A stretch of 64,000 nt of DNA, taken from positions 1 through 64,000 of the forward strand of contig QPGO01000220.1 in assembly GCA_008632985.1 (NCBI GenBank). Direction: 5' to 3'. The notes beneath the pieces were generated by a model that saw only the letters and a program-made list of their open reading frames with translations, did not search any database and had not been told where the DNA came from. The number at the start of each line of letters is the position of its first letter. Positions within the stretch are counted from its first letter, which is position 1. Of this stretch, positions 1-64,000 are shown piece after piece. Both the position numbers and the translations under genes were made by a program. Origin of the DNA: Psammoneis japonica. Lineage: Eukaryota.

Positions 1-410
1 GCTTTCCTCGGCGGAACAGAGCGGCTGGTGTTGAGGATGCAAGCACATCATGTCAGAAACAATCAACTTTTGTTTGGCAAAGCTGAGTTGCACTCGAGCT
101 CTCTTGGCCACTGGTGACTCCACAGGAAGACTTGGAGGGGGGGCATGCACGGGCACAGATGGTGCTTCGGCAGTGGACTGCGACACCGGATTTCGCGGCA
201 TGTCTTGAACAGGCGAAAAAGGCATGTCCATTCCCGCTGCAAGCAATGCTGACACATCCAGCACTTCTCTAACAATGTTGTCAGGCGTCCGAGATTGATG
301 GAGTGAATGTCCTTCACCGGTGTGGCCCGCCGTAGGGTCCGCCATGGTGGAGGGAGAAATCGGCGAAAAATTGCGCGAAAATGCATGCACATTTTAGAGG
401 CTACGACAGC

Positions 411-857
411 TGCAACACACAGCTGCTGACAAGAGTCAATGCATCACGGCGACGTGTTACAGCCTTTAAATGTCACAAAGGGCGTGACAAAATAACCTTT
501 TGTCTGCATGCATGCTGCACTGTGAATTCACAGCAGAGTGGTTCATCGCAACCATTGGGCAGGAGGCCAGGGTTTCGAAACCCTGAGTGGGAGTTGTCTG
601 CAGCAACGTTGATCACTGTCGAACGCGTGGAAACTCTGTGCAGTTCTGCATGTTCCTTCGTACGTACCCACACTGTTCCGCCAAAACCGTGCAGTGTCAG
701 CACACGTTAGTAAAGAGCCGCATGGACACATGACACATGGGGAGGAGTGCAACACACAGCTGCCAATGAGAGCCAATGTATCATGGCGACGTGTTGCAGC
801 CTTTAAATGTCACAAAGGGCGTGACAAAATAACCTTTTGTCTGCATGCATGCTGCAC
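411..857. repeat. ~110-bp direct repeat pair (411-520 and 748-857)
   Basis: TGCAACACACAGCTGC...TTTAAATGTCACAAAGGGCGTGACAAAATAACCTTTTGTCTGCATGCATGCTGCAC occurs twice; differences are mainly TA/TG/CA swaps. Confidence 0.9.
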
Positions 858-1571
858 AGCAACCACTGGGACTTTTTCAACAGATGAAGTGTCGATTCCC
901 ATGTTTTCGGGTGTGGAGAATTCGACTGTGGGGTCAATTCATCGATTGTCCGGCATCTGGTGCGATTGGCGTTAAGACTTCAATCTCTGGCAATTGGAAA
1001 GCTTTCTTTCAAATGGGTGCTGCCAAAGCCTGTGATGGGAGAAGGTTCTCACGCATTGCAGAATTGCGTCAGATTTTTCACGGTGAGATCCACTGGTTCT
1101 TCCCACACTCATTTGTCCGAGGAACTTTTCAAAGGATTTCAAACCTCTTGAGAGAAGATTGAGTGGGTGATTCTTTTGGCTTGGATGCATTGCTGTGGCT
1201 GTCACTTGATTGGAGTCTAAAGAATGTGCCCGGGCATGCTGCAAAGAATGCACTTCAAGTGTGGAGGAGGAGACAGTTTGCAAAATTGCCTCTTTTTCTG
1301 TTGGCGATCATTCACACATCCATTGCTTGACAAGTTTACTGCGGAGCTCGCACGTGGAATTCTACGGGCCCAATGTCACAAAAAGTCCCACCTGGGACTG
1401 GAACCCATCGGCCGCTGGTCCTGTTGTTGACTCCATTCACAGCGCCACATTTTCAATGTGATTGGCACTCAGCTGGAATGTGTTGGTGTTGAAGAGTGCA
1501 CCAACATTCTTCATGGGGCAATTGCTGTGCCCCATCTCATTTCTTCATTGCTGGACATCAAGTTGCGTCTC

Positions 1572-1627
1572 TTGGTTGGTTGGTTGGTTGGTCAGTGGGT
1601 CGGCGGGTCGGTGGTCAGTGGTCGGCG
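1572..1627. repeat. (GGTT)n-like degenerate microsatellite running into an assembly gap
   Basis: ttggttggttggttggttggtcagtgggtcgg...; reverse complement of the 2289-2464 array. Confidence 0.8.
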
Positions 1628-2288
1628 NNNNNNNNNNNNNNNNNNNNNNNNNNNNNNNNNNNNNNNNNNNNNNNNNNNNNNNNNNNNNNNNNNNNNNNNN
1701 NNNNNNNNNNNNNNNNNNNNNNNNNNNNNNNNNNNNNNNNNNNNNNNNNNNNNNNNNNNNNNNNNNNNNNNNNNNNNNNNNNNNNNNNNNNNNNNNNNNN
1801 NNNNNNNNNNNNNNNNNNNNNNNNNNNNNNNNNNNNNNNNNNNNNNNNNNNNNNNNNNNNNNNNNNNNNNNNNNNNNNNNNNNNNNNNNNNNNNNNNNNN
1901 NNNNNNNNNNNNNNNCAGAATTCTGCGTGCGAGCTCTGCAGTGCAAGAATTTCATTGGTGGACATTTTCATCTTCAAGTGCATTTGTGCCTGTCCACACT
2001 CAAAGTTTTTGGCAATCTGCCTGCCCTGCGCCATTCTCAATGCATTTGCAAATGACGCAGAAGAAAAAAATGTCAAAAACTGTTGAATGGATCACCCAGC
2101 AATTGCACTGCAAAATGATGCACAATTCCACCAAAGTCACGTAGAAACACACGTGCACAACACACAGCACGATCCAAAAAAATGTTGATGTCATGGTTCA
2201 GCAGTGCAAGGTCCCGCCCAGAGCTGGAGCGCATCCCCTGACCCTTTTTTGAGCCTCAGAAGTGCTCAAAGTGGCTAAACCTTCATCG

Positions 2289-2464
2289 CCAACCAACCAA
2301 CCAACGGACCAACCGACCAACCGACCAACCGACCAACCGACCAACCAACCAACCAACCAACCAACCGACCAACCGACCAACCGACCAACCGACCAACCGA
2401 CCAACTGACCAACCAACCAGCCGACCAGCCGACCAACCAACCAACGGACCAGCCAACCCGCCGA
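2289..2464. repeat. Tetranucleotide microsatellite (ACCA/ACCG/ACTG/GCCG units)
   Basis: ccaaccaaccaaccgaccaaccgacc... read directly. Confidence 0.95.
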
Positions 2465-2853
2465 CTGAATGACTGGCTTGCTGGCTGAATGTGAGACGTT
2501 GCATTTTGTTGCCAGCTGCAACATTCTCTCAAGGCAAGCCCAAATTGACCGTGTGTTCTGCCTCTTTGCTCCGTTCCCTCAAGGCCTTCTTGAGCTTCAG
2601 CTTGCTTGCCAACAACAGCTTTCACAGCACTGGGACGCAAAACTCAGCTGCGACAGTCAATTTGTCACCAGCTGGCCCCGCAATGCAGTGAACAGTGGCA
2701 AGTCTCATTGATGACTTGGACACAACAGTTCGAGTCTTGTCAACCATGACTGTTTTGAATTTGAATTAGTCGTGCTTTTTATGTTCAAACGAAAATGAAA
2801 AAAAAACTGACATTTTCCCTCACTTTACATTTCAGATTGGTGCCATCGCGACC

Positions 2854-4192
2854 ATGTCGAGTGCAGGAGTGTCTCTTTCCCGTGGTGGATGCAATGATGC
2901 GGTGAAGACATCAAAGATTTTTGAGGTTGGCGCACTTGTGAAAAATGCTGGAACACTTCTCGAAACGCACGTGAATGTGCTAGAATCTGTGGAGTTGGGG
3001 TCTTCAAAGGGAGACAAGGAGAAGCTGTCAAAAATGCTCAAAGATTTCTTTGTTGTTTCACAGAAACTCAAAGAAGGTTCAACCTCACTGACACGAGCAG
3101 CAGCAAATGTGACATCGTTCAAGCGCGGAAACAATGCCAGTGGTTAACTTGAAAAAGAGAGGAAGAGAAAGACATGCGTGAGGAGGAGAGAAATGATTGA
3201 TCGTTGCAGAAAAAGAATCGTGCATTTCGTGAGATGCAAAACTTTGGCTCCAACTTGGTGATGGCAGGAGCGAAGCACAATGGCGACGAAAACAAAGAAT
3301 TGAAAACTGGTGCTGCCAGGACTGTCATTGGACGGGATGGGGGGATCAAGGCACCATGTCCCCTCAATGGATTTCAACACACACCGGCTGAGGCAACAGA
3401 AGCCATTGTTCAGGTGAAGAAATCTGGACACCGGAATTTGGGAGCTTTTGAAGCTCAAATGATCGAGAAGGGCTGTGTGCCTGTCAAGAAGTCCGCGTTG
3501 AATGAGAAAGTCAAAAAGTGCAACAACGGGATGAGAGTGCCCCCTGCATTGGAAAGAATCTGGCGTGGAGCAAGCTTTCTTTGCCTGGCACAAAACGCAC
3601 ATTTGCGCGCCGTTCACAGATGCCATGCGTGCAAAGGTTGGCTACAATGGCGGGCCCATTCATGACAGCAACAAAGCCGTGGCGATGAAGGATGGTGGAG
3701 CACCACAACTCCAAGGGCAGGGCAGGGAAGAGTTGATGGTGCCGCTTGTGAAACAGCGATTCCATCACATGAAGCAGCTGCGCATTCCCAATGAAGACTG
3801 TCACTTTCACTTTGTGCTGCGGGCATTCGAGGAGAACCTCCCAGCACTTTGCGCATTGGTTGTGCCAGCTGGACATGTCAAGACTTGTGCAAAATCTGAT
3901 TCATGCCTTCTGGCATCTCCACAGCAGGGTGCATTTGAGTTGACTCACGAGGGCTGCAATCCAAGTGCCATGGGCTGCTGCTTGTTTTGGGATGCTGTCA
4001 ATGTCGAAGGCTGGACACGCAGTGGGAAAGTGTTCGGGGCTGGCCAAAGAGAATCGGGCTTTCAAAATTCGACATCAAGAACATCTCAAGGCATCAAAGT
4101 GCAAACAGTTGTCGGAGCTGAAGTCGATGTTGCACCTGCTCCATCCACGTGAGTCCGAGGGGCATGGTTTGGACAATCTCCGACATGGGCAC
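2854..4192 (+). pseudogene. Degenerate TpA-depleted coding remnant (possibly a DNA-transposon relic) interrupted by the copia element and probably continuing at 10764-11030
   Basis: Overlapping broken ORFs (2854-3147, 3204-3665, 3565-4152) with protein-like composition but almost no Tyr; family not recognised with certainty. Confidence 0.35.
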
Positions 4193-4468
4193 TGACAGGA
4201 TTTGAACAGGATTTGGGTGCGCGCGAAATGTCGTGCGATGTTTGGTTTGCCGCGCACAGTTTTGTGTGCTTTAGTTCCGCGCGTTCGCACGCGATGTGGT
4301 TTGCTTTCGAGCCACAAGGCTCACAAGAATGACAACAGTGGCCCGATTGCACCAACTTGCACGTCTTTCGGCTCCTGTGACGGTCTCTGAGCGGAGACTC
4401 ATCTGCTGTTTAGACAGCAGCAAGGAGTTGTTGTTTGAATTCTTGCCATTTGCCTTCGATTTCTGTCA
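4193..4468 (+). repeat. 5' LTR
   Basis: TG...CA termini with 6-bp inverted repeat; followed by GATTGGCAGTC (possible PBS). Confidence 0.95.
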
Positions 4469-5408
4469 GATTGGCAGTCTTGCTCATTGTCAACCCATTG
4501 AGCAACCGCCATCGTCGTTGTTGATTTACCGACAACGCCGTTTCAATTCTGCGTGGACCTCCGTGTGTGTTCTACACACATCGGCAAGTCTGCGCGCATT
4601 CAACACCAGGCATCGGCAGGAATTTAACGTCACCGTCAAGTCTCCTTGCCGCTGGATGTCTGGATTGATCACACTGCCTTTTGTCGCTGAAGACATGCAT
4701 TCAACGGTCATGTCCAAGTCTGTCCTTGATCCTCATCCCTTGATGCACCCATTCAACGGTTAACGGTCAAGAACCCTGCACATTCAAGGATCTTCGTCGC
4801 TGAAGACATGCATGTGTGCATGTCTTCACGGCCAAGAACTTGCACTCACTCTTTGGACTGCGGCTTTGCTGCCACTCTACAAGCACACCGAGTCCATTGC
4901 ACCTGATCTACCCCGGACTGCTGGTGCTCTACAGTTCTGCTGGGTCCACGAGGACCACTGTGAGAGCAAGTGGCCGTGATTGCAGCCTACGTTGGGGCGA
5001 GGGTGTTTTTTCCCGCGTTTGTTCGTTCGTCCACAGTGCCTGACGCCTGCGTCAACTGGCCAGCCTGATCGGGAAATCCAACCGACATAAAACAAGAACG
5101 GTTTGGGGGTCTTGTCCACCTCCAGTCAGCTCACCTGCAGGGGTTTACAACCCGCTGCTCCGCTCGCAAGCAACCCAAAGCGCCGCTGGCTGCGGGTTCG
5201 GACGTGCCGGCACAACTCTACGGACCGGACAGGAAGTTTGGCACTTGACAACGAATGGGATAGCACAGCCTGGCGACTTCTGATTTTAAGGCAGTTCAAG
5301 ATTTCAAGTCAAGTCCATTTCAAGTCAAGTCTGTTCTCACCCAAGTTTCAAGTCTGCCTTCGCGCGTCCCAACAAGAATCGCTTGTCCTGACACCACTTT
5401 TGTCTGCC

Positions 5409-8400
5409 ATGGTTCTCACTCGTCAGCAACAAACCGATGGTTTCGAGCACGTTGTTGGAACCGTGCTTGCCCAAGGTGCTGGGAGCCCTCTTCGTTTGGC
5501 TTTGACCCACGACGGCACGGACTCGTGTCAAGAGCTGTTCACGTTCATGCCGTCCCAAATCGACTCGCTTGAGCACGACAACGGCACCAATGTGATCCCT
5601 TTGCCCCGCGGTTGTAAGAACATGTCAGCAGCTCCAACCAGTCTGCACATTGTCAAAGCACACGAAGGTCTTGACGTTGCCAATGACTCCTCGTTGTTCA
5701 CGCATGAGGAGTTCCTTGCCTGCCGCCTCAGCCCCGACTGCATGTCTTCTGCATCCGTTGGCAGCTCGCCCCTCGCACCTCCGCATGTCACCAACCCGAC
5801 CAAGGCACGCGACCCGGTGCGAGACTTCAAGCGAGGCATCAAGCGTGACCCCACCGCTTTCACGGCTCTCAAATCTGACAAGCAGTGGCACACTTGGCAC
5901 ACCTCACTTGTGGCACAAGCCCGTGCCCAAGACGTCGAGTGCACTCTAGACTCGTCGTACAAACCAACCAGCCCCAAAGACAAACTGCTCTTTGCTGAAC
6001 AGCAAAAGCACATGTTCGCCGTCTTCAAACGCATCCTTCTCACCGACAAGGGCAAGGCTCTCATTCGCGAAAATGTGGGGTCTTCTGACGCCCAGACCGT
6101 CTGCCGCGCCTTGTCCGAGCATGCGCTCGCCTCCACCCGCGCATCTGTCAAGTCCTCCACCTTGCTCACGTGCCTCACCACCGCACGTCTTGGTGATGGC
6201 ACTTGGAAAGGTCCGACCCACAGGTTCATCCTTCATTGGCAAGATCAGTCGCGCAAGTGCGAGGCACTCATCCCAGCCAGTGACCACTTCTCTGAAGGAC
6301 AGAAGCGCGTCATGCTCGAGAATGCCGCACATCCTGTCGAGGAACTCCGTGCTGTCAAGAACCAAGCTGATCAGCATCGCATGCAGAGTGGCAAGAGCCT
6401 CACACATGATCAACATTGTGGCTTGCTCCTCTCCGCGGCGGCTCAATGCGACAGTGCGTTTCAACCCAAGATGACACCTCGAGCTCCCCGACGTGCCATG
6501 TGCGCACACGACGTCCACTCCAAGGAACCGTCTGATGATGTGTTCTGTGACATCGACAGCGACATTGACGTCCTTCAGGCCAATGCTGCCTGCCCCTGCG
6601 GTCCCAGCCTCACCGGTGACCAATGGAAGCATCTCCCTCCCAACCACCAACGGATTTGGGATTCGTTGCCCCATTCCTCCAAGGCGATCATCCTTGAGCA
6701 TTCTCATCTGCCTCCCCGTAATCCGCGAGCCAGCAACTGCCATGAGTCCGTTACGGCCAACCTTCACGACCAACACCTTGGGAGTGACAGTGATGTCAAC
6801 TTGTCCAACACGACTCCTGCCGACTCTGGTGACCCCGCTCCAAATGTGGGTGCCACTTCAGACAATCCCATCCTGGCGCACCTCACCAAGTGCAAGCCAC
6901 TGCCACCCGGTGATCTGCAACGCCTGTTGTCGCCCAACCAAGCCCCCAATGCCAGTCGACCGGGGCCATCCGCCGCTCCCTCTACCTCGCCCGCTCCTGC
7001 CGATGACATGGAACTTGACGGCCGCACTTGCCACCGTGTCAACAACCACAATGTCATTTGCTCTGCCTCCGCTCATCGCTCCACATGCACTGGTGCTCCA
7101 GTTGATCGTGGGGCCAACGGCGGCATTGCTGGCGATGACGTTCGCATCATTGCACGCACCTCTCGCCAAGTCGACGTTCAGGGCATTGACGACCATCAAT
7201 TGGTGGACATCCCCATTGTCACCACTGGTGCCGTCATTGAGACACAGCGTGGTCCCGTCATTGCCATCCTCCATCAGCACGCACACACGGGAAAGGGCAA
7301 GACCATTCATTCCTGCGGCCAGCTCGAATGGCACAAACAGGATGTCAATGATCGCTCTGTCAAGGTGCCCAACGGCTTGCAATGCATTGCCACCCCTGAT
7401 GGCTGTGTCATCCCAATTGACGTCAAGGGCGGCCTGCCTTGTGTTGCCATGCGACCTTGCACTGATGCCGAATGGGACACCCTGCCCCATGACATCCTTG
7501 CTGGTGATGACACATGGGATCCTTCCGTCCTCGATCACTCTGTCACTGACGACGACCAGTGGTGCGACGTGATCTCTGACCCACAGGATGATCCCACTGC
7601 CAACCCATTTGACGAACACGGCAACTGCCATCATCGTGTCGTTGTCAACAAGACCATCATGTCCGCCTCCTTGTCTGCCGATCACGCGTCCGCCCTCGAT
7701 GACCATCTCATTCCGAACGACGACGTGTTCTACGAGTGTCATCTGCACGCGATTGACCCCAAGGACGACGACGTTCCGCCCCTGGAGCGCACTGTGCAGC
7801 CCAAGGACCCCCCCTTCAAGTCTCTTCGGCCTTGCTTTGGCTTCCAACCTGCCGACATGGTTTGTCGTACTTTCGACTGCACCATGCAGTGCGCCCGCAT
7901 GCCCGCCGGTGCACACCTTAGGAAGGCCTGCAAATCGCCCAACCCTGCCCTCAATGTGCACCGCCGCAACGAGCCCATCGCCACTGTGTGGACGCTTTGT
8001 TGGCATTGCTGAGCACGTCGGCCACCAAATGACCTTCAAGATTCTCTCTGACGAGACTCAGAAGATCCTCTGCCGGTCCAACGTACGATCCGCTGCCACC
8101 GATCCTGCCGTTCGAAACCTGCGTCTTGATCCTCCTGATGGGGAGCCACCTGAACCCATCATCAAATCTCGCCATGACGACAACCCCGTCGATTCACCCG
8201 ATGGGGAGATCAGGACACCCAAGATGCCAGTTTTCGATCCGCAAGACATCATCGGACGCACCTTCCTCATGCAGCCACAAGAGGACGGACAGCGCCACAG
8301 AGCTCACATCGTCAAGGCCGTCGAAGACCACGAATGGAAAGTGAACGGCAATCCCGAGCTCACTGAGTTCGTCTGCTCTGTCAACAACGACGAATGCGAG

Positions 8401-10430
8401 GAAGTCCTGGCCTGCAACGACATCATGAATCACATTGAGCAAGAAGACGAAGACACTGCTGTTTGGAAATTGCGGCGCATTGTGTCACACGAAGGACCTC
8501 TGAAGCCTCATGACCCAACCTGGAAAGGCTCAAGCTGCAACATTGTGCTTGAACGGGAAAGTGGGGAGATCACGTCCGAGCCTCTTGCCATCATCGCCAA
8601 GGACGACCCTGTCACCTGCACCATCTATGCATGAGAGAACAGACTTCTCGACACTGATGGCTGGAAGTGGTTCCGCACCATCGCGAGGCGCCAGAAGAAG
8701 CCATTCCGCATGGCCAACCAAGCCAAGCTTTGCTCCTTCCACACTGCACCTCGCTGCAAGTACGATGCGAAGTTCCCCGGAACTGCAAACCTGCCATGTC
8801 ACTAGACGAACGCAACGGCAACCGCAAATGGGGAGACGCAACTAATCTCGAGATGGACCAACTCAAGGAATACGAAGTCTTCCATGACTGCGGGCCCTCC
8901 GAGTCTTCCACTCCTCCTGCGGGACACAAGAAGATCCGAGTGCACCCAGTGTACGACGTGAAACACGACGGTCGCCACAAGGCACGACTCGCAGCCGATG
9001 GGCACCTCACGGACGTACCCATCGACAGTGTCTGCTCCGGAGCAGTCTCCCTCCGTGGCCTTCGGCTGATGATTTTCCTGGCCAAACTCAACGAGTTGGA
9101 GACATGGGCCACCGACATTGGCAATGCCTGCCTTGAAGCCACCACCAAGGAGAAGCTCTACATTGCAGCCGGACCTGAATTTGGCAAACTCAAAGGCCAC
9201 ATCCTTGTCATCCACAAGGCCCTGCATGGACTGCGCAGCTCCGGCCTCCGCTGGCACGAGCGCTTTGCCAACTGCCTGCGAGCTGAAGGCTTCTTCCCCT
9301 GCCGCACCGAACCCGACATTTGGATGTGCAGGAACAGCGACCACTGCGAACACATTGCCATTTATGTGGATGACCTCGCCATTGCCATGAAGGACCCTCA
9401 ATCTTTCGTCGACACTCTCATGGAAAAGCACAAGTTCAAGCTCAAGGGTGCGGGACCGATTGAGTTCCATCTGGGCTGCGACTTTTCCCGGGATCCCGAC
9501 GGCACCTTGTGCCTGTCTCCGCGCAAGTGCATCGAGCGCATGGTCAACAGCTGCACCCGACTGTTTGGGGAGAAACCTGCCACCAACGCCCTGTCACCTC
9601 TGGAGAAGGGTGACCACCCCGAACTGGACACTTCCGAACTGCTGGGGCCCGATGGCATTCACAAGTTCCAGTCTCTTGTTGGTTCACTCCAATGGGCAGT
9701 GTCCCTTGGTTGAATTGACATCACCACGGCCGTCATGTCACTCTCTAGCTTCCGAGCTGCGCCCCGTCAAGGCCACTTGGATCGTGCCAAACGTGTCTGT
9801 GGGCACCTCTCCAAGATGCGACACGGCGCTCTCCGCGTTCGCACGGAAGAGCCTGACTGTTCGGATCTCCCTGCTCCAGCCCATGAATGGATGCATTCCT
9901 TGTACGGCGAAGCAGAAGAGATGATCCCAAAGGATGCTCCACTGCCCCTTGGCAAGTTTGTCACTGCCACCCACTGCGTCGATGCAAACTTGTGCCATTG
10001 CATGCTCGCCGGACGCTCTGTCATGGGAATGCTCCACTTCCTCAACAAATTCCCGGCTGATTGGTTCTCTGAGAAGCAAGCCACCATGGAGACTGCGACC
10101 TGCGGGTCTGAATTTGTTGCCGCAAGGACTTGTGTCGAGCAGATTGTCGACCTGCGCATCACCCTGCGCTGCCTTGGCGTCCCGATCCGTGATGTCAGCC
10201 ACATGTTCAGTGACAACAAGTCGGTTGTAGACAGTGCCACCATCCCACACTCCAAGTTACACAAGCGACACACCGCACTGTCGTTCCACCGTGTGCGTGA
10301 GGCAATTGCCTCTGGTTGCCTTGAGTTCCACTTCATCGAAGGCTCCCGCAACCCTGCTGACATTCTCAGCAAGCACTGGGGTTGCTCCCAAGTCTGGGAC
10401 CTTCTCCGCCCCCTCATGTTCTGGAACTTC
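5409..10430 (+). pseudogene. Copia gag-pol pseudogene (gag, aspartic protease, partial integrase, RT, RNase H)
   Basis: DFKRGIKRDP (gag), VDRGANGG (protease), GRFVGIAEHVGH (IN C-term), HKARLAADGH/DIGNA/YVDDL (RT), GSEFVAAR/DNKSV/NPADILSK (RNase H); frameshifts near 7990 and 8760; TGA stops at 8632-8634 and 9711-9713. Confidence 0.93.
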
Positions 10431-10482
10431 ATTCCATCCAAAGTCGAATCTGTTTCTGTGGCTCCTCAAGCAAACTGGGGAG

Positions 10483-10758
10483 TGACAGGATTTGAGCAGG
10501 ATTTGGGTGCGCGCGAAATGTCGCGTGCTGTTTGGTTTGCCGCGCACAGTTTTGTGTGCTTTGGCTCCGTGTGTTCGCACGCGATGCAGTTTGCTTTCGA
10601 GCCACAAGGCTCACAAGAACAACAACAGCCGCCCGATTGCACTGACTTGCACGTCTTTTGGCTCCTGCAACGGTCTCTGAGCGGAGACTCATCTGCCATT
10701 TAGACAGCAGCAAGGAGCCATTGTTTGAATTCTTGCCATTTGCCTTCGATTTCTGTCA
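10483..10758 (+). repeat. 3' LTR
   Basis: Ungapped match to 5' LTR (about 24 substitutions by manual alignment); preceded by short purine tract GGGGAG. Confidence 0.95.
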
Positions 10759-11342
10759 GGCACTTCCAAAACTTGGAAGCATTTGTGGGCATGGGCTTTT
10801 CAGAATCAAATGGAACAGAGAATGTTGTCAATGCTCAAGATGGTGTTTTCATTTGGAGCAAACGCACATTGAAGAAGCTGCAAGAGGCCAAGATGAGCGG
10901 TGCCGAGATGAAGTCGAAACAATTGCATCTAGTCTCACACATGCTTGAGTGCATTTACGATCTGCTCATTTCCCCATCCAAGAATGTTTCAGTTAGTTTC
11001 GGTTTCGAAATGTTCTTGGGAACCTTTAACTGATGCTATAGCAGTGGTTGCATCCACATCGTAGCCGGCTAATGATCATTGCCGGAATTTGCAACACCAC
11101 GCGTGATGCGCTGTGTGCATTGTGCATGCCGTTTCACACAAAAAACATACAGTACTACCGTACGAGCTCTGCACTGAGGGTAATGCAATTATGTTTTTTA
11201 AAGCTTTTGGAGCTCNAAGCCGGTCGACCGGCTTTTTTCCTACACCTGTAGATACGAAGTAGGAGAGTAGGGCCCAGCCTACCTACCGGTATTTATTAGT
11301 CTACCGGCGTGAGTTCCGAGACAGAAATAAGCTGTACCTACC

Positions 11343-12503
11343 ATGGCAACTTCCGTTCAGAGCGAAGCAACAGAGGAGGAGTTGGCCACCTACCGTGCCG
11401 CCTTTGACAGCTATGACCTAAATGGAGATGGAGTCATCGATGTCGAGGAGCTCCATCTTGGTTTGGAACAGATGGGAGGCCAGAGACGAAATCGGTCTTC
11501 TGTGTATAATTTGATGGTGAAGGTGGACAACGGCACCGACTCGAAAGCAAAGGATGTTCTGATGACGTTCGACGCATTCGTTGAGCTCATGCGATCGAAG
11601 GATCTCGAGGAATTTTTTGAAAAGGGACAGAAAACTCCAACCGATGACAAAGGAGCATCGCTGGAATCCATCTATGGACAGACACCGACACCAGAGGAGA
11701 CTCCTGACCTACTCGAAGAAAAACAGAAAGAGTTTGAAAAAGAAATTAACCGCATTCCGGCTAAGAAGAAACAAGGCTACACGCAAGCACTGGAGAAGTG
11801 CCCTGATCTGGTCAAAGACCGGAAGTTCAAACTTGTGTTTCTTCGATGCGAAGTATTAAATGTCGAGGCGGCGGTCGCTCGTTTCGTCCTGTACTGGGAC
11901 AAGCGCATTGAATTGTTTGGAACAGAGAAAGCCTTTCTACCACTTACACTTGATGGGGCGCTAAAGGATGACCATGTCGCGCTTACCGAAGGTCGAGGTC
12001 TTGTTCGTCTGACGGGCCACAAGGACAGGGACGGCAGAGCGATTCTCTTTGGAGATTTCACAACCGGCGACAACGGCAAGTACGAGCGAAGAAGCTTGGC
12101 GAGAGCCTTCTGGTACATGGTCCATGCGGCACTTGAAGACGAGGACTCGCAGAAGCGTGGGGTGGTGGGACTTTTCAATACTGTGCACAACTTATCTCAG
12201 TGGGACCCGCTGGCCACCAAGTCGATGGCATATTATTGTAGAGGCGTTTTGCCGATTCGGGTGGCAGCTCTTCACATCTGTCACCCTACAAGCGTCATCA
12301 ATGTGGTTGTCAAGACAACGAAACTGTTTCTCGGCCCAAAGTTAAGGAAGCGTCTTTATGTACACAAAGGATCGAACGAGAAAGTCATCGAAACACTTGC
12401 AACGTATGGCATTAGCAACGACGCTTTGCCCACCATGTGGGGTGGCAATCTTGTTTTGGACCATTCAGAGTGGCTCAACGAGAGACGCGAAACTCAAAAG
12501 TAG
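11343..12503 (+). CDS. EF-hand plus CRAL-TRIO (Sec14-like) lipid-binding domain protein
   Basis: DLNGDGVIDVEE EF-hand loop; FLRCE...AVARFVLYW..R, D.DGRAIL, PIRVAALHICH, KLRKRLYVH, LPTMWGG are CRAL-TRIO motifs; intronless 386 aa. Confidence 0.88.
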   Translation: MATSVQSEATEEELATYRAAFDSYDLNGDGVIDVEELHLGLEQMGGQRRNRSSVYNLMVKVDNGTDSKAKDVLMTFDAFVELMRSKDLEEFFEKGQKTPTDDKGASLESIYGQTPTPEETPDLLEEKQKEFEKEINRIPAKKKQGYTQALEKCPDLVKDRKFKLVFLRCEVLNVEAAVARFVLYWDKRIELFGTEKAFLPLTLDGALKDDHVALTEGRGLVRLTGHKDRDGRAILFGDFTTGDNGKYERRSLARAFWYMVHAALEDEDSQKRGVVGLFNTVHNLSQWDPLATKSMAYYCRGVLPIRVAALHICHPTSVINVVVKTTKLFLGPKLRKRLYVHKGSNEKVIETLATYGISNDALPTMWGGNLVLDHSEWLNERRETQK

Positions 12504-13055
12504 TAGAATGATTCAGTGATTTTGTTGAGATTAATCTATAGAGGGAAAGTTTACAAATTGCCTTTCTGATTACTCACAATTACTTCTTCTACTCTACTTG
12601 CACGCGTTGGCACAACATTTCGATAGCAACTCCCGGTGAATGGGAGGGAATGTACTCTCAATGGTCACTCTCGTCCTCTCTAGCCTCTCTATTCTACTAC
12701 GTACCGGTGATGCTCTACAGATAGCTAGAGTAGATAGATGAGAAAATACACACCTTTTATGACAAATCGACCTACGAGCTCGCTTTATCATACCGATATC
12801 TCATAAAACTTGACGAACGATGCGCTGCCTTGGTGGCGTGCCCTACCGTATCAAGATGATTCGTCGTCGTCAACAATGAAAAACACAAGAAGGCTACCTG
12901 GTCGAATGATCCTACTTTTGAAGAGAACAATGTCTAGAATCTACCTTTTTTCTACGCTACTATGGTTGAGGCGACGGAAACGATTCGACTGACTTCTGGT
13001 ACCTGTTCAAAGAACTTCATACGTTTCCGATTCGTGAGCTGACGCATAGGATTCC

Positions 13056-16000
13056 TCACGGAACGACAAAAATATTGAAAGCGTCGACAACACCATGGTT
13101 GATAACCCACGTTTTGTATCGCAAAGCAGAAACTGAGATTGCTGGCATTTGCATTTTCCCTGCTCTCGTCGCAAGCGCCGTATACCAAATAACTTGAGTT
13201 TCTTGGGGAGCTAGACAGATCTCACCATTAACCAATCCGGAGAGTAACAATCCGTCAGAGACATCACTGCAATCTGCATCGCTCATTGCCACAGTGAGCT
13301 TCTGGTAGAGCTGAGTATTGTTTGTGATACGAAAGCTCACATCGAACGGAACTGACAACCGCGGAGAAGGAGGCAAAGAATCTAATGAGGCTTCGAACGG
13401 GGCTTTCTCTATGTAACACCGAGGGCCCCAATATTTGATCCTTGATGGTCGCTCCAACACAAGCGGACCATGCGCTATCGAATCATCTCCTTCGAGAGTA
13501 AGTGGCGTCGGTTTCCAATCCACGCATACGACACCCAAGCATATGAATGCACTGCTCTCCTCGCTGCTCTCAGACATGTGGGCTTCGACCGTGTAGGTAA
13601 CACTAAACTTAGTCCCCTGAACAAGCTTACTGCCAGCATTGTCACCCTCTCGACAATAAAGCGCGTCATCTTTGCAGTCAGAGACAAGTCGCAAATCACA
13701 CGATCTTTCGTTCCCTTCGACATGGCCATCGTTGTTCTGCACGCGCAAAAGAGTAGTTTGCAAACGAAGCGACGGTCAGGCATTGCCTTAGAAGCAGATC
13801 AGTTTTCATGTTTGCCTACATAACTCACCTCGAAAGAAACTCTTTCGATTTCAGAGCTCAGCGCATCGTTCACTGCGTTTGAAACTATAACACATCCCGC
13901 ACTCACTCGCTGGCCATCTACGAGAGCAAGTTCCGAGGGCTGTTGGGTGCCTGGCGTTGTCGTGTCATTATCGACCTCTCCCGAGTCTTCAATTGTATCA
14001 ACCATGTTGGACTTGTGTGAGCTACCAGAAGGAAAGGACTTTTGGCCGCCGACGACATTGGAAAAGTCAGCAGAAATCGGCGGTGCCCACACGACGGAGC
14101 CACTGTATTCTAGAAAGACCAAATCGGAAAGTTCCTTTTCAGCTTCCTTGCCATCGTCAACAGAAGACACATCCGATATTCTACGCCTCAATTGCGCCGA
14201 AGGACGAGCTTGTCGGTAAGTAATGGCAACGTCAAAATCAGTTTGGCAAATGTCATTGGTCTCAACAATATCTTCGGCAAATGGCGACTTGAGCTGTGGT
14301 GGAGGGCGGTAGAGGTCCAAGTAAATGTACGTTGATTCTCCTGCTCTCAGACGTGACGATTCAGGAACAACCTCTTGAATAGTCCCCTGCCCAGAGCCAA
14401 CAAGCTGCCACCCTTCTGGGAGATCATAGTCACAAGTCGAGGACTCAGCCGTCGTGGATACCTCTCTTACAAGCACCGGCGTTCGGTCATCTACCTTTTC
14501 CTCCGCCTCAAACGAGGGCACCGGGTCGTCAGAATCATGACTTGCTGATGACGTCCCGTCAATCGACAAGAGAGTGTTGGAGCACGCGACCTTGTACTTT
14601 ATGTCGCCGCATTCTTCCTTTGGTCCGGCTTGAAGCTTGATCAGGACACGATTCACAGTTCCTTCCATTGCCGTCCCATTTGTGAGCGGATTGGACATGT
14701 TGGTAACTACCATTTGAGCCATGGGTCCCAGCACTCGTAAACAGCGTGGTCCAAGTGACAAGGGCAAATCGCGTGGCCTCGACCACGCCGATGAAATGTA
14801 ATTGTCTTCTTCGAAAGGCGTCTTTTTGACCGGCGCCTGAGTCTTTGGTTTCATGTGCGTAACTCGAAACTCAACGACTGGACCGGCAGCCTTTTCGGCA
14901 GCAAGCGGGTAGAATTCCAACGACATGCCATCACATCGCAACGGTTTCCCGCCTAAATACCCAAGGCTCCATTGAGCGTTACTATTCTTGCCGTCGTTTC
15001 GGTTCAACGTGCGTTCATCGATCAATCGAGCGCCACCGGCAGCGGTTAATCCAGAGGCTCGGGGCCTGGCGCTCTTGGAGAATGACCCCTTTCCGGGAGA
15101 GCCTTCCTTGTCTCCTCCATTTCCACTTTCGTCCGTTGCAATACTATCAACGTCTTTTGGAACGTCAATCATGGTGGAAACAAAAATGGTCGACTTTGCG
15201 CGCATCACAATACCACCCTTGCCGTCACCGCTATGAGCACCTTCGGCACAATGCAGATCACTGCAAGGAATTTCAATCTTGCCCGCCATGCTCAGCAAGG
15301 TCGCCGAGCTGACATGAACGTCATGGTCCAAATTGGACTTTATTGTGACATTGGCCACGACCACGTCTCCTGCCGTCGCGTGCGTGGACCCCGGAAAGGT
15401 GACCAAAAAGGAAAAGGGCAGCGATTGCTCCTCCGCGTTATTGGTGCATTCTCCGTGCCACGAGAGCCGACCCGTCATGGTTGAAACATGATTTAGCGCA
15501 TGCTCAAGGCTCTTTAATGGGAGTTTGGAATAAAAGTACGAATCGAGAATCAAATTTGTCACATTTTTGCGTTGCTCCTCGGTCATGTCTTGCGACGACA
15601 ATTGCTGCTCATAACATTCAATCAGCATTCGCCGAATCACCACTTCCAGCTCGTTCCATCCCGCTGCATGTTTGGAAGCCTTTTCCAGCAAGGGAATTGC
15701 CTCGCCGAACCGTTTCAGTTCCATGAGGATCCCACCCGCCAAGTAATACATTTGTGTTGCGGCCCGGCATTGCGTTTCTTCCTCGTCACTTGCCGCCTTT
15801 TTCCGTTCATTCTCAAACAAGGACACGGCATGCAAAATCAACTCGAGCGCGAGTTCTAACAAAAAAGCAGAATTTGTGTGAGGCTAGAATGTTTTACAGC
15901 AATCAACGACACAACGCACAGAGCAGCCATACCTTTATGATTACGTTTGCACTCTTCATGAAACTTGGGTACGAGACCTTCACTATCAATACTACCCACA

Positions 16001-17841
16001 AATCGTGGTCGCATCGACTTATTCTTGTCGTCATCGACAGGCCTCGGCGGCGGCGGAGCCAAATTGGCGCTCTCTTTTGCCTCTTCCATTTCGATACCCA
16101 ATTTTAGCATGGCTTGTGCGGTCGATTGATATTTTCGCCACGCACTCAATTGCAACGACACCTCCGCATCTAATTGTTCTTTTAACGGCGCCGACTGTCG
16201 TTCCACCAATTGTGCCATGACGGTTCGTTGATGAACATTGTAACGTAAATGATTCCAGAGTGGATTCTTCTTCTCGTCATGTAGAGACAAAAATGTCATG
16301 CAATGCCGTCTCCATTGCGATGCGGCCGCCACGAGACCGGGATTTTCCGACGAAAAGGCAGCCGATAAGAAGCCCGATTGCAGGAGTTTGAGATTGAGCC
16401 AATCGGCCAGAGCGCGGCATTGAAACGCCATGTCGGCGGGCGTGTCGGATTTTTTCTTTTTCTCATCGTCGTTGGATTCTTCTGAATCGGCAAAAGCATT
16501 CTTGGCCAGCAAGGACACTTCCACGCCACTATCGCTTCCTTCATTGCTTCCTTCACTACTATCTTGCTGTTGTTCTTGTGGATTAACCACAACCGGCAGT
16601 GGCGGTGTCGACAAAATGTAGTAACGATAGTAGTGCTCCAAATGACGATAGGCTTGTGCCAAGTACTTTGTTGACTTTTCATGCTTGAGCAAAAATTCAT
16701 AAAGAATTCCAATCTTGAAACAATACCGAATATGCAAAACGAATTCTTGTGGTTGCAACGCAGCGAGCTTGTGCTTGACACGCCGTGCTTGTCCCAAATA
16801 ATACGCCATGGACGCGTCCCGTACCGTCTTGTGCAATTGTCGCGTCTTGAAACTGGTGGGAATGCTGCACTCCAAATCATTCTTGGAATCCAACACGGTA
16901 ATGCACGAGGCATGCAAATGACACCTCGTCATGACGTCCGTTACCCACTCTTCGACTGTGGCAACCGCCGCCTCATCATCGTCGTCGTCGTCTTGCAGTA
17001 CATTGGATGCCAAACACACGAGTTGAATACGGCATTCCCGTTTCGGTGCTAAACTGTATCTCAAATGCTCAATGGTTTCCACCAAATACTCGTCTTGTTG
17101 TTGCTGTTGCTTTTCGTTTGTAGAAAAATCCAACAATGTCACCACCACCAAGACAGACGGCAAAGCGTGAACGTGTTTTTCCATCCAACCCGCTGGCAAA
17201 ATGCCTTGCACGTTACTGCTAGTACTAGTATGCCTCAAGGCACTCCCTTGCGGATCCTTGGAGGGAGGAAATCCGTGTCTTGCCGAAATGGATATAATAC
17301 GTGCTCGTTGAAAAAAGCCTTCATCATTCAAGAGTTGAAGCGATCGGGCATAGGCGGTTGAGAGAGGTGTATCCACTTGATTGGAACGAATGCTTCCTCG
17401 TAACACACCGAGACGAGTGTGTGTAATACGAAAGGTCGGTGATCCAAACGAACGAATCGGCTTGACAACTTTATCTTTTTCATCTTGATCGGAATCATCC
17501 GACGACGAGGATGAATTGTTGTTATGATTTCCTAGAAAGGACGGAACGACGCGTGTTGTTGATTCGTTTCTAGTGTGTGTTTCGTCTTGTTCTTCTTCTT
17601 CATCGGCTAAACTAGCAGCCATGGCATCCAGAAATTTATCAAACAAACCGCGATTTTTCAATGGCGGTGGAGGTGGTGGCTGATCTTGCATGATGCTCGT
17701 GGAAGCCGAGTCATTGCTGGGTACAACAACAGCATCGGCTTGAGGTGTAGTAGAAGTTGTTTCGGTTCCAGGTAGAATGGCATTGACGGCAAACACCAGG
17801 GGAAACACTCCGGCCAACAAATCTCCCGGATACGAATCCAT
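13056..17841 (-). CDS. TRAPPC11: Trafficking protein particle complex subunit 11 (Foie gras/Gryzun-like), 3 exons: 17841-15933, 15855-13829, 13736-13056
   Basis: N-terminal MDSYP..L, GILP.GW..KH...LPSV, RYCFKIG..YEF motifs; GT-AG introns 15932-15856 and 13828-13737 join three ORFs in frame. Confidence 0.8.
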
Positions 17842-18246
17842 AATTTTACAAGTGTGTAATGTAGTTGTAACGACCCATGAATGGTTCCAACAAGCAAAAC
17901 AATTACAGCAACACCACAACGAGTGCTAATGGCGGCAGCAACAGGCAAGAGGGCGGTGTTTTTCTCGATCGCTCGGGCTTTTTGGAACCCGGTGGCCTGA
18001 GTACCAGGAAGTGACGTGGAAAATGTGGTATGTAGGGATTCGTACCTACCGTACAGTAGGTGGCCTAATACGCGCGGCAGACTGTACTGTACGTACCGTA
18101 CGATGGAAGAACTGGGACGAACGGCCCACATTTTTTCGAAATCGAAGTTCGACGCACATAAGTCCACCTCAACAGCACAGCAAGAACAACATTCTTACGG
18201 TTAGCAAGTCTTGTTGCAACTCTCTTTTCAATCAACAAGTCACATC

Positions 18247-19012
18247 ATGATTTCATCACTATCAAAATCTCTCCGTTCCGTCGCTAAAAGGCCGTTCCAA
18301 CTACAAGTATCCCGATCACTCTTTATTCAAACGGAAGTGACGCCCAATCCAGAAAGTCTCAAATTTCTTCCAGGCAAGCCCGTGTTGGAGGAGGACGGCG
18401 ACGCGGGCAGTGGCAATGGCTTTTATGCGACACGCCAGTGACAAGGACGAAATTGCTCGATCGCCCTTGGCCAGATCTCTCTTTCAAATTGACGGTGTCA
18501 AGGCGGTGTATTTGGGACAAGACTTTGTGACCATTACCAAATACGCCGAAAGCCACTGGGTACATTTGCGTACCAATGTCTTTTCCAAAATTATGGATCA
18601 CTACGCATCGGGCAAACCCGCCCTATCGGCCGTAGCAGAAATTACCGACACGACCATTTTGGATGATGACGATGAAGTTGTTGCCATGATTAAAGAATTA
18701 CTCGAGAGCCGGATCCGACCGGCTGTGCAAGAGGATGGTGGGGATATTCGTTATGTCGGATTTGATGTCGAGTCGGGTCTTGTGACGGTCAAATTGGCGG
18801 GATCGTGTGTCGGGTGTCCCAGTAGTTCCGTCACATTGAAAAATGGAGTCGAAAACATGTTGTTGCATTATATTCCAGAAGTTACGGGAGTCAATGCCAT
18901 CGAAGACGAAGAAGAAGAAAGTGGAAGTAGCGGTGGAGAACCAGAAGAGCCAAAACCAGCAAAGACATACGAAGAGCGTTTGGCAGCCGCTGGAATTCCA
19001 TTTTCAGATTAA
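18247..19012 (+). CDS. NFU1: Mitochondrial NFU1 Fe-S cluster scaffold (apparent 1-nt frameshift near 18433)
   Basis: Transit peptide then [15 protein letters not shown] (Nfu_N), [35 protein letters not shown] (NifU-C CxxC). Confidence 0.9.
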
Positions 19013-19228
19013 TTTTTTGTAAGAATACTTTGTGGATAAAGGCAAACCGCTCGTGTGTAGTACATACAGTTATACGTTACGATCGAGATTGACTCTGACT
19101 CTATGTTTTTCCCTGGTTTCCAAAACCATTACTGCTTTCGCCCAGGCAGTAATTTCCCAAATTCCCTCTTCCCTACCCGGTATGTTTTTTCTCGTTTCTT
19201 TGGTTGCTGCCACACTCGCGCAACCCTA

Positions 19229-21689
19229 CTACATGTACACGGCTCGGCGCTTGGATTTGACCCACGGTTCGCACACGTAAACTCCTGGAATTCGCTTGGA
19301 TTCCAACAAGAGTTTGTGAGCTTGTGCAATCTTTTCTAGTGGCACACGATCCACAATGTGAGGATGAATCGTGTTGGTGGATAAAAGCATTAACAAGTGT
19401 CCGAGATCATGCTGTGTAATAATAGAAAAAAGAGTGAGTGAGAAAAACAACCGTATTCTGACGCTCGCAACAACCCCCGAATTCCAACAAAACACTTGCC
19501 TTGCACCTGTTGGCATTTCGCTCCCAACTCTCAAACACATCGTAGGCATGCGTTCGTTTCATGAGACTGCTCTTATCCCTCACGCACGCAAGTACTCTTG
19601 CCTTGTCCTCCTTTAGCCATTGAGATTGGGCTAAACTGACTCGTCTGCCTACGAAAACAAATTGGCCTTCCAAACTCAGTGCTTTGAAAATGTCGGGATC
19701 GCATGCGTCACAATCGGCCACCAGCACAAGGTCCATTCTCCCACGGTACTGATAAATCCAAGTAGATACGTCGCGATCCAATGGCCGGACTCCAGAAGCC
19801 TTGAGACTTTCGTGATGTTTCGACTTGGCCGTTGCGTACACCTCTGTCGAACCAGCGGCAAATGCCAATTCCACAATGGCCTTTCCGACAGCACCGAGCG
19901 CGCCAATGACTAAAATGGACTTGCCCTGTAGAGAATCACTGCCGTACCGGACATTGGCTCCGTTTGCAATATGCAATGCTTGAAACGCAGACAAGTACGT
20001 GTCGGCAAGACAAGCCACAGCAGCTGGATCCACCTTTTTGTCTCGGACCGGCACGGCCGTGTCGGCCCTCACGACGGCATAGCGGGCATTACCACCCCAT
20101 TTGCAAAAGGCTGTCACTCGATCGCCGGGCCTAATGTGCCATTTGGAAGTGCCTCGTTTATGGACTTGTCGCACCACACCAACCACATCAACACCCGGTG
20201 TGTTTGGAAGAGGCACTTGTTCTTGCTTCCACCAGCCTCCACGGTGAATGATGCAGTCGCTATAAGAGACTGTGGACGCTTCAACCTTGATCAAGATTTC
20301 ACCATGTCCTGGCGTTGGTGGACGAGTATAGGTTCGCAATTGAAGGCCCGATCCAAAGTAGTCGTAGGCTACACCGATGCTTGGACCTTGGTCATCTTCG
20401 TACAAGTGCATCGATATCGGTGATTCCGGCGGCAATGATGTGTCCTTGTTGTTCAGCATGCTCATCCAAGATTGTCCTTCTCCGGGTTTATTGGAGACGT
20501 TTAGTCGATGTACCTCGCCATCGGAAACCTCCTTGCCGTCCGTAAAGAAGCGAACCTGGGTATACCGACTGACCTGTCCTTCTCCTCCACGACTTGCCTC
20601 TTCTCGAAGTTCCCTGTCGTCAAAAGTCTGACCCTCATAGTCAGAATGCTTTCTGCTCTTGCAAATGACAAGATCGAGTACACCAAATATTTTACCCTTT
20701 GACAAAGAATCCTTGGAAGTCTTTGTACTAGTCGTAATACTACTGCCTTGAAACGTGGTGCTGTCGTCACTCAGCTTGCTTCCTTGGGAGCAACGCAACA
20801 TTTTGGACCGTTTCGAGCTTGCCTCACTTGACTGGTCGGTACGAGTGTCCTTTGACTTGGCGTCATCCATCGTCGCAGTATCCTCTTGAGTAGTCCTCGT
20901 CTTTTCTTTGATGCTATTGTCTTGTGATGCTTCATCGGAGTCGATATCAGTACTTTCCGTGATGGATACATCCAACTCGTCATCATCTCTCGCGTCCTCA
21001 GCCACCACCAAGTCACTACGTGAGGAGGAGCGACGACCCATTTGAAGTGGCAGCAATCGACTGCTGTATTTTCCACGGCCTCTTCGTGGAGATTGACCGC
21101 GACTTTCATCGTCATTCTCGTTCGTCGCCCGCAATCTACTGCTATATCTTCCAATTCCTCTACGTGGAGATCGACCGCGACTTTCATCGTCATTCTCATT
21201 TTCCAGTGAGCTACCACTGTATCTCCGTCGCGCTCTTAGCGCACTACGAGTAGGCTTATCACTGCGATCGTCTGTATCGTCATCGTCAAAGAACCCAAAA
21301 GTGGAACTCCAAAAGCTATCGTCGTCTTTACGCGTTTGAACTTGAGCTTTTCCTTTTGATGCATCATCCTCTTCTGCGGCAAACTGACTCCAAAACGTTG
21401 AATCATTCTTTTGATTTTCTGCCTTTTTCTTATTGGCTTTTTTCGAGTTGCGCTTTCGAAAACTTCGTTTCTGTTTGGGTGACGCAGGCGGTGACGGCTG
21501 CCGTCGACTCCACCAATCTACCGTATCGTCCTCGGACGAGCTGGATTGTCTGTTGGGGAGAAGCCATCTCACTTGTTTACTCGCTGACGTTGCACTGAAG
21601 TGACCGGTGGAACTTGTGTCATATGAGGCGTCATCGGTTGAGTTTCCTTCGTCCAGGACTGCCGCCCACAAGCCATCAAACGCGTTCAT
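19229..21689 (-). CDS. MDR/zinc-binding-ADH-family (quinone oxidoreductase-like) protein with long disordered N-terminus; 2 exons (21689-19500, 19411-19229)
   Basis: P.PGHGEILIKVEA, PGVDVVG.V, PGDRV, GALGAVG Rossmann motif; second exon gives typical C-terminus PLEKIAQAH; start codon uncertain. Confidence 0.8.
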
Positions 21690-22289
21690 GGTCTTGCCAC
21701 CTCTGTTGATTCTCCGTGTTCTGCTTCCAACTAATACGTCGCAATGCAATCTAATGAAAGAGCAATCAGTCAACCTGCAATACTTCTGCAGGCTCCAATC
21801 GGTTTTAGACGGGGTTGTGGTCTTGCAACAGGAACGACTACAAGATGCGGTTCGTTTTTTGTTTTTGAGCAGTTGTTCGGGTGAAAAAGTGTGAGGTGAA
21901 ACTACGTGTGTTTATATTCATCCTACAGTGCTGTTAATATAACATCGGTTGAACGGATGAAAGTGAAATTCAGCGAGCTGTATCTTTATTTGTACGTAAC
22001 GGCAAGAACTCGCAAAATGATACTAAAAAAATGAAAAAAGACATTTCAGGCATGCACATTACTTATTAAAGAATAAAATTATTTATAAATGAGTGTATGC
22101 AAATGATCTTGCGTGACATCAACGCACACAACGCATGGATGGAGGGCGGGGGAATCGCGCGACTTCGCACGCTTTTTGGGTGACTGGAATTCGAAAATTC
22201 ATGGAGAGAAAAAACAAAGCGACCCCCAAACATGGTTCTGTCATTTTCGGAATTTGGGAACAACTCTAACTCTAGACACAACATAAACA

Positions 22290-23389
22290 CGCAACCTTGT
22301 CCATGACATTCACCATTGACTTGATTTGTTGGCAGGCAAACTGAGGCTGATGTCAGCGCAGCAACTCTTGCAGAGGTTGGTGACGTTGCAAGAAAAGGCC
22401 CACCCACTTGCAAGAAGTTTTGATCAGGAAGAACGAGAAGCAGATTGGATGAAAAGAAGGCACAGAAACAACATGAAGAAGCCTCTATGACCAGATCTGA
22501 AAAGGGCATGACAAACCTGTGGAGGAGATCAATGAGCTCCTCTGCAAAGGCGTGAAGCGTTGAAACCCATGAAGCCAAAGCCATTGATGGAAAAAGAGCA
22601 TCAGACAGACAAGAGGAAAGCACCAGAAGAGTGGAGATTTAAAGAGCCAGAAGTTGAAAATGAGGAGCTCATGCTGCAAAATGAAGTGTTGATGACTCGA
22701 GCCCAGCAGTTTGAAGCAGTTGGCAGCGACCCCAGGGTCAAGACACTGCATGTGTCGACTTGGCATTCATGATGGGGCACAGGGAACAAAGCTCAACGAA
22801 ATGAAAACAAAAGCAGAGGAGGAGCTGCATGATGCTCAAGGCAAGAATTGCAGTCCATGGACAAAGAACAATGAGCTCAAAGCTGCCATTGACAAACTGA
22901 AAACAAGAGCCATTGAAACAAAAATGAGAGGCTGCTGAAGCATGTTGCACGTCATCATCGAAGAGGCGAGCAGCCGAGAGCTCAACAACACAAAGAGAAG
23001 CTGGAGAAGGAGCTGCACGTGGCTTTGTGTGGATGTCTGCAGCCTGTCTGCTGAGAACAAGAGATTAAAAAAAGAAAAGTTTTGGCTTGAGAAGGGTGTG
23101 GAAAATTGAAATCAGCATGTTCTCAACATTGCAAAAACTTTGACACCCTCAGCAGAGAAAAATGTGATTGCAGAACCAGAGCATGGAAATGCTGGAGGTG
23201 GACATGGACAACTAAGAAAATCATTGCAGTCATGTGGGTCTCCGCAAGGATCAGCAACAGCCCAGTGAGTGCAATGTGCTATGTGAGGATGAAATCTTGT
23301 TTTTCGGATAAAATGAGCTGAAAAGGATCGCTGCTTTAAGAAGATGCTTGGTTCCACCTTGAAAATCTCAAGTCTTTGTGGTGGTGGTG
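22290..23389. repeat. TpA-depleted degenerate island (coiled-coil-like coding relic) adjacent to a gap
   Basis: Broken Glu/Lys-rich + strand frames, very few TA dinucleotides versus TA-rich flank at 22000-22290. Confidence 0.5.
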
Positions 23390-23563
23390 NNNNNNNNNNN
23401 NNNNNNNNNNNNNNNNNNNNNNNNNNNNNNNNNNNNNNNNNNNNNNNNNNNNNNNNNNNNNNNNNNNNNNNNNNNNNNNNNNNNNNNNNNNNNNNNNNNN
23501 NNNNNNNNNNNNNNNNNNNNNNNNNNNNNNNNNNNNNNNNNNNNNNNNNNNNNNNNNNNNNNN

Positions 23564-24650
23564 TACCATGGGCAAGCTCCACACAAAATTCCTCTTCACC
23601 TTGTCCGGTAGCGAGACGAGCCACGGGTACCAACTCCGCTGCGGTCCCTGTTACAAAGGCTTCTGTCGCGTTCCGAAATTCGCCAACCGTTACGTCTCGC
23701 TCCGACACTGAAACCTCTACACTGTCGTTTCCCGTGCTTGCCACCATGGCAGAATGCAATTCACCCGTGTACTCGCTAATGAGCTTGACAATTGAGTCGC
23801 GCGTCACGCCGGGGAGAATGGTGCCCCGATCCAAGGACGGCGTTACGATTTCGCCAGTCTTGAGAACAAGAAACATATTGGCAGCACTAAGTTCTTGGAT
23901 AATGGCCTTTTCCAAGCCTCCATTTTCATATGTTTCCAATTCCAAATACAAATTATCATCAAAGCCTTGTTTCTTGGCGTCCATGAGCGGCTTCAGCGCT
24001 ACAGCGTAGTTTCCACTGCACTTAACATTCCCCACGCCACCTCTTGCCGCTCTCGATCGAACCGTTTCCAAATGAAGATTCAATCCAGACGACTTGGCTG
24101 AAAAATAGTTTCCTGTTGGACTCACAAAAAACAAGAGCGAAAACTCCGGACTGGGATACAGCCCAAGCTGCTGGCCACTCCCCAAAAGCATGGGACGAAT
24201 GTACAGTTTCATTCCCTCACCATATGGTGGAATCAGATTAGAGTTGGACTGTATGACGGCTTGGATTCCTCTCATAAACAATTCATAAGACGGCACCGGC
24301 AAACACATGGCTTGCGCACCGCGTGCAAAGCGAGCGTAATTCATGTCGGGACGAAAAACCGCAGCCTTGCCCTCGATGGTACGAAAGCATTTGAGTCCTT
24401 CCCAAATGGTTGTTCCATAATTGAGAGAGGTCGTCGAGGGATAAAGGGGTAGTGGATTGGTCGAGTACTTTTTCAGCGAAGCCAGGAGCGAACCGGAATC
24501 GGTTTCGAGGTTGTAGTGCGACCCGGACCACTCGTCGGCAGTGGTCACATGCACGTAGTTGTGAGCCTCGGGGACATTGAGATTCCATGGAAGACTCTCA
24601 AAGTCAATTCCTTCTTTGGGATCTGAAAGAGCGCCGTTATTTTCCATCAT
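23564..24650 (-). CDS. Branched-chain amino acid aminotransferase (PLP fold IV); 3' end lost in gap
   Basis: LNYGTTIWEGLK, FRPDMN..R, LYIRP, GNVKCSGNY (PLP Lys), ILPGVTR, EAFVTGTAA. Confidence 0.93.
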
Positions 24651-25165
24651 GCACAAGTGACAGTGAGCGCAACAACAGGCGATACCAATAAACCTCCCAA
24701 AACTGCCCAACAAAGTCGAAAAGGTGAGTGCTTCTGGATGAAGATGCAAGACAATCTGAGATCCAGATCTTGAATCTGGGATCTCTATCTTCGATGTTGG
24801 CATTCGCGCCGCAACACTCTGCGCGCGTGCTTTCTCCGTGGCTCGATCACAGCATGGGTGACTAAAGTCGATACGCAAGACTACAGGAGCGAAAAAAACG
24901 CGCCGCAAACGACCAACGCCCAACACAACCATGATGTTGATGGTTTGAAACGTTTTGAAAAACGAATCGATACAACACCCGTGCCATTGCCACATGATTA
25001 CAAAACTTGCTTTCACCACGGGAATGCCCCTTCTTCGAGGTTCGCACGGTACGTACTTTCTACGAAACTTTTGTACTAAAGACTGATGAGATGCGCACCG
25101 AAGAATCTCTCTTCTCGGTCGAGTCGTCATAATTTTCAGAATCGCTTCTGGTTCACAGGTCAACC

Positions 25166-26392
25166 ATGAAAGTAATTCATAGCATCCTTTTCTTCACGGC
25201 CGTTGCTTCTACCATGAGCACTGGTGCCGTCGCCAACCCTCTTCCTGCCTCGCTTGTCAACGCTGCGAAGCGCGGTGCAAGCTCGTTTGCGATCAAGGCG
25301 ACCGAGACTATTGCAACGATTCGTAAAGACATCCAAGGCAAGTTTATGGCTGCGATCACTCCCGTGGATATCGAGAGCATCTCCAACGATTACCACAATA
25401 TCGTCAGCAACGCCGCTCCCGGCACTACGCCCTTTGATGACACTCTCGTCGACTCGAGCTTCTGCGTTTCGTTTGACGACGCCGAGTCGCCCAACAGCTG
25501 GGTCCAACAACTCCTTCGTAACACTACCCCCACGATTGTACCAGTGGAAGCTTCGAACACGTTTTGCGTCTATTTTGAGCATGACAATGGGGACTCCAAC
25601 GCCGCCAGTCTCCCGCAAATCTTCCACAACAACACTCCGCTTCGAGAACCAACCGCATCGTCACTCAAGACCAGCACTTTCTTGAAAATTGTTTGGGAAA
25701 TCAAGTCGGAAATGGCATCAGACACGTTCAACACGGCTCTTTTGGATATCAAGTCAGGAATGGATCGTATTTGGAACCTTGTAGACGACATGTCGACACG
25801 CTTTGTCACGGAATTGCAGACTCAAGCGACCGTTTTGCAAGTGCGCAATACTACTACGCAACTTCAGAAGCCAACTTTGTGGAAGCCCGATGATATCGAG
25901 TTCGGGCCGAGCAATTGGTGGAAGAGAGTCGAAGAAGTGTCAAAGTGGGTTCAGACTAGCGTTTTGCAAGGGTACAGGACGATTGCTGCGTCGCTTGGAC
26001 AGAAAACCTTGTCGATGATCGACGACTTTGGATTGAGGGAGCACAAGTGGTGGAAGAGAATCCAAGACTTGTCGGATTCGATTCAAAGCAGCATTTTGCA
26101 AGGACGCAAGACTGCTGCCATGGTGTTTCGGACGTCCACAAAGCCCGACGAATTCGAGTCGACGCTTGGCAATGGGTCGAAGAGAATCAACGACATTCAG
26201 GCTGCCGTCATGAAAGACATCAAGACGTTTTCGTGGCTTTTAGAACCCATTAATGTGAAAGAGGTCATTGACAATTTGTGGAAAAGAGTAGACGACGTGT
26301 CCGAGCGGATTGAAACTGTTTTGGGCTTTTTACGAATCTCAACCCTGCAAGTGGGAGAGAATGCAACCGAGGCGTTAGTGAGTCTCGATTAG
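25166..26392 (+). CDS. Secreted protein of unknown function with Trp-led amphipathic helical repeats
   Basis: Signal peptide MKVIHSILFFTAVAS; repeats WWKRVEEVS / WWKRIQDLS / LWKRVDDVS; intronless 408 aa. Confidence 0.7.
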   Translation: MKVIHSILFFTAVASTMSTGAVANPLPASLVNAAKRGASSFAIKATETIATIRKDIQGKFMAAITPVDIESISNDYHNIVSNAAPGTTPFDDTLVDSSFCVSFDDAESPNSWVQQLLRNTTPTIVPVEASNTFCVYFEHDNGDSNAASLPQIFHNNTPLREPTASSLKTSTFLKIVWEIKSEMASDTFNTALLDIKSGMDRIWNLVDDMSTRFVTELQTQATVLQVRNTTTQLQKPTLWKPDDIEFGPSNWWKRVEEVSKWVQTSVLQGYRTIAASLGQKTLSMIDDFGLREHKWWKRIQDLSDSIQSSILQGRKTAAMVFRTSTKPDEFESTLGNGSKRINDIQAAVMKDIKTFSWLLEPINVKEVIDNLWKRVDDVSERIETVLGFLRISTLQVGENATEALVSLD

Positions 26393-27724
26393 CATCTTGG
26401 GACGCATAACACTGGTTAGTCACGAGGGAAATTGTATAGAGCAATATTAATCATGGACCGTCACTACTATAGCTAGTTGGAATACACAGAAGAATGCTTG
26501 GAATCGCAGAACAATCCCTCCTTTAGCGAATTGAATTGAGCGAGTTCTGAGAACTAGCGATTTGATTGCTCATTTGGAAGAAATGAATGATGCTACTGAA
26601 ATATCTAGTTTAGTGCCCATCAAGATATTATGCAACACGGGAGGGTTTAGCAAATGTCCGATAGCGGGTCCAATGTTTCGAGTGAACCCTGAAGTAAGAC
26701 AACGTTTGTTTGAAAGCAAGTGCAGCTTTGCAATGCTGAAAATTAAAATGATGTCAACTACAGCTAATTTGCCTTACTGAGAAAACAGACTCCCCCCCCT
26801 CTCTCTCTCCTCTTGGTGTCCTCGTTTTCTATAAGAGGTTGATCCATGCACCCGCATCAGAAGCAAGCAAAGGTGAATTTTCGTCGGGCATGTCTTCGTC
26901 CGAGGTCTGAATCATGTGACACGAAAGAAACTGCCCAACTTTCCTTGACACCACTTTTCCATGCTCGGTCTCGGGTTCCAAAAAGGACGTTGAGGCAATC
27001 CTTGCAAGATGTCACAGACCAGAATTTCTTTAGTCAGCAAGTCTTGAGAATGCCATCATCGCAGCACTGTAGGATTGAATCCCGCTCCGCACTTGATCAT
27101 TGTCAACCTGGCAACAAGCACTCCAAACAACAAAGCAGAAAGCCCAAAGCAAAGAGACAGGCCCAGAGGGAGCATTGGGTGAATCCCAGTTGATCACAGG
27201 AGAGGTCAGCACAGCAGAAGAAGACACCAGCAGTTTGCTCAGTGGACATCACAAGCCAAGTGCAAAGCCATGCATGGCTGCTGGGTTGTCATTGGTGCTG
27301 ACAATCTCAATGTGCACTTGTCAATGATGTGCTTTTTGCAGTTTTGCAGAGAGAGAAAAGCAAGCTTGGTGAGTCCTTCCAATGTTGATCACAGAGTGAA
27401 ACTGCATGAGTGCTCACTTGCTGTTTCACTGCCAAGGGCAGAGAAAGACAAGTGTGCTCCACTGGGCTGCTGACAGCAGAGTGCAAAAAATCGCCTCCAC
27501 ACCCACAACAAAGTCCAGCTCTTTTGATTTTTAGCACCACCAATGTGACTTCCAGCTGGCCTGATTCAGGCGCAACATCCCTGTTGATCCTGCATCATTT
27601 TGGCCCCTCTTTGTTGTTCTTCTAAGTGCCAGCACAGCCTCTGCCAAACTCAGAACAGTGCTCCATGGTGACGAGTCAGGAGATTTGCATCTGTGCAGCC
27701 AACCACCAAAAGAAATGGCACAAT

Positions 27725-28095
27725 CATCATGATGAAACAGCAAGAGTCCAGTGGTGCAAACCCAGCCAGGGCCTGCACATCCAGGCAGGCTGCTTGTGCT
27801 GATCTGAGCAAAAAACACTCTCTCTGTGACCACCAGAGAGAGCAACTGTGTCAGAGGAGCTGGCAGCAGGTGATGGCAGGGCCTGTGACCAGCATGTGGC
27901 TGCTGTGTTCATGACAAAACAGCAGGCATCTGGCAGCCCAAACCCAGCCATGACCTGTGCACCCAGGTGGGCTGCTTCTGCTGATCTGAGTGAAAGGCCC
28001 TTTTTGCAACCAGAGAGTGGCTGTGGCAGAGTGGCCAGCAGCAGCAGCTGATGGCAGGGCCTGCAACCAGCAGCATGTGGGGCTGCTGTGCTCTT
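27725..28095. repeat. Degenerate ~185-bp tandem duplication
   Basis: AAACCCAGCCA...GCTGATCTGAG and GATGGCAGGGCCTG..ACCAGC..ATGTGG each occur twice. Confidence 0.7.
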
Positions 28096-29807
28096 TGGTG
28101 GAGAGGCCTGACACAAGAGTCTGGGTGTCAGTACCAGCCTGACGCTGACAACATGTGCAATCACTGCCTGCTCCCCACACCCCAGGCCATGTCCCCACAC
28201 CACACATCCCTTCAATCATGGGCTCAGAGCAAACCCAGGCAGGACACCATTGGTTTGGCCAGGAGATTGAAGATGCTCTGTGGGTGGATGTGAGCATTCA
28301 TTTGAATGTTGAGTGCTGATGCTCAAACACAGTGTGAAAAGACATGTGTTGCGTGCACCAGCCATGCACATGCAGAGCCTCTGTGACAACAGAAATTGCA
28401 ATTTTTGGGATTTTTTGCCAACGCCAAAATCAAACATCACAATGCCATGCTGAGTGCTGGTGAATGCATGTGGCTGATGATGAATGTCCTAACTGAGCAT
28501 CATTTTTTGAAGAGGCTGATGCCCCCTGCAGATGATGAGAAACTCCCAACCAGTGCCAAAAAGTCACAGAATGAGAGTGATTGCTCCAAGGATGAGGTGT
28601 GGAAAACACAGCTGCTGAGTGCTCAAAAAGGCTGGCACAAGAATGACACAACAGCTGCTGATGCCATGGAGTCAACATGACAAACAAACAAAAACAATGC
28701 TGGGTGGGGGGTGAGCCATGTGTGTGTGTGTTTTGGCTGCAAGGCTCTGTGTTGCTCTTGAACAAAAGAGCGACATTGCACTTTGTTGCAGAGGTGGTTG
28801 GAGTGTGGTGCTTTTGGAACCCTAACCTGCTGCAATGATTTTTGACTGAGAGTGCTGCAGCAGCAACTCTGCTGTCAGTTGAACACAAGAGAGACAGTGG
28901 CATTGCTGACAGTGGGGTCAGACAGCATGGCTGCATGGACTGATCTTGCGCATGCGCAGCAGGCTGAGTGGTTGCCAGATTGTGAAGGCACACGTGCATG
29001 TGTGAGGTGCAAGCAGGAGGCCAAAATGTGCAGAGTTGTTGATGCTGAGTGAGTCAGCAGATGGTGGATTTTTTCCTGTGCTTGATCTGTGTGCTCTTCA
29101 CGTGGAACACGACAATGTCTGGGTGTGTTGTGGGGGGTTTGCACATGACACACAACACACATGTTGTGCTCTTAACATGCACATGATCCAACTCAAAAAA
29201 GTGCCAGTGCAGAACACTCCAAAACAAGACTGGAGTCTGGTAAAAAAATCTGTTTAAAGTGGTCAGACGAGCAGGGTTGTTTTGAAGATTTCTCAAGTTG
29301 CCCTCATTTTTGTTGGGTGTGTCTCAAAACATCTGCCAGCCACTGGCTCAGCCAAAATGTGCTGCCCCTCTCCTTCACACACAAACAGCAGCCACAGCAC
29401 AATGATGCCCAATGACCAGCACCACAGCAGCATGGCAAGCAAAGCAAGTGGTGCTCACCAATTTCCACGAGTGCAGATGTTTTGAGATGAGATCAAAGTG
29501 ATTGTGGATGACACATGCTTTGTTCCTGGGCCAAGTTGCATTTTTTTCTCATCACTTGTCATCATGTCATTTTACAATGTTTTGAAACACTGTTTTGTGT
29601 GAGATTCATGTGAGCACTTGCTTGGAAAAAGCAAGGTCTCAAGTGCATCTCACTTCTTTGGCCACACCACCAATGGCTTTTCTTGCAGGGCGTTGCCAGT
29701 TGGGCAGTCACATTAAACCTGGCTGGGCACAACCAACTGGCCCTGTCCAGGTTTGCTCATGTGCTCTTGTTGTTGCTGCTTGTTGTGTTGCTTGCACCAG
29801 GTGACAA

Positions 29808-30219
29808 GGTTGTGAGGAAAAGCTGAAAAGAAAAAAGAAGGCTTCAAAGGCTCCGCTGGTGGCTGGAGATCTGTTTGCACACCCGAGTCGTGCATGAGTT
29901 TGCACTCTGTTGACACCGGTGTTCTGTGGGGCACTGTGTGTCTGACATCAGTGATCAAAGCATGCATGTGGTGCTGCTGTGTTGTCACAATGAGATCATT
30001 TTGATTCAAGATGACGCTTCTGTTGCCTCTGTTTTTGCTTCTCTCGGAGGCGGTCAGGGATTGGTGCAATGCATGGGATGGGACCAAACGCACCCTTGAC
30101 AACACATTTGAAGTCCACCTGAATGATGGCCAAACTGTGATGCAAGGGTTGGGCAGCATCACACTGGGCAACGGAATCTGCTGCAAGATGTCTGCAAGCC
30201 CCCACCTTTGCATCAGCCA
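29808..30219 (+). pseudogene. Hypermutated partial copy of the upstream region and 5' CDS of the 37326-38405 gene
   Basis: Aligns to about 37125-37552 (TTGTGAGGAAAAGCTGAAAAG; GGGCAGCATCACACTGGGCAACGGAATCTG). Confidence 0.92.
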
Positions 30220-30829
30220 ATGATGTCAATGCAGTCACATCATTTGCACCTGCACATGATCTCCAGAGCTGCAGCCCTCATTCTTTCTCTGCCTTGCTGG
30301 GTTTGGGTGGATGCAAACATGAGAAAGACAAAGTGTTGGTTGTGAAAGCTTTTTTGCTTCTTTGGCTGTCAACACATCTGAGCATTTCCTCTTTGCATGA
30401 CATTGACCTGACGAGAGTGTGAGTTGTTGTGTGGGAGCGGCGATGTGGCAATGTGGGTGTCACCAACACCCCACAGCCTTCAAGAACAGAGCAGAAAACT
30501 TGTCTTTGTCATCTTCTTTGTGGATGATGGGTGAATGTTTTGAGGCAGATCGTGCTCTGTTCTCACTTTGTACACTGGCCAGTGCCGTCGTGTTCTCTCC
30601 TCTGTGTCTTCAGAGTGCCAACATGCTTTCTGCAGTGAGGGAATTGTTTGTGGTTGTTGATGCACCTGCCCCCCAAGTGCCAAAGAAAGCCATGTCCTGA
30701 GCTTTTGCTTTTTGCAGATTGTGGTGGTGCCCTTCTCGTGACCAGGATTCTGTCCATGCTTTGCCACTGCTGTGGCAGATGTGTGTGATGCATGGTGTGC
30801 TTTCTTCAACACCCTCCAGGTCTCCAACA

Positions 30830-31830
30830 GGACTGATCAGAGCATGTTGCTCTGCTCTTGCAGGACTTGTGCCTTCTTCATCTCCATCAGTGGCTCCATC
30901 ATCTGTTTCAGGCACTCTCCTGAGTGAAGCTCCAAGCAAAGCCCCCACTGACAAACCTTCTCAAGTCCCCAGTCCACATCTCCAACTGTCAAATCCATTG
31001 TCATGCTGTCTTTGTCTCCATCCATGGTTCCCAGTGACATGCCGACACCATCATCTGTTGGACCCTCCAGTTCTCCATCTGACAAGCCAAGTCCAGCCAA
31101 TTGAGCACAGGACTTGTGCCTTCATTGGCTCTCTGAGCACCCACATCATCTCCTTCTGAAGGTGCGCCAGGCAAGCTCCAAGCAAAACACCCAGTGATGA
31201 AACTTCTGGTGCACCATCTGCTGTTCCATGTCAATCACCAACCAGCAAACCTGGTGTTCTTGCACTGCTTTCATCTCCATCCTTGGTTCCCAGTGATGTG
31301 ACGACACCATCATCATCTGCTGCACCCTCTGGTTCTTCATCTGATGAGCCCAGCCAATCAAATGCAGAACTTGTGCCTTTGTTGGCTCCCTCAGCAGCTG
31401 CACCATCTTTTTCTGGAGGTGTGCCAAGTGAAGCTCTGGGTGAACACCCAGTGACAAAACTTCTGGCACTCCATCTGCTGCTCCACGCCAATCTCCAATC
31501 GTCAAATCTGGTGTTGCACCACCTTCATCTCCACCATTGGTTCCCAGTGATGTGCCAACACCATTGTCATCTGCGGCACCCTCCAGCTCTCCATCTGATG
31601 AGCCCAGCCAATCAAATGCAGGACTTGTGCCTTTGTTGGCTCCCTCAGCAGCTGCGCTGTCTGTTTCTGGAGGTGCGCCAAGTGCTGAAGCTCTCCAGGT
31701 GTTAGACCCAGTGACAAAACTTCTGGCACTCCATCTGCTGCTCCACACTAATCTCTAACTGGCAAATCTGGTGTTGCACCACCTCCATCTCCATCCTTGT
31801 TTCCCAGCGACATGCCGACAGCAACATCAG
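30830..31830 (+). repeat. Four ~250-bp tandem units encoding degenerate Pro/Ser-rich stalk (PSDVPTP..SAAPSSSPSDEPSQSN)
   Basis: GCAGGACTTGTGCCTT-like anchor near 30860, 31107, 31365, 31618; resembles a pseudogenised cell-surface protein. Confidence 0.8.
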
Positions 31831-34200
31831 ACAGGCTGGAAATTTCCATCTGGCGGGAAATTGATTGACACCCTGTGTGCAACCAAACAACCAAACAGTT
31901 GTTAGCTGAGGGTTCTGGTCAACTCCTGGTGACCAAGGGGTGGACTTTAAGAGCATTCATTGCAGTTGGCTTGGTTCATCTGGTGTTGTTTTGGTCCGAC
32001 AACACCCAAGGCCATCAGCAGACTGACTTGATTTTTCCATCTGGACAATGGATGGACACCCCAAGTGCAAGAACCAACTGGCTGTGCAGTTGTCAGCCAA
32101 GGGTTCTGGCCTTCTTGCTGTGTGCCTGGGCTGGACTTTAAGAGCATTTGTTGTCATTGGCAAGGTTCATCTGGTGTTGCTTGGGGGGTCAAAATTGCCC
32201 AATGATGGCAGCCAGCAGGAGACAGCTGACATGATTTTTCTGTTGGGACAATGGACAGATTCATCAAGCACGACAAACAAACCAAACAATTGTCAGCAGA
32301 GGGCTCCATTCAACTCATTGTGATCCAGGGGCAGACTTTGAGAGCATTTGTTGTGGTTGTCTTGGCCCATCTGGAGTTTTTTTGGCACAACATTGCCCCA
32401 GGCTGGAAGCAGAGATGTGCTTGAATTTTCCACCTTGACAATGGATGGACACCCCAAGTGCAACAAAGAAACCAAACAGTTGTCAGCTGAGGGTTCCAGC
32501 CAATTCATTGTGCTCCTGGTGCCAACTTTAAGAGCATTCATTGCAGTTGCCTTGGGTCATCTGGTGTCATTTTGGCCCAGCATTGCCAAAGGCAATCAGC
32601 AGTCAGACTTGATTTTTCCATCTGGGCAATGGATGGATGCCCCAAGTGCACCAAACTGGCCATGCAGTTGTCAGCCAAGGGTTCCAGCTTTCTCACTCTG
32701 CCCCTGGGGTGGACTTTAAGAGCATTTGTTGTGGTCAGCAAGGCTCCTGTCATCTGGCATTGTTTTGGATCAAGAGGTCACACAAGGGCAGCATCAAACA
32801 GACTCAATCTTTCTGTCTGGACAATGCACCAGGTTGTCAGCAGAGGACTCCAGCCAACTCACTGTGACCTGCAGGTGGACTTTAGGAGTGGCTGGTGGTT
32901 GGCTTGTTTCATCTTGTGTTGTTTTGGCCCAACTCTGCCCCAGTCTGGCAGCCGAGACAGGCTTGCTTTTTCCATCTGAACAACAGACACCCCAAGTGCA
33001 ACAAAGAAGTCAAACAGTTGTCAGCTGAGAGTTCTGACCAACTTGCTGCCTGTGACCCAGGGATGGATGAGAGAGCTTTCATTGCGGCTGCCTTGGCTCA
33101 TCCCTCTGGAGTTACTTTGCCCCAACATTGCCCAAAAACAGCAGCAGACAGACTTGATTTTTTTGTCTGAACAATGGACAGACAACCCAAGTGCTGCAAA
33201 CTGACCATGCAGCTGTCAGCCAAGGACTCCAGCCAATTTGCCATGGCCCAGCAGTGGACTTCAATGGCATTGTTGTGGCTGGCTTGTCTTGTCTTGTGTT
33301 GTTTTAGCCCAACATCACACCAGTCTGGCAGCAGACAGAGACTTGCATTTTCCACATGGGCCATGGACAGACACCCCAAGTGCAACAAAGAAACCAATCA
33401 GTTGTCAGCTGAGGGCCAGCTCACTGTGACCCAGGGGTGGGCTTTAAGAGCACTCATCATGGTCATCTTGGTTTGGCCTTTGGTGCTGTTTTGGCCATGT
33501 GACAGACTTTCAAAGCATTCATTGTGGTTGCCTCAGTGTTCATCTGGTGTTGTTTTGGCCCAACATCACCCAAGAGCAGCAGCAGACAGACTTGAATTTT
33601 TCATCTGGACAATGGATGGACACCCCAAGTGCTGCAAACTGACCATGCAGCTGTCAGCCAAGGACTCCAGCCAATTTGCAATGACCCAGGGGTGGGCTTC
33701 AATGGCGTTGTTGTGACTGGCTTGGCTCGTCTTGCACTGTTTTAGTCCAACATCACACCAGTCTGGCAGCAGACAGAAACTTGCATTTTCCACATGGACC
33801 ATGGATGACACCCCAAATGCAACAAGAAACCAAGCAGTTGTCAGCTGAGGGTTCTGCCCAGCTCACTGTGACCATGGTCATCTTGGTTTGGCCTGTGCTG
33901 GTGCTGTTTTGGCCATGTGACAGGCATTCACTGTGATTGCCTTGGTGTTCATCTGGTGTGTTTTGGCCCAACATCACCCAAGAGCAGCAGCAGACAGATT
34001 TGAATTTTCATCTGGACAATGGATGGACACCCCAAGTGCTGCAAACTGACCATGCAGCTGTCAGCCAAGGACTCCAGCCAATTTGCCATGACCCAACAGG
34101 GGTGGACTTTAACAGCCAATGAACAAACCCCAAGCAGTTGTCAGCTGAGGGTTCTGGCCAGCTCACTGTGACACAGAGGTGGCCACCTTGGTTTGTCATT
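31830..34200. repeat. ~190-bp tandem satellite-like array, about 12 diverged units, A/B alternation
   Basis: GACACCCCAAGTG-like anchor near 31868, 32055, 32448, 32636, 32986, 33181, 33370, 33619, 33807, 34026, followed by CAG(T/C)TGTCAGC. Confidence 0.88.
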
Positions 34201-37200
34201 CTATGGTGTTGCATCAGCCATGTGACACCCCAGCCCAGCAGCAGATGCAACAGAGTCCCTCTCACCAATGACTGGACACCTGAAGTGGCAACAAAGGTTG
34301 TTGAAATGCCGCAGCTGTCTTGCTTTGTTTCCAACAAAGAAGCACACATGGCTTTTGAAAAAATGGCAGAACTTGAACACACTTGCAACATTCTGCAGTG
34401 GCAGATGGGACATGTTGCATCAACAAATGTTGAACTCCTTTGAGGGAGAAAATCACAATCACAGGTTGGCCCTCAGAAAGGGCTCAGAAGACAGCTGTGC
34501 CTTGAGAGTCATCATCTTTGCACTCATGCTCTGAGGCATCTTGCTGCAACTGGGATTCTTTTGCTTGGTTCTTTGGTCACAAAATGACCCCAAGGTGAAC
34601 ATTGCTTGATTTCTTCTTTCTGGCAATTTCCACCAACAACTTGCCAATTGGAACATGTGATGTCACCCCTCCACAAAGATCAATGCTCCCACCAGCTCCA
34701 AATGTTTCACAGCTTCTTTGTGCAGCTTTTTGACTCTTTCTGTGTCAAACACATGCAAGTTGGCATCAGCACCTGTGTCAGCCAGGTTCATTGACTGGAA
34801 AACAAGCAAAGTGCATTCCCCTCCAGAAGCCAGAAAATCAGCATCAACTTTGTCTTTGTTTTTTGGTGGAGAGAATGTTTTCTAGATGGAGTCTTGTCTG
34901 TTGCCTGTCCTCTGTGATCTGATTTGCTGAACAGCTGTTGGCACTGCAACTGTGGTGGTGAAGATGGGGCAATGTCCACAACCTTCCCAGTTTCCTCCAA
35001 AGCCACCAGAGTTGCACCTTTTGGTTGGGCATCACATGTCAGAGTCAGAGTGAAGAAGACCTGCTGACTGTAATTTCTGGCTTTTGTTGCTCCTGCTTGT
35101 GCTCTGCTCTTGCCTTGTTTCTTTCCAGCATGCAAGTTTTTGATCCTTGTCTTCAACTTCTCAATCTCATCAAACCCACCTGACTTCTCTCTGCCTTTCT
35201 TGCCAAGCAAGATCTCTCTTCTCTGCAGCAACAACAGGACAATGCTGACAATGGGATTGCACCATCACATTGCAATGCATGGCACAGTGCACCCCAATGC
35301 CAATGACATTGCTGCCAGCAGGAACACTTGAGCCAAAGAACAAAGAAGTGGCAGAGTCCTTCATGGCAGGGGCAGTGAATGGATGTCAGGGTGATGTTGA
35401 TGAAAGGAACACCAAAAAAGTTAAGATGACTGTCAACTCAACCAAAAGAAGCAGACATCAAGGTGAGAACATCATGAAAGTGCTGGCTTGATTTTGTCAT
35501 GTGTCCTTTTCCAAGAAGTGTCCTCAACAGCTCTGCTTTTTGCATTTTCAGCAGAGCCAAGGAGACAGTGCAGTCAAACCCCAATAAAAACATTTGGCGA
35601 GTCATCCTCAGAACAGTTTTTCTCTTTTGTTTTTCTGGTGACTCAAAAAAAGAATGCATTTGACCACCATTCTTGCAGCCAGAATGTCAAAGAATCCTTT
35701 GCCTGCAAGTCTTGTCCCGCAAACCCAACAGGATGAGAAAACCATGGATGGGGCTCAATGATCAAATGTTTGCTGCATTCAGAATCAGAAGAAACTGTGT
35801 GGTGGAGTGCCACATGGAAAGCCAGTTCCACCAACATGCACTGACTTGGATCATTTTGTTGCGCTCCACTTGACTCTCTGTTGATGCACGCGGCATTGCA
35901 CCACAGGCCCCAGATGAGAACAATGCTGTGCCTGAAGCACAGTCCAGGAATGCTGGTGGAGGAGGGCACCAGTTCATTCCTGGAGCTCTGGCAATGGGTT
36001 GCTCCCCAAAAGATTGGAGGTGCCCTCAAACCCAGAAACATGTGTGAGACAGCGGCTGGCATGCAGGAATGAAACCCAGCAATGTCCAAGAAGGAAGACC
36101 CACAAACTCACCTGGAAAAAGGTGAAAACTCCAACAATGCAACTGGGAAACCCTGTTTCCAGCAATTCCTCCAGAAAACGTGCCATGGTGCATCCAAAGT
36201 CATGCATGAAGAAGTTCGTGCAGAAAATCCAGCAACAGTTGTGTGCAGTGTCCCAAAACTGCTCAACAAAGTTGAAGATGCTGCACCCACAGATCAGATC
36301 TGGATCTTTTTGGTGTGTGTTTGCATGTGTTTGAGGATGCCTTGCATGTTGTGCAGTGTCCATGAAGATCTGGATCCAACCCAGATGTTGTTTTGAAAGT
36401 CCAAACAAACAACATGCATGCAGCACAGCAATTGACCATGTGTTTTGGCAACACCAGGAGAGATCTGGGCAGTGCACAAGCAGGAGGAGCACCACAGACA
36501 ATGCTGCAGGTTTCACAATGGTCGTTTGCAGTGTTGTGGTTTTGACAATTCATTGCAGACTCTGCAACATCATCATCACAGACTCCCAACACTGTGAGAG
36601 TGCCCATGACGCTGTGTTGTGGGGAAGCCATGGAGTCTGGTGCACCACATCCAGGCCTTTCTGAGACACTTGCTTGTGCAGCGCACTGCTCTCATGGAGA
36701 GGAGCACAGCTGTGATCTTGGGTCAACTTCAAAGCTGCCTTTTTTCATTGTGGCTTGCTTCTTGTGCACCCAGCCTTGGCTCTGAGGGTCTGCCAATTTG
36801 CTGGAATGACCCAATTCCCCCCCTTGACCCGCTTTGCCGGTTTTCAAAAAGGCCACTCATTGCTGCACACCCAGAGTGAAAAGTGCTGCATGCTGCTCTC
36901 TTCATTTACACTGGCACCTTGCAAACTGCTGGTCCGCTTCCCAGTGTGACGCCGCCAGAAAAAAAAAACTCCAAGACCTGGCTGGCGCTGTTGAGCAATC
37001 TTTCCAAGTGTTGGAGGCTTGATGGCAGATGCAGGAACATCAAGAAGTCAAAGAGGAAAACCTCGGTCTAACCCGAGGATGGCATTGCTGACAATGGGGT
37101 CAGTGACAACAGATTCAATGAGAGATTGTGAGGAAAAGCTGAAAAGAAGGCAAGAATGAAGAAGGCCATTCAAAATGACGGCAGGAAACCGAACGCGAAT

Positions 37201-37325
37201 CGCGCATGAGGTCACCGTGCACCGTCGTGTTTGAGTCACCTTGATGACACCAATGTTCTGCGATCTGCGATCTGCGATCTGCGAAATTGTGAGATGTTGT
37301 GATCGTACTGAGCATCACCATCACG

Positions 37326-38405
37326 ATGAGATTATTTGGATTCAGAACGACGCTTCTGTCGCCTCTGTTTCTGCTTCGCTCGGACGCGGTCGGGGATTGG
37401 TACGATGCATGGGGCGGGACCATACGGACCCTCGATAATGCATTTGAAGTCGACCCGAACGACAGCCGAACTATGATGCGAGGGTCGGGCAGCATCACAC
37501 TGGGCAACGGAATCTGCAAGATGTCCGCAAGCCCCCGCCTTTACATCAGCCACTCATCGGATGTGGCAGGGTGGGAGAATACCGACTTCCAGGTGTACGG
37601 AATGTTCGTCCAAGCTGGCAACCTGAAGAGCTACTCCGGCCTTACCCTGGTGACCCGGTCCAATCACGATCTGTACAGCACCGACGGCTGCGAGGCAATG
37701 GGATACTACGCAAGAATCTACTGGCAGACGGGCGAGCTGTCGTTCCAGAAGGAGTATTACCATGGGTCGGGTGGCACAGTTTACAGCCCATCGAAGAGAG
37801 TCCCGTACTTTGTCAACGGCGTCCCAATGAACACCTGGATCGGGATGAGGTTCACAGCCACAACGACCGGCTCGAACAACGACGAGGTACAGCTGAAACT
37901 TTACCTTGATGAGGTTGGCGACGGGAGCTGGGTCCTAAGACACTCGTACACCGACAAATCTGGCGAGTGGTTGAGCACAAGCTCGTCCACCGTCCCAGCA
38001 GAATGCCCACAGAGCGATGGCGACACGGTCCTGGGCCCGCGCAACGTCTGCTTTCTCCGATCCGACGGGTCGTCCGACACGGAGGTGCACTGGAAAGACG
38101 CTCTCGTCCTCAACGAGTTGGATCCATTGCCGACATCGTCCCCAGCTCCGTCGACTTCTCCGATTCCTATCGTTTGTGAAGGCATCGTGCCCAAATCGGC
38201 ATGCAACGACGCTTTCGGTGGTTCTGTGTGCAAATGGAGTGGGCACCCAAATAAAGGATCGTGTGGGCCTGTTGATGGCGGAGGTGCAGGGCCCGGACCG
38301 CCCTCGGGTTGTGGTGGAAACAATGCCCCGTGCTCCACCCCCTCGCAAAACACCGCTGATTGCTGCAGTGGCTGGTGCAAAGCAAATGGGAAGTGCAGTA
38401 AATAA
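37326..38405 (+). CDS. Putative secreted protein: beta-sandwich (lectin/polysaccharide-binding-like) domain, P/S linker, Cys-rich C-terminus
   Basis: Hydrophobic N-terminus; aromatic-rich beta strands (NTWIGMRF, VQLKLYLD, FLRSD); C-terminal C..CCSGWC....KC; start could be 37299. Confidence 0.7.
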   Translation: MRLFGFRTTLLSPLFLLRSDAVGDWYDAWGGTIRTLDNAFEVDPNDSRTMMRGSGSITLGNGICKMSASPRLYISHSSDVAGWENTDFQVYGMFVQAGNLKSYSGLTLVTRSNHDLYSTDGCEAMGYYARIYWQTGELSFQKEYYHGSGGTVYSPSKRVPYFVNGVPMNTWIGMRFTATTTGSNNDEVQLKLYLDEVGDGSWVLRHSYTDKSGEWLSTSSSTVPAECPQSDGDTVLGPRNVCFLRSDGSSDTEVHWKDALVLNELDPLPTSSPAPSTSPIPIVCEGIVPKSACNDAFGGSVCKWSGHPNKGSCGPVDGGGAGPGPPSGCGGNNAPCSTPSQNTADCCSGWCKANGKCSK

Positions 38406-38870
38406 TTCCCAGGACTGCCGGTCACCGTATCCACGAATGCTCCTCCAGGCCGGACCCTGCTACTGTCTTTAAAAAACGCGCGATGCCAATCATTCCAAAA
38501 GCGAAAAGAGGCAATTAAAACAACACCAATCTACAACATTAACATCTTTCATGCTCTGCTGACTTCGCTTGAGTCACGCTGTTGCTCTGGGCTTGCGACG
38601 TATGAAGGACCACCGCCCCACGTCCCATCGCCAAGACCTTCGTATCAAGAGGAGACTTACATTATTTTGACATTAAATCATCCCGCTTTTACGACTTAAG
38701 CGCGAAGACAGACGTGAGACGCTCGATTGTCTCGCAGAGGCTCACGGTGGAGACTGTGCGTGAGAGACGGAGCATTTTGTGCTGGTTACGCACTCTGTTG
38801 GATACGAATCATCTGTCTAAAACTCTATAGCTATAGTACTACAGTAAACGGTAGATATAGTAACTAAGTT

Positions 38871-41153
38871 TTAAAGCCCAAAGGCAACCTCCGTAGCCGT
38901 GGTTCCAAGCGTAAGCAGGTCCGACGGCGCTACGGCAATCTCAAAGGCCTTTTCTTCGAGAGCACAAATCATGTTGTCAACGGAGTCGAATTCGGAAGCC
39001 ATTTGCTCAACCTGCGCAGGGGTAAAATTTAGCGCTGGCCTCTTCTCCTGCGCATCGCCTTTGATTGCTGTTTCGATTCGCGTCTTTTGCTTTTCGTCGA
39101 GATTGGTCTGAAAGTAGAGTTCGAGCATCTTGGAAATGTCGGAAGAATCCATGTAGCCGAGATGTACCTTCTTGTCGATCCTACCAGGACGGATCAATGC
39201 CGGATCAAGCTGCTCAGGATGATTAGTAGTCACTGTAAAAGCAGAAACGAAACAGTGGTTGAGGATCATGAAATTAGTGCTCTCAGACAGCAAAGAAAAC
39301 GACAAGGAAGACGTACTGATAATGATACGTGATGGCGTATCAACAACACCATCCAAAACATTTAAAATGCCTTGTAGATTCAGGCTATCTTGCGGTTTCA
39401 ACAAACCCGCGTAAGAGCTTCGGATGCCATTTGTTTCGCCTCCTTCAGCACGTGAGGTCGATCCTGGCAAGTGAGGATTCATCAGCGCTTCCTTTAGTTC
39501 TCTCATCTCCACATACACATCTTTTGAGTTATCATACTTGGAATAGCTCACGTCTCGAGACAAGGGCCGCTTGACCAAGGGAGGAAGAGATGGCCGCTCA
39601 ATACCTAGCAATTCATCTACCAGCGCTTCGTCAATATCGGCACCGTCCTCCAAGATTCGCTTTAGTGTCTTTGCCTGAGCTCCCAAGTACTGGTCAACTG
39701 ATGCATACTCTTTCATTAGCGTCTCGGATGATTTGATGGCATCCGATAACAGGGCTTGCAGTGTTTTGTCCTCCGTTTCACCAACAAGTCCCAAGGCAGG
39801 CAATGCCATTAGGCGTTTGGTCACCGATCGGACCACTTCTGGTTTCGTCGCTTCCGACTTGAGCCTTTCCGACTTGGACATTAGAACCTTTACTAGATTC
39901 TTGCAGTCGTCATTTTCACTTTCCACCAACATGCGCCATAGCGACTTGGGTGCCGGCAAGTCAATGTGCGACGTTTGGATCACTTGCGCTGTCTTTTTGC
40001 CGTCGCGACGCTTGACAATATCAGAGACGGCATCAATGTCCTCCATCACATAAATAACATCCTTAAAGTCCATGTTAACACTTCCATCCTGGGAAGAATA
40101 GTTCTTATCAAAGAACATGGACGTGAGCTCTGCATTGGTTTTAATCTTGGCAATTGGGACATTTACAACATGGCGATCCGTGTATTCCGCAAGAGCTTTG
40201 ATAAAGGATGTCTTTCCTGTGCCCGGAGGTCCGTGGAGGAGCACGCCAAGCTTGTGTGGGTAACCTCGAATAGCGTATTTGCCTGTCTTGTCCAAGAAAT
40301 TATCGACAAGTTTCAGAATAGTCTCTTTCTCTGGAAAGAAGAGAGATCCAAACGTCTTCTCATTTGACAGCTTGAATCGCGTATACATACGATGACGACG
40401 CTGCTGACTGTTGAAATCAAAGCTATCGTCGCCTTCAAGTTCGTAATAGTATCGCGACAAGTCTTCCGACTTGCGCAGCTCGTCAACGTACCATTTGAAC
40501 GCAGTGTCCAAAAAATCGTCAATGGCGGATCCCTGAAGCGAGCGAAGACGAAAGACTTCCACTTCAACCTTCTTGTCACGGCTGCTGTCTTGATCGCCTT
40601 GTCCAGAATCATCGTCCTTAGCAGAGTTCTGCTGGTTCTCGATACTTAGCTCCACAAGGGCGGGTGGTTTGCTGTAATATCCCAGCTTGTGCCACTCATT
40701 TGCCGGTGGATTCTTCACGAGATGACACGCACTGAGAACCTTTGCCACGGTCGGATAATTGCACCTTACAGGAGATTTCGTAAGATCGACATCAGCTTTT
40801 ACCAGCTTCATGTCAACATTTGAATGGAGATAGAGACGAATCGCCTTGATCAAATCGTCGTTCTTGGTGTTACCGTCGTGATTCACCCTGTAACCATCGG
40901 CGTTGAACTGGGAACGATGAGCAATGCATCGTTCATGATAGTTAACAACGTGAACTTGTCCACACCACCAACGAGTCCAAGCCTCTTTTGTGAGCTTTGC
41001 AACTTTACCAGCAAAGCTTAGAAGGTAGTTCAGAGCAAAGGGCATCATTAGAGCCAGAATCATGTCGACCTTTGGATCGCCAGTTTTCAAGGCATTCATA
41101 ATGCCAAGGCTCTGGATGGAGCCCATGTTGATCCCATGCTGCTGGTCGTCCAT
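38871..41153 (-). CDS. BCS1-like AAA+ ATPase; one 84-nt intron (39316-39233)
   Basis: Walker A LLHGPPGTGKTS, Walker B VMEDID, LNLQGILNVLDG, spliced IIIMTTNH, LDPALIRPGRID; start codon uncertain. Confidence 0.9.
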   Translation of the reverse strand: MDDQQHGINMGSIQSLGIMNALKTGDPKVDMILALMMPFALNYLLSFAGKVAKLTKEAWTRWWCGQVHVVNYHERCIAHRSQFNADGYRVNHDGNTKNDDLIKAIRLYLHSNVDMKLVKADVDLTKSPVRCNYPTVAKVLSACHLVKNPPANEWHKLGYYSKPPALVELSIENQQNSAKDDDSGQGDQDSSRDKKVEVEVFRLRSLQGSAIDDFLDTAFKWYVDELRKSEDLSRYYYELEGDDSFDFNSQQRRHRMYTRFKLSNEKTFGSLFFPEKETILKLVDNFLDKTGKYAIRGYPHKLGVLLHGPPGTGKTSFIKALAEYTDRHVVNVPIAKIKTNAELTSMFFDKNYSSQDGSVNMDFKDVIYVMEDIDAVSDIVKRRDGKKTAQVIQTSHIDLPAPKSLWRMLVESENDDCKNLVKVLMSKSERLKSEATKPEVVRSVTKRLMALPALGLVGETEDKTLQALLSDAIKSSETLMKEYASVDQYLGAQAKTLKRILEDGADIDEALVDELLGIERPSLPPLVKRPLSRDVSYSKYDNSKDVYVEMRELKEALMNPHLPGSTSRAEGGETNGIRSSYAGLLKPQDSLNLQGILNVLDGVVDTPSRIIISTSSLSFSLLSESTNFMILNHCFVSAFTVTTNHPEQLDPALIRPGRIDKKVHLGYMDSSDISKMLELYFQTNLDEKQKTRIETAIKGDAQEKRPALNFTPAQVEQMASEFDSVDNMICALEEKAFEIAVAPSDLLTLGTTATEVAFGL

Positions 41154-41660
41154 TGTGAATGGCAGATCTGGCGAGTTCGTTCTTCTTGAGTGCGAGTCGT
41201 TTACACACATTATGAGCAATGTGGATCGCGGAGGAGGGATGACGGGCATCGACACATGCTCCAATTTAGTTGTCCCGCAGTGTTCGCGGATCACTTTGAA
41301 CTTCGCGGATGAGTTCGAGGATGAGTTCGAGCATCTTATCATCACCACCCAACGAAACAAAAGCGATCTCTCACAAACGAGGCTTTTCAATGATATTCAA
41401 TCCCATGGTGGCCAAATGATCTAAAAGAAGACATACCAGGCATAACCTTACCGGTACAGTACTCGTGAACGCCATCGTGAACAAGGTCGAATCAAATAAT
41501 CATCATTCATCATCCAGAGAATTGAGAGCCACCCGGCGCGGCATGCACCCAGCCGCAACGGCACCCGTTGCTGACAAGATAGACAACACGTCACCTCCCC
41601 CTGTTCAGGGATGCTTTTTGCAAAAGCGATCAACGCTTAAGTAGAGTCGTGAACCACGAC

Positions 41661-41744
41661 TACCCCAGAAAATGCCAGGTTTACCCCAGAAAATGCCAGG
41701 TTCACCCCAGAAAATACCAGGTTTACCCAAGAAAATACTAGGTA
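41661..41744. repeat. 21-bp minisatellite, 4 copies
   Basis: TACCCCAGAAAATGCCAGGTT x2, CACCCCAGAAAATACCAGGTT, TACCCAAGAAAATACTAGGTA. Confidence 0.95.
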
Positions 41745-42380
41745 GAACGTTCGCAAAACCGTTCATCGTCATCGCAACGTTACCCCCTTGCAGCGACAAT
41801 AGTGCGCTTTCGCACGCCCTCTGTTTGACGCATTGTTGTTAGGAGCTCAAACTGTGAAAACAAGACATCCTTTCATTCATTCATTCATTCGTTTTCATTC
41901 ACACCGGCACATGCGTGCCGTGCCGTATGGCACATGCACAATGGACGATGAGGAGGCGGCGCGGGAAGGCAGAAAGCAGGCAGTGCAACAGCAGGCCCCA
42001 CTTACCACTGTACTGCACCTGCCAAGCGAAGGGCCCTGCCGGCACTGTAGGGCCCTACTGGTAGTCTCTACTGGTAGGAACCTACGGTGTGTTCGTCGTC
42101 GTGCGTCAAATTCAACACATTGAACACATCCGGGGCGTTTTGATGCATTTTTGCGCTCTCAACGCGCGAGAGTCGTTGAGGGAATGCGGCACTTTTGTCC
42201 GGCAGAAAGTCACACGAACACTCCTGTCCATCGATCAAAATCGTCGCGACCTGCAGTCGCCACATTTTTGATGCCTCGTGTCGTCAGGAACAAACGGCTT
42301 TTGTGCTTGTCCCATCATTCCTCATTCACTCATTTTATTTTGCAATTACACAAAACGCACTCCTCAACATACCGGTAACA

Positions 42381-44936
42381 ATGAGAAGTATACGACGGCC
42401 TTTCACGATGTTGCTCGCTTCTTGCATGCAATTGCTATTGGCAGTTGATTACGCTGACGCCTTTTCCATGTCTACACCTCCAGCCGCCTTTGGAGTACGC
42501 TCGTTGTCTTTGGCGGATCACAAAACAAGTCTTGCAGCGGCAACCACCACCACGGTCAGCACGGAAACTTCTTTGAGAAACAAGTTTCAGAGCGCCGTCT
42601 ATAGTGATAAACCCATTGTACTGCTTGGATGTTCTGGAGCGGGCGGTGAGCTCCATCGTCTCGCACAGTCACTGCAAGCAGAAATGGGCAACAACAGCAA
42701 CGAAGCAGACGCAATTTCTGTAGCAGGAATCACGTCGGACGGAACATTCAATGTCGAGAAGGATGACTTGCTCCAGTATGTCGAAAACCAACAAAGTCAA
42801 GTTCCCAATGTGATTGTTCTTGATTTTAATGACGATTACTTTGCCATGAATGACGGAAAGCATGCGACGAAACTATCGAGTCACTATGCCGACTTGGCGG
42901 AAGCCTTGTACGAGGACGCTGGGTTGCTTTCAATTTATGTTAATGTTCATCCTCAAGATGGCAAGATGAACAAGGAGGTATCGGGAAGAAAGAATAGCTT
43001 GGAAGACGACGTCTTTGTCAAGTATTCTGATTATGAGCTGTGCATCAAGGACGAGGGCATGTCGGACCAAGAAAGTGATGATGATTGGTTGCACATTGAA
43101 TGGGAATTACGTCGTATTGTCGCTCGCGCACAGCTTGCTCCGGCCATACCGGGAGGTGAAAACAGCTCCGTCAACAATCCTGCCCTCACCATGGGAAAGC
43201 ACACCTTTTTCTTGTCTCTTTCCTTTCCGGATATCACCGAGGTGAAACCGTACGTGCAAGAAATGTGTCGCGATGTCGATGCTATGGAGTATCGTGCCGA
43301 TTTGCTGGATTGTCGGGATAGTCGATTCGACTCGATTTATGGACAACAGCAGCTTCGCAAGTATTGTCGTCCGCACGCCAAGCGATCGCCGGGTCTGCCT
43401 TTTAAGGGAATGGTCATTGACGATGCCTTGCCCATTGTTTATACGGTTCGAACGCAGCACCAAGCTGGAACCTATCCAGATGACAAAGAGGGAATCGAGA
43501 AAATGTTTCAAATGCTGGAGTGGGGATTGCGATCCGGAGTGGAAGTGCTGGACGTTGAGAGCGCGTGGGACGAAAAGCTCACAGACGAGTTGTTGACACT
43601 TGCCGAAGAGAGGTATTCTACTCAGATTTTGGGAAGCCACCATGTTGTCGGAGAGGAGGTGGAAATAGAAGAAGCCGTCAAAATCTTCCAGCAGTGTGCT
43701 ATTGGTGGACGGGCTCATGGTGCCAAGGTGGTGTTGAGTATTGACAGCGACGAAAATGACAGAATGGCGTACGATGCGGCATCGATTGCCTCCAGTTTGG
43801 CAGCAAGAGACGGAAAGCCAGTCATTCCGAGCGTGTCTCTTATTCTTGATGATAAGGGAAAGTACTCGCGAGTCCTCAACTTTGCATTTACTCCCGTGAC
43901 GCACGAATCATTACCCTTCAAGGCGGCACCGGGCCAAATGACGTCGAGCGAAATCATGACGACACGGCTCTTGATGCAGATCTTTCAACCAATGCGATAT
44001 TGCATATTGGGACACAACATTGCCTATTCGGTTAGTCCACAAATGCAAGGGGCCGCATTTGCTGCAGCAAGGTTGCCTCACGAGTACTACCTTGCCGATG
44101 TTGAAACGGTGCAAGAGTTTGTCGAATCAGACTTTTTCAAAGCGGACGATTTTGGAGGTTGCAGTGTCACCATTCCTCATAAACAGGCCATCATTCCCTA
44201 TGTGGATATCATGAGTGACGCCGCTTCCACGATTGGTAGCGTCAACACTCTAGTCGTCAAGGAAGAATTCCAAGATGACGAAATGAAACGAGTCATTTAC
44301 GGCGATAACACGGATTGGAGAGGAATATACAATCCTCTACAGCGCAAACTCGGAGGAAAGCAGTCATCAGAAGATTACGCATTGATTGTCGGGGCGGGAG
44401 GAACAGCAAGAGCAGCGGCCTATGCGGCCGAGAAGCTCGGACTGAAAAGAATATACTACAATAGAACTCCAGAGAAAGCTGCCGAATTGGCGGATTCTTT
44501 TGGGGGCGATGTGGTAACAAGCATTGAGTCTTCCAGCGAGGATGGAAAGAATCTTGGGGATATTCTAAAGGATGGGTCTCTTCGAGTGGTGATTAGCACG
44601 TTGCCAGCTGGCGCAGGCTTTGTGCTTCCGGACTGGATTGTATCGGACATGAAACCGATTGTGTTTGATGTGAACTACAAGCCATACAACACAGACTTGC
44701 TTTTGCAGTCAGAAGATGCCGGGTGTCAGGTAGTACGCGGCTCCGAAATGCTGTGGGAACAGGGTGTTGGCCAGTTTGAGCTGTGGACGGAACGAACAGC
44801 CCCGTACAAAGTGATGAAAGACGCCGTTCTCGAAAACTGCATCCCAAAGGAAGAGGAAGAAAGCGACGAGGATATTGAGGAGAAAGAAGTGCAAGTAGAA
44901 GTTGTAGCGGAGCCGCAAGTTGCGGCAAAGGACTAG
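42381..44936 (+). CDS. Plastid-targeted bifunctional type I 3-dehydroquinate dehydratase / shikimate dehydrogenase (partial AROM-like)
   Basis: Bipartite-type signal ending ADAF; E.R.D, YTVRT..QAG, AAPGQ (DHQase I); [39 protein letters not shown] (SDH). Confidence 0.92.
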
Positions 44937-45629
44937 AACCTTCACGGGCTTTTCAAGTGTATAACTTTATAGAGTTGATTTTTGTTTGCCTCCGTGTGAT
45001 ATCGCAGCTCATAACATGAAAAGCTTGATAAAGGAACTTTAAAACACCGCATTTGAGGAACACGGTTATCCCGAATTCGAAAAGTGGGTTTCTGTTTCAA
45101 CGTACGACATTCGTTAGTTTTTGACGGAGAAGGTATTGTTGGAGACGCACGGAGCTTCGAATGTACATGATAGAAGTAGATTTAGGAAGCTTCCCGCTCT
45201 CTCCATCCAGAAATGAAGTCATGGGGGGGATGCGGCACAAGACGGCGTACATAGGCCCTAATTAGTTGAAAGTGCAGTGCCTACTAGTGCGCAATAGGCG
45301 CTCTTAGGAGCGGGCGACTACGGTGATACTCTACGCGTATGGTGCGCTATTTGTCGTCATTTTCCCTCTGGCTTCGCTCTCTAGAGGTCATTGATGCTCC
45401 TGGTTTAAAAATGTAGGATCATTGTCCACGGAAACGACGTAACATTAGTACCCAAAAGGATACGCAAACGCACAACATACTGCGAGACTGCAACCATTGA
45501 TGTGTAAAAGCTCCAGAAATAACCTCGCACGTTTTCCGAACAATAGTTGCACAAACACATGTGTAATTTCTTTGCATTCTTCCATATCGTCGATCAAAAG
45601 TGCTTGAGCTGCAGCAAAGTAGCTTGACT

Positions 45630-46442
45630 TTAGCGGAAACGAAGGTTTCTCGCTGTTGAATGAGTAGCTACCATCACTTGTAATCGCTCCAAACAAACTT
45701 GAATGAGCCGAACAATAGATTCATGACACATGGTAGACTGACCCCCACTTCTTATAATGGCATATTCTTCTAGCACCCAATTTTCAAGCTCATCCAATGT
45801 AACCCATTTGTAATTGGAAACCTCGTCATCAAACTCGAGCCTTAAGTCTTGTGCGGCGGAGTTCAGTTGCACCAACCAAGTGTACAGGAATTGCCGATCG
45901 ATTCGATCTCCCATTTCTTGGTAATAAAAGAGTGGATTCACCGTGAGTGGCTTATAGAAACGAATCTCTCGAATCATGTTTGGCCCAAGCTCTTCGAGCA
46001 TGCCCCGTTTTGCGGTTTCCAACGGAGATTCATTTCCAATAGAGTGTTCTCCAATCATCATCCACGCATTGGGACAGGTTTTTAACTGTGGACCACGTTT
46101 GACCATTAGAATTCGTAAATCTTTATCCATCACAAATTGGGACGTGCCCATATGATATTGACCGGTTCGGTGAACCAAATCAATGTCCATGAAGTTTTGA
46201 TGTCGGGGAACAAAGGATTCATCAACATTGACCTCTTGCAGAAATTCAGGAATATTTGCATTCGGACGCAAATCGTAGACAAGCATCATATCAGGCTGTG
46301 TTTGAATGTGGTTTCGTGGCAAGGACGGGCTGATTTGGAGGGCGGTGTAACAACCGTTCAAAACAACCATGAAAATCAAAGCGCAAATTCCAGCTAGAAT
46401 GCGATTTGGTTTTCGCTTTTGGCGCCTCCTCCTGGTAATCAT
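45630..46442 (-). CDS. NUDIX hydrolase (IPP-isomerase-like) with N-terminal membrane anchor
   Basis: KR....KTCPNAW, GE....NESPLETAKRGMLEELG Nudix box, EVSNYKWVTLDEL. Confidence 0.8.
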   Translation of the reverse strand: MITRRRRQKRKPNRILAGICALIFMVVLNGCYTALQISPSLPRNHIQTQPDMMLVYDLRPNANIPEFLQEVNVDESFVPRHQNFMDIDLVHRTGQYHMGTSQFVMDKDLRILMVKRGPQLKTCPNAWMMIGEHSIGNESPLETAKRGMLEELGPNMIREIRFYKPLTVNPLFYYQEMGDRIDRQFLYTWLVQLNSAAQDLRLEFDDEVSNYKWVTLDELENWVLEEYAIIRSGGQSTMCHESIVRLIQVCLERLQVMVATHSTARNLRFR

Positions 46443-46959
46443 TTTATTAAGAGCACTCGTGTATTGTGTACTTGTAGGGGCGCCACTTCAGATAAATTAT
46501 TGCGTTATCCGCCAACAACCGTGGGCCTGGAACGAGAGAGATTGACGAGCAGGCACAATTATTGGAAAATGCGTTGTTGCCGGATTTCAATTTCAGAGAT
46601 TGTATTGGCGGATTGGAATGACCCGCCCCTTCCGTTGAGTCTTGCATGAGGTGTCCAAAGCATTCCGTGCTTAACAAAAAATTAACGGTCAAGACTCAGG
46701 CAGTTAGTAGAGCTGCCGAATGAAAGCCAAAAAATGGATCAAATAAGTTCAACAAGTTGCGTGTTGTGTGTTGTGTTTCAGTGGATTTGTTGTAAACAAT
46801 TTGTGCTGTCGCGGTCTTCAATGGACCCAGTGACCCAGTCCTTAAGGCCAATACAAATAAGCCAAAATGAAAAAGGCCCGCTTTGAAGACGACACGAGAT
46901 CACGCAACTCCGCAGAAAAGCGAAATGCTGTGTGAGTGCGTGAGTGGGTGTCTCGCCAC

Positions 46960-47600
46960 GGATGTTGCGGATTCCACAACGTCCATAACGTTAGGTTGCG
47001 GAATCCGTAACGGAACGAATTGTTAAAATCCGTAACAGTTACGGAATCCGCAACGAAACGCAATGTTGGAGAAGCCTCATCCTTGATGGAAGGTTTCCGC
47101 AATGTCCATTCCGTAACGTTACGGTGCGGAATCCGTAACGAAGCGCAATGTTTGAGAAATCTCATCCTCGAAAGAAGGCTTGAAAGATTTCGGAAATCGA
47201 GTCCGCAATGTTTGAGGAACACTGTCCTTGATAGAAGGTTTCCCCAACGTCCATTCCGTGACGTTGCATTGCGGAATCCGCAACGAAACGCATTGTTTGA
47301 GAAATGACATCCTCGATAGAAGGCTTGAAACATTTCGGAAATCCAGTCCGCCATGATTGAGAAACCCCATCCTCTATGGAAGGTTTCCACAACGTCCATT
47401 CCGTAACGTCCTGGAAAGATTTCCGCAACGAATCGTTAGGGAATCCGTAACGAAATGCAATGATTGAGAAACCTCATCCTCGATGGAAGGTTTCCACAAC
47501 GTCCATTCCGTAACGTAACAGAATCCGTAACGAAACGCAATGTTTGAGAAATCTCATCCTCGAAGTAAGGCTTGTAACGTTTCGGAAATCGAGTCCGCTC
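46960..47600. repeat. Complex CpG-rich tandem repeat (sub-units GGAATCCGTAACGAAACGCAATG, CATCCTCGATGGAAGGTTTCC, CGTCCATTCCGTAACG)
   Basis: Sub-units recur several times over about 640 bp. Confidence 0.9.
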
Positions 47601-48038
47601 GCACATGAGTTTGAGCGATCATAGCCACAAAAAACGAAAAGCATTCAGGATTATTTTCAAGATGCCACTGAAGATGCATTGGAAACGGCAGCAAAGGGCA
47701 AAGGATAATGTGTCAATAGGGCCTCTCTGTAAAGTCGAGAAGCTGAGAGATGTCCAGCTAGGAAACTTTGCTCGTGTCGGAAAGCCCGTGCAAGGACAAA
47801 GAGTTGGGACTCTGCGTGGTGCCAGGGATCTCTACTAGAGTCATGCTAATGTACCTACCAGGTAGAGAATAATGTCCCACTCTTCTAATGCTTGTAAGAC
47901 GACGCAACGTGGCACACACCCAAAAAAGAATACCGAGCCATTAAGAAGTATGGCTATACTATTCTGTACCTGCTAAAGCAATAGGTTTGTTTCTCGGTTT
48001 CGACTTTCTTATAATTCTCATTAGAACATCTACAAGTC

Positions 48039-48386
48039 TTATCCCTCTACATTTTCCGTTTGAAGTCCCTTGAAAGAACTCACTTCGACCAATTGCGCCA
48101 GCGTGTAGAGTGTTTCATCCGCTTCTTCATCTTCATTCCGCTTACGGCTCAGACGGACCCGCACCCGCGTGGGTGGATTCTTGATTCCGGTTGCCCAAAT
48201 GTGCTTGTTGAGACGAGCATCAATACGAACATCCTTGGTACCCATGGCTTTTTCGGCAAATTTACGAATCTCCTTAATGGCACGAGGAGCACGCTTTTTG
48301 AATTGTTGCTTGTGAATGCGTTTGGAAAGGTGAATGGTGTAATCCCGAGTCACCAAATCGGGTTTTTTGGCTCCGTCCTTGGGCAT
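48039..48386 (-). CDS. RPL31: 60S ribosomal protein L31 (eL31)
   Basis: [54 protein letters not shown]. Confidence 0.97.
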
Positions 48387-49060
48387 GATTGTGTTTGTTT
48401 GAGATCCTATTGTAGAGAGAGAGAGAGAGAAACGCAAAAACGAAGAGTCCTGTGAGCAGTTGTGTCTATAAAAAAATAGAACAACGCCAGGAAAGAGACG
48501 AGGGGGGGATACACACGCGTAAACGCATGTCCCCATTGATCAAATGGCACGTCCAGTTTGTTGGACGCCCACTGTCAAAATGACCCCCTCACGCCGATAA
48601 CGCTGCTATCATTGTTGCATTGTCATGGCTTAGCCTCCGCCTTTTTTTGCGCCGTTCTTATACAATCTCGTCATGGTCAACCTACCTCTTGAGCAACAAC
48701 AAAAGTGAGCGGTGTTGGAGTTGAAGCGCTCACACATCAACAGTCGGTACTGCCTTTACGTAGAATTTGTCGTAGACAAACTTGCAAGAAAAAAGGTAAG
48801 CGGTAAAATTTCTAATAAGAAAAACAGTGATTTCAATACTAAACTAGTCAAGGATATTCCGTAAACGATCTGTTGAGATTTCCTATTCAAGAAGTCGGAT
48901 GCAACTTTCGTCTGTCTTTCTCGCGCACCTGCTTTCCATCGAAACAGAAAGATCCACACGCATAACCCATAACACAGCGACAGTCGACAGTAACAACAGC
49001 ATTGCTCCTGTTGTGTTGTGTGTGTTGCAACAGCTGTGTGTTACACTATCCATTTTCAAC

Positions 49061-50786
49061 ATGTCCATGATATACGGTACGTTTCCGGTCATTTTATCTA
49101 TAAAAATACTGTTGTAAGGAGCGCGTGTTCGCAAATAATCATTCTTGTTTGTTCCGTTCGCAATATACAGATGAATACGGCCGTCCCTTTATCATTCTAA
49201 AGGAGCAGCAGGCCAAGGCTCGCGTCAAGGGATTGGAGGCTCAAAAGTCCAACATTTTGGCGGCACGGTCCATTTCCAACATTTTACGCACCTCCCTCGG
49301 TCCCAAGGGTATGGATAAAATGATGGTAAGTCCCGACGGCGACGTGACTGTCACAAACGACGGTGCCACCATTCTGGATCGCATGGAAGTCAAGCATCAA
49401 GTTGCCAAGCTCTTGGTCGAGCTGAGTGCGTCCCAAGACGATGAAGTGGGTGACGGTACGACGGGTGTCGTTGTCTTGGCGGGTGCGCTCTTGGAACAAG
49501 CCGAGAAGTTACTCGATCGAGGTATTCATCCCGTGCGAGTGGCAGAAGGATTTGAAAAGGCAGCCGCCGTGGCCATGGAGACTCTCAAGGAGATTTCTGA
49601 TACGGTTGAATTTTCGGAAACCAACATTGAACCCCTCTTGACGACAGCCGAAACGACTCTCAACTCCAAGATTATCAATGTCAACAAGACCAAAATGGCA
49701 CAAATCGCCGTCCAAGCCGTACTGGACGTTGCCGATTTGGAACGTCACGATGTGAACTTTGACATGATTCGCATGGAGGGCAAGGCGGGAGGTGAATTGG
49801 CCGATACCGAACTCGTCAATGGCATTGTCATTGACAAGGACTTTTCGCATCCACAAATGCCCAAGTCCCTGACGGATCCGAAAATGTGTATTTTGACCTG
49901 TCCCTTTGAACCACCCAAACCCAAAACCAAACACAAGCTCGATATTACCTCGAAAGAAGCGTATGAAAAGCTCTATCAACAAGAACAAGACTATTTCAAA
50001 GAAATGGTCCAACAAGTCAAGGACAGTGGTGCCAATCTCGTGTTGTGTCAATGGGGTTTTGACGATGAAGCCAATCATTTGTTGTTACAGAATGGTTTGA
50101 ATGCCGTTCGATGGGTCGGTGGTGTTGAGATTGAACACTTGGCCATTGCCACGGGTGCACGCATTGTACCTCGCTTTTCCGAATTGTCACCCGACAAGCT
50201 GGGACACGCTGGATTGGTACGGGAAGTGTCGTTTGGGACGACACGTGAACGCATGCTTGTTTTGGAAGATTGTGCTCATCTCAAGGCCGTTACAGTGTTG
50301 GTCCGGGGTGGCAACAAGCTGATTGTTGAAGAAGCCAAACGGTCCTTGCACGATGCCATGTGTGTCGTGCGCAATCTCATTAAAGACAATCGTGTCGTGT
50401 ACGGTGGTGGTTCGGCGGAATTGGCGTGTTCCTTGGCGGTAAGCAAGTACGCGGATACCGTGACGGGTGTCGATCAGTATGCCATTCGGGCCTTTGCCAA
50501 TGCACTCGAAGACATTCCCCTGGCGCTTGCCGAGAATTCGGGATTGAGTCCCATGGATGAAGTGGCAGCGGCCAAGGCACGACAAGTCAAGGAGGACAGT
50601 CCCGTGATTGGATTGGGAGTGTTGGATCAAGAACCCAATGAGGATGGATTTCATTCTTGTGACATGAAAGAAATTGGTGTCTTTGAAACGTTGATTGGCA
50701 AACAAGAACAGTTTCAGCTTGCCACGCAAGTCGTCAAGATGATTCTCAAGATTGATGATGTCATTTCCATGGGGGAATATCAGTAA
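49061..50786 (+). CDS. CCT5: T-complex protein 1 subunit epsilon; exon 1 49061-49076, intron 49077-49170
   Basis: Spliced [56 protein letters not shown]. Confidence 0.97.
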
Positions 50787-51779
50787 GAAAGACCGAGAGA
50801 GGTGGGACGGGAGTGTGTGAGTACTGTGACGAGTGGCGGTCCTAGAGAAGCAAGGGAGAAAACAGGAGAAAGTAGAAAGCCTAGATATATCAATACAGGA
50901 GAAGGCACAAAATGTAGACACTACCGGATACTGAAACCGATTCTGGTGCATTTTCTGTTGCATAATTAGTTGGTCTTTGTTTTGATAACTAGTAGTAGAG
51001 GGTGGCTACTGCAGTGTCCATCTGTTAGGATGGACTATATACTGCTGTTCTTATGCTTGAGACAGGCCCTGTCATTATTAAGAAACCAGTCCGCAGCTAA
51101 AGGGTGCCGTACTAGTCCGTCGGTGCCGTAGTAGCATCCTTGGCCTTCGATCTGTCGATTGCGACACGAATAGTGCCATTAAAACTAATTTACGACGAGA
51201 CGGAGAAGNTTGATTAAATTTTCGTGATTATTTGATGTTTGAATTGTACAAGACTCTACTCATCTTGATCGAATGAAGGCAACAGCAGATTGCCCAACTG
51301 AACTAGAACAGCAAAGTATCTCCATGCGTTTCTCGTCTTGAATAGTTTCCTCGGCTTCAATTTTCCTTTCCCAATTGCCTCTACTTTCAAAAAGAAGGTG
51401 CCTCTTTTGGACTTTGCTTCAGAAACAACTCGATTTACATGTGCATAAAATGAGTTTGAGTTTGAGTGTCACGTGGATCTCTTATTCTCGTTCACATGTT
51501 GTTCGAAAACAATGACATGCTTCGGAATCAGCTCGATGTACACATGTATCCAATACAAGCTTTTGAATTCGAGACCCAACGCGATCAATCAAACTCTCGT
51601 TCCCTAAACGGTCGCACCTCTCATATCGATAGCAAAGGCCTGATTTTGGAAAAACCGAGCCAGAAAAACAAGTTTCAGCCGCATCCGCATAACAATACTC
51701 GGCAATCCTCCCCAGTCGAACATCTTGTTGGAAAACAATGGTCACAAGACTGCACTAACGATATCCCCCCATTAACACC

Positions 51780-52661
51780 TTACAAGTCGCATTCCGGATC
51801 ATCGTCAAAGATATCAATGAAAACCTGGAAGTGACCCGAGCCGAGCTCGTCCGAAAGGTGGTCATCGGTCGTCTGCTTCTCGCGTGCATCGCCCAATTTC
51901 ACGTCGTAGAACGGGACATAGTCATCGTCAAAATGGACCCTTAAAATCTTTGCCCTGAACGTCTCGTTGGAATGGCGATAATACACGTACTGTCCCTTCT
52001 TGAATTTGGACGTTGGCTCCTTCCAAGGCTTCTTGACATGGTCGTCGCGATGGCCAGACAGGTCGTCCTCGGTTGTTGGTAGATACGATCCCATCACGTG
52101 CATGTGAATGAGAAAGGCCAGTGCCACTCCCAACATGAGACGGAAGAGAAATCCCATGAGGCTACTGACATCGAAATTCTTGAAAGCCAGGCAGACGTTG
52201 AACAAGACGACGGCGGCGCTTGTCTTGTCGGCACGCTTGAACAAAGAAGCAACGCGCGTCCAGTCCACACGCTTGATGATTCCCTTCAATATGAAAACAG
52301 CAAGCTCCATACACTTCAGTAAGAATGACTTGAGCTTGATAAAGAAGAGATGGACTTTGCTCCAGATGGGAGACCCGACGATGGACGACCAGACCGAATT
52401 GAAAGTGGCGCTCGGAAAGCTCTGCCGCTTGATGAGCAACCAGGTGTCCATGAGTTTCATACACTCATCGTAAGCCATACAGAGAACCGCCGAGAATATC
52501 GTGATGGCAACTATGTTGAGATCTTGAAGCAACATGCAATATCCGAGCCAAAGAGCGGCACGAAGCCAATCGCACGCGCTCTTGCGATGAATCATAACTC
52601 CAATCAAGTCACGGTGGCTAATGCTGACCACGACGTTCATAAAGATAAGAGAAGACAACAT
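51780..52661 (-). CDS. Hypothetical membrane protein with C-terminal SH3/Tudor-like fold
   Basis: Several hydrophobic segments then F.KGQ.VYY...AKI..VH.DD..PFY.VKL..REKQT; start uncertain (ORF extends to 52808). Confidence 0.6.
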   Translation of the reverse strand: MLSSLIFMNVVVSISHRDLIGVMIHRKSACDWLRAALWLGYCMLLQDLNIVAITIFSAVLCMAYDECMKLMDTWLLIKRQSFPSATFNSVWSSIVGSPIWSKVHLFFIKLKSFLLKCMELAVFILKGIIKRVDWTRVASLFKRADKTSAAVVLFNVCLAFKNFDVSSLMGFLFRLMLGVALAFLIHMHVMGSYLPTTEDDLSGHRDDHVKKPWKEPTSKFKKGQYVYYRHSNETFRAKILRVHFDDDYVPFYDVKLGDAREKQTTDDHLSDELGSGHFQVFIDIFDDDPECDL

Positions 52662-54123
52662 GGTGATATTGTTGATGCGATACTTCACTTTCTTGCCAGA
52701 ACTGCGATTGTGAGACGAAGAAAGTGCGTGGCACAGTGCGTGCTTGCGTCTTTCGGATTTTCGCGTGAAGGCAATCGTGTCCGTCAAGTGCGAAGTTGGT
52801 TTTGACACAATTTAAACGGTACTGGGTCAATCAAAGTAATCATCTCGAATCCAAACTTGGAATGGCGCTACAATCTTCAGCGTCATGGCACAGCGCTTTT
52901 TCGTTCGCTCGTTTGCTCCTGGAGACTTTGCCAGAAATCTGTGTGAGGCAATCATTTTTGTCGTGCTTTCCGTTGACACGCATCTGACACTTACTTCTAT
53001 TTATAGTGGGGCTGTAGCGCCCAGCGCGGCTGAAACGCCTGACTTATGTGCGTACCAGCAAGAGAAGCCGACCAGGCAAGATCTGAATCTCCTGACCGAT
53101 GGCTCGACACCAGCAACGACCCAATACCAATAGTTCTATGACTCATCCAGCTTTGAAGGAAAATCAAGTCCAAACTTCTGACAACTCACTCAGCCNAAAC
53201 CTCAAGAAAGCAAAAATCAACAGCGATGGCAGAGAAAAATGGTTTTTGACAACAAGGGAAGCTGAGACACATCATCTGGGTGCCAGCCACTGATGTTGAG
53301 ATGCCAAGTGCCAAAATGCACATGGTGACACTCCACTCACATGATTCCATGCAACACAAGCACCATGTCATGTCCTCGTTGTGCTGTTCACCACTGCAGA
53401 AATGTTTGAAACGTGTTTTGTCAAAACTCGCTGCACACAGCTCGTCTGCCAACAAGGGCGCAGACAAAGCTTTGGAAAGCAGCGGCCCAAGAAAGCAATC
53501 CACCAACCCTTCCACGCCACACCCAGCGATGGCAAGAGTGCTCCCATTTCCATTTTTATAGAAAATTTAGATTCTCCGTTTCTTCCTTTGGAACCTTCTC
53601 CTGTCACAACCACAGAGCCCACCTCCAACCAGACACCACCAGCAGCATCGCGCCAAGGAGACTTTTTGAGACTGCCGGTTCATTTGCAAAATTCATTGAT
53701 CCCAATGATTCAGCTTCCTTTAGAGTCCCATTCCAAGACACCCAACATTTTTGGCAATCGACAAAATTAACTTGAAATTCACAATGTCTTCTGAACCACA
53801 ATCGCGCGAGAAATTGTGAGCTGCAGCAGCTTCTTCAAACATGGCCCACCACCACGACATCATCTGCTTCGCGAGAACATCGTACCACACAACAAGTCTA
53901 TTGGCAAACACACGACACCTCAAAGCTCTGCTGCAGGGCCTGGATGCCTTCTCCAACAAGTTCGCCACCGGCACTGCTGTGAACTTCCACAACACGCGGG
54001 GCAATAAATGTACGAAAAAAAAGCGCGAACAACCAGCGAAAGCTTGGCAACCCGGATCTCGGTATCCGAAACTTTCCATCCGACATGCGAACAGCACATC
54101 CAACATCAAAAACCGATTTCACC

Positions 54124-55378
54124 ATGATGAGACTGTGCTGCTTCAGGGCGCCACTTGTATGCATACTTTTATTCCTAATGAGTAGTCCATCCGAATCTTT
54201 TCAGAAAGCGTCTCTGGGCGTGAAAAAGAACCAATCAAAACCGTCTCCGCCAAGTCCAACCGAGCTACTGTCTAGTGCCAATGCCGCCTCGCAAGATACG
54301 AATCCATCAATCGATATCAAGGAAGATCAAGTAGAGCTTTCGACTGGTATAAAGGCTCAAGTACTGTCGTGTATACCGAGGAATCCTGGCAAGAAACTAC
54401 AACAACCGCCTCTGGTATTTATTCATGGATCGTTTCACGCGGCATGGTGCTGGACAGAACACTACTTTGAGTACTTTGTCTCACAAAACTATCCAGTCGT
54501 TGCCTTGAGTTTGCGTGGAACCGGTGGAAGCTTTGCCGGGGAGGGAGTGACAAAAGTTAAAATTGACGAGCACGCGGCTGACATTGCAAGCTTTGTCAAC
54601 GAGGAGCTTCCAAAATTAAAGCTCGGCAACCAGAAACCCATTCTCATTTCTCATTCGTTTGGAGGATTGGCCGTGATGAAGTATTTAGAAAAAAATCCAG
54701 AGTCAAAATTGGGAGGAGTCATTACCATGTGTTCTGTTCCACCGAGTGGAAATGGCAAAATGACAATGCGATTCTTGCGGAGATCCCTTGTTGACAGCTA
54801 CAAGATTACTGTTGGGTTGGCGATGAAGAAATGTACGTTTTCTGCAAAGTAGAAACAGGGTGAAAGGTGAAGCGCCTGGTCATGTGACATTTTCAATCTT
54901 TTGCCTGTCTGTCACTCATTTACCCCCTCGCTCTTGTCTATTAGGCATCGGAAATGCCAATCTATGTCGCCAACTGTTCTTTGGTGGCGAAAAGCAAACT
55001 TCAGAGGACGGCACGGTCATTGAAGATTATGGTGTATCAGACGACGATATTGAACGGTATCAGGGGTACTTTGCACGAGACACAGATGCTGTAATCGACG
55101 TGAGGGACCTTTTAAAGCACCTTCCCTCTGCGATGGCCGTCGATGGGAAGGCGCCTTTTCTGTCATCGCCAGGGTTCCCACCTTGCCTGGTGATTGGAGC
55201 CGAACGCGATTTTATCGTTGATAAGGAAGGAAACGAGGAGACCGCTAGATATTATGGTCTTGAAAGCGCCATCTTTGTCGATTCACCCCACGATGTCATG
55301 CTAGGACGGAATTGGGAGAAAGCAGCCAATCTCATACATGAATGGGTTCAAGAGAATGTAAACGCCGGTTCCAAGTAA
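54124..55378 (+). CDS. Alpha/beta hydrolase, 2 exons (intron 54833-54944)
   Basis: FIHGSFHAAWCW, SLRGTG.S, SHSFGG nucleophile elbow, D.IV, PHDVML; GT-AG splice restores frame. Confidence 0.9.
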
Positions 55379-55553
55379 GCAAATGATTGGCTAATCACTA
55401 CAGTACATACAACTAAACTGAAGATATTTTTATTGGTTTCATGTAAAATAGAGTTATAAGTACGATATGGCAAAAATATTGCACGGAATTAGGCAGAGTT
55501 ACGATTCAACCCTGCTCTGTGTATCATTCTGCTCTTCCCACGAGACACAACTT

Positions 55554-56255
55554 TTACTTCTGGTTTTGTTCTTCACAACAGCACTCTTCCGCTTCATCAT
55601 TTGAAGCAAACTCGCTCGGCATTAGTTTCCTTGTTGCCATGCGTGCAATTCGCCCGGGCTCGTAGCTTTCATCATCCGTGGCGAGTTCGTATCGGCAAAT
55701 GGGACAGGTGCAGTGCCGATTCAACCACGCCTCGATGCAAGCGCCGTGAAAGACATGTCCACACGGCAGTCGCGTCACAGCGTCACCCACGTTCTGCGTT
55801 TCACAACAAATCCCACAACTCCGATTATCCTCGTCCTCCATGTCGTGGCAAGTCAAGGCGATGCGAGGCAACTTGTCGAGCGCGTCTCCCGAAGCCGGAG
55901 GAGGACCGTTATTCCCACCGCCACCCGACGGGTCCATGGCTTCCATGTATAATTGCGCTTGACCCAGGAGACTCTGGAAGAAATCTTCCATGGCGGCGAG
56001 ACTTCGTTGGAGATTCTCAATTTCCATGCGTCGCTGGCGTTCTTGTTCGAGCGAACGCCCCTGAATTCCTGCGGGATGCCGCCTCCATCGTGCCCGATGA
56101 AAGTCTCGGGATTCATCCATGGCTTGCAGATCCGCAAAGTACCGGACGAGAGAAGAGCCATCGGTAGAGTCACTGTCCAAGTCGAATGGCCTCACGTCCG
56201 CCTGGTTTGACACGACTGCGTCCGTCGATCGATGAGAAGAGGAACACGCACCCAT
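55554..56255 (-). CDS. RING-H2 E3 ubiquitin ligase, possibly N-myristoylated
   Basis: MGACSSS N-terminus; GPPPAS; C-x2-C...LPCGHVFHGACIEAWL..HCTCPICR. Confidence 0.9.
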   Translation of the reverse strand: MGACSSSHRSTDAVVSNQADVRPFDLDSDSTDGSSLVRYFADLQAMDESRDFHRARWRRHPAGIQGRSLEQERQRRMEIENLQRSLAAMEDFFQSLLGQAQLYMEAMDPSGGGGNNGPPPASGDALDKLPRIALTCHDMEDEDNRSCGICCETQNVGDAVTRLPCGHVFHGACIEAWLNRHCTCPICRYELATDDESYEPGRIARMATRKLMPSEFASNDEAEECCCEEQNQK

Positions 56256-56967
56256 GATGCTGCGTGTGTGTATTGTGGCTGTAGTTGTGCGGATTCGTCT
56301 GGACGCTTTCACAAAAGCCTTATCTTTCCAGGGTACAACGTATAAGCAAGATTTTGTCAGTATACTGAACAGCGTGAGAGTAGAAGGGTTCCTTATGCCG
56401 CTGCGTTGCAGTTGTCATGGCCGCTGTTCGACAGAAAGATGTCGAATAATCGAGTGTCCGAACTTCTTGCTCGCGTCACTTTACAAGCTTCGGTCTGTCT
56501 GTACGGTACGTCTACACGATTTATGTACGGAGCGTCTTGCAGACGACCGATGATCGCAACGAGTTCTCATTCACTGGCGATGTCGTTTGGTGTCCCCTGC
56601 CCGTTATCTCTCTCATAGTAATGTAGCTCTACTCTACTAGCTAGAGAGTGTAGAGTAGAGGGACTCTGTTGAGATCAAAGTTGTGAGTGACAAAGTCACA
56701 CGTTTAGAATTAAAGGAACAGTACACTCTACCATAGGAACTAGGATTCACCATTTTTTCTAGCTCTCTCTCTCTTTGCCAACTTGTGAGGTGCGCTAGAG
56801 TAGAGTGTCGTTGGATAACCTCAACGTTATGAAACTTATGAATCAACTCGGGATTCTTCAAATAAGTGGCCTCGGGTGTTATTCAGGAGCAAGAATGTAC
56901 ATTTAAATTGAAACACCCCTCGGTGTCCCTCAATTCAATCATGCACAGGGGCGTTTTTGAAATTCGG

Positions 56968-57651
56968 TCAAGCTTTGTCGCATTCTTCTGGCGGTGCCGA
57001 GGGCTTCACTGGGTCTGACAAGACAGTAGCATGAACCATTGGAATTGCTGTTGTTGATCCGTTTTCGTTTGATTTGTCGATTCGAATGTCGACAGCCGAC
57101 GCGGTAGGAGAAGAAGCAAACATTGGTGTGCTGCATTCTGGTAGCAAGTAGTGCTCGTAAGAGCTGGTGGGTGGATATACTGTTGTCGATGGTGGAGGGG
57201 TTGTACTCTGGGTGGTCACTGACATGGAATAAGGCTCTTGTTGCAGTTGTTGTTGTTGAGGAAAATTAGAAACACGCCACGAATCACGATTGATGCCACG
57301 TTTTCGACACAAAATACAGCATCCAACGCCACAGGAGCAGCCCGTCACAGTCAATGCAAGAAATATCATTAGTCCAGCGAAAATCGACTCTCCCTCTGGG
57401 TCATCAAATGTACAATCAAGCTTGGAATCCAATGGTACTGTACCAGGACTGTGACTTGCACAGCTTACAAATTCCTCGTCACAAACACATCCGCTTGCCT
57501 CTTGACCACTGTTGCTTTTGCAATATATACATCCTTTACCAACGCAATCCTTACATGCAGATGATTGAACCTGACAAAGCGATGTAAAGAGCAAGAAGAC
57601 CGTCAATGAGAGTGCCATGGCGATATGTTTCGTTGATTGGAAATATGTCAT
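56968..57651 (-). CDS. Type I membrane protein with Cys-rich ectodomain and Pro-rich tail
   Basis: Signal peptide, CKDC..GCIYC ectodomain, TM followed by Cys cluster, P/Y-rich cytoplasmic tail. Confidence 0.7.
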   Translation of the reverse strand: MTYFQSTKHIAMALSLTVFLLFTSLCQVQSSACKDCVGKGCIYCKSNSGQEASGCVCDEEFVSCASHSPGTVPLDSKLDCTFDDPEGESIFAGLMIFLALTVTGCSCGVGCCILCRKRGINRDSWRVSNFPQQQQLQQEPYSMSVTTQSTTPPPSTTVYPPTSSYEHYLLPECSTPMFASSPTASAVDIRIDKSNENGSTTAIPMVHATVLSDPVKPSAPPEECDKA

Positions 57652-58746
57652 GATGTGTCATGTGTCGTGAGTGCTGCGTGCGGAGTTCGCGTCACCTTTC
57701 ACGACTCGAATCATCATCATCAACCATCACGAATGTGCCACGCCAATGGCGTTACTCACCGTGTGTCAAACTCTCTCATTTCTTACAATACCCACTTCTT
57801 AAAGTCGGTAATCATGTGCAACACAACATAAGCGATGACGTTGTGCGTCAACGCCAATATGTGATGTTGATGACTAAACCGCCGTGGTCGTACACAGACA
57901 AGTGCTGTTCTGACGTGACAGAATGAGATCCCCGTGTGCAACGCACAATCGACGCAGCCTTTTTTTATTCGCTACGATGAGTATCCTCGAAAATTGAGAA
58001 GAGATCATTCTCAAACATTCTTGCAAAATTCGTCGGCAAATATGCAAAAAGGATATCGACATAGAAAACAATGCCGAGAGAGACGTCGATGATCTCCTCG
58101 TCATGACGAGTGGACGACTCGTTGTTCATTGTGACAGCTGCCTTTGACAACGAATACCTGATTACCGGTCCTGCTTCTTTTCGATTTCTACTCTAATCGA
58201 TCACCCTTCCTGCACCGTTGCCTTGTTTTCCTCCCAAGTTTGTGAGGCGACTCATCATGATGGATGCGATGGATGGGGACCAACATCGACACAAATTTTG
58301 GCGCCAAAATTTGTATTATTAGTATGAATTTATTTTAAAATAAGTAATAGAAGGTTATACATATGCCCTGCTGACGTTGCATAAAATGTAATATAAATAT
58401 ACTAATATAATATATATTTTGAAAGTGGGACTTCCCTCCGACAAGTTTATGAATGTATTCATATTTAAAGATAAAGAAAAGGAAGATATGCGAGATGATG
58501 AACCTGGTGTGATTTCATCATCATTCTCATTACCTAGCTAGTTAAGGTTAGTCTTGAAGGGGAGGAAACAACTCATTATACGGTAGCTTAACGAGTAATG
58601 AGTAGGCCAAGCAACAAACTTGATCATATGGGATGACTCATGGATATCAAAAATTCTTGGGTTGACTAGTGTATGAGCAACAAAAGGGAAACACGAACAT
58701 AAACGTGGCAATCTCATCAGTGTAGAATTCACTCGAGGCTCTATAG

Positions 58747-59709
58747 TTACGGTGCTAAACCTTCACGAAGAAGTGAATGATGTGATGGACTACGATCAGT
58801 AGTCGCAAGGCGCCCAAACGAAGGCAACTCGCCATTGAAATACTTTCGTGCTACCGACACGCTGATGCTCTCGTTTGATATTCCGTCCAGATCAAACTTC
58901 CATTGCATACCAAGCGTCTCTCCAACCCTAGTGAGATGATCCTTTGTTTCTGTCGATAGCAAGTGGTTGGTGAGCATTACGTAAATACCATTGTAGCATA
59001 TAGCTTGACTAGCTTGCTCCATCAACGCGTCCAGATCGTCACTTCCAAGCGCGTCTCCATTGGAAAGTATGGCGTTTGCCAAACCTCTGTCCAAAATACA
59101 ATCATACGAGGATTCAATAGCATCATTGTGAACCATGGAAGTGAATTTGGAGGCAACGAGTGGGCTAACGGAGACACCCTCTGTTGCTACAAGCTGCTTG
59201 CCGTCGTCATTGGAAAGGTTATTTTCTGAAGCAGACCAATCTTTTTGATCACGCTCGTTGACCTCTTGAGTTTCCTCTATTAAGAAGCGTGTTGTTACTT
59301 TTGCTTGCTGATGCTGGTCCCACGGGAGACGACTTCTACTATTGACGTTGTCCAACATATCTCCAACCAACAGACAATTCAAATTCTCTGAGAATTGTGG
59401 TAGAAAGTCGGTGAATCCGTTCCTCGAAAAGGAATAATGCCACTCTTTCCAAGAATCTTCATCTTCATCATTCCACAGCACGGGTGGTGTGGACTGTATT
59501 GTCGTCAGCTTGTCGTTGCGCTCGTCAAAAGTGAGAGCGTCGTTGCGATTTCCCCACGCGATAATGCGGTGTTCAACACTTGCAGATCTTGAGAGTCTGC
59601 CAGCAGAAAAGGAGTCGACGTTATCGAAAAAAGCGCCACAAGTAGTAAACACTATAGCTATGATTGATCCAAGCCCCATATCCGAAAATCCAGGACGGGC
59701 GGTAGTCAT
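58747..59709 (-). CDS. Hypothetical protein with divergent class I SAM-methyltransferase-like C-terminus, possibly plastid-targeted
   Basis: Signal-like segment ending VDSF; YDCILDRGLANAIL and NGIYVMLT resemble the FD.IIDKG.LDA / GG.Y motifs. Confidence 0.55.
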   Translation of the reverse strand: MTTARPGFSDMGLGSIIAIVFTTCGAFFDNVDSFSAGRLSRSASVEHRIIAWGNRNDALTFDERNDKLTTIQSTPPVLWNDEDEDSWKEWHYSFSRNGFTDFLPQFSENLNCLLVGDMLDNVNSRSRLPWDQHQQAKVTTRFLIEETQEVNERDQKDWSASENNLSNDDGKQLVATEGVSVSPLVASKFTSMVHNDAIESSYDCILDRGLANAILSNGDALGSDDLDALMEQASQAICYNGIYVMLTNHLLSTETKDHLTRVGETLGMQWKFDLDGISNESISVSVARKYFNGELPSFGRLATTDRSPSHHSLLREGLAP

Positions 59710-59958
59710 TGTAGCCAATGTTCTGTCGGAACAAATTTTTGGTGACACCAACAAGCTGTCACAAAGCCAACAGCTATTGCCGCGGCCCATATGGGCTCGT
59801 TTGGACTTTCTCAAAACCGCCCGAGCAAATTCACAATGTAACACGACAACAACAACAACTACTGTGAACGCCGCCAGAGAATTCAAGGAGGTTCCTATCT
59901 TTAGTTGAATATCTTTCACATTGCTCTTACGTAAAAGGATTAAAAGCAACAAAGAAGC

Positions 59959-60474
59959 ATGGTGCAATTGACGGCAGCTGTGACTCTCCAAGTGCAAGCG
60001 CCTCTGGCCATTGTCTGGGACGTGATTCAAGATTTCGAGTCTCTCCCAGAGTACAATCCCACCTATCTCAGCATTGAACGAATCGGAAAAGAGGGTGGAG
60101 AAACAAATGATCATGCCGATCCTATTCAACTCAACGACAAATTTCGAGCTGTACGGCAAGGTGGCAAGGTGGATATCAAGGTTGTCTCGGCCATTTCTTC
60201 TACACCCAACGACGACGAATGTTCCATTTCTTTTGTCGAAAGCTGCACCAGCACGTATACATTGACTCTCAAGGCTATCGATTCGAAGAGCTGCTTTTTG
60301 ATTGGCAGTTTTGGGGCGTCTCCCAACCGTGCCATTACGAGATTTATGATTTCCTTGTGCAGTCCATGCTTTCGAAAATTGGCGGCCAAGGAATTTGCAA
60401 GACTCGAGCTGGAACCTGTCCGGATAGAAGCTGAAGCTCGACTGCGAGGTCAGAAGCGACAGCAGCAAGTGTGA
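59959..60474 (+). CDS. SRPBCC / polyketide-cyclase-like (START fold) protein
   Basis: VQAPLAIVWDVIQDFESLPEYNP N-terminal motif and C-terminal long helix. Confidence 0.75.
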   Translation: MVQLTAAVTLQVQAPLAIVWDVIQDFESLPEYNPTYLSIERIGKEGGETNDHADPIQLNDKFRAVRQGGKVDIKVVSAISSTPNDDECSISFVESCTSTYTLTLKAIDSKSCFLIGSFGASPNRAITRFMISLCSPCFRKLAAKEFARLELEPVRIEAEARLRGQKRQQQV

Positions 60475-61292
60475 TTGGTGCGTTTTGTAACATGAAGGGA
60501 AAAAAGAGAAAGGCTTGATTTATTTGTACAGCGTAGACGCGACTTCGATCCAGGACGTATGGTATGATCCACGCCGTTTTTCGATTTGCGTTTGTTGCAA
60601 CAAAAGATGCAATGTTTCATAACATGTTCAGAGCAGCGAGCTCAAAACAAAGAGGAGGACGTTTCCATGAAGACTAAGCCGCCCAAAAATTGATCCCAGC
60701 GTGCGAAAAGTGCACCAGGATCATGGAGGTCCGTCGCAACTGGGATGGCGGGTATTCTTTACCAACGCAATGCTGACGCAGGACTTTGTCTCCAACTTGG
60801 ACTTCGATATGCAGCTGTAAGAACGTGAAGGGATCTTGTTGAAGGCATAGCTGTCACGAAAGCCGACTCCTCTTAGTGACTTGACTGCACCACGCACCTG
60901 GCCACCTTGGCCTTGGTCCTCGTCCACTCATCTCCTCCTTTTTGTCCCTGCTCTGTCTCCTAGTCCCACGTTGGCAGCACCACTCATCATTCTGCATACT
61001 TCCACCATTCCTTCATTTGGAAGGCCAATCAGCTTCACGACTTTCGCTGCAAAGTTCAATCCAAGCTTTCAAAGGCCCTGAGAACTGAGAACGTTATGTT
61101 CTATCCCCGCGCTTCTTTACGCACCTCCGCATCTGCATGCCGGCCCCGCGAGGCCGGCCCGAGGCGCAATGCGCCGGTGCTCGGTGCACAACTTCACTAC
61201 AAAACCTCAAATAGCATGTTGACCACAACCACATCTATTCTTGTTTAGTCTTTGACGAAGCAACATACACCTCCCAACATTTTGTTGTCATA

Positions 61293-62237
61293 ATGCTTGA
61301 ACTGTTGTTTCTCGGTATATTTGGTGGGGTGGCATTTTCTCTCTTGGAGACCATGATGGAAATTGTATTTCTCTTGGATGCTTTCATGATGCAAATTGAA
61401 ATTCTCTTGGATGCCGTCATGCAAATTGTATTTTGGGCCCTGGCGATTGTATCAGCCATTGCCTTGATGAACATCATTGTCTTAATTGTATGGATTGGGA
61501 GGTATTTGAAGAATCGTCAACCACAAAACAAACTCAACTCTGACGATGTGCCGTCGACGACTGCCAGGAATGAGTCTGGCGAAGAACCATCTCCGGTCCG
61601 AACGACTCTCTTCGACACAACTACAGAATCAGCACTCTCACGGGAGATCGAGTACCTGGATGTAATGATGCCACCCTCACAGAACAACGATAATCAAATA
61701 GTAAGGGAGGAGGCAAAGTATGACATGGACGAGCGACCGCCACCAGAGAATCCAGATTACCATCCGGAAGACAATCGCCGGTGGTTGACTCCTCAACCGT
61801 CGGCGTCGGCACCCAAGGAACCTGACTCAACTGATACGCCGCATCCTCATTTGAAGTATGCTGCAGATTGGATCACTATTGGAGTCACCTTCCTCTGCTT
61901 CATGGTATTATTTTCGTCAATGATCGATGGACAGGGGTCAAAACAGCATAGAGGCGTGCATCCTCCTTCGGCCTTCAATCCCTCCTTCAACTCTACAACC
62001 GGAACCCGATACGACACTTCCTACGGTACACGAGAGATGACAAGCATACCATCCGACGAGCCGTCGTGGCTCGCATATTTGAACAGCGATTTTGACTACG
62101 ACTACTATTGGAACTATTTCTCTCAATCGACATTGGGTGACGTGGTTGACTCGATGATAGAAGTCTTTTGGGACGACCGCGTCCGAGTCTTACTAGGCAC
62201 GTCCGGGCATTATCCAGAGGGAAGCTACTGTGAGTAG
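61293..62237 (+). CDS. Hypothetical membrane protein with short N-terminal tandem repeat
   Basis: LLETMMEIVF/LLDAFMMQIEI/LLDAVMQIVF repeat, two hydrophobic segments, intact 314-aa ORF. Confidence 0.55.
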   Translation: MLELLFLGIFGGVAFSLLETMMEIVFLLDAFMMQIEILLDAVMQIVFWALAIVSAIALMNIIVLIVWIGRYLKNRQPQNKLNSDDVPSTTARNESGEEPSPVRTTLFDTTTESALSREIEYLDVMMPPSQNNDNQIVREEAKYDMDERPPPENPDYHPEDNRRWLTPQPSASAPKEPDSTDTPHPHLKYAADWITIGVTFLCFMVLFSSMIDGQGSKQHRGVHPPSAFNPSFNSTTGTRYDTSYGTREMTSIPSDEPSWLAYLNSDFDYDYYWNYFSQSTLGDVVDSMIEVFWDDRVRVLLGTSGHYPEGSYCE

Positions 62238-62479
62238 GCTTAGCGACCCTATGTTCTCGTTGCCACCATTGCCTGTGTAGCGGTAGAGCTTGTGACAGGT
62301 GTGTGTTGCTCCATTACATTAGTAGTTTTCATTTTTTTATCACCACTTGACGGAAACGCTGTCGCTGAAAAGGCACTTGTCATGCCCACGGTTTGTCTGT
62401 CCAAGCCTTTCTTTGAGATTGTTGCTATGTGGCAATGCTTCGGAAGTCGCAGGAGCTAGGTAGAGCCATCTGTTGGAGC

Positions 62480-64000
62480 GTTTTTCCGCTCTTCAAGAGG
62501 TTCGTTTTGGGTGAGCTCTCTGTCAGCATTTTGTCAGACACAAACTCTTCTATTGAATCACACTTGCTGTTGAGGATGCCCATCTCTGTATCACTGCTTT
62601 GTCACCAGGCACTTCTGTCTCAAAGCAAACAAGGGTGACAAAACTGTCTTGTTGCTTGACAGAACATGACTCATTCTGTGCCACACAAATGGGCTGTTCC
62701 TCCTGGTTGCAAACTCTTTGTTCTTGGAGGACTGGTGATTGCTTGCCAGCAAAGCCAAGACTGCAGCAGCAACTCTCTCCAGATTCCAGTGTGAGTGCGC
62801 ACAATTCATCGCTGTGCCCTGAGCAACTTGCCACCTGGCTGCAGCTTCCCCGTGCTTGCTTTTCTTTCAAGGGGGTGGGTGGGTTGGGTGGTGCTGCTTG
62901 GCAAGGATGAGGGGTGGTTGTTGGGTGGTTGTGCTGCTGTTGGCACACCTGGGTCATCTCTCACAAACCACACCACTCTTTGAAGCTGGCAATGACTTCA
63001 GGCAAGTGCAGAGGCACACTGCATGCTGGCTGGAGGGCTTTCTAGAAGTGCAGCCAGCTGTCTCTCTCCAAGAAATTTCTCTCTTCTCCTGCCATCTTTG
63101 TCCATGGGGCAGCTCTGGTGTTGTTGGCTGTGGCTGCAAGCCAAAACAATGGACCGAGAGTTTTGACTCTGTTTTCTTTGCTGGTCTTTGCCAGCTCTCT
63201 CCCTCTCCCTCTCAAATGAAATGGTGAGTTGGCAGGCATGGCCAACCACCCATCAAATGTGACTGACAAGGAACAGAAACCAGCCAAGGCAGAAGTCATT
63301 TGTTTGATGTTCATCCAAGTGCCGCAGATTGACAGCAGGCACAACAGCACAATTTTTGGTTTGCAGCACAACCCTTTCTCTGCAGTGCAAGTGCACCACA
63401 ACAGTGTGTCATTGCCAGTGTTTTGTTGTGTTGCATGTTGGAAATGTTGTGTTGTTTTTGGTGTTCTGAAATGACAAAACACACAACAATCATCAATGTC
63501 CATCTGCAAACACATCTGCAATGCAAAAAATGTGCTCCGTTGATGAATTGAAGACAGCACAGCCAGCGTGAATTTCTGGTGTGTCACTTCACTCACAAAC
63601 ACAAGTTTTTCTCACTTGTTTTCATGGCCCTCTTTCTCACCTGGTTTTCCTGTTTTGGTTTTCACTGGCTTCTCGCTGCACTTTGGCACAGTGGAGAGGG
63701 TCGTGGAGAAAGGAAGATTGTTTTGAAGATCATGATCGTGCTTCTTCTCTGCAGTGTTCAGGATGGATGTGTCAGTCATGACCACCAGATTCAGAGTGCG
63801 CACATTTCCTGGCTCCACATCAAGGCAAATGAGTTCATCAAACCATGCTTTTGAGTTCAATTGTGAAGCACACTTGCAACAGCAGTCACAAAATGCAGTC
63901 GCGCTGACACCAGATGCTCACTGCATTGCTCTCATCTGTGGCACCCTCTGCATTGTTGTGCAGATGCTCTGTGATTGTTCCTCCAAGATCACATCCATCA
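62480..64000. repeat. TpA- and CpG-depleted degenerate repeat block (continues beyond the window)
   Basis: Only about 3 TA seen in 1.5 kb; TG/CA-dominated; no credible ORF. Confidence 0.75.

Follow-up and report, generated by a model that had tools for sequence, protein, structure and literature searches.

The closest described counterpart of the pattern reported here is a hypermutation specific to TpA that strikes NCLDV and virophage DNA integrated in the Bigelowiella natans genome, known from a 2026 preprint (Mettrop et al., bioRxiv 10.64898/2026.01.13.699255). In mutation-accumulation lines of this alga, two viral inserts together gained 231 mutations, of which 230 changed A to G or T to C; all 230 lay on TpA and arose at ~1000x the background rate. 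RT and DDE domains were overrepresented among low-TpA coding sequences, and the authors proposed an ADAT2-like candidate (bioRxiv 10.64898/2026.01.13.699255). Hypermutation that destroys TpA is the mirror image of fungal RIP, and this preprint, on one unrelated alga, is its only prior report; the kind of system is known but barely studied. The original prediction had not recognised the signature as a described system; with the preprint, it no longer counts as undescribed.

RIP, in Neurospora and other fungi, likewise produces local, near-saturating transitions at one dinucleotide, inactivates transposons in chromosomal DNA on either strand and overlaps cytosine-methylated regions (methylation here being judged from CpG decay). 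However, RIP changes C:G to T:A at CpA and makes TpA, the reverse of the present case, in which TpA is lost and CpA and TpG are gained; duplication dependence, the RID/DIM-2 machinery and premeiotic timing are further features of RIP. APOBEC3 also wrecks retroelement coding through deaminase-style, context-specific transitions, but its plus-strand G-to-A changes stem from C deamination in minus-strand cDNA before integration, whereas here A:T pairs are altered on both strands after integration. The tRNA adenosine deaminases TadA and ADAT2-ADAT3 target an A preceded by U or T, as here, and convert it to I, which is read as G; the natural TadA site is UACG. That this family naturally acts on DNA under chromatin targeting is not established; its DNA-acting forms are engineered TadA base editors and amphioxus ADAT2 (cited in bioRxiv 10.64898/2026.01.13.699255). 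ADAR hyperediting of repeat dsRNA gives A-to-G clusters on both repeat strands with a preferred 5' U, but ADARs are metazoan and act on RNA, whereas the LTRs place the present events at the DNA level, with a different 3' preference.

As in B. natans, the change at this locus is A:T-to-G:C only at TpA, giving TpG or CpA by strand; it is limited to selfish or foreign DNA within a genome of normal composition, and its long-term footprint consists of TpA-poor, CpA+TpG-rich clusters. The host is a diatom (stramenopile) here and a chlorarachniophyte (rhizarian) there, the target identified comprises an LTR retrotransposon and some unnamed repeat blocks instead of viral inserts, and the near-saturated TpA observed/expected ratio (o/e) of 0.03-0.15 compares with 0.45 for the NCLDV region in that study. 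The present locus also shows a preference for a 3' pyrimidine, and CpG decay in the same places; the words 'context', 'trinucleotide' and 'diatom' are absent from the preprint text (bioRxiv 10.64898/2026.01.13.699255).

Dinucleotide composition and read support

The window, that is, the whole stretch of 64,000 nucleotides analysed, was predicted to hold TA-poor, TG/CA-rich blocks beside normal genes. This was confirmed, the low-TA segments (at most 3 TA per 300 bp, giving six) coinciding with the predicted blocks (Table 1). TpA o/e is 0.03-0.15 in five blocks, the first spanning about 1-10930. Blocks have a TA o/e of 0.09, as against 0.67 for unique DNA outside ORFs and 0.48 for long ORFs; therefore the first objection foreseen for the prediction, that TpA in repeats merely equals that of unique intergenic DNA, fails. 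By 1-kb windows, TA o/e is 0.01-0.26 throughout 1-11000, 27001-37000 and 63001-64000, 0.22 and 0.24 where the two small blocks lie, and 0.38-0.80 in all others. TG and CA o/e in the blocks is ~1.6-2.0 (1.3-2.7 per 1-kb window). Judging from TA positions, the edges are sharp, to about 200 bp or less at best, low and normal TA switching within ~100-400 bp of non-coding DNA: there is no TA over 10701-10930 and 8 inside the following 140 bp, TA is dense until 22096 and again from 23564, it is absent from 53137 to 53557, and from 37306 onward TA and CG densities are normal.

Table 1. Positions of features in the window
Feature	Position	Strand	Remarks
TA-poor block, origin unnamed	1..4185	.	Upstream of and contiguous with copia element
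115-bp direct repeat	411-525 / 748-862		In block 1..4185
Low-TA segment	801-4900		21 TA; o/e 0.09
Assembly gap	1628-1915		In block 1..4185
CCAACCGA-type microsatellite	about 2288-2488		In block 1..4185
5' LTR, Ty1/copia retrotransposon	4186..4469	+	284 bp
Copia internal gag-pol region	4470..10475	+	Hypermutated
Copia reading frames	5091-8012, 7573-8634, 8658-9713 (RVT_2), 9714-10703	+	
Low-TA segment	5201-10900		27 TA; o/e 0.10
3' LTR	10476..10759	+	
TA-free flank past 3' LTR	10760..10930	.	
Small intergenic block, TA- and CpG-poor	22100..23389	.	Abuts assembly gap 23390-23563
Low-TA segment	22101-23600		11 TA; o/e 0.12
10.4-kb block nearly without TA and CpG	26900..37300	.	Holds tandem arrays and dead gene fragment
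Low-TA segment	26901-37400		36 TA; o/e 0.05
Dead copy of 5' end of gene 37293-38405	29985..30219	+	
Tandem array, 254 bp x 3.2	31015-31829		In block 26900..37300
Tandem array, unit about 190 bp	31859 to about 34116		In block 26900..37300
Intact counterpart, 5' end of secreted-protein gene (ORF 37293-38405)	37321..37552	+	Ancestral proxy
Small intergenic TA-poor patch between two genes	53140..53950	.	
Low-TA segment	53101-53700		6 TA; o/e 0.15
TA- and CpG-poor block	62480..64000	.	Runs off window end
Low-TA segment	62501-64000		3 TA; o/e 0.03

Since AT, AA and TT are not depleted in the blocks (AA o/e 1.20 against 1.14-1.17 outside), the shift does not reflect a general drive from AT to GC. The same observation bears on two other explanations. 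One candidate put forward had been a Y-family polymerase recruited to the blocks for error-prone patch repair. Pol eta, with its WA-to-WG motif as in somatic hypermutation, would yield A:T-to-G:C transitions preferentially 3' of T or A; however, AA is untouched, which disfavours it, and a polymerase error spectrum would not near-totally saturate one dinucleotide, leaving this account highly improbable. Artefact or composition, whether sequencing or polishing errors where bases are modified, gene conversion biased towards GC or DNA brought in from a TA-poor donor, could draw on the two assembly gaps adjoining blocks and on the presence of the stretch in runs of one study only; yet a 1394-bp short-read unitig (28787-30180) shows 0 differences from the window, albeit from a run that may be of the assembled sample itself, which argues against the polishing artefact that the prediction had kept in view. 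Short-read unitigs cover 30/30 bins of 22000-40000. With the polarised changes described below, and with AT, AA and TT intact, the probability of such an origin is close to negligible; almost certainly, a real DNA-level TA-to-TG/CA process operates in this diatom.

Direction and timing

The copia element (RVT_2, E=5e-22, Pfam) was compared with 55 full-length intact relatives, 881 codons being scored. Where the consensus is Tyr (48 codons), 7 were kept and the others read Cys (24), His (12), Phe (4) or Trp (1), against 67-100% retention in the non-Tyr residue classes; within the RT domain, Tyr was kept in 2/15 columns, with 6 Cys and 4 His. TA loss thus ruins coding capacity, Tyr becoming Cys or His. 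In the gene pair, the intact copy's TA were lost from the dead copy at 6/6 sites (3 TG, 2 CA, 1 AA), 14 of its 22 CG became TG/CA and 5 were kept, and 12/177 remaining positions changed; no TA or CG is unique to the dead copy. The Tyr codons, the RT domain and the gene pair bear out the prediction that TA is ancestral and TG/CA derived; equally upheld are its claims that both strands are affected, TA going to TG and to CA (Tyr to Cys and His), and that the chemistry is opposite to that of fungal RIP and 5mC decay.

Nearly all changes are transitions, for collapsing purines and pyrimidines raises identity from 90.8% to 99.3% between the LTRs and from 84.7% to 96.3% in the gene pair. Because LTRs are identical at integration and these differ by 6 TG<>CA doubles, the change is dated after insertion, and it took place in chromosomal DNA. 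The remaining LTR differences are 5 CG<>TG/CA, 1 TA<>TG and 8 others; with 16 CG kept in both LTRs and 6 in one only, decay of one CpG in both LTRs would account for ~0.2 TG<>CA doubles (arithmetic from the LTR counts). The copies of the 115-bp repeat differ by 3 TG<>CA doubles, 2 TA<>TG/CA and 1 CG<>TG, and among five tandem units TG<>CA makes up 56 of 164 adjacent double differences, the next commonest type reaching 11. The process runs at roughly 100x background substitution and about 10x CpG decay, and is near saturation.

These comparisons also bear on A-to-I hyperediting of double-stranded transposon RNA by an ADAR-like enzyme, fixed through reverse transcription and reintegration. Such editing would change A to G on both strands, preferably after a 5' U, and a retrotransposon is indeed the target characterised in most detail. 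However, the LTR doubles contradict it as sole cause, the signature also lies on a non-retroelement host-gene fragment, tandem repeat units and flanking DNA, and the refractory sites are those with a 3' purine; it is extremely improbable as the explanation, although it could still add shared changes inside the element.

Sequence context and chemistry

The target is very probably the A in 5'-TAY-3', in the order TAT > TAC >> TAG, TAA, a context that is new here and was derived from a single window, with 124 surviving TA and 37 Tyr codons as its basis. The 124 TA surviving in blocks are enriched in TTAA (x4.0), TTAG (x3.2) and CTAA (x2.8) and include 0 ATAT. Strand-symmetrised survival is x0.05 for TAT, x0.19 for TAC, x0.26 for TAG and x0.25 for TAA in the copia block, and x0.02, x0.04, x0.11 and x0.20, respectively, in the 27-37 kb block; against this TAx range of x0.02-0.26, AAG survives at x0.92-0.94 and AAC at x0.99-1.11. 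At Tyr codons, a purine precedes 10/12 His outcomes and a pyrimidine 20/25 TG outcomes (24 Cys, 1 Trp; Fisher p = 7e-4).

The best explanation overall, to which we assign a probability of roughly 55%, is a locally targeted, very fast A:T-to-G:C process at 5'-TA-3' in chromosomal DNA. TA steps would be converted after integration on either strand, so that each becomes TG or CA. In the likeliest chemistry, an enzyme would deaminate adenine to hypoxanthine, read as G, the candidates being a TadA/ADAT2-like nucleic-acid deaminase and other proteins with the deaminase fold; we hold adenine deaminase chemistry to be a little short of an even chance. ADAR and fungal ADAT-type mRNA editing favour a 3' G, not a pyrimidine, which counts against deamination. 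A Pfam search of ORFs across the 64 kb found no deaminase-like gene.

Since the A of TAY pairs with the T of RTA on the complementary strand, either base could be the one attacked. The predicted adenine mutator therefore stands as to A:T-to-G:C change at TA and falls as to adenine specifically, a thymine-directed process fitting equally. Within silenced DNA, a TET/JBP-type dioxygenase might oxidise the T of TpA, 5-hydroxymethyl- or 5-formyluracil then mispairing with G to give T-to-C; the data are symmetric in this respect, and CpG decay lends the blocks an epigenetically marked look. However, neither the window nor the searched literature held a pointer to diatom thymine modification, and the sole study of this signature proposes adenine deamination, as hypothesis only. 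Attack on thymine is accordingly quite improbable.

CpG decay and targeting

CpG loss, absent from the original prediction, accompanies TA loss unevenly. CpG o/e is 0.02-0.19 in 27-37 kb and 63-64 kb and mildly reduced, at 0.56-0.93, in 1-11 kb, the copia element combining TA o/e 0.10 with CG o/e 0.82. By block, TA and CG o/e are 0.03-0.26 and 0.56-0.86 in 1..4185 (1-kb windows), 0.12 and 0.43 in 22100..23389, 0.05 and 0.15 in 26900..37300 (with TG 1.84 and CA 1.81), and 0.03 and 0.16 in 62480..64000. In these blocks CpG decay proceeds separately from TA loss, and more slowly. TA was correctly named as the ancestral source of TG/CA, but part of the excess in 27-37 kb came from CpG decay (14/22 CG to TG/CA). 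Among 80 related metagenome copia loci, selected on peptide pattern conservation and the highest tblastn score, which favours intact copies, CG o/e is 0.03-0.23 in some, TA o/e is never <0.43, and 0/1214 1-kb windows have TA o/e <0.3. CpG decay makes the blocks look epigenetically marked, and they are probably methylated and silenced.

The process is limited to transposon-type, CpG-decaying blocks beside normal genes. Their description as repeat-derived holds, within the window, only for the LTR-bearing copia element, for the tandem arrays and for a single gene fragment; for the other blocks, neither Pfam (48 ORFs) nor self-comparison in purine/pyrimidine space gave an identity, Pfam searches of the ORFs matching nothing in 1..4185 (15 ORFs) or 26900..37300. 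The TA-free flank of the copia element is either mutation spreading or the leftover of an older mutated element.

All nameable block contents are duplicated (LTRs, tandem arrays, 115-bp repeat, gene fragment), and the sharp edges in non-coding DNA fit recognition of the element itself; both points favour RIP-like targeting, in which duplicates would be sensed, perhaps around meiosis/auxosporulation, with the same chemistry. However, the intact gene copy is unmutated despite ~240 bp shared with the mutated fragment, keeping 6/6 TA and its CG (a length threshold may exceed 240 bp), and unitig depth, which is not equivalent to copy number, is 35-67 over 26.8-30.4 kb, similar to the 57 of neighbouring genes, most of 27-37 kb lying at their word depth; depth in the same sense is 275-365 over 25.0-26.8 kb, where TA is normal. 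The hypermutated NCLDV insert of B. natans is also reported as single copy. The repeat-targeted, RIP-like part of the original prediction was therefore not sustained, and homology-dependent targeting is unlikely. Element or chromatin is somewhat favoured over homology as the basis of targeting, co-located CpG loss pointing to chromatin. Under the preferred A:T-to-G:C process, chromatin marks or small RNAs, not repeat pairing, would bring the enzyme to silenced or selfish DNA, where it could act as genome defence, like TpA hypermutation in B. natans.

A similar Tyr-to-Cys/His pattern occurs in other copia RTs of public protein sets, whose source may be this same genome: Tyr is kept at 0/15 positions in P0377 (9 C, 5 H), 0/7 in P0498, 0/8 in P0450 and 4/15 in P0209.

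Results

Dinucleotide observed/expected ratios (o/e), computed for each 1-kb window, put TpA at 0.01-0.26 in 1-11000, 27001-37000 and 63001-64000, and at 0.22 and 0.24 in the 1-kb windows that hold two small blocks, against 0.38-0.80 in every 1-kb window outside these blocks. Within them TG and CA are raised (o/e 1.3-2.7), and a TA o/e of at most 0.26 together with high TG/CA is found in 22 of the 64 1-kb windows. The loss of TA with gain of TG/CA in repeat blocks, on which the original prediction was built, is therefore real, and the block coordinates it gave are recovered by segmentation at no more than 3 TA per 300 bp (see table). Pooled over the blocks, TA o/e is 0.09, compared with 0.67 for unique DNA outside ORFs and 0.48 for long ORFs, so that the blocks do not simply reflect a non-coding composition. 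As judged from lists of TA positions, the switch from normal to depleted sequence spans approximately 100-400 bp and falls in non-coding DNA. Both long N runs lie inside or border hypermutated blocks.

Coordinates of the features of the window (empty cells, no entry)
Feature	Positions	Strand	TA count	TA o/e	Description
TA-poor segment	801-4900		21	0.09	
TA-poor segment	5201-10900		27	0.10	
TA-poor segment	22101-23600		11	0.12	
TA-poor segment	26901-37400		36	0.05	
TA-poor segment	53101-53700		6	0.15	
TA-poor segment	62501-64000		3	0.03	
Assembly gaps	1628-1915, 23390-23563				N runs
Microsatellite	2288-2488				8-mers, first TA-depleted block
Ty1/copia LTR retrotransposon	4186-10759				RVT_2, direct LTRs and alignments of relatives
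LTRs of copia element	4186-4469 and 10476-10759				284 bp each
RVT_2 match	8658-9713				in copia element
Spurious ORF	6858-8057	minus			399 aa, within the 5946-8057 minus-strand region
Region with ORF	25005-26807			about 0.45	ORF 25133-26392, 419 aa, no Pfam match
Dead gene fragment	29985-30219	plus			copy of 5' end of the 37293-38405 gene
Intact counterpart	37321-37552	plus			5' end of the 37293-38405 gene
Tandem units	31942-33510				eight anchors compared
AAA-ATPase gene	38871-41396	minus			
Bifunctional dehydroquinase/shikimate dehydrogenase	42180-44936				between blocks
NUDIX hydrolase	45630-46487				between blocks
Tandem array	47029-47598				~70-145-bp units, normal non-depleted intergenic DNA
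TCP-1 epsilon	49104-50786				between blocks; 83-85% identical to diatom proteins
RING-finger protein	55554-56414				between blocks

An assembly or polishing artefact is excluded by short-read unitigs. Unitigs of X1, one of the sequencing runs that match the window, cover 30 of 30 bins of 22000-40000, and a 1394-bp unitig inside a block (28787-30180) shows no difference from the window, two others differing by 7 and 10 letters; these runs belong to one study, and X1 may derive from the assembled sample, and so does not count as an independent isolate. A read artefact could not in any case yield the result, since polarisation comes from protein-level changes and duplicates. Another run, X2, hardly covers 27.4-37.0 kb at all, which is no evidence on expression, and no run listed as RNA matches the window. 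One of the X2 unitigs joins across 84 nt at 39232-39317, within the AAA-ATPase gene, and the ends of this gap, CT..AC, read GT..AG on the minus strand; the gap resembles a spliced intron, and X2, labelled 'DNA?', may be RNA.

The copia assignment is given by an RVT_2 match (79 bits against a Pfam cut-off of 31.6) between direct LTRs, in copia pol order; neither a target-site duplication nor a primer-binding site is recognisable by eye at the element's ends. The 27-37 kb block holds two tandem arrays and the dead gene fragment. No accepted Pfam match was found among 48 ORFs of the unnamed block sequence, and an AraC-type match in a block ORF, at 19.9 bits below the cut-off of 27.6, was taken as chance. 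Self-comparison of the window in purine/pyrimidine space shows no families common to different blocks beyond the LTRs, the tandem arrays, a 115-bp repeat and the gene pair. The description of the blocks as repeat-derived is thus demonstrated in part, for the copia element, the tandem arrays and the gene fragment; the rest has no Pfam match or in-window relative. A tRNA scan of the window returned no tRNA genes. The microsatellite in the first block consists of CCAACCGA/CCAACCAA-type 8-mers, and its CCGA/CCAA alternation may be CpG-to-CpA decay itself.

The direction of change can be read from the proteins once encoded. Alignment of the internal region of the copia element by tblastn to 55 full-length relatives gave 881 consensus-scored codons, among which the 48 with a Tyr consensus now read as 7 Tyr, 24 Cys (TGY), 12 His (CAY), 4 Phe and 1 Trp; 36 of the 41 lost Tyr codons are thus TGY or CAY, and the other residue classes are retained at 67-100%. 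For the RT domain only, set against 120 relatives, 2 of the 15 Tyr columns still read Tyr, 6 having become Cys and 4 His. The gene pair, over 240 aligned bases, points the same way: the 6 TA of the intact copy have become 3 TG, 2 CA and 1 AA in the dead copy, 14 of its 22 CG have become TG/CA and 5 are unchanged, and 12 of the 177 remaining positions are altered, with no TA or CG exclusive to the dead copy in this alignment. From the Tyr codons and the gene pair it follows that TA (and, in the old block, CG also) is ancestral and TG/CA derived. An origin of TG/CA from CG rather than TA, which would have overturned the original prediction, fails for the copia element and is partly true of 27-37 kb.

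That the changes were made in DNA after integration is seen from the LTRs, as the LTR pair of one element is identical at integration. The two copies differ at 26 positions, 12 of which form six adjacent TG-versus-CA doubles, the remainder being 5 CG<>TG/CA, 1 TA<>TG and 8 others. CG is retained at 16 sites in both LTRs and at 6 in one LTR only, and on these counts independent double loss of CpG would be expected to give approximately 0.2 TG<>CA sites; the six doubles are therefore old TA steps that became TG in one LTR and CA in the other, independently. RNA editing before reverse transcription is ruled out as sole cause by these doubles, as ADAR-type hyperediting fixed by retrotransposition predicts the same edits in both LTRs. 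Collapsing bases to purine/pyrimidine lifts identity from 90.8% to 99.3% for the LTRs and from 84.7% to 96.3% for the gene pair. TG<>CA also accounts for 56 of 164 adjacent double differences between tandem units, the next commonest type numbering 11, and the 115-bp repeat copies carry such doubles too; non-retroelement DNA within a block has hence been mutated as well. The direction of change and its DNA-level nature are established.

A sequence rule emerges from the TA steps that survive. Survival of TAx, strand-symmetrised and relative to non-block DNA, is x0.05 in the copia block and x0.02 in the 27-37 kb block for TAT, x0.19 and x0.04 for TAC, x0.26 and x0.11 for TAG, and x0.25 and x0.20 for TAA. 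Among the 124 surviving block TA, TTAA (x4.0), TTAG (x3.2) and CTAA (x2.8) are enriched over non-block DNA, and there are no ATAT and one ATAC. The Tyr codons are an independent, polarised check of this 3'-neighbour rule, because in them a pyrimidine invariably follows the plus-strand A on its 3' side, and the 3' neighbour of the minus-strand A is complementary to the base in front of the codon. Where the outcome is His, the minus-strand A having changed, a purine precedes in 10 of 12 cases; where it is TG (24 Cys, 1 Trp), a pyrimidine precedes in 20 of 25 (His versus TG, Fisher p = 7e-4). Both lines of evidence identify the target as the A in 5'-TAY-3', equivalently the T in 5'-RTA-3' on the opposite strand. 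The array at 31942-33510 shows, as a within-array replicate, that TTAA is refractory, the TTAA step CTTTAAGA being retained in 5 of 8 tandem-unit anchors and the others having one TTAG, one TTGA and one TTCA.

Error-prone Pol eta, which the original prediction offered as a candidate on account of its WA-to-WG mutagenesis, would be expected to remove AA also; AA is not depleted in the blocks (o/e 1.20), with AAG and AAC at x0.92-1.11 against x0.02-0.26 for TAx, which argues against it. The blocks carry TG and CA in nearly equal proportion and interspersed (runs-test z from -2.2 to +1.6), and no long strand-coordinated TG or CA tracts were seen, clustering being no greater than in control DNA by the runs test. 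The orientation bias of TG/CA between the LTRs (5 of 6) is not significant by our own estimate (p about 0.2).

Decay of CpG, absent from the original prediction, accompanies TA loss to a varying degree: CpG has nearly disappeared from 27-37 kb and 63-64 kb (o/e 0.02-0.19), and is mildly lowered (0.56-0.93) in 1-11 kb. In 27-37 kb, CpG-to-TpG/CpA changes occur beside TA loss. In the copia element, about 85% of the TA in Tyr codons is gone (41/48) and TA o/e is 0.10, with CG o/e still 0.82. By our own arithmetic from the LTR counts, loss per LTR copy is approximately 80-90% for TA, 11-14% for CpG and 1.5% for other sites, which places the TA process, to an order of magnitude, at 100 times background and 10 times CpG decay. 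In 80 related metagenome copia loci, a scan that favours intact copies and serves as a baseline rather than a measure of prevalence, TA o/e is never below 0.43 and none of 1214 1-kb windows falls below 0.3. Several of these loci (L073, L019, L076 and L064) combine CG o/e of 0.03-0.23 and high TG/CA with ordinary TA (0.43-0.61), which is classic methylation decay without TA erasure. From the copia element and the metagenome loci together it follows that erasure of TA is a process distinct from CpG decay, both having struck the same blocks here.

A Tyr-to-Cys/His pattern of this kind recurs among copia RT homologues in public protein sets. One of 120 length-matched homologues (P0209) still has Tyr at 4 of the 15 Tyr columns and shows Cys at 6 and His at 3; none of 120 longer ones is clearly affected, P0358 being partial (9/18 Tyr). 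Among 149 cluster representatives, P0377, P0498 and P0450 are without any Tyr and carry 12-15% Cys+His, retaining 0/15 (9 C, 5 H), 0/7 and 0/8 Tyr columns, respectively, and P0405, P0401 and P0384 are partly affected. The Tyr-poor representatives belong to other copia lineages, at 49-56% identity to the query, and may come from the P. japonica genome itself or from other genomes.

Discussion

Taken together, these data show a DNA-level, post-integration, local and near-saturating TA-specific A:T-to-G:C process that prefers TAY. Its nearest counterpart is found in B. natans, where, according to a preprint, mutation-accumulation lines placed 231 of 302 nuclear mutations in two viral inserts, 230 of the 231 being A-to-G or T-to-C and all 230 on TpA, at approximately 1000 times the background rate; 124 clusters of TpA-poor, CpA+TpG-rich windows were reported, RT and DDE domains were enriched in low-TpA CDS, and an ADAT2-like deaminase was put forward as a hypothesis (Mettrop et al., bioRxiv 10.64898/2026.01.13.699255). 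The present window shows every feature of that signature that can be checked: nearly all changes are A:T-to-G:C transitions at TpA, to which 27-37 kb adds CpG-to-TpG/CpA, and TpG and CpA products (either strand) are both found. It differs in that the host is a diatom, the target an LTR retrotransposon and the depletion at saturation; the TAY rule, the DNA-level action seen in the LTR comparison, and the link to CpG decay, with both processes separated, are added here. The original interpretation was therefore right in outline; 'repeat-induced' was too specific, and the system it took to be undescribed already has its signature in the preprint. The system is of a kind described very recently. 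Literature searches surfaced the B. natans preprint only and no report of a TpA-hypermutation signature in diatoms, and a diatom retrotransposon paper (PMC2806351), by a term search, nowhere mentions RIP, hypermut-, dinucleotide or tyrosine.

How the process is directed is suggested by several observations, no single one of which is decisive, and these favour targeting by element or chromatin over repeat pairing. The intact copy of the 240-bp duplicated segment is unmutated while the fragment copy is mutated; block edges are non-coding and come close to normal genes, at distances of some tens to hundreds of bases; the blocks coincide with CpG-decayed DNA; and the NCLDV target in B. natans is reported as single-copy. 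Cytosine methylation has been described as one of the marks that take part in controlling transposons in mammals, plants and fungi, in a study of DNA methyltransferases in the diatom P. tricornutum (PMC9998398). The signature does not follow from tandem repetition by itself: two 206-bp unit segments of the array at 47029-47598 have 33 differences between them, which include just 2 TG<>CA doubles. The region at 25005-26807, with normal CpG, may represent a multi-copy gene family free of hypermutation; unitig depth there sums to 275-365, the neighbouring genes having approximately 57, and another unitig, of 508 bp and approximately 92% alike, has a depth of 200, a weak hint, as depth is not copy number. 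The four named host genes between the blocks include no deaminase and no obvious chromatin factor, and no deaminase-fold gene (HxE...PCxxC) lies within the 64-kb window. The best named matches of TCP-1 epsilon are from Trieres chinensis and Attheya septentrionalis.

With regard to chemistry, we infer deamination of adenine to hypoxanthine by a deaminase-fold enzyme, which is the simplest route to A-to-G with a same-strand neighbour rule and is also the hypothesis of the only other study, on B. natans. Thymine-directed chemistry on the opposite strand would leave the same pattern and is not distinguishable from adenine deamination. A tentative extension, to which we give a probability of roughly 0.3, is that one dedicated enzyme of genome defence is common to diatoms and chlorarachniophytes, and perhaps to SAR lineages at large: a naturally occurring adenine deaminase that acts on DNA with 5'-TAY specificity and is directed by chromatin marks or small RNAs to transposons under silencing and to viral inserts. 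If so, RIP and APOBEC would have an A:T counterpart, and adenine in chromosomal DNA its first natural base editor.

To our knowledge, the well-studied hypermutation defences (RIP, APOBEC, AID) all deaminate cytosine; fungal RIP is a C:G-to-T:A process (CpA-to-TpA) that raises TpA, whereas the direction here is the opposite. A natural, locally targeted A:T-to-G:C chromosomal mutator appears to have been reported once previously, in the 2026 preprint on a rhizarian alga. Diatom transposons with a saturated signature make the process no single-species quirk and widen its target range from viral inserts to LTR retrotransposons, TAY provides a testable sequence rule, and the process is separated from CpG-methylation decay. 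Several diatom species are genetically transformable, and the enzyme and its targeting could therefore be found by knock-outs and reporter transgenes; for base editing, too, an adenine deaminase that naturally acts on DNA would be of interest.

There is a consequence for annotation. Owing to TA loss, the blocks are short of TAA and TAG stops, TGA making up 1129 of 1303 stop triplets there against 1457 of 2694 elsewhere in the window, which results in long spurious ORFs on both strands; these are probably a source of Tyr-free, Cys/His-rich 'proteins' in public databases. An ORF of this kind lies on the minus strand of the copia element at 6858-8057.

Follow-up and report, generated by a model that had tools for sequence, protein, structure and literature searches.

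Organization of the locus

The window analyzed here, a 64-kb stretch of diatom DNA, is a mosaic of genic DNA (TA o/e 0.55, TG/CA 1.17) and repeat islands in which TA o/e falls to 0.01–0.12 and TG/CA rises to 1.4–2.0. Total YR content stays at 22–25% across islands and genic DNA, TG and CA are about equally frequent within islands, and the island borders are sharp (10929, 26833, 37305, and 62590; Table 1). Pfam matched none of the 20 ORFs of island B and none of the 36 island ORFs outside the element described below. Genes in the window are intron-poor, and a TCP-1 protein is closest to diatoms.

Downstream of island A lies a degraded LTR retrotransposon which, judged from its sequence, is of Ty1/copia type and belongs to a very abundant family. 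Its GC content is 56%, against 48% in genic DNA. Pfam RVT_2 was detected in an ORF at 8658–9713 (E = 5.1e-22), and a database comparison gave the reverse transcriptase (RT) 444 relatives with E ≤ 1e-30, of which the top match is 63% identical. Full-length homologs of 1171–1913 aa align colinearly with the element, and a copia gene order would place integrase upstream of RT. Gag, protease, and integrase are expected by position in the N-terminal region, where we found neither gag/rve nor other Pfam domains, nor were any found there in homologs P0001, P0002, and P0005. An in-frame TGA (9711–9713) stands where homologs have Arg. No further copy of the LTR or the element occurs within the 64-kb window; a metagenome scan with the RT protein returned a single 1316-nt locus, without LTRs, and viral contigs scanned with the element protein and with the LTR-start pattern gave no match.

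Table 1. Features of the element, the TA-poor islands, and the duplicated segment (window coordinates)
Feature	Position	Strand	Basis or description
Island A, TA-poor, upstream of element	1000..4192	.	TA o/e 0.06, CG 0.60, TG/CA 1.5–1.6
Left target-site duplication, GGCAC	4188..4192	+	Flank sequence
5' LTR, 276 bp	4193..4468	+	TG at 5 swap sites, CA at 1
Surviving TA in 5' LTR	4272-73 and within TTTAGAC	+	LTR alignment
Stretch with six TG/CA reciprocal sites	4297..4430	.	LTR alignment and family copies
N-terminal polyprotein region	5409..7982	+	Colinear with residues 1–872 of full-length homolog P0001, 36% identity
Middle polyprotein segment, other reading frame	7990..8778	+	Frame changes near 7985 and 8775
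Reverse transcriptase and C-terminal region	8769..10451	+	RVT_2 ~8907–9536; 64% identical to P0001
3' LTR, 276 bp	10483..10758	+	CA at 5 swap sites, TG at 1
Right target-site duplication, GGCAC	10759..10763	+	Flank sequence
TA-free flank, 171 bp	10759..10929	.	0 TA vs 11.5 expected from next 400 bp
Island B, TA- and CG-poor, tandem arrays	26833..37305	.	TA o/e 0.05, CG 0.15, TG/CA 1.8
Duplicate copy inside island B	29985..30219	+	TG/CA at all 19 differing sites
Partner of the duplicate, outside the island	37321..37552	+	Keeps CG (14) or TA (5) at those 19 sites
Island C, TA- and CG-poor, extends past window end	62590..64000	.	TA o/e 0.01, CG 0.16

Reciprocal TG/CA differences in the LTR pair and the islands

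The two LTRs of a retrotransposon are made identical by reverse transcription at insertion. GGCAC occurs on both sides of the element, and the two LTRs therefore belong to one insertion. They are now ~91% identical, both with TG...CA ends, and an ungapped alignment at offset 6290 shows that they differ at 24 positions, by 22 transitions and, at 4238 and 4340, by two transversions. At six sites, TG in one LTR faces CA in the other (4297–98, 4330–31, 4353–54, 4378–79, 4407–08, and 4429–30 in 5' LTR coordinates), the orientation being reversed at 4353–54 (CA in the 5' LTR, TG in the 3' LTR). At 4272–73, TA in the 5' LTR faces TG in the 3' LTR. The initial annotation had reported about 24 differences, about 22 of them transitions, together with these six swaps and the TA/TG site; its counts proved exact and every coordinate matched.

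Chance placement does not reproduce this arrangement. When 22 transitions were distributed at random over the 5' LTR (50 TG/CA sites), at least five swaps arose in 0 of 20,000 placements (maximum 4), against six observed, and the mirror control, GT facing AC, has 0 occurrences in the LTR pair. We also considered whether the 5/6 orientation bias (TG in the 5' LTR, CA in the 3' LTR) reflects strand-coordinated bursts; this was dropped, as the bias is not significant and internal sites alternate.

The swaps are a property of repeat islands throughout the window and not of the LTR pair alone. Tandem repeats and a segmental duplicate show TG/CA changes like those of the LTRs, and ten repeat pairs of the window together hold 58 TG/CA double differences, against 4 GT/AC and 0 CG/TA. 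Between the duplicate inside island B and its partner outside, all 19 changes have the same direction, the outside copy having CG or TA where the inside copy has TG/CA (p = 4e-6); all five TA differences are among them. The TA-free flank next to the 3' LTR may mean that the process has spread past the LTR, or it may be what is left of an older island that received the insertion. CpG decay to TG/CA has touched the element only lightly but is almost complete in islands B and C; it may be a separate, slower process.

Ancestral state of the swap sites

To infer the direction of change in the coding part, we compared the element with 138 of 150 pol homologs, those with at least 3% Tyr, which are at most 63% identical to it. 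Among 397 conserved columns, 324 are identical in the element. Tyr (TAY) is kept at only 4 of its 21 conserved columns, the others holding Cys (9), His (4), Phe (3), or Ile (1), so that Tyr became Cys or His by TAY>TGY/CAY at 13 of the 21. Conserved Arg, on the other hand, persists at 22 of 24 columns, 20 of them still with a CGN codon (Fisher p = 2e-10 for Tyr against all other residues; p = 1.7e-4 for TAY vs CGN). Single-step TA>TG/CA changes account for 19 of the 73 changed conserved columns, with 12 TG and 7 CA outcomes.

The LTR pair and family copies were compared as well. A TA-ancestor model fits the LTR pair (G = 3.4; q = 0.886, or ~0.89 of sites hit per copy), on small counts of one TA/TA, one TA/TG, and six swaps. 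For the family comparison, 13,086 pieces from X1 were matched to the element and 41 of 490 difference rows were listed; dinucleotide phase was inferred from single-letter rows, one loose end excepted. Among the listed rows, family copies have A at 4298 in 94% of depth (with T at 4297), which gives TA at the swap site 4297/98, and the loose end of one X1 contig reads GATGTAGT across this site. At 4339–40, where the LTRs read TGG and CCG, the listed rows give family A at 4340 in 60%, making this a likely seventh TA-derived site by sequence comparison. At a "hidden" site, 4350–51, both LTRs read CA and the family has T at 4350 in 63% (rows listed). Of the 41 listed rows, 38 lie in the element and were classified: 21 fit TG/CA in the window and TA in the other copies, and 9 fit TG/CA in the window and CG in the others.

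Two other starting states have to be weighed. The swap sites could have been CpG, with the methylated C deaminated on opposite strands in the two LTRs (CG>TG and CG>CA). CpG decay is indeed real in the window: the LTR pair has five CG/TG single differences, CG o/e is ~0.15 in islands B and C, all 14 CG differences of the inside/outside duplicate are directional, and diatom methylation is described as predominantly at CpG (PMC5124317). Yet the 16 CpGs kept in both LTRs and the five single hits predict ~0.2–1.9 opposite-strand double hits, not six, and the data reject a homogeneous model with CG as the ancestor (G = 13.9; kept/single/swap observed 16/5/6 vs expected 11.9/13.3/1.9). Moreover, the retained CpGs interleave with the swap sites without any difference in context, conserved Arg keeps its CGN codon in 20 of 21 cases while Tyr codons are lost, and the family has TA at 4297/98, all of which makes a CpG origin of the swaps very improbable. 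An ancestral TG (or CA), with only one LTR mutated, in two successive steps and with CG or TA as a transient intermediate, appears no more credible. Such an intermediate would resolve quickly because CG and TA are both unstable in islands, and the mirror control makes the swap specific to the YR step, as this scheme expects. Its slow first step, however, would run at the background rate, and ~1.5% background divergence over 50 TG/CA sites should yield fewer than one swap; the family majority is TA, not TG or CA, at 4297/98, 4339/40, and 4350/51, and the Tyr>Cys/His replacements give TA as the starting state in the coding part.

The comparisons support TA, not CG, as the probable ancestor of the LTR swap sites, with a direct family reading of TA at one of the six (4297/98). 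The initial annotation had preferred TA over CG and pointed to family copies as a place to look for it; the model fits, the loss of Tyr beside retained CGN Arg, and the family reading at this one site agree with its choice. CpG decay is also active in the element and has left traces at nine family sites (rows listed) and in 11 codons, besides a single stop created by CGA>TGA and a single replacement of Arg by Cys; some TG/CA are therefore possibly CG-derived.

Sequence context of the changed sites

Among 85 surviving island TAs, the 3' neighbor of the A is T in only 8 of 170 cases (chi-square p = 3e-9). At 38 inferred sites, the mutated A is followed by a 3' pyrimidine in 32, vs 19 for the A of the other strand. 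From these sequence contexts, the process appears to prefer A before a pyrimidine (TAT, TAC). An ADAT-like ban on a 3' T neighbor is contradicted, TAT being the most depleted context.

Timing, strand, and mechanism

The differences could instead have arisen before integration, either by ADAR-like A-to-I editing of element RNA or, while reverse transcription was under way, by deamination of the cDNA. The Discussion of the Bigelowiella natans preprint (10.64898/2026.01.13.699255) notes that ADAR favors a U 5' of the edited A, and TG outcomes (12) exceed CA outcomes (7) in the internal region. But both strands were hit: each LTR, like the internal region, has changes to TG as well as to CA, and plus-strand RNA editing is therefore ruled out. 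LTRs start identical yet differ at these sites, the same changes are found in sequences that had no RNA stage, namely the tandem repeats and the segmental duplicate, and 171 bp of non-element flank are TA-free as well. We regard pre-integration editing as having practically no chance of being correct. Slightly less remote than any of these alternatives, though still improbable, is that the LTR differences were imported by ectopic gene conversion or chimeric assembly and represent divergence between copies. Given the very abundant family (13,086 X1 pieces) and the runs of N in the scaffold, the assembly may have partly mixed different copies in these LTRs; X1 contigs do not span the element, and flank contigs end at or just inside the LTR edges. 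Nevertheless, the 5-bp target duplications match, no N lies within the element, and imported alleles would still need independent TA resolution in integrated copies. The inside/outside duplicate, the tandem arrays, and the TA-free flank are in any case independent of the LTR pair.

The changes share one pattern and one direction, arose on DNA after integration, and follow the island structure. Post-integration mutation of DNA had been proposed in the initial annotation, and holds, since the LTRs of one insertion differ; its palindromic ancestor hit on opposite strands, as opposed to RNA editing, accords with TG and CA occurring in each LTR and internally. Very probably, repeat-directed TpA hypermutation acting on both strands after integration explains both the element and the islands. 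Once the element has integrated, such a process would turn TpA into TpG or CpA (A to G, either strand), and every TA in every LTR would be resolved independently; where the hits fell on different strands of the two LTRs, a former TA would therefore now read TG in one and CA in the other. It would act on bounded repeat islands and spare neighboring genes, joined in older islands by near-complete CpG-to-TG/CA decay. The agent could be an enzyme that is targeted to silenced chromatin and either deaminates adenine or modifies thymine, presumably with a role in defense. As a historical estimate, ~76–89% of element TA sites were converted per copy, vs ~5–12% of CpG and ~1% of other sites, and TA loss would therefore outpace CpG decay by ~10–40-fold and background by ~100-fold.

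Implications

Our full-text literature search found one prior report of TpA-specific DNA hypermutation, the B. natans preprint, and no paper among those listed dealt with diatoms. A deep footprint in a diatom suggests that the process is no single-species curiosity, and here it reaches an abundant copia family, tandem repeats, and a segmental duplicate. It is possible, although we stop short of calling it probable, that diatoms, like B. natans, carry an enzymatic genome defense that recognizes silenced repeat islands and edits A (or modifies T) at TpA, preferentially TAY, on both strands: a "reverse RIP" running at ~100 times background and faster than CpG decay. Such a defense would erase Tyr codons and every TAA/TAG stop from transposons. 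Should the two lineages have this machinery in common, the SAR supergroup would possess an old, widespread immunity that works by editing TpA in DNA and has escaped notice in the diatom genomes published so far.

There are practical consequences as well. As the initial annotation anticipated, dating from LTR divergence overestimates the age of the element: total divergence is 8.7%, vs 1.45% at sites not attributable to TA or CG, an inflation of about five- to six-fold. If the machinery is indeed common to both lineages, all LTR-based ages in published diatom genomes would be biased. Long stop-free ORFs on both island strands are artifacts of TA loss, and transposon proteins become harder to annotate. 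LTR TG/CA swaps, Tyr>Cys/His replacements in transposons, and inside/outside-island duplicates offer in silico tests that dispense with mutation-accumulation lines. Diatoms have tractable model species, and the responsible enzyme could therefore be sought there.

Comparison with known systems

Fungal RIP is likewise a DNA-level, transition-only, dinucleotide-specific attack on repeats that abolishes coding capacity, and next to normal genes it too leaves islands of distinct composition. Its chemistry runs the other way: RIP converts CpA/TpG to TpA (C>T) and raises AT, whereas here TpA becomes CpA/TpG (A>G) and GC rises. Duplication, the trigger of RIP, is without support as a trigger here, and RIP itself is ruled out as the process, as TpA is removed and not created (island TA o/e 0.01–0.12) and CA/TG are enriched. 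Deamination of 5-methylcytosine also turns a palindromic YR dinucleotide into TG or CA on either strand, and occurs in the same islands of the window. Its target is CG, whereas the target at the LTR swap sites would be TA, lost some 10–40 times faster in the element. ADAR and APOBEC3 resemble the process in producing clustered, deaminase-type transitions that disable retroelements, and ADAR shares the preference for a 5' U/T; they act before integration and on one strand, whereas the changes here are post-integration, on both strands, and also in DNA that was never RNA.

The closest precedent is B. natans, described in a single preprint (Mettrop et al. 2026, bioRxiv 10.64898/2026.01.13.699255). 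In its mutation-accumulation lines, two integrated viral regions had 231 mutations, of which 230 were A>G or T>C, all at TpA, and reverse transcriptase and DDE domains were enriched among TpA-depleted CDS. Both systems convert TpA to TpG/CpA on either strand at the DNA level and are confined to bounded foreign or repetitive regions. Both leave a long-term footprint in which TpA is depleted as CpA and TpG are gained, in clusters of 1-kb windows in B. natans, where RT and DDE genes belong to the depleted set. The hosts differ, a chlorarachniophyte (rhizarian) there and a diatom (stramenopile) here. The targets are giant-virus and virophage inserts in B. natans vs an LTR retrotransposon and tandem repeats here, and the rate was measured de novo there, whereas ours is a historical footprint read from an LTR pair and outgroups. 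Depletion is far deeper here (TA o/e 0.01–0.12 vs Rho 0.45 in the B. natans viral region). CpG decay accompanies TA loss here, whereas the B. natans regions have almost no other mutation class, and the TAY preference suggested by our data was not reported for B. natans.

The LTR pair of the copia-type element

The two LTRs are flanked by GGCAC (5 bp), identical on both sides of the element. An ungapped alignment of one LTR with the other contains 24 differences, 22 of them transitions. As the initial annotation had described, six dinucleotides are TG in one copy but CA in its partner (4297, 4330, 4353, 4378, 4407 and 4429), and TA faces TG at 4272-73. Random placement of the 22 transitions on the LTR (50 TG/CA sites) gave at least five such swaps in 0 of 20,000 trials, and the mirror-image GT/AC control found none in the LTR pair. 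The analysis thus confirmed that the six swaps far exceed chance. Single CpG differences between the LTRs at 4234-4369 comprise five C/T and no G/A on the plus strand, too few to interpret.

One ORF of the element matched Pfam RVT_2 (copia-type reverse transcriptase, E=5e-22); no other Pfam domain was found in the element or in intact relatives. An exhaustive protein search returned 444 relatives at E<=1e-30 (top identity 63%), many being full-length polyproteins of 1171-1913 residues. Positions 5409-10451 are colinear with relatives (tblastn) but split into three frame segments, with breaks near 7985 and 8775, and an in-frame TGA lies at 9711 where relatives carry Arg; the element is therefore a dead copy. 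Between 4000 and 11000, 20 ORFs of at least 100 aa overlap it, long, stop-free and in several frames of both strands, and such ORFs are common to the islands at large. Since TA loss strips TAA and TAG, ORF length in TA-poor islands is no evidence for coding. The family is very abundant, with 13,086 pieces aligned from contigs of the public sequencing run X1, and copies vary at 430 transition versus 53 transversion places. Single-copy flank contigs from X1 differ from the window by 2 letters and 1 gap in 181 nt (4000-4180) and by 7 letters in 242 nt (10709-10950); either the run derives from a different strain or haplotype, or there is polymorphism in the flanks.

TG/CA swapping across the window

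The window genes are uninterrupted, intron-poor ORFs spanning 11331-62237. TCP-1 epsilon is 83-85% identical to diatom proteins of Trieres and Attheya, and 75-79% to those of Leptocylindrus, Seminavis and Nitzschia.

Features of the window and their dinucleotide observed/expected (o/e) ratios
Feature	Coordinates	Strand	TA	CG	TG	CA	Remarks
LTR pair	4193-4468 + 10483-10758						direct repeats, 276 bp each, 91% identical, start TG, end CA
Copia element	4193-10758		0.12	0.84	1.56	1.40	
Island A	1000-4192		0.06	0.60	1.64	1.52	
Island B	26833-37305		0.05	0.15	1.84	1.82	
Island C	62590-64000		0.01	0.16	1.74	2.04	
Genic DNA			0.55	1.05	1.17	1.16	
CRAL-TRIO/EF-hand gene	11331-12503						
ADH_N-containing gene	19407-21911	minus					
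Class IV aminotransferase	23112-25193	minus					
AAA ATPase	38871-41396	minus					
Bifunctional dehydroquinase/shikimate dehydrogenase	42180-44936						
NUDIX gene	45630-46487	minus					
TCP-1 epsilon	49104-50786						
Alpha/beta hydrolase	53983-54852						

In ten repeat pairs, other or overlapping (one dispersed pair and the tandem arrays at 0.4, 27.7, 31-34 and 47 kb), double differences numbered 58 for TG/CA, 4 for GT/AC and 0 for CG/TA. TG/CA swapping is window-wide, and the window is a mosaic. Edges of the islands, which are TA-poor repeat stretches, are sharp, and the four YR dinucleotides sum to a constant 22-25% over regions, as expected if transitions stay within YR steps. The 171 bp past the 3' LTR hold 0 TA versus 11.5 expected (P=1e-5); here either the process spread, or the insertion lies in a remnant of an older island.

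A 235-bp duplicate with one copy within island B and one outside was informative on direction: at 14/14 CG and 5/5 TA differences, the CG or TA was always in the outside copy and TG/CA in the inside copy (p=4e-6). Both dinucleotides thus decay to TG/CA inside islands, and CpG decay contributes part of the TG/CA. Because the element has lost most TA yet keeps most CG, TA loss must be the faster; from the mutated fractions (TA 0.76-0.89, CG 0.05-0.12) we infer a 10- to 40-fold difference.

Several smaller features were also observed. The arrays at 30859-34227 (units of ~190 and ~255 bp, with 62-88% similarity between copies) are essentially without CG or TA, show many TG/CA swaps among copies and gave no Pfam match. 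A 145-bp tandem array at 46969-47598 lies within normal CG- and TA-rich DNA, and some of its columns are TA, TG or CA by copy, e.g. CCGTAACG / CCGTGACG / CCGCAACG. Island A includes an 8-bp microsatellite-like array, (CCAACCGA/CCAACCAA)n, at 2257-2500. Small TA-poor intergenic patches at 22096-23066 (TA o/e 0.10) and 53137-53557 (TA o/e 0.04) are possibly solo LTRs or transposon fragments; neither has similarity to the copia LTR.

The ancestral dinucleotide was probably TA

Swap sites could in principle have been CpGs that decayed on opposite strands in the two LTRs. The LTR counts do not support this: both LTRs retain 16 CpGs, another 5 are mutated in one LTR, and a uniform CpG mutation probability predicts at most ~1.9 opposite-strand double events and many more single ones (G=13.9). 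Intact CpGs are interspersed among the swap sites in like contexts, so regional or context heterogeneity cannot save the CpG model. The TA counts (1 kept in both, 1 mutated in one, 6 swaps), although small, fit a per-copy probability of 0.89 (G=3.4).

The polyprotein provided an outgroup. We used 138 of 150 relatives, leaving out 12 with <3% Tyr as possibly mutated themselves, and the 397 columns that had 8 or more relatives and a consensus of 60% or higher; the element agrees with consensus at 324. TAY>TGY yields Cys and TAY>CAY yields His. Conserved Tyr was kept at 4 of 21 columns, the others being Cys (9), His (4), Phe (3) and Ile (1), whereas conserved Arg was kept at 22 of 24 (one stop, one Lys). 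CGN makes up 20 of the 22 kept Arg codons, and one CGA turned TGA. The contrast of Tyr with the remaining columns gave p=2e-10, and that of TAY with CGN p=1.7e-4. Counting single-step changes that match TA>TG or TA>CA over codon borders (Ile>Val, Lys>Glu, Thr>Ala, Val>Ala and Leu>Pro), TA>TG/CA fits 19 of the 73 changed columns and CpG decay fits 11. Tyr content is 0.2-1.1% in the element frames versus a median of 4.3% in relatives, and when the RT region was aligned separately with MAFFT, Tyr was kept at 2/10 columns, with one Arg>Cys. Five copia relatives from public data (P0014, P0021, P0038, P0042 and P0135) likewise carry Cys or His at conserved Tyr columns, P0014 having kept 0/10 (7 Cys, 3 His); hypermutated copies are thus present in other public assemblies.

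Family copies were compared at 41 listed of 490 difference rows, and all site counts here are among those listed. 4298 G>A made up 94% of the X1 depth and was present in every contig of X2-X4, with no row for 4297 among those listed, and one contig end, reading ...GATGTAGT, shows TA directly at the first swap site. The TA that the initial annotation expected in the family consensus at the swap sites was therefore seen at 4297/98, direct evidence for one of the six; the listed rows include none of the other five. 4340 G>A occurs in 60% and 4350 C>T in 63% of depth. Given the former, 4339-40 (TGG vs CCG) would count as a seventh TA-derived site that also underwent a transversion; the CA shared by the LTRs at 4350-51 appears to be a "hidden" same-direction double event predicted by the model. 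Among the 38 listed rows inside the element, with classes assuming dinucleotide phase, 21 are TG/CA in the window and TA in others, 9 TG/CA versus CG, 1 TA versus TG and 2 CG versus TG/CA; 5 fall in none of these classes.

Mutation after integration

ADAR- or APOBEC-type editing before integration is rejected, because it cannot generate differences between LTRs of a single insertion and does not account for affected repeats that never passed through RNA. Partial chimerism of the assembled element between family copies is conceivable though improbable, the family being abundant, the scaffold gapped and no X1 contig spanning the element. Chimeric or not, however, the alleles would still need independent TA resolution in integrated DNA, and the inside/outside duplicate, the tandem arrays and the flank are evidence independent of the LTR pair. 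Together with the LTR counts, the Tyr loss with CGN retention and the family TA at 4297/98, these results support the initial annotation in its interpretation of ancestral TA, not CG, and of mutation in integrated DNA. Its warning on LTR dating also held: without TA- and CG-derived sites, divergence falls from 8.7% to 1.45%, and dating would make the element five- to six-fold too old.

The element is very probably a copia copy caught in repeat-directed, DNA-level TpA>TpG/CpA hypermutation, accompanied by slower CpG decay. The agent could be adenine deamination or thymine modification at the palindromic step, which would look alike in sequence.

Sequence context of the mutated TA

In 21.8 kb of islands, 85 TAs survive. 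The base 3' of A, on both strands, is A at 66, G at 50, C at 46 and T at 8 (chi-square p=3e-9), so the survivors are no random sample; no ATAT and hardly any ATAC is left, and CTAA, TTAA and CTAG persist. At 38 sites taken as ancestral TA, a 3' pyrimidine follows the mutated A in 32 and the opposite-strand A in 19, and the mutated A ranks over the opposite A 23 to 7 (p=0.005). Both TAs remaining in the LTRs lie in TTAG, a low-susceptibility context. These data tentatively suggest a TAY preference, in a small data set with one neighbour fixed by Tyr codons.

Comparison with known systems

Fungal RIP is the closest classical analogue, in the opposite direction, as it creates TpA. Diatom DNA methylation is mostly at CpG (PMC5124317), in agreement with slower CpG decay in islands. 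Among the papers listed by full-text searches, TpA hypermutation was reported by a 2026 preprint on Bigelowiella natans alone, and for diatoms by none. According to that preprint (10.64898/2026.01.13.699255), two integrated viral regions mutated at ~6e-7 per site per generation in mutation-accumulation lines, 230 of 231 changes being A>G or T>C, every one at a TpA; reverse transcriptase and DDE domains were enriched in TpA-depleted CDS, and an ADAT2-like adenine deaminase was proposed. The mutation signature described there is the same as in the window, but the host differs, the window genome being diatom-like, with uninterrupted genes and a TCP-1 epsilon close to diatom proteins. Our results support the conclusion that the window carries TpA hypermutation of the B. 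natans kind in a diatom-like genome.

Follow-up and report, generated by a model that had tools for sequence, protein, structure and literature searches.

Structure of the retrotransposon

The nuclear DNA of a pennate diatom analysed here, a 64-kb stretch called the window, carries a defective Ty1/copia-type LTR retrotransposon at 4186-10759. The parts of the element are as follows (obs/exp, observed over expected dinucleotide frequency):

4186-4469, + strand: 5' LTR of 284 bp, beginning with TGGG and ending with TGTCAG (TA obs/exp 0.13, CG 1.07)
4470-5408, + strand: leader separating the 5' LTR from the gag-like frame, likewise TA-poor (TA positions sparse)
5409-7985, + strand: gag-like region, protease (APVDRGANGG) and the stretch up to the integrase, open in frame 3, with Tyr changed to Cys/His
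7972-7985, + strand: junction with a frame change, where about 165-180 residues of relatives are absent between the protease and reverse transcriptase regions
7972-8768, + strand: integrase C-terminal/linker segment in frame 1, 46-49% identity (tblastn)
8632-8634, + strand: in-frame TGA in the integrase C-terminal/linker segment, Arg in relatives
8769-10430, + strand: reverse transcriptase and RNase H-like region in frame 3, 62-65% identity to relatives (tblastn)
9711-9713, + strand: in-frame TGA in the reverse transcriptase/RNase H-like region, Arg in relatives
10476-10759, + strand: 3' LTR of 284 bp (TA obs/exp 0.07, CG 0.92)

The LTRs form a direct repeat with 91% identity and without gaps, and they flank a coding region with a copia-type RVT_2 reverse transcriptase. 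LTRs, a single long gag-pol frame and an RVT_2 reverse transcriptase are likewise found in the Ty1/copia retrotransposons of diatoms, the 'CoDi' groups, and the reverse transcriptase of the element is 58-69% identical to those of hundreds of environmental and diatom copies. Pfam RVT_2 is matched by 8769-10430 with 77.5-79 bits (E about 5e-22, cut-off 31.6 bits) and by intact relatives with 95 and 107 bits. The stretch 5409-7985 gave no Pfam family match and shows 30-39% identity in tblastn with the relatives P0005, P0009, P0023 and P0032, the first alignable residues of the gag-like frame lying at about 5442.

Unlike its diatom relatives the element is dead, with two in-frame stops, two frame changes, an apparently deleted integrase core and 33 of 39 conserved Tyr lost. 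The residues skipped at 7972-7985 correspond to 983-1161 in P0005, 892-1070 in P0009, 909-1079 in P0023 and 969-1132 in P0032, and motifs recognised in the relatives' consensus suggest that they comprise the integrase catalytic core. No integrase family of Pfam was matched by the window or by the intact relatives. In run X1, which is possibly the sample behind the window assembly and hence not independent support, seven contigs carry a different sequence immediately before 7988. A target-site duplication was not found, the five bases outside the LTR ends being different (CGACA versus GGCAC or GCACT).

Loss of tyrosine and of TpA

A preliminary description had claimed that Tyr in this polyprotein is systematically replaced by Cys or His, quoting the peptides KALHGL, DIGNACL, HCEHIAIYVDDL, ETATCGSEF, HCVDANLCH, LRCLGVPI, KHWGCSQ, HQHAHTGKG, PDGCVIP, MRPCTD and EPDCSD as well as the protease motif APVDRGAN. 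All of these are present in the standard-code translation of 5409-10430. Tyr is indeed usual at these positions, as the majority consensus of 25 relatives reads KALYGL, DIGNAYLEA, VYEYIAVYVDDL, ETATYGSEF, HYVDANL, LRYLGVPI, KHWGY, HQYA, DGYxIP, RPYTD and EPDYSD. Its protease motif, SLVDRGANGG, contains the Leu that had been expected in place of the Pro of the element (codon CCA at 7098-7100).

The systematic nature of the replacement is borne out by 734 conserved columns, defined by a residue common to 70% or more of 52 full-length relatives. Tyr is retained at 6 of 39 such columns compared with 603 of 695 for the other residues pooled (Fisher p=1.2e-21), corresponding to losses of 85% and 13%, and each non-Tyr residue class is kept at 68-100%. 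Where the relatives have Tyr, and not Cys or His, the 33 losses now read Cys (20), His (10), Phe (2) and Trp (1), meaning that 30 of 33 are Cys or His. With a conservation threshold of 90%, Tyr is retained at 5 of 28 columns. The 1678 residues of the element include 9 Tyr (0.54%), 63 Cys (3.75%) and 90 His (5.36%), while the median compositions of relatives are 3.9-4.85%, 1.0-1.2% and 3.7%, respectively.

The base changes are specific to TA, which supports the earlier reading of these exchanges as TA>TG and TA>CA, distinct from 5mC decay. At codon position 2, A>G is found at 20 of 39 sites after T compared with 6 of 198 after A, C or G (p=2e-13), and at codon position 1, T>C is found at 10 of 39 sites before A compared with 2 of 52 before T or G (p=0.004). 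One base change accounts for 101 of the 125 replacements at conserved columns, namely TA>TG (29), TA>CA (15), CG>CA (12), CG>TG (7) and others (38); the two TA classes thus make up 44 of 101. Inferred former TA sites in the element body read TG in 35 and CA in 18 cases, i.e. both strands were affected. A reading centred on Tyr is too narrow, however, as the target is the TpA dinucleotide rather than the Tyr codon. The same rule holds for further exchanges at TA (Leu>Pro, Val>Ala, Ile>Val/Met, Thr>Ala and Lys>Glu), TA at codon borders included, and for the non-coding LTRs. The cause is therefore the loss of the TpA dinucleotide and not of Tyr as such.

From the abundance of CpG it had further been concluded that no 5mC decay is involved, and this stood only in part. 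CG obs/exp in the element is 0.83 while TA is at 0.10-0.13 (TG 1.6, CA 1.35), but CG>TG or CG>CA contributes 19 of the 101 single-step replacements, and CpG decay has acted on the element alongside TpA loss, though less strongly. Decay of CpG to TpG/CpA is what cytosine methylation would be expected to leave behind. Each of the two in-frame stops is a TGA at an Arg position of the relatives, and 10 of 18 best-supported window-private differences from run X1 in the element read CG>TG or CG>CA. Methylated-CpG decay of silenced transposons resembles the pattern described here in its excess of TG and CA, but it is unable to turn TAY into TGY/CAY.

TpA-depleted blocks in the window

The preliminary description had treated the loss as a property of the element, whereas it extends over entire blocks of the window, with satellite repeats and a captured gene fragment among the DNA affected. 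The blocks are as follows:

975-10929, no strand: TpA-depleted block 1 (TA obs/exp 0.03-0.18 per kb, 1001 to 11000)
26850-37300, no strand: TpA- and CpG-depleted block 2 (TA obs/exp 0.02-0.09, CG 0.02-0.19 per kb)
62600-64000, no strand: TpA- and CpG-depleted block 3, running past the window end, with one TA after 62589

Block 1 contains the copia element, about 3.2 kb of unidentified DNA on its left and 170 bp past the 3' LTR; apart from a microsatellite, no Pfam domain was found in 1-4186. Block 2, with borders at 26832/27031 and 37069/37306, consists of degenerate DNA, which is tandemly repeated at about 30860-34230, and yielded no Pfam family in six frames. In block 3, TA obs/exp is 0.01 and CG 0.18 at 63001-64000, and CG is at 0.02-0.19 across blocks 2 and 3. 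Recognisable transposon proteins were not found by Pfam in the blocks outside the copia element, and the status of repeat or foreign DNA is established for the copia element, the satellites and the gene fragment only. The blocks coincide with those parts of the window that have no intact genes.

Pooled over the three blocks, TA makes up 0.40% of dinucleotides compared with 3.75% outside, and TG and CA 10.49% each compared with 7.26%. Consecutive 1-kb windows with TA obs/exp of at most 0.18 form runs of 10, 10 and 1, in which TG/CA is mostly 1.3-2.2. Within the 64 kb the depletion is restricted to these three sharply bordered blocks and the remainder is normal. Survival of TA depends on its neighbours, with ATA/TAT nearly extinct and TTAA best kept, relative to a baseline of mostly coding DNA.

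A general bias might be considered, in which TpA>TpG/CpA is the commonest mutation everywhere and genes keep their TA by selection, without targeting or defence. CpG decay, as the commonest mutation in mammals, is an analogue. The lack of intact genes in the blocks would fit such a bias, and genic TA obs/exp is itself rather low (0.38-0.8 per kb). The intergenic DNA next to the blocks (10930-11340, 26400-26832 and 62000-62590) is TA-dense, however, and gives way to TA-free DNA within about 200 bp; at 10930 dense TA resumes, with 30 TA in the non-coding stretch 10930-11340. Moreover, the LTR pair has lost nearly all TA while about 3% of its other sites changed, a contrast that far exceeds a genome-wide bias. 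We consider this explanation very unlikely.

The G+C content of the element is raised to 0.54-0.58 compared with 0.47-0.50 nearby. GC-biased gene conversion among repeat copies, fixing A:T>G:C, would produce such a rise in an abundant family, and the TA changes are all of the type A:T to G:C. It offers no reason for the confinement to TpA that is evident from the scarcity of A>G after A, C or G, and in block 2 CG>TG/CA, which is G:C>A:T, was fixed simultaneously. Gene conversion is an extremely improbable cause.

Timing of the TpA loss

The two LTRs of one insertion are identical when integrating. Over their 284 bp, the LTRs of the element now differ by TG versus CA at six dinucleotides and by TA versus TG at one, and they share one TA. 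These TG/CA pairs descend from TA and not from CG, since CG is retained at 0.92-1.07 and only five places read CG versus TG. Because the LTRs were alike at the start and now differ at six such places, the TpA loss took place on DNA after integration.

A second comparison is provided by a duplicated gene fragment:

29903-30224, + strand: fragment inside block 2, duplicating the 5' part of the gene at 37237-37557

None of the seven TA of the gene copy survive in the fragment, where six read TG or CA and one reads AA, and at 17 places CG is opposed to TG or CA. The parent gene copy at 37237-37557 is untouched. Comparisons between satellite copies of block 2 gave 7 and 14 TG/CA doubles. TpA loss therefore extends beyond transposable elements to the gene fragment, the satellites and the 170 bp past the LTR.

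Fungal RIP likewise introduces post-integration transitions in a dinucleotide context into repeated or foreign DNA and destroys reading frames blockwise. It acts in the opposite direction, however, with C>T mainly at CpA creating TpA and lowering G+C, whereas here TpA is destroyed and G+C goes up. With TpA down to 0.02-0.18 and G+C raised in the element, RIP was rejected. RIP is also triggered by homology and mutates both copies, while in this window the parent gene of the fragment is untouched; this speaks only weakly against homology-based targeting, since selection may have preserved the TA of the gene.

Changes made before integration, either by editing of RNA or cDNA (ADAR-like A>I or a deaminase) or by amplification of a TA-poor master copy, would agree with the abundance of the family in run X1. 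There, the summed contig depth is 47,000-214,000 over the element compared with 54-62 over the flanks, 2599 of 13205 contigs are at least 99% alike, and none of the best-supported window-private differences in the element reads TG or CA against TA. Differences of TG versus CA between the LTRs are impossible before integration, however; both strands are affected, and DNA other than transposons has also lost TA. We regard a pre-integration origin as highly unlikely. APOBEC3 and ADAR of animals resemble the proposed process as deaminases that drive hypermutation of retroelements, and ADAR favours a U preceding the A that it edits (cited in 10.64898/2026.01.13.699255). Their substrates are cDNA or RNA, so to speak the pre-integration forms, and a single strand is edited; editing of this type was rejected given the six TG/CA pairs of the LTRs and the 35 TG and 18 CA of the body. 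That each family copy was mutated separately, or that copies still bearing TA exist, may be suggested by the LTR pair, the one comparison bearing on it.

Among 80 related copia loci from metagenomes, TA obs/exp has a median of 0.715 and a minimum of 0.33, and TA loss is thus not a trait of the copia family. Two relatives from public data bear the same signature: P0327 has kept Tyr at 4 of 17 columns (Cys 6, His 4), and L060 has a TA obs/exp of 0.17-0.27 over its first 1.5 kb. Which of Cys, His or Tyr stands at a given column is different in these relatives, however. At the right border, a contig of single-copy depth from run X1 shows nine listed differences, at four of which the window has TA and X1 has TG/CA, a hint that the process is possibly still active.

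Proposed process and comparison with Bigelowiella natans

In our view, the defective copia element and the other blocks of the window have most probably undergone regional, post-integration transition hypermutation restricted to 5'-TA-3'; its direction, dinucleotide specificity, timing and block structure are shown by the sequence. The A of TpA was changed to G on either strand, read on the + strand as TA>TG or TA>CA, and about 85-90% of all TpA was removed, turning Tyr codons into Cys/His codons, erasing TAA/TAG stops and raising G+C. All repeat-like blocks of the window were affected irrespective of sequence, the loss halts within about 200 bp of neighbouring genes, and slower CpG>TpG/CpA decay acts in the same blocks. 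We posit that the blocks may represent silenced chromatin and the process a form of defence.

By analogy with the proposal for B. natans, the chemistry may be enzymatic deamination of adenine in DNA to inosine, which is read as G. The same pattern could arise if the T of TpA were modified, for example to 5-hydroxymethyluracil by an enzyme of the TET/JBP type, and mispaired with G to give T>C. Since the reverse complement of TpA is again TpA, a T>C change before A looks the same in sequence as an A>G change after T. In dinoflagellate DNA, 5-hydroxymethyluracil shows a preference for TpA and TpC. An ADAT2-like adenine deaminase, itself untested, is the only enzyme published as a proposal for the signature (10.64898/2026.01.13.699255). 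We consider thymine modification unlikely.

The closest known case is B. natans, in which TpA hypermutation was reported for giant-virus and virophage DNA integrated into the genome (Mettrop et al., bioRxiv 10.64898/2026.01.13.699255). There, 230 of 231 mutations in two integrated viral regions of mutation-accumulation lines were A>G or T>C, all such transitions lying at TpA, and the cut-offs used (TpA at most 0.43, CpA+TpG at least 1.52) are quantiles of its own genome and not exactly transferable here (10.64898/2026.01.13.699255). The two cases agree in several respects: transitions are confined to TpA (TpA>TpG/CpA) and to blocks of foreign DNA, the remaining genome (here, the 64-kb window) being normal, and the long-term trace is TpA depletion with CpA/TpG enrichment in clustered 1-kb windows. 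Reverse-transcriptase domains are enriched among its TpA-poor coding sequences, to which the copia element is a parallel. The host here is a diatom (stramenopile) and there a rhizarian chlorarachniophyte, and in place of single-copy viral insertions the process here has hit an abundant LTR retrotransposon, satellites and a gene fragment. Loss is near saturation here (TA obs/exp 0.02-0.13, compared with 0.45 in the B. natans virus region), is accompanied by CpG decay and depends on neighbouring bases (ATA/TAT versus TTAA). New mutations were measured in B. natans, while the process in the diatom is known from its sequence trace.

Tentatively, and with more doubt than confidence, we suggest an old, chromatin-targeted DNA-editing defence common to diatoms and chlorarachniophytes. 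Such a 'reverse RIP' would convert the A of TpA to G and disable transposons, satellites and integrated viruses, most likely by a DNA adenine deaminase; here it would have run to saturation, reached a few hundred bases into the flanks, been polymorphic at block borders and preferred ATA/TAT. If so, TA obs/exp below 0.2 together with CA/TG excess would be a simple genome-wide marker of species having the system, and its presence or absence across genomes could reveal the responsible gene.

To our knowledge, eukaryotes offer hardly any examples of foreign DNA being mutated in a targeted manner beyond fungal RIP and animal deaminase editing. TpA-specific A:T>G:C hypermutation was first described in 2026, in one rhizarian alga and for two viral insertions, with no enzyme established (10.64898/2026.01.13.699255), and our literature search found no report of TpA hypermutation in diatoms. 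The diatom trace places the process in a second major lineage, which is ecologically dominant and has genetically tractable members, and extends it from viruses to transposons. It also provides a cheap sequence marker for genome surveys and for narrowing down candidate enzymes.

There are consequences for annotation as well. As TAA/TAG stops vanish in the blocks, long false reading frames result in all six frames, and Tyr-poor, Cys/His-rich 'proteins' may be predicted. Ages of transposons estimated from LTR divergence will come out too high in TpA-depleted blocks.

The element and its host

The stretch at 4186-10759 is an LTR retrotransposon of the copia type with the following parts:

4186-4469 and 10476-10759: LTR pair, direct repeats of 284 bp each, 91% identity, gapless
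5409-7985, 7972-8768 and 8769-10430: gag-pol reading between the LTRs, a single long frame interrupted into three frame segments

Over their full length, the gag-pol segments can be aligned to polyproteins of the copia type, 1800-2000 residues long, that come from diatom data and public metagenomes. The third segment gives a Pfam match to RVT_2 (E=5e-22, 79 bits). Among the natural sequences compared, the RVT_2 score of the window was 77.5-79 bits; P0327, a related copia protein, reached 86 bits, and two intact relatives 95 and 107 bits. At its first frame change, the element lacks about 165-180 residues that separate the protease and RT regions in relatives. From motifs in the relatives' consensus, we read the absent part as the putative integrase core. 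In-frame TGA codons are found at 8632 and 9711, both Arg in relatives. Because of the absent residues and the two in-frame TGA codons, this copy is dead. No target-site duplication was found at the LTR ends, and tblastn with three polyproteins found no further copies of the family in the 64-kb window. The closest relative in the protein collection, among the 120 'longer' and 120 'near' matches listed, is 69% identical, so the changes in the element cannot be polarised with sister copies.

The adjoining dehydroquinase/shikimate-dehydrogenase gene shows 58-66% identity to proteins of Cylindrotheca, Nitzschia, Fistulifera, Seminavis and Mayamaea, with none closer found. These genera are raphid pennates, and by protein similarity the host is a pennate diatom. 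An exact look-up of a host protein returned no match.

Tyrosine loss and the TpA target

The three window segments were aligned with 52 full-length relatives, and we scored the 734 columns in which one residue is present in at least 70% of relatives. Conserved Tyr is retained in the element at 6 of 39 columns and has become Cys (20), His (10), Phe (2) or Trp (1) at the others, whereas the remaining conserved residues are retained at 68-100% each (pooled 603/695; Fisher p=1.2e-21). Of the element's 1678 residues, 9 are Tyr, 63 are Cys and 90 are His, against about 3.9-4.85% Tyr and 1.0-1.2% Cys in relatives. These counts confirm the systematic replacement of Tyr by Cys or His that had been claimed in the preliminary description. 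All peptides quoted there were found in the element at places where the consensus of relatives has Tyr, and the Leu to Pro exchange proposed for the protease motif was recovered likewise, with Leu in the consensus and CCA as the element's Pro codon.

A single base change accounts for 101 of the 125 replacements at conserved columns. These one-step replacements comprise TA>TG (29), TA>CA (15), CG>CA (12), CG>TG (7) and all other classes combined (38), which agrees with the earlier interpretation of the exchanges as TA to TG and TA to CA. Observation and interpretation were both correct, but they understate the case. The codon table serves as a clean control within the element. At codon position 2, A>G occurred at 20 of 39 columns when T precedes (Tyr>Cys), as opposed to 5/61 after A (Asn>Ser, Lys>Arg), 0/46 after C and 1/91 after G (T against other preceding bases, p=2e-13). 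The target is the TpA dinucleotide, not tyrosine as an amino acid. Non-coding DNA follows the pattern as well. By observed/expected ratios, TA stands at 0.13 and 0.07 in the LTRs and at 0.13 in the internal region (4470-10475), while TG reaches 1.6 and CA about 1.35 in the element and CG, at 0.83, is only slightly low. The TpA events inferred on the + strand of the element yielded TG 35 times and CA 18 times, without significant clustering of the two along the element (20 runs vs 24.8 expected, z=-1.48).

TAA and TAG are nearly absent from both strands at 4500-11500, and all six reading frames of the element consequently contain open stretches of 200-400 codons. Such spurious open frames are a trap for gene prediction.

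TpA-depleted blocks

A scan of the window in 1-kb intervals separated two classes of TA observed/expected, with genes at about 0.4-0.8 and the intervals 1001-11000, 27001-37000 and 63001-64000 at 0.01-0.18. In the three blocks pooled, TA makes up 0.40% of dinucleotides vs 3.75% outside, and TG and CA 10.49% each vs 7.26%. According to the list of TA positions, the block borders are sharp:

Block 1 (975-10929), right border: dense TA again from 10930, 170 bp beyond the 3' LTR
Block 2 (26850-37300), borders: 26832/27031 to 37069/37306, the end lying 20 bp upstream of the next gene's ATG
Block 3 (62600-64000), left border: after 62589

Blocks 2 and 3 have TpA at 0.01-0.09, CpG at 0.02-0.19, and TG and CA at 1.6-2.2, while CpG is mostly retained in block 1 (0.5-0.93). 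The loss of CpG in blocks 2 and 3 but not, for the larger part, in block 1 indicates two processes of differing speeds or histories on the same DNA.

Apart from the element, 37 open frames and 18 six-frame read-throughs (stops as X) from the TA-poor blocks matched no transposon protein family. A Pfam 'PT repeat' match was rejected as spurious, being a 12-base microsatellite at 2290-2460 that reads as PTNQ/PTDQ.

TA survival by sequence context was expressed as frequency in blocks divided by frequency outside, a baseline of mostly coding DNA:

Survival of TA in the blocks by context
ATAT: 0 (0 counts in blocks, 202 outside)
ATAC: 0.008
ATAG, ATAA: about 0.04
CTAC, GTAA, GTAC: 0.11-0.13
CTAG: 0.21
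CTAA: 0.33
TTAA: 0.38

Survival of TA in the blocks thus depends on the neighbouring bases. Models with base -2 or base +1 as the deciding neighbour were not separated by the trinucleotide gains in blocks vs genic DNA.

Between genes, short TA-poor dips were observed at 22096-23213 and 53137-53557, with CG also reduced (0.54 in 22001-23000, 0.61 in 53001-54000); they may represent small insertions or solo LTRs. Tandem repeats outside the blocks (46969-47598 and 21053-21200) have normal TA content, and short-scale repetition alone is therefore insufficient for TA loss. The assembly is a scaffolded draft with gaps or ambiguous bases at 1628-1915 and 23390-23563 and single Ns at 11216, 51209 and 53196.

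Direction and timing

The polarity of the changes was obtained from three independent comparisons, which are the LTR pair, a captured gene fragment and satellites. The LTRs of an element are identical upon integration. In the pair studied here, TG stands against CA at 6 places and TA against TG at 1, with 1 shared TA, while CG is common to both at 16 places and stands against TG at 5. Single CpG losses are so few that CpG loss twice over, independently in the two LTRs, cannot produce the six TG/CA pairs; these must go back to TA sites at which each LTR mutated on its own once the element had integrated. APOBEC/ADAR-type editing, which targets a single strand prior to integration, is ruled out here by the LTR evidence. 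If TA turns into TG or CA at random, the concordant sites that stay hidden are about equally many, and each 284-bp LTR would originally have held roughly 14-15 TA, a density that is normal in the spacers of this genome.

The second comparison concerns 29903-30224 in block 2 (320 bp), where the 5' part of a gene, at 37237-37557, is duplicated. The aligned 308 bp contain 7 TA in the gene copy, where the block copy reads TG/CA at 6 and AA at 1; no TA is left across the whole of 29903-30224. CG in one copy stands against TG or CA in the other at 17 places, the block copy being without most CG. As a gene fragment has lost its TA, the process does not require transposon sequence. The product of the parent gene (37326-38402) looks secreted, has a Cys-rich C-terminus and matches no Pfam family. 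Thirdly, satellite-like tandem repeats in block 2 (30860-34230), whose copies are 65-84% alike, show 7 and 14 TG/CA doubles between copies.

Relatives and the element's family

Across 80 related copia loci from metagenomes, TA observed/expected has a median of 0.715 and a minimum of 0.33, and several of them have lost CpG and kept TA. Only 2 of 734 1-kb intervals of related loci lie below 0.3, both in L060, a metagenome contig with 0.17-0.27 at 1-1500. There, conserved Tyr of an open frame is now His or Cys, as in KALHGL, GNAHLEA and DSVHSG. P0327, one of the 120 'near' matches, contains 0.91% Tyr and reads Tyr 4, Cys 6, His 4 and Phe 3 at 17 conserved Tyr columns. Both of these copia relatives from public data thus carry the Tyr>His/Cys signature. 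The Tyr column of the KALYGL motif is His in the window, His in L060 and Cys in P0327, and that of GNAYLEA is Cys, His and Tyr, respectively. These differing states at the same columns mark independent events in the three, not a shared lineage. TpA loss is not a trait of the element's family.

Sequencing run X1 may be the window's own source sample. Its contigs over the flanks of the element have depths of 54-62, and 13205 pieces that match the element at 80% or more have a summed depth of 47,000-214,000, which is not a copy number but suggests that the family is very abundant. Among the 40 listed of 431 differing places, the 18 best-supported ones inside the element have TG/CA in the window against CG in the other copies at 10, CG retained in the window at 4 and window TG/CA against TA at none. 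The 10 of 18 show that CpG decay is ongoing in this copy. No TA-bearing sister copies were visible among the 40 listed places. A contig of single-copy depth over the right border (10709-11239) has 9 listed differences from the window. TA in the window stands against TG/CA in X1 at 11028, 11038, 11040 and 11153, just outside the block border, and the opposite direction does not occur. This small sample hints at a recent process and a polymorphic edge of block 1; the right border may be polymorphic or spreading.

Mechanism and known systems

The window holds a diatom case of TpA-directed hypermutation of repeats, saturated and block-wise, with CpG decay. The process acts on DNA after integration, and its transitions fall exclusively on TpA; it stays within blocks and is near saturation, while a slower CpG decay runs alongside. 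Fungal RIP is a functional analogue that runs in the opposite direction.

The only description of the TpA signature that we found is a 2026 preprint on integrated viruses of Bigelowiella natans (10.64898/2026.01.13.699255). In mutation-accumulation lines, two integrated viral regions mutate about 1000x faster than the remainder of the genome; A>G or T>C accounts for 230 of 231 changes, every such transition being on TpA, and 124 clusters of windows are poor in TpA and rich in CpA+TpG (10.64898/2026.01.13.699255). The words diatom, Phaeodactylum, stramenopile and retrotransposon are absent from the main text of the preprint (10.64898/2026.01.13.699255), and a full-text literature search found no report of the signature in diatoms. 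The diatom example joins a kind of process whose first description came only months before, from a different lineage.

We posit that the blocks may correspond to silenced chromatin and that targeting would be by region, not by homology, because the gene from which the fragment was duplicated has itself kept its TA, for which selection could also account. Chemically, adenine in the DNA may have been deaminated to inosine. An identical trace would be left by a modified thymine that mispairs with G, as TpA is its own reverse complement. For adenine deamination, the B. natans authors propose an ADAT2-like adenine deaminase as a candidate (10.64898/2026.01.13.699255).

Follow-up and report, generated by a model that had tools for sequence, protein, structure and literature searches.

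Context-dependent loss of TpA dinucleotides from repeat islands in a 64-kb stretch of a diatom genome

Introduction

What process stripped about 10 kb of DNA in the diatom Psammoneis japonica of most of its TpA dinucleotides, and why were a few of them spared? The question was raised by a first-pass annotation of the window (the whole stretch analysed here: contig QPGO01000220.1, positions 1 to 64,000), in which the surviving TpA appeared to lie mainly in TTA or TAA and flanking T/A tracts were proposed to protect them, giving an enzyme-like motif from which the agent might be recognised. To our knowledge, the repeat-directed hypermutation described so far is all C-to-T (RIP and its relatives, APOBEC); an A:T-to-G:C process acting at one dinucleotide would differ from these in its chemistry and in the kingdom of its host.

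The whole analysis concerns this one 64-kb window and all numbers were drawn from approximately 24 kb of depleted DNA. For expected counts, the gene-rich remainder of the window stands in for the ancestral repeats.

Results

TpA-depleted islands in the window

The window carries five TpA-depleted, sharply bounded repeat islands, whose boundaries were resolved within approximately 200 bp. Island A (26833-37305) comprises the 10-kb region described in the first-pass annotation together with shoulders, 156 and 236 bp long, that lack TA (zero TA in 26833-26988 and in 37070-37305), and contains a CpG-depleted core (26990-37178, CG observed/expected ratio (o/e) 0.02-0.19). Per kb of the interval 27001-37000, TA o/e was 0.02-0.09, versus approximately 0.4-0.7 in the flanking genes, with CG o/e at 0.02-0.19 and CA/TG o/e at 1.6-2.2. 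Island B (1-10930; TA o/e 0.03-0.26), where CG was mostly retained (o/e 0.56-0.93), was used as a replicate. Replicate set C consisted of a small island depleted of both TA and CG (22097-23400), a short TA-free stretch (53138-53556, counted as 53250-53500) and an island at 62462-64000, also depleted of both dinucleotides, that extends past the window end.

Across the islands TA was cut 5- to 10-fold (o/e dropping to 0.05-0.12) and CA/TG climbed to 1.5-1.8. Losses were confined to TA and CG and gains to CA/TG. Among the A-containing dinucleotides only TA was lost, while AA, CA and GA were not, and AA/TT stayed unchanged (o/e 1.17 in the background, 1.17-1.23 in the islands).

Island A includes a 254-bp tandem repeat (31015-31829, 3.2 copies, detected with TRF) whose ORFs carry no Pfam domain. 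When 22 ORFs of island A were searched against Pfam, zero families were obtained at E ≤ 0.001; a faint match to MLKL_N (E = 0.09) was disregarded. Deaminase families gave zero matches among the window ORFs scanned. A further tandem repeat (145 bp x 2.4, 47059-47409, TRF) was unmutated.

Surviving TpA in island A

The first-pass annotation had tallied by hand about 35 surviving TA in 26960-37100, roughly 29 of them in TTA or TAA. Recounting gave 34, with 29 (85%) in these contexts, versus 590 of 1467 TpA (40%) in the rest of the window, which is not depleted (Fisher odds ratio 8.6, p = 1.2e-7). When the satellite copies (7 homologous positions) were collapsed, 22 of 27 survivors remained in TTA/TAA (p = 2.8e-5). 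Agreement of the survivors with background NTAN frequencies, the outcome that the annotation had named against its own reading, was thus not found in either count. The plain TTA/TAA excess was not significant in island B (33/66, p = 0.12) or in set C (7/13, p = 0.40).

Among the examples first listed, the satellite copies of the GACTTTAAGAGC type do have their TA, at 31948, 32139, 32529, 32717 and 33445 (the earlier coordinates being lower by 2), and the TTTAG common to both LTRs was confirmed (at 4411 and 10701), in LTRs that lie outside the coordinates then given. The TTTAAA and AATAA said to persist in two "411/748 repeats" could not be placed: repeat finding and self-BLAST detected no such repeats, TTTAAA occurs once (29255) and AATAA occurs once (35585).

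Context rule of survival

Survival was described with Poisson models. The additive half-site model (AIC -159.5) was better by 48 AIC units than the TTA/TAA rule (-111.8), and a uniform model gave -77.4; under the half-site model mild overdispersion remained (deviance 40.2 on 24 df). On either strand, how likely a site is to be hit is set by the nucleotide that precedes the T (by complementarity, the one that follows the A on the opposite strand); the relative rates were 1 for A, 0.66 for G, 0.38 for C and 0.10 for T. Written for the 3' neighbour of the A, the same rates are 1 for T, 0.66 for C, 0.38 for G and 0.10 for A, an ordering that takes its rates from the half-site model and its direction from the Tyr-codon test described below.

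The classes that survived were TTAA and TTAG/CTAA. These contexts, and at best TTTAAA-like ones, consist of slow half-sites only and hence account for the majority of the 34 survivors. The most sensitive contexts were ATA/TAT (an A preceding the step or a T following it), and ATAT, ATAC, ATAG and ATAA were erased: no ATAT survived in any of the three island sets, versus 101 in the background, and a single ATAA/TTAT was left in the target region (relative survival 0.025). The TTA/TAA rule captured a strong, enzyme-like context dependence but was incomplete, since ATAA/TTAT, which contains TAA, was almost wiped out. Relative survival was 0.40 for TT-TA, 0.04 for AA-TA and 0 for TA-TA. Protection by flanking T/A tracts was upheld for 5' T-runs and 3' A-runs but not for A/T richness as such, orientation being decisive. 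T at -2 was protective in all three island sets; the next base outward acted further in the same direction, and at +2 a pyrimidine was favoured.

For the comparison between islands, TTAA and CTAA/TTAG were classed as resistant and ATAN as sensitive (background, 184 versus 676). Resistant and sensitive survivors numbered 23 versus 2 in island A, 18 versus 9 in island B (p = 9e-7) and 23 versus 15 in B and C combined (p = 4e-7), with a trend only in the small set C (p = 0.07). Outside the model, TA adjoining CpG in island B survived 2-5 times better than TA after other NG dinucleotides (0.33 versus 0.06-0.15).

Direction of the changes

Island B holds a Ty1/copia element on the forward strand, assigned from an RVT_2 domain between direct LTRs and 2219 homologues at E ≤ 1e-20. 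Its 5' LTR (4186-4469) and 3' LTR (10476-10759, 284 bp) are 91% identical, and the pol remnant (RVT_2 and downstream, 8029-10448; Pfam RVT_2 E = 5e-22) is frameshifted with one in-frame TGA. The differences between the LTRs are mostly TG-versus-CA swaps at the same dinucleotide, which requires that, once the element had integrated, an ancestral TA was hit separately in each LTR.

An analysis of products by tetramer excess was confounded by the differing base composition of the islands and was replaced by a protein-anchored test on conserved Tyr codons: 120 homologues were aligned with tblastn, giving 28 columns, of which one was a frame-overlap duplicate. The 27 remaining columns held 14 Cys, 6 His, 5 Tyr, 1 Trp and 1 Phe, so that Tyr was conserved at 5/27 positions versus 414/473 for other residues (p = 1e-14). 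The 20 mutated Tyr codons showed a product bias (YTAY to YTGY 13:1, RTAY to RCAY 5:1; Fisher p = 0.002): the pair changed is the one beside the purine, R-T-A becoming R-C-A or, equivalently, T-A-Y becoming T-G-Y. This bias points to 5'-T-A-Y as the target, or to R-T-A if thymine is the substrate, two footprints that are indistinguishable by sequence. Across the discriminating polarised events, 17 of 19 fitted the direction rule (p = 0.0007); the two wrong-way events were TTAT>TCAT in the gene-fragment comparison described below and CTAC>CCAC at 10200 in the copia pol.

A metagenome scan with the copia RT yielded only 2 short relatives (56-60% identity, TA o/e 0.65 and 0.36), both with Tyr at positions where the window element has Cys/His. 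The Tyr>Cys/His protein signature is present too in an unrelated database protein (P0209).

Timing of the changes in satellite and gene-fragment DNA

Within island A, a satellite of approximately 190 bp (31859-34325, at least 12 units) was delimited by TRF, anchors and unit alignment. Its survivors (TTTAAG, TTTAGG or TTTAAC) lie at 31948, 32139, 32529, 32717, 32883, 33445 and 34110. In some units this site had decayed to TTTGAG or TTCAAT, so the ancestral state was TA; TG and CA alternate between units in many columns of the alignment, so the hits came after amplification.

A gene fragment at 29985-30224 (forward strand) is a mutated copy with 85-89% identity to a parent at 37321-37557 (same strand), located within ORF 37293-38405 just outside island A. 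The parent retains its TA and CG, which makes the polarity of the changes readable: they are CG>TG/CA and TA>TG/CA, with 6/6 of the parent's TA destroyed and several CG kept. The mutator thus converts TpA to TpG/CpA (one A:T to G:C transition per site), in place, after insertion or amplification.

Accompanying CpG loss

In the older islands the loss of TpA was accompanied by a slower, nearly context-free loss of CpG, on which context had only an approximately 2-fold effect. The simplest reading of this component is the usual decay of methylated CpG. One dual C/A deaminase behind both losses is not favoured: TA disappeared from island B but CG was kept there (relative survival 0.16 and 0.8-1.1, respectively), and the context range at CG is only 2-fold.

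Comparison with sequencing reads

Contigs built from sequencing run X1, which may be the source data of the assembly and therefore possibly non-independent, covered all 30 bins at a word depth of 35-55, one with 0 differences over 1394 bases. The 35 events listed between variant contigs and the window included 12 CG<>TG/CA, 3 TA<>TG/CA and 4 TG<>CA swaps. Sequencing runs X2 and X3 contained next to none of the window's words.

Discussion

Taken as a whole, these observations are probably best explained by a context-dependent TpA mutator that acts on DNA, after insertion, in the repeat islands of a diatom. The simplest chemistry, which we put forward tentatively and at somewhat less than an even chance, would be the enzymatic conversion of DNA adenine to hypoxanthine at 5'-T-A-Y(-Y), carried out by a putative deaminase that is recruited to silent chromatin. 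The first-pass annotation had suggested a comparison with the context spectra of TadA-type editors and Pol eta; run against their general preferences, the comparison left a TadA/ADAT-like T-A preference compatible and Pol eta (WA) disfavoured, AA/TT being unchanged. The TadA/ADAT-like preference fits best, as a candidate class only. A little more doubtful is the fuller proposal of a diatom genome defence, in which a chromatin-targeted enzyme would deaminate adenine in double-stranded chromosomal DNA at 5'-T-A-Y, a natural A-to-G editor of a chemistry without known precedent. Such an editor would erase TpA from transposons, satellites and approximately one nucleosome of flanking DNA, and its substrate fingerprint would read TAT > TAC > TAG > TAA.

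The first alternative, which we consider unlikely, places the chemistry on thymine: a TET/JBP-type enzyme would modify the T in R-T-A of silent repeats (5hmU or J-like), and mispairing with G or faulty repair would fix T>C. The footprint of such an enzyme would be R-T-A > R-C-A, which is precisely T-A-Y > T-G-Y read from the other strand. The modified base 5hmU forms a good pair with A; we know of no report of 5hmU as strongly mutagenic and of no diatom enzyme of the TET/JBP kind. According to the text available for PMC11572971, dinoflagellates, which are also SAR algae, have a TET/JBP enzyme whose 5hmU marks and silences transposable elements, with a TA/TC preference reported in old work. Base-resolution mapping of 5hmU in Breviolum found no motif or sequence preference, however, in the accessible part of PMC11071213. 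Moreover, TC is not clearly depleted in the islands (GA/TC o/e from 1.14 to 0.95-1.08).

Error-prone repair synthesis of the Pol eta type in heterochromatin, with G placed opposite T at WA, would also yield TA>TG. The hot spots of Pol eta are WA, with TA above AA and A>G as the outcome, and a palindromic TA is exposed on both strands. The undepleted AA/TT would, however, require a mutability of AA more than an order of magnitude below that of TA, and the near-saturation of the targets (20 of the 25 Tyr codons that stayed Tyr or turned to Cys/His; 6/6 TA of the gene-fragment copy), alongside little change elsewhere, looks enzymatic rather than replicative. This source is therefore judged very unlikely.

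Slightly less credit still is given to the idea that the survivors are TA regenerated by TG/CA>TA, or TA kept by selection or covered by a protein, e.g. a satellite-binding factor on GACTTTAAGAGC. With so much TG/CA in the island some back-mutation must occur, one homologous satellite position accounts for 5 to 7 of the 34 survivors, and the satellite TTTAAG sites could owe their protection to a bound protein or to selection. On the other side, the collapsed survivor classes differ from those expected for regeneration from the local TG/CA contexts (Monte Carlo p = 2e-4), the same resistant classes persist in island B, which is free of the satellite, and TTTGAG/TTCAAT in some satellite units marks the ancestral TA.

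A-to-I editing of RNA (ADAR/ADAT-type) fixed through reverse transcription of a retroelement is highly improbable: A-to-G is the hallmark of RNA editing and island B does hold an LTR retrotransposon, but TG versus CA at the same LTR sites cannot predate integration, satellites, the gene fragment and 156-236 bp of unique flanks are mutated as well, and AA is untouched and 3' G disfavoured (0.38), unlike the preference of ADAR. Equally improbable are chance, base composition or a sequencing or assembly artefact (e.g. miscalls at modified bases), for although a single window was analysed and run X1 is possibly the assembly's own data, the contrast with the background (p = 1e-7) is replicated in island B (p = 9e-7), the sequence is reproduced by contigs that were assembled independently out of run X1, and the Tyr>Cys/His signature occurs in the unrelated protein P0209.

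The motif T-A-Y(-Y), mirrored as R-T-A, spans a 10-fold range of rates and provides a fingerprint for scoring candidate diatom deaminases and thymine-modifying enzymes. Should the agent prove to be a DNA adenine deaminase, its direct interest would lie in being a natural counterpart of the laboratory-evolved adenine base editors. For annotation, TA-free repeats without TAA/TAG stops give long false ORFs, and Tyr-poor, Cys/His-rich transposon proteins are a signature that can be used in searches.

Comparison with known systems

RIP of ascomycete fungi is RID-dependent and premeiotic and changes C:G to T:A, mainly at CpA, which creates TpA. The islands resemble its products in the in-place action on repeat DNA, sharp boundaries, extreme dinucleotide skew and saturating transitions, and in the dead transposons and some leakage into unique flanks. 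Unlike in RIP, where CpA is the target and TpA is enriched, here TpA is destroyed by A:T>G:C, and the host is a diatom. The 235-bp fragment was mutated and its intact parent copy next door was spared, so that targeting may be domain-based rather than copy-based, but 235 bp falls short of the length required for RIP. The function of the RID-related diatom DNMT4 is given as unknown in the text available for PMC9998398.

A search of openly accessible article texts turned up no account of TpA-directed hypermutation, including in the accessible portions of PMC2806351, PMC9998398, PMC9258296, PMC11572971 and PMC11071213. The 5hmU of dinoflagellates is a modification, unlike the fixed mutation seen here, and the available portions of two of these sources report no TpA erosion (PMC11572971, PMC11071213). 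As portrayed in those portions, the likeness lies in a SAR alga, T in repeats that is chemically marked and the old report on TA/TC.

Basidiomycete transposons undergo TpCpG hypermutation, and methylated repeats undergo CpG decay. Both processes resemble what happened to CpG in islands A and C (CpG>TpG/CpA); they leave the TpA component unexplained, and in island B the loss of CpG lags behind that of TpA.

ADAR hyper-editing and APOBEC3 act on RNA or pre-integration cDNA; ADAR accepts 5' U or A and favours 3' G, and APOBEC changes C, not A. Both share with the islands clustered transitions that inactivate retroelements. Unlike their products, the LTRs were hit independently after integration, AA was spared and 3' G was poor.

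TadA/ADAT enzymes act in the context U33-A34 (UACG), and early TadA-derived adenine base editors prefer YA. The natural enzymes work on tRNA loops and not on chromosomal DNA and, unlike in UACG, a 3' T is here at least equal to C and +2 is a pyrimidine rather than G. The two are alike in the obligatory T(U) directly 5' of the A, in 3' C as a good context and in the outcome, A>G.

Islands and dinucleotide composition

The figures come from one window with about 24 kb of depleted DNA, and expectations were taken from its undepleted remainder (the background). The window is gene-dense eukaryotic DNA (G+C about 48%) with long, nearly intron-free ORFs. The closest named matches of the TCP-1 epsilon ORF (49104-50786) were centric diatom proteins (Trieres, Attheya; 84-85% identity). 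The ORF for a bifunctional dehydroquinase-shikimate dehydrogenase (42180-44936) has an N-terminal extension of about 345 aa that opens with a signal peptide, whose end is an ADA|F cleavage-type motif. We take the ADA|F end to be the heterokont plastid-import pattern, and the extension suggests plastid targeting of the predicted product. On these two grounds the source was regarded as a diatom.

Against background observed/expected ratios (o/e) of about 0.54 for TA and 1.04 for CG, five islands with sharp bounds were seen: island A (26960-37100; TA 0.05, CG 0.12, CA/TG 1.84), island B (1-10950; TA 0.12, CG 0.76) and set C, which combines three small islands (22250-23400, 53250-53500 and 62480-64000; TA 0.06, CG 0.24). 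In the islands, only TA and CG decreased and only CA/TG increased; AA/TT stood at 1.17-1.23 versus 1.17 in the background. Because TAA and TAG are lost, the TA-poor islands contain false ORFs and are a trap for gene callers: at 5091-10703, long overlapping ORFs (up to 973 aa) run in several frames on both strands, with no Pfam match.

Sequence context of the surviving TA

The first-pass annotation had tallied about 35 surviving TA in island A, roughly 29 of them in TTA or TAA. The count was 34 in 26960-37100, 29 of them in TTA/TAA, and all five of the GACTTTAAGAGC-type satellite sites it described were located. In undepleted DNA (39,986 bases), TTA/TAA holds 590 of 1467 TA (40%), and the island contexts differed from these background NTAN contexts (Fisher OR 8.6, p=1.2e-7). 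Seven survivors occupy homologous positions in the satellite or its higher-order repeat; the excess persisted when these were collapsed (22/27, p=2.8e-5). The spectrum also did not resemble that of TA remade from TG/CA of the same region (Monte Carlo p=2e-4). The plain TTA/TAA excess fell short of significance in island B (33/66) and set C (7/13).

For each NTAN tetramer, survival was scaled to the count of Y-R steps between identical flanks and to the share of TA in the background. In island A, the resulting relative survival was 0.94 for TTAA, 0.36 for CTAA/TTAG, 0.11 for GTAA/TTAC, 0.05 for GTAC, 0.04 for CTAG, 0.03 for ATAG, 0.025 for ATAA/TTAT, 0.014 for CTAC/GTAG, and 0 for ATAC and ATAT. 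The ends of this scale agreed with those of island B, which is without the satellite and has kept its CG (highest: TTAA 0.43, CTAG 0.34, CTAA/TTAG 0.30; lowest: ATAG 0.05, ATAC 0.04, ATAT 0). The TTA/TAA rule thus captured a true signal and was incomplete, since ATAA/TTAT, which contains TAA/TTA, was nearly erased; likewise, protection by flanking T/A tracts held for a pyrimidine tract followed by TA and a purine tract, and failed for other orientations. The observation is confirmed and its interpretation partly supported. A TTTAG shared by both LTRs of a retroelement was present (4411 and 10701), but these LTRs lie in island B, not in the interval to which they had been assigned, and a search of the window for the "411/748 repeats" of the first-pass annotation found none.

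Survivors in resistant contexts (TTAA, CTAA/TTAG) were compared with those in sensitive ones (ATAN), the background counts being 184 versus 676: 23 versus 2 in island A, 18 versus 9 in island B (p=9e-7), 5 versus 6 in set C (p=0.07), and 23 versus 15 in B and C together (OR 5.6, p=4e-7). A Poisson model to which each strand adds a mutation rate fixed by the nucleotide just upstream of its T (half-site model) gave an AIC of -159.5, versus -111.8 for the two-level TTA/TAA rule and -77.4 for uniform loss. With A set to 1, the fitted rates were 0.66 for G, 0.38 for C and 0.10 for T, with mild overdispersion (residual deviance 40.2 on 24 df). Position -2 had a parallel effect: in all three island sets, T made up 0.44-0.54 of survivor half-sites versus 0.27 in the background, and A 0.12-0.13 versus 0.30; by the -2/-1 bases, relative survival was 0.40 for TT-TA, 0.04 for AA-TA and 0 for TA-TA. 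The survivors bear an enzyme-like fingerprint, a sensitivity of T-A-Y/R-T-A, and not mere shielding by A/T-rich flanks.

As a separate observation, TA adjoining CpG (TACG/CGTA) had a relative survival of 0.33 in island B, versus 0.06-0.15 after GG, AG or TG (examples at 4988, 5219, 5958, 6752, 7731, 8084, 8761, 8871, 8952, 9016 and 9903); the mutator may be impeded by the CpG alongside, which could carry methylation.

Mutation in DNA after insertion

The island pattern is the product of a mutation process acting in DNA, later than insertion, and four lines of evidence from sequence comparison show its polarity and timing. A 235 bp gene fragment inside island A (29985-30224) has 85% identity to its parent in the ORF 37293-38405, which adjoins the island on the outside: none of the parent's six TA persists in the fragment, five having become TG or CA, and many CG have become TG/CA, yet several are kept. 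The Ty1/copia element of island B (RVT_2, E=5e-22) has 284-bp LTRs of 91% identity, which differ mostly by whole-dinucleotide swaps, one LTR carrying TG where its partner carries CA. Since the two LTRs of an element start out identical when it integrates, the ancestral dinucleotide was TA, mutated independently on opposite strands, and TA was taken as the ancestor, not CG, because CG is largely kept in island B. These independent swaps rule out editing of RNA or cDNA. In the satellite of about 190 bp, TG and CA alternate column by column among units, which were therefore mutated later than their amplification.

The copia pol remnant (8029-10448) was aligned via tblastn with 120 homologues. Columns with Tyr in at least 60% of homologues numbered 28, or 27 without a frame-overlap duplicate (8760), and here the remnant had Cys 14, His 6, Tyr 5, Trp 1 and Phe 1 times; 414 of 473 other conserved columns were unchanged (p=1e-14). 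TAY>TGY/CAY at Tyr codons is the expected outcome of TA>TG/CA. An in-frame TGA at 9711-9713, where 96% of 109 homologues have Arg, is as expected from CGA>TGA, a CpG hit.

The base pair that changes

Survivors alone do not reveal which base a flanking nucleotide influences, the A on its own strand or the adjacent T; the mutated Tyr codons do. TAY codons preceded by a pyrimidine yielded 13 TGY and one CAY, and those preceded by a purine five CAY and one TGY (Fisher p=0.002). When two valine codons (GTA-G>GCA-G) and three gene-fragment sites of known polarity were included, the rule R-T-A>R-C-A fitted 17 of 19 discriminating events (p=0.0007). Read on the other strand, the change of a purine-preceded T is the same event as that of an A before a pyrimidine (T-A-Y>T-G-Y), which makes the target word 5'-T-A-Y. 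The -2 effect lengthens it to T-A-Y-Y, with the 3' preference T > C > G > A.

Proposed targeting and relation to CpG loss

The unmutated parent copy of the gene fragment lies 170 bp outside island A, and a 145-bp tandem repeat in gene-rich DNA (47059-47409; 2.4 copies, 83% matches) has retained TA as well as CG. The tandem repeat shows that short local repeats are not targets; because both sequences are untouched, targeting of a silent chromatin domain, rather than of any duplicated sequence, is suggested. At four island boundaries (10771-10929, 22097-22266, 26833-26988 and 37070-37305), the stretch free of TA reaches 156-236 bp past the CpG-poor core, where CG density is normal: these 721 bp hold 0 TA versus 26.5 expected and 39 CG versus 43 expected, the zones being picked post hoc, which inflates the p-value. 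The overshoot corresponds to a spill-over of about one nucleosome.

TA and CG loss were uncoupled: relative survival in island B was 0.16 for TA and 0.8-1.1 for CG, island A lost both, and none of the window's islands had lost only CG. Because island B and the gene fragment lack TA and keep most CG, we infer that TA loss comes before CG loss. The context range of CG loss was 2-fold only. We interpret CG loss as the ordinary decay of methylated CpG, building up as islands age, and the TA reaction as a rapid enzymatic step, perhaps a pulse-like one.

Support from sequencing reads and a second protein

Contigs assembled from a public sequencing run (X1) span the whole interval at a word depth of 35-55, one of them with 0 differences from the window across 1394 bases; the island sequence is not an assembler's invention, although X1 may be the assembly's own data. 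Variant contigs from X1 depart from the window sequence at the very dinucleotides that the mutator hits: the 35 listed events include 12 CG<>TG/CA, 3 TA<>TG/CA and 4 TG<>CA swaps. These contigs are either alleles (the other haplotype) or paralogous copies mutated independently. They read CA for TG of the window, or vice versa, at 27411-27412, 28279-28280, 28299-28300 and 30318-30319, and TG/CA for a surviving TA at 27623, 33744 and 27347. A 3.8-kb contig from a second public run (X2, record 10) touches the 254-bp repeat at 31009-31042 with flanks that contain TA and CG, and could represent an unmutated paralogue of the repeat's source gene.

One of the 120 RT homologues (P0209, a copia RT from another public assembly) bears the Tyr>Cys/His signature as well: it has a Tyr content of 0.9% versus a median of 4.9%, and 7 Cys and 3 His at the 14 conserved-Tyr columns it covers; at positions aligned in both, P0209 and the copy in the window frequently have different products. 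The process therefore extends beyond the window locus.

Candidate agents and comparison with known systems

Full-text searches of the main texts of openly accessible literature yielded no account of hypermutation aimed at TpA, whether in diatoms or in other organisms. Passages of Maumus et al. 2009, on diatom retrotransposons, do not mention it (PMC2806351), and Hoguin et al. 2023 state that the RID-related diatom DNMT4 is of unknown function (PMC9998398). The island pattern was filed as a form of repeat-directed hypermutation, new as a variant. With substantial probability, though less than even, the pattern stems from a natural defence by a DNA adenine deaminase, and such a defence would be new in kind.

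Enzymatic deamination of adenine in DNA at T-A-Y is the most likely chemistry, proposed tentatively. Its main rival, which we consider improbable, is a thymine-modifying route at R-T-A: a precedent is the 5hmU placed on dinoflagellate transposons by a TET/JBP enzyme (PMC11572971), but 5hmU in Breviolum shows no motif (PMC11071213). The two routes are not separable from sequence alone. ADAR accepts a 5' A and likes a 3' G; neither preference matches, and an RNA route is excluded by the LTRs. Pol eta mutates WA and would erode AA together with TA; AA was not eroded in the islands while TA was lost.

The base deaminated by TadA and by eukaryotic ADAT enzymes is A34, which immediately follows the universal U33. 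TadA acts at UACG, and the editors derived from it favour Y-A. The obligatory 5' T and the good 3' C of these enzymes fit the island pattern, whereas the best 3' base here is T, with a pyrimidine at +2, unlike the UACG of TadA.

Follow-up and report, generated by a model that had tools for sequence, protein, structure and literature searches.

How can one copy of a coding sequence lose all of its TA and most of its CG dinucleotides while its partner, 7.3 kb away, remains intact? The question is raised by a 64,000-nucleotide stretch of diatom-like DNA (the window), in which the original prediction described an intact gene and its hypermutated duplicate. Three features define the pair:

37326 to 38405, forward strand: the intact gene, an open frame for a protein of 359 amino acids
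37122 to 37552, forward strand: the parental stretch, within the intact gene, to which the fragment aligns (blastn, MAFFT and alignment after purine/pyrimidine recoding)
29806 to 30219, forward strand: a dead 5' fragment copy of the neighbouring gene, non-processed to judge from its sequence (same three alignments)

The copy proved not to be a duplicate of the whole gene, but a fragment of 414 bases covering the upstream region and the first 76 or so codons. The homology begins at 29806 in the fragment and 37122 in the parent, about 180-200 bases before the ATG, and ends at 30219. A blastn search with 36801-38800 against the window aligned 37321-37552 with 29985-30219, the pairing that had been predicted, at 84.681% identity over 235 columns (E 3.5e-71). 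It also gave an upstream segment matching at 25 of 26 positions (37123-37148 and 29807-29832) and a weak further match of 24 bases (37080-37103 and 28898-28921, E 2e-4). A TGA at codon 5 (30002-30004) disables the frame of the fragment, which also has a 3-base insertion and a further in-frame TGA at 30221-30223. Carrying upstream sequence of the parent together with a disabled frame, the fragment has the features of a non-processed pseudogene, and the upstream sequence marks it as an apparent DNA-level duplication, the transcription start of the parent being presumed. A tblastn search of the surrounding island for the rest of the intact gene found nothing beyond the fragment, and when 149 open reading frames from the normal parts of the window were compared with the island by tblastn, this fragment alone was matched. 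Purine/pyrimidine recoding for older homology recovered only the known pair; recoded matches of 24-35 letters were rejected as being at chance level for a two-letter alphabet.

The intact gene belongs to a family with members in diatoms and haptophytes (three source names are visible among the homologues), and its protein has 39 homologues, the best with E 4.4e-91. The protein has a hydrophobic N-terminus, a ConA-like beta-sandwich domain, a Pro/Ser/Thr linker and a Cys-rich tail. A Pfam search gave no family for the protein and a sequence search of the PDB with the family profile gave 0 matches, while its AlphaFold2 model (mean pLDDT 82.3) is predicted by Foldseek to resemble L-type and legume lectins, CBM66 and an alginate lyase.

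The 232 aligned positions of 37321-37552 include 33 differences, of which 17 fall among the 44 CpG positions, 6 among the 12 TpA positions and 10 among the remaining 176 (Fisher tests against the remaining sites, p 1.5e-7 for CpG and 1e-4 for TpA). The six predicted TA fates were all present in the MAFFT alignment. Three TA became TG (A>G at 37402, 37473 and 37543), two became CA (T>C at 37333 and 37436) and one became AA (T>A at 37423); both strands of the copy were thus mutated, in a pair that holds just these six TA sites. The claim that many CG had gone the same way also stands: 14 of the 22 aligned CG of the gene are TG or CA in the copy (8 TG and 6 CA), 3 are something else and 5 are kept. 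From gene to copy, 19 changes run from CG or TA to TG or CA and 0 in reverse (sign test p 3.8e-6). The pair shows 19 C>T or G>A changes against 8 A>G or T>C. Transitions make up nearly all of the divergence, for identity rises to 96.25% across 240 columns once purines and pyrimidines are recoded. At two sites the copy and the gene are split between TG and CA, which implies that the intact gene, too, has lost two CpG.

The polarity, which had been read from the open frame of one copy and was to be checked with outgroups, is borne out. When the proteins are aligned with 16 outgroup homologues, the outgroup residue is that of the intact gene 144 times and that of the copy 19 times over 21 differing positions. 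All nine positions with at least 9 agreeing outgroups match the intact gene (G23, A39, D43, P44, R48, R52, S54, R71 and Y73), and at these conserved positions the outgroups do not match the TG/CA states. Tyr73 to Cys is the only TA change firmly polarised by the outgroups; Tyr26 and Met50 of the intact gene are at positions that vary among them, and at the Gly30 versus Asp position the residue of the copy is present in 6 of the 16.

The fragment does not stand alone in its composition, but is part of a larger region with the following limits:

27090 to 37060 (approximate), unstranded: hypermutated island with TpA and CpG nearly erased and TpG and CpA doubled
36830 to 37306, unstranded: right border zone, where CpG returns from about 36830 and reaches full density from 37179, and TA returns only at 37306

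In the 1-kb windows of 27001-37000 the observed/expected ratio (o/e) is 0.02-0.19 for CG and 0.02-0.09 for TA, with 1.56-2.18 for TG and 1.65-2.07 for CA, and the whole of 26900-37060 contains 33 TA and 74 CG. Segmentation gave 26801-37400, with TA o/e 0.06, CG o/e 0.16 and TG and CA both about 1.8. GC stays at 0.47-0.59, and in the 1-kb windows of the island at 0.47-0.52. The sum of TA, CG, TG and CA is 0.2415 in the island, 0.2476 in a region holding a copia element (below) and 0.2427 in normal DNA, and this conservation means that the excess of TG/CA equals the deficit of TA/CG. The island, about 10 kb long, is gene-free and repeat-rich, and many contigs of sequencing run X1, at least 85% alike, match 30.1-36 kb. 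Its 90 open reading frames of at least 70 amino acids (17 + 73) gave no Pfam domain, and are by-products of the missing TAA and TAG. With a fragment of a diatom and haptophyte gene family inside an island whose frames carry no such domain, the earlier claim that non-transposon host sequence is hit is upheld.

Positions of TA and CG and 200-base windows place the island borders within a few hundred bases. The 237 bases upstream of the intact gene (37069-37306) contain no TA, so that the TpA process may extend a little farther than the CpG border does. This gap was rejected as evidence of spreading because it is not significant, 4 gaps of at least 200 bases being present in normal DNA.

The island is one of five in the window, all with TA o/e 0.06-0.17 and with CG o/e from 0.16 to 0.86, and outside the five both genes and spacers are normal. 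These figures bear on whether the fragment has simply decayed as a pseudogene under a general mutation bias, or whether modified bases have misled sequencing or assembly. Pseudogenes commonly lose CpG by decay, and TA is under-represented in normal 1-kb windows too (o/e about 0.4-0.7). However, in non-coding spacers outside the islands the o/e stays at 0.67-0.89 for TA and 0.73-1.15 for CG, the borders are sharp, the differences outside CpG and TpA in the pair are few, and the outgroup proteins polarise the changes. Nor is the fragment an assembly artefact, as a separately built X1 contig of 1394 letters and depth 35 reproduces 28800-30180 with 0 differences; X1 probably comes from the sample that was assembled, and is therefore not independent of the assembly. 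In the bins 29124-29447 and 29772-30095 a single exact contig supplies all the X1 depth. We regard neutral decay or artefact as very improbable.

That one copy was spared is confirmed at the codon phases 3|1 and 2-3, which are mostly synonymous. The intact coding sequence has 47 CG at phase 3|1 against 45.8 expected, and 32 at phase 2-3 against 27.5; TA at phase 3|1 numbers 7 against 15.4, which is the normal background level. Because CG and TA are kept at synonymous positions, the gene was spared by its location outside the island and not only by selection, so of the two causes that had been offered, selection does not suffice alone, and the chromatin domain is one that we infer. Run X2, for which the kind is not on record, has one exact contig of 2459 letters with the intact gene from 37306 onward; it gave no exact cover of the island, a missing cover that proves nothing.

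The spared parent is also the test of homology sensing of the kind seen in repeat-induced point mutation (RIP), whereby pairing would detect duplicates and the fragment would be mutated either as a duplicate or by leakage from adjoining repeats. RIP in Neurospora and other fungi, which depends on a RID-type methyltransferase-like protein in a premeiotic stage, resembles the island in that transitions alone strike repeated or selfish DNA, densely and at particular dinucleotides, so that its coding capacity is lost and a skewed island is left. The island is rich in repeats, among them tandem arrays and the regions with many similar X1 contigs, the fragment is itself a 414-base duplicate, and diatoms have DNMT4 enzymes related to fungal RID (available text of PMC9998398). 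As described in the available text of PMC2621366 and PMC7296669, RIP changes C:G to T:A, mainly at CpA, creating TpA and lowering GC, and it mutates both duplicates. Here, in contrast, TpA is destroyed and CpA/TpG created, the C-to-T changes are at CpG and not CpA, GC is not lowered, and the 19 to 0 direction of change leaves one copy spared even at synonymous CG and TA. The erasure also extends beyond the 414 homologous bases into flanks that have no partner in the window and are equally erased. These flanks may be repeated elsewhere in the genome, with the repeats triggering a process that spreads to neighbours. A further test is a repeat that lies outside the islands:

46969 to 47598, unstranded: tandem repeat of 630 bases, not hypermutated, used as a negative control

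It has 20 TA against 45.3 expected, a normal level, and 53 CG against 33.4. Its units differ by 10 transitions and 7 transversions, and neither of its 2 adjacent double differences is a TG/CA split. The repeat may be coding and protected by selection. Taken with the direction at TpA, opposite to that of RIP, these results make a RIP-like mechanism unlikely.

Repeats inside the island provide evidence on where and when the mutations arose:

27727 to 28093, forward strand: two tandem units of about 183 bases each, with 40 differences over 177 aligned positions
31015 to 31829, forward strand: tandem array, 3.2 copies of a 254-base unit (Tandem Repeats Finder, blastn)
31820 to 34230, forward strand: tandem array of units of about 190 bases (10 aligned), mutated unit by unit after amplification

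In the 31820-34230 array, 14 column pairs are split between TG in some units and CA in others, against 0-3 for each of six control pairs of double transitions (8 in all; four with 1-3, and AT+GC and CT+TC with 0). In the split columns CG is retained in one unit and TA in one unit. As the same column pair is TG in some units and CA in others, the units were mutated independently and in situ. The same splits account for 8 of 13 adjacent double differences between the two units at 27727-28093, and for 7 of 10 between 33074-33702 and 33514-34112, or 15 of 23 over the tandem pairs compared.

The signature was expected to recur beyond the gene and its copy, and it does so in two tandem arrays and in the long terminal repeats (LTRs) of a transposon in another island:

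4186 to 10759, forward strand: Copia-type retrotransposon, inside the TA-erased but CpG-retaining island 801-11000

The element has an RVT_2 match at 8658-9713 (E 5.3e-22) and a candidate LTR pair of 284 bases (4186-4469 and 10476-10759) that is 90.8% identical. The two LTRs, as in LTR pairs generally, were presumably identical at insertion. The 26 differences now present comprise 6 TG/CA splits (12 differences), 5 CG versus TG/CA, 1 TA versus TG/CA, 4 other transitions and 4 transversions. The targets of the TpA process include a transposon-bearing island as well as the island at 27090-37060, with its host-gene fragment.

The LTRs and tandem units speak against ADAR-like RNA editing, in which A-to-I changes after U would be fixed by reverse transcription and the fragment would be a retro-copy that arrived already mutated. 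Editing of this kind would explain A>G after T, the neighbour preference of ADAR (Discussion of 10.64898/2026.01.13.699255), and a copia element is at hand in the window. Yet the LTRs differ by 6 TG/CA splits, presumably acquired since integration, and the tandem units differ likewise, both strands are mutated, the CpG transitions are left unexplained, and the fragment has about 180 bases upstream of the start codon and no hallmarks of a retro-copy. For the fragment locus the idea is already contradicted, and we give it only the slightest chance.

The islands also show that CpG and TpA are probably changed by two processes that can be separated, as others have lost TA but kept most CG. Island 801-11000 has TA o/e 0.08-0.11, about 90% of its TA being lost, with CG at 0.68-0.86, so the TpA component can stand alone. 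The LTR pair likewise retains 18-20 CG against 1-2 TA. The TpA losses have their own context: TA within ATA or TAT account for 11 of the 98 surviving TA in islands, against 643 of 1391 TA in normal DNA (p 1e-12). A single enzyme system that removes both palindromic pyrimidine-purine steps, such as a deaminase acting on A in TpA and C in CpG, would account for islands 27090-37060 and 62401-64000, where TA and CG have disappeared jointly, leaving TG/CA on both strands, and ADAT2-type enzymes are reported to act as deaminases on A as well as on C in DNA (cited in 10.64898/2026.01.13.699255, available text). It sits poorly with the copia island and its LTRs and with CG levels that range from 0.16 to 0.86 at similar TA; CpG, moreover, has 0 occurrences in the available text of that preprint on the chlorarachniophyte Bigelowiella natans. 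A shared enzyme seems to us quite unlikely.

At this locus we observe the signature and its polarity, that it arose in situ and at the level of DNA, that it is regionally confined and that the intact copy is spared, and we consider it likely that a domain-targeted, two-component rewriting of DNA in place explains the dead partial duplicate beside its spared parent. A DNA-level, non-processed partial duplication of the neighbouring gene would have come to lie in the 10-kb island. There, transitions would rewrite all DNA on both strands, whether satellite, retrotransposon or host-gene fragment, converting the two self-complementary pyrimidine-purine steps, TA and CG, to TG/CA. One component would be fast, A:T-to-G:C and specific to TpA, with ATA/TAT contexts preferred; its most likely basis is an enzyme that deaminates adenine in DNA. 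The other would be a slower decay of CpG to TpG/CpA, most likely through deamination of 5-methylcytosine in methylated repeat DNA. Targeting would follow the domain, presumably silent chromatin, and would not depend on duplicates pairing; hence the intact paralogue, which begins a few hundred bases past the border, would have retained its TA and CG, synonymous sites included.

The slower component resembles known 5-methylcytosine decay in its change of CG to TG/CA on both strands, seen at most CG of the pair, and in its confinement to repeat DNA; repeats are the methylated fraction in the diatoms studied so far (available text of PMC9998398). The loss of TA is beyond the reach of such decay, and methylation of the island is presumed.

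For the TpA component the closest likeness is in mutation-accumulation lines of B. natans, a rhizarian, where TpA-only A>G/T>C hypermutation was described (Mettrop et al., bioRxiv 2026, 10.64898/2026.01.13.699255). In the available text of the preprint, 210 of 211 mutations in the NCLDV region are A:T>G:C, at a de novo rate about 1000-fold higher in only some lines. Both there and in our island TpA becomes TpG or CpA according to strand, regionally, with long-term depletion of TpA and clustered enrichment of CpA and TpG; in our pair this is so for 5 of the 6 TA. The reported spectrum is almost exclusively A:T>G:C, unlike that of our pair, where C>T/G>A changes prevail and TpA loss is joined with CpG decay. 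The erasure is deeper here (TA o/e 0.06, against a Rho of 0.45 for the B. natans NCLDV region), and we see only an end state where rates were measured in B. natans. An ATA/TAT flank preference is seen here, while "context" and "trinucleotide" are absent from the preprint's main text, supplements aside. The B. natans process is framed in the available text as aimed at foreign DNA (giant virus, virophage), with reverse-transcriptase and DDE domains enriched among TpA-depleted coding sequences, whereas here a host-gene fragment and satellites are hit and the parent is spared. "Diatom" occurs 0 times in that text.

Our literature search found no report of a TpA signature in diatoms; an apparent "TpA" hit in one diatom paper (PMC4504042) proved to be "Tpase-like". 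In four long eukaryote-like metagenome loci (L004, L005, L006 and L010; about 51 kb), no 1-kb window has TA o/e below 0.5, but these are gene-dense contigs of other organisms and uninformative on islands. Among 40 listed of the 150 differences between X1 contigs and the window, 15 are CG versus TG/CA (8 in one direction and 7 in the other), 3 involve TA and 22 are other, a comparison that is unpolarised, mixes in paralogous contigs and is silent on ongoing activity.

The locus is a polarised natural experiment, in which one copy of about 230 coding bases lies within a mutated island and the other immediately beyond it. As the gene just outside is untouched, the process seems to follow the DNA domain and not transposon identity or duplication. 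It is blind to the coding content of DNA and strictly bounded in space, which argues for an epigenetic or domain cue over homology sensing. The locus also separates the TpA process from CpG decay, and its border at 36.8-37.3 kb gives concrete coordinates for a model. In such islands the lack of TAA and TAG produces spurious long open reading frames, and homology searches miss the transposons and pseudogenes within them.

More broadly, the chances seem to us about even that diatoms have a domain-guided DNA-editing defence, A:T to G:C at TpA (with a preference for ATA/TAT), acting on any DNA in silenced islands, be it transposon, satellite or a stray piece of a host gene, independent of homology and separable from CpG decay, which together with Bigelowiella would make this a trait across SAR. 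Such a defence would have a border so sharply drawn that it ends no more than a few hundred bases from an active promoter. So far a single report, the 2026 chlorarachniophyte preprint, describes A:T-to-G:C hypermutation at TpA that is region-specific, and its available text frames the process as virus-directed. If the editing-defence reading is true, adenine- (or thymine-) directed genome editing would be a functional mirror image of fungal RIP.

The original prediction paired an intact gene with a hypermutated duplicate upstream, in which TA and CG had changed to TG or CA. By blastn the two segments, 37321-37552 and 29985-30219, do align (84.7% identity, 235 columns, E 3.5e-71), and all of the TA changes it listed are present. 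A second block matches 37123-37148 to 29807-29832 (26 bases, 96% match), and MAFFT shows patchy homology across the roughly 200 bases separating the two. There is thus a homologous copy upstream, but it is a fragment (29806-30219) and not a whole gene. It takes in the gene's upstream sequence and some 76 codons; codon 5 is TGA, 3 bases are inserted, and homology ends after 30219. A tblastn search with 149 local ORFs detected neither further parts of the gene nor any other local gene in the surrounding TA-erased block (the main island). As the fragment includes sequence 5' of the start codon, it is a DNA-level duplicate rather than a retro-copy.

37326-38405, plus strand: intact gene, uninterrupted 359-codon frame

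For the encoded protein 39 homologues were found, at 40-59% identity and with a best E of 4.4e-91. Three of these carry source names, a Thalassiosira-like MMETSP entry, Odontella aurita and Emiliania huxleyi, by which the genome can be called diatom-like. Neither a Pfam family nor, by sequence, a PDB match was found for it. An AlphaFold2 model built on a 34-sequence alignment has a mean pLDDT of 82.3, and in Foldseek its predicted core resembles concanavalin-A-like beta-sandwiches at fold level only (TM 0.3-0.6), with matches to VIP36/ERGIC-53 and legume lectins, CBM66 and an alginate lyase. Relatives of the ConA-like domain (about 25-33% identical) lie on long, prokaryote-like contigs at prokaryotic metagenome loci L012-L080; in one, L015:9068-10750, the related domain is fused behind a Laminin_G_3 domain. 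The domain is an uncatalogued family common to diatoms, a haptophyte and prokaryotes.

About 40 bases 5' of the start codon lies a perfect 7-base microsatellite, TCTGCGA x 4 (37257-37284). A contig of sequencing run X1 is 14 letters (two units) shorter here, which makes a polymorphic repeat number probable. From 37306, 20 bases 5' of the ATG, an exact contig of a second run, X2 (2459 letters, depth ~180), extends beyond 38500 toward an AAA-ATPase gene in convergent orientation. Its start would mark the 5' end of the gene's transcript, provided that X2 is a transcriptome.

Gene and copy differ at 33 of 232 aligned positions in 37321-37552. The differences fall on 17 of 44 CpG positions and 6 of 12 TpA positions, against 10 of 176 others (Fisher, p 1.5e-7 and 1e-4). 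CG in the gene has become TG (8) or CA (6) in the copy at 14 of 22 sites, and TA has become TG (3) or CA (2) at 5 of 6, while CG or TA in the copy never stands opposite TG or CA in the gene (19:0, p 3.8e-6). With each base reduced to purine or pyrimidine, identity between gene and copy rises to 96.25%. An independently built 1394-letter X1 contig (depth 35) has 0 differences from 28800-30180, which excludes assembly or polishing error; as X1 is probably the assembly's own sample, the copy could still be a sample-specific oddity.

To read the direction of change, 16 homologues were aligned with the gene and the translated copy. Over the 21 residues that differ between gene and copy, the outgroups have the gene's residue 144 times and the copy's 19 times. 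Where at least nine outgroups agree (Gly23, Ala39, Asp43, Pro44, Arg48, Arg52, Ser54, Arg71 and Tyr73), the residue is the gene's at nine of nine positions, and for Tyr73 (TAC to TGC in the copy) in 16 of 16 outgroups. The opposite case is a variable position, Gly30/Asp, where 6 of 16 have the copy's residue. The outgroups therefore side with the intact gene, and the copy carries the derived states, the polarity that had been proposed. At two places gene and copy are split between TG and CA, which suggests a former CpG that mutated in both lineages.

The main island (about 27090-37060) has, per 1-kb window, an observed/expected ratio (o/e) of 0.02-0.09 for TA, 0.02-0.19 for CG and about 1.6-2.2 for TG/CA, with only 33 TA and 74 CG in 26900-37060. 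In non-coding spacers beyond the islands the ratios are 0.67-0.89 for TA and 0.73-1.15 for CG. On the left, TA and CG both end at about 26835-27090; on the right, CpG returns from about 36830 and TA from 37306. Taken together, the four pyrimidine-purine steps are as frequent in the island (0.2415) as in normal DNA (0.2427), so the TG/CA surplus equals the TA/CG deficit, as expected from transitions at TA and CG. With hardly any TAA or TAG, the six frames hold 90 stop-to-stop ORFs that are 70 aa or longer, the longest reaching 207 aa. None of the 90 has a Pfam domain; they are artefacts that gene finders could take for genes. The island also contains tandem arrays:

Main island: tandem array, 2 units of 183 bases
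Main island: tandem array, 3.2 units of 254 bases
Main island: tandem array, about a dozen units of ~190 bases

In the 190-base array, an alignment of ten units shows TG in some units and CA in others at 14 column pairs. Six control double-transition pairs gave 8 such columns together, at most 3 per type and 0 for two types. Among the split columns one unit retains CG and one retains TA, and two unit-to-unit comparisons of tandem arrays show TG against CA in 15 of their 23 adjacent double differences. A split can arise only from an ancestral TA or CG that each copy resolved on its own, so the arrays were amplified first and then mutated unit by unit.

The pattern recurs in the window beyond the gene pair, so the original prediction also withstands its second check, recurrence in other pairs. 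The window holds five islands, listed here with the copia element of the first:

801-11000: island with copia element, TA o/e 0.08-0.11, CG 0.68-0.86
4186-4469 and 10476-10759: candidate LTRs of a copia-type retrotransposon, with RVT_2 at 8658-9713 (E 5.3e-22)
22101-23500: island, TA o/e 0.11, CG 0.45
26801-37400: main island in the same segmentation, CG 0.16
53101-54000: island, TA o/e 0.17, CG 0.57
62401-64000, continuing past the window end: island, TA o/e 0.06, CG 0.19

The candidate LTR pair is 90.8% identical. Of its 26 differences, 12 belong to 6 TG/CA splits, 5 place CG and 1 places TA opposite TG/CA, and the rest are 4 further transitions and 4 transversions. The LTRs retain 18-20 CG each but only 1-2 TA. 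LTRs of one element are identical at integration. If that holds for this pair, the changes are post-integration and RNA editing cannot be their source. In the copia island, where about 90% of TA is erased and GC is raised to 0.55-0.57, the process is at a younger stage than in the main island.

Across the five islands TA is alike (o/e 0.06-0.17) and CG widely different (0.16-0.86), so near-complete TpA erasure is possible with CpG almost intact. The simplest reading of these compositions is a fast TpA process joined by slower CpG decay. The CpG part is presumably deamination of 5mC; transposons are methylated in the diatoms studied, according to the account in PMC9998398. The TpA part is probably deamination of adenine in DNA, although the footprint would be identical if the chemistry acted on thymine in the opposite strand, and sequence cannot distinguish the two. 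Flanking bases matter: only 11 of the 98 TA left in islands lie in an ATA/TAT context, whereas normal DNA has 643 of 1391 (p 1e-12), ATAT falls from 100 to 0 in islands, and TTAA and CTAA/TTAG survive best.

The intact gene was said to be spared, and it is. At mostly silent codon phases its CDS retains CG (phase 3|1, 47 against 45.8 expected; phase 2-3, 32 against 27.5), and TA at phase 3|1 (7 against 15.4, o/e 0.45) is at the usual background level. Protein-level selection cannot preserve silent CG and TA, so the gene was not a target. Homology targeting of the type seen in fungal repeat-induced point mutation (RIP) would mutate both copies, but here one is unmutated. A tandem repeat outside the islands (46969-47598, 630 bases) is also unmutated, with normal TA (20 against 45.3 expected) and high CG (53 against 33.4); it lies in gene-type DNA, overlaps minus-strand ORFs of 103-197 aa and may be coding, as a repeat-containing gene. 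X1 depth in bins 29124-29447 and 29772-30095 comes from a single exact contig only, and many similar X1 contigs occur across 30.1-36 kb, which weakly suggests that the fragment's surroundings are low-copy. Together the spared silent sites, the unmutated repeat and the X1 depth favour domain targeting over homology, and we regard in-situ mutation directed at domains as the probable model. Silent chromatin is the presumed cue; less probably, the process is triggered by repeats and then spreads into adjoining DNA. The DNA has been rewritten in situ and on both strands by polarised, domain-bounded transitions specific to TA and CG.

This process departs from RIP, which mutates both copies as described in PMC2621366, in each of the defining features compared: the direction of change, the dinucleotide hit, the effect on GC and the fate of the second copy. 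In the literature searched, the only report found of TpA-specific A:T>G:C hypermutation of DNA was the preprint of Mettrop et al. (bioRxiv 2026, 10.64898/2026.01.13.699255). According to its main text, two integrated viral regions in mutation-accumulation lines of Bigelowiella natans mutate about 1000-fold faster than the remaining genome, almost only by A>G/T>C and all at TpA, and the authors suggest a DNA adenosine deaminase. That main text does not contain the words 'diatom', 'CpG', 'context' or 'trinucleotide'. As far as the preprint's text goes, the TpA signature and regional confinement are common to both systems, whereas lineage, erasure depth, co-occurring CpG decay and flank preference differ, and the targets here are a host-gene fragment and satellite DNA, with the functional parent spared. 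The process in P. japonica belongs to this recently described kind of TpA hypermutation, as a distinct version of it.
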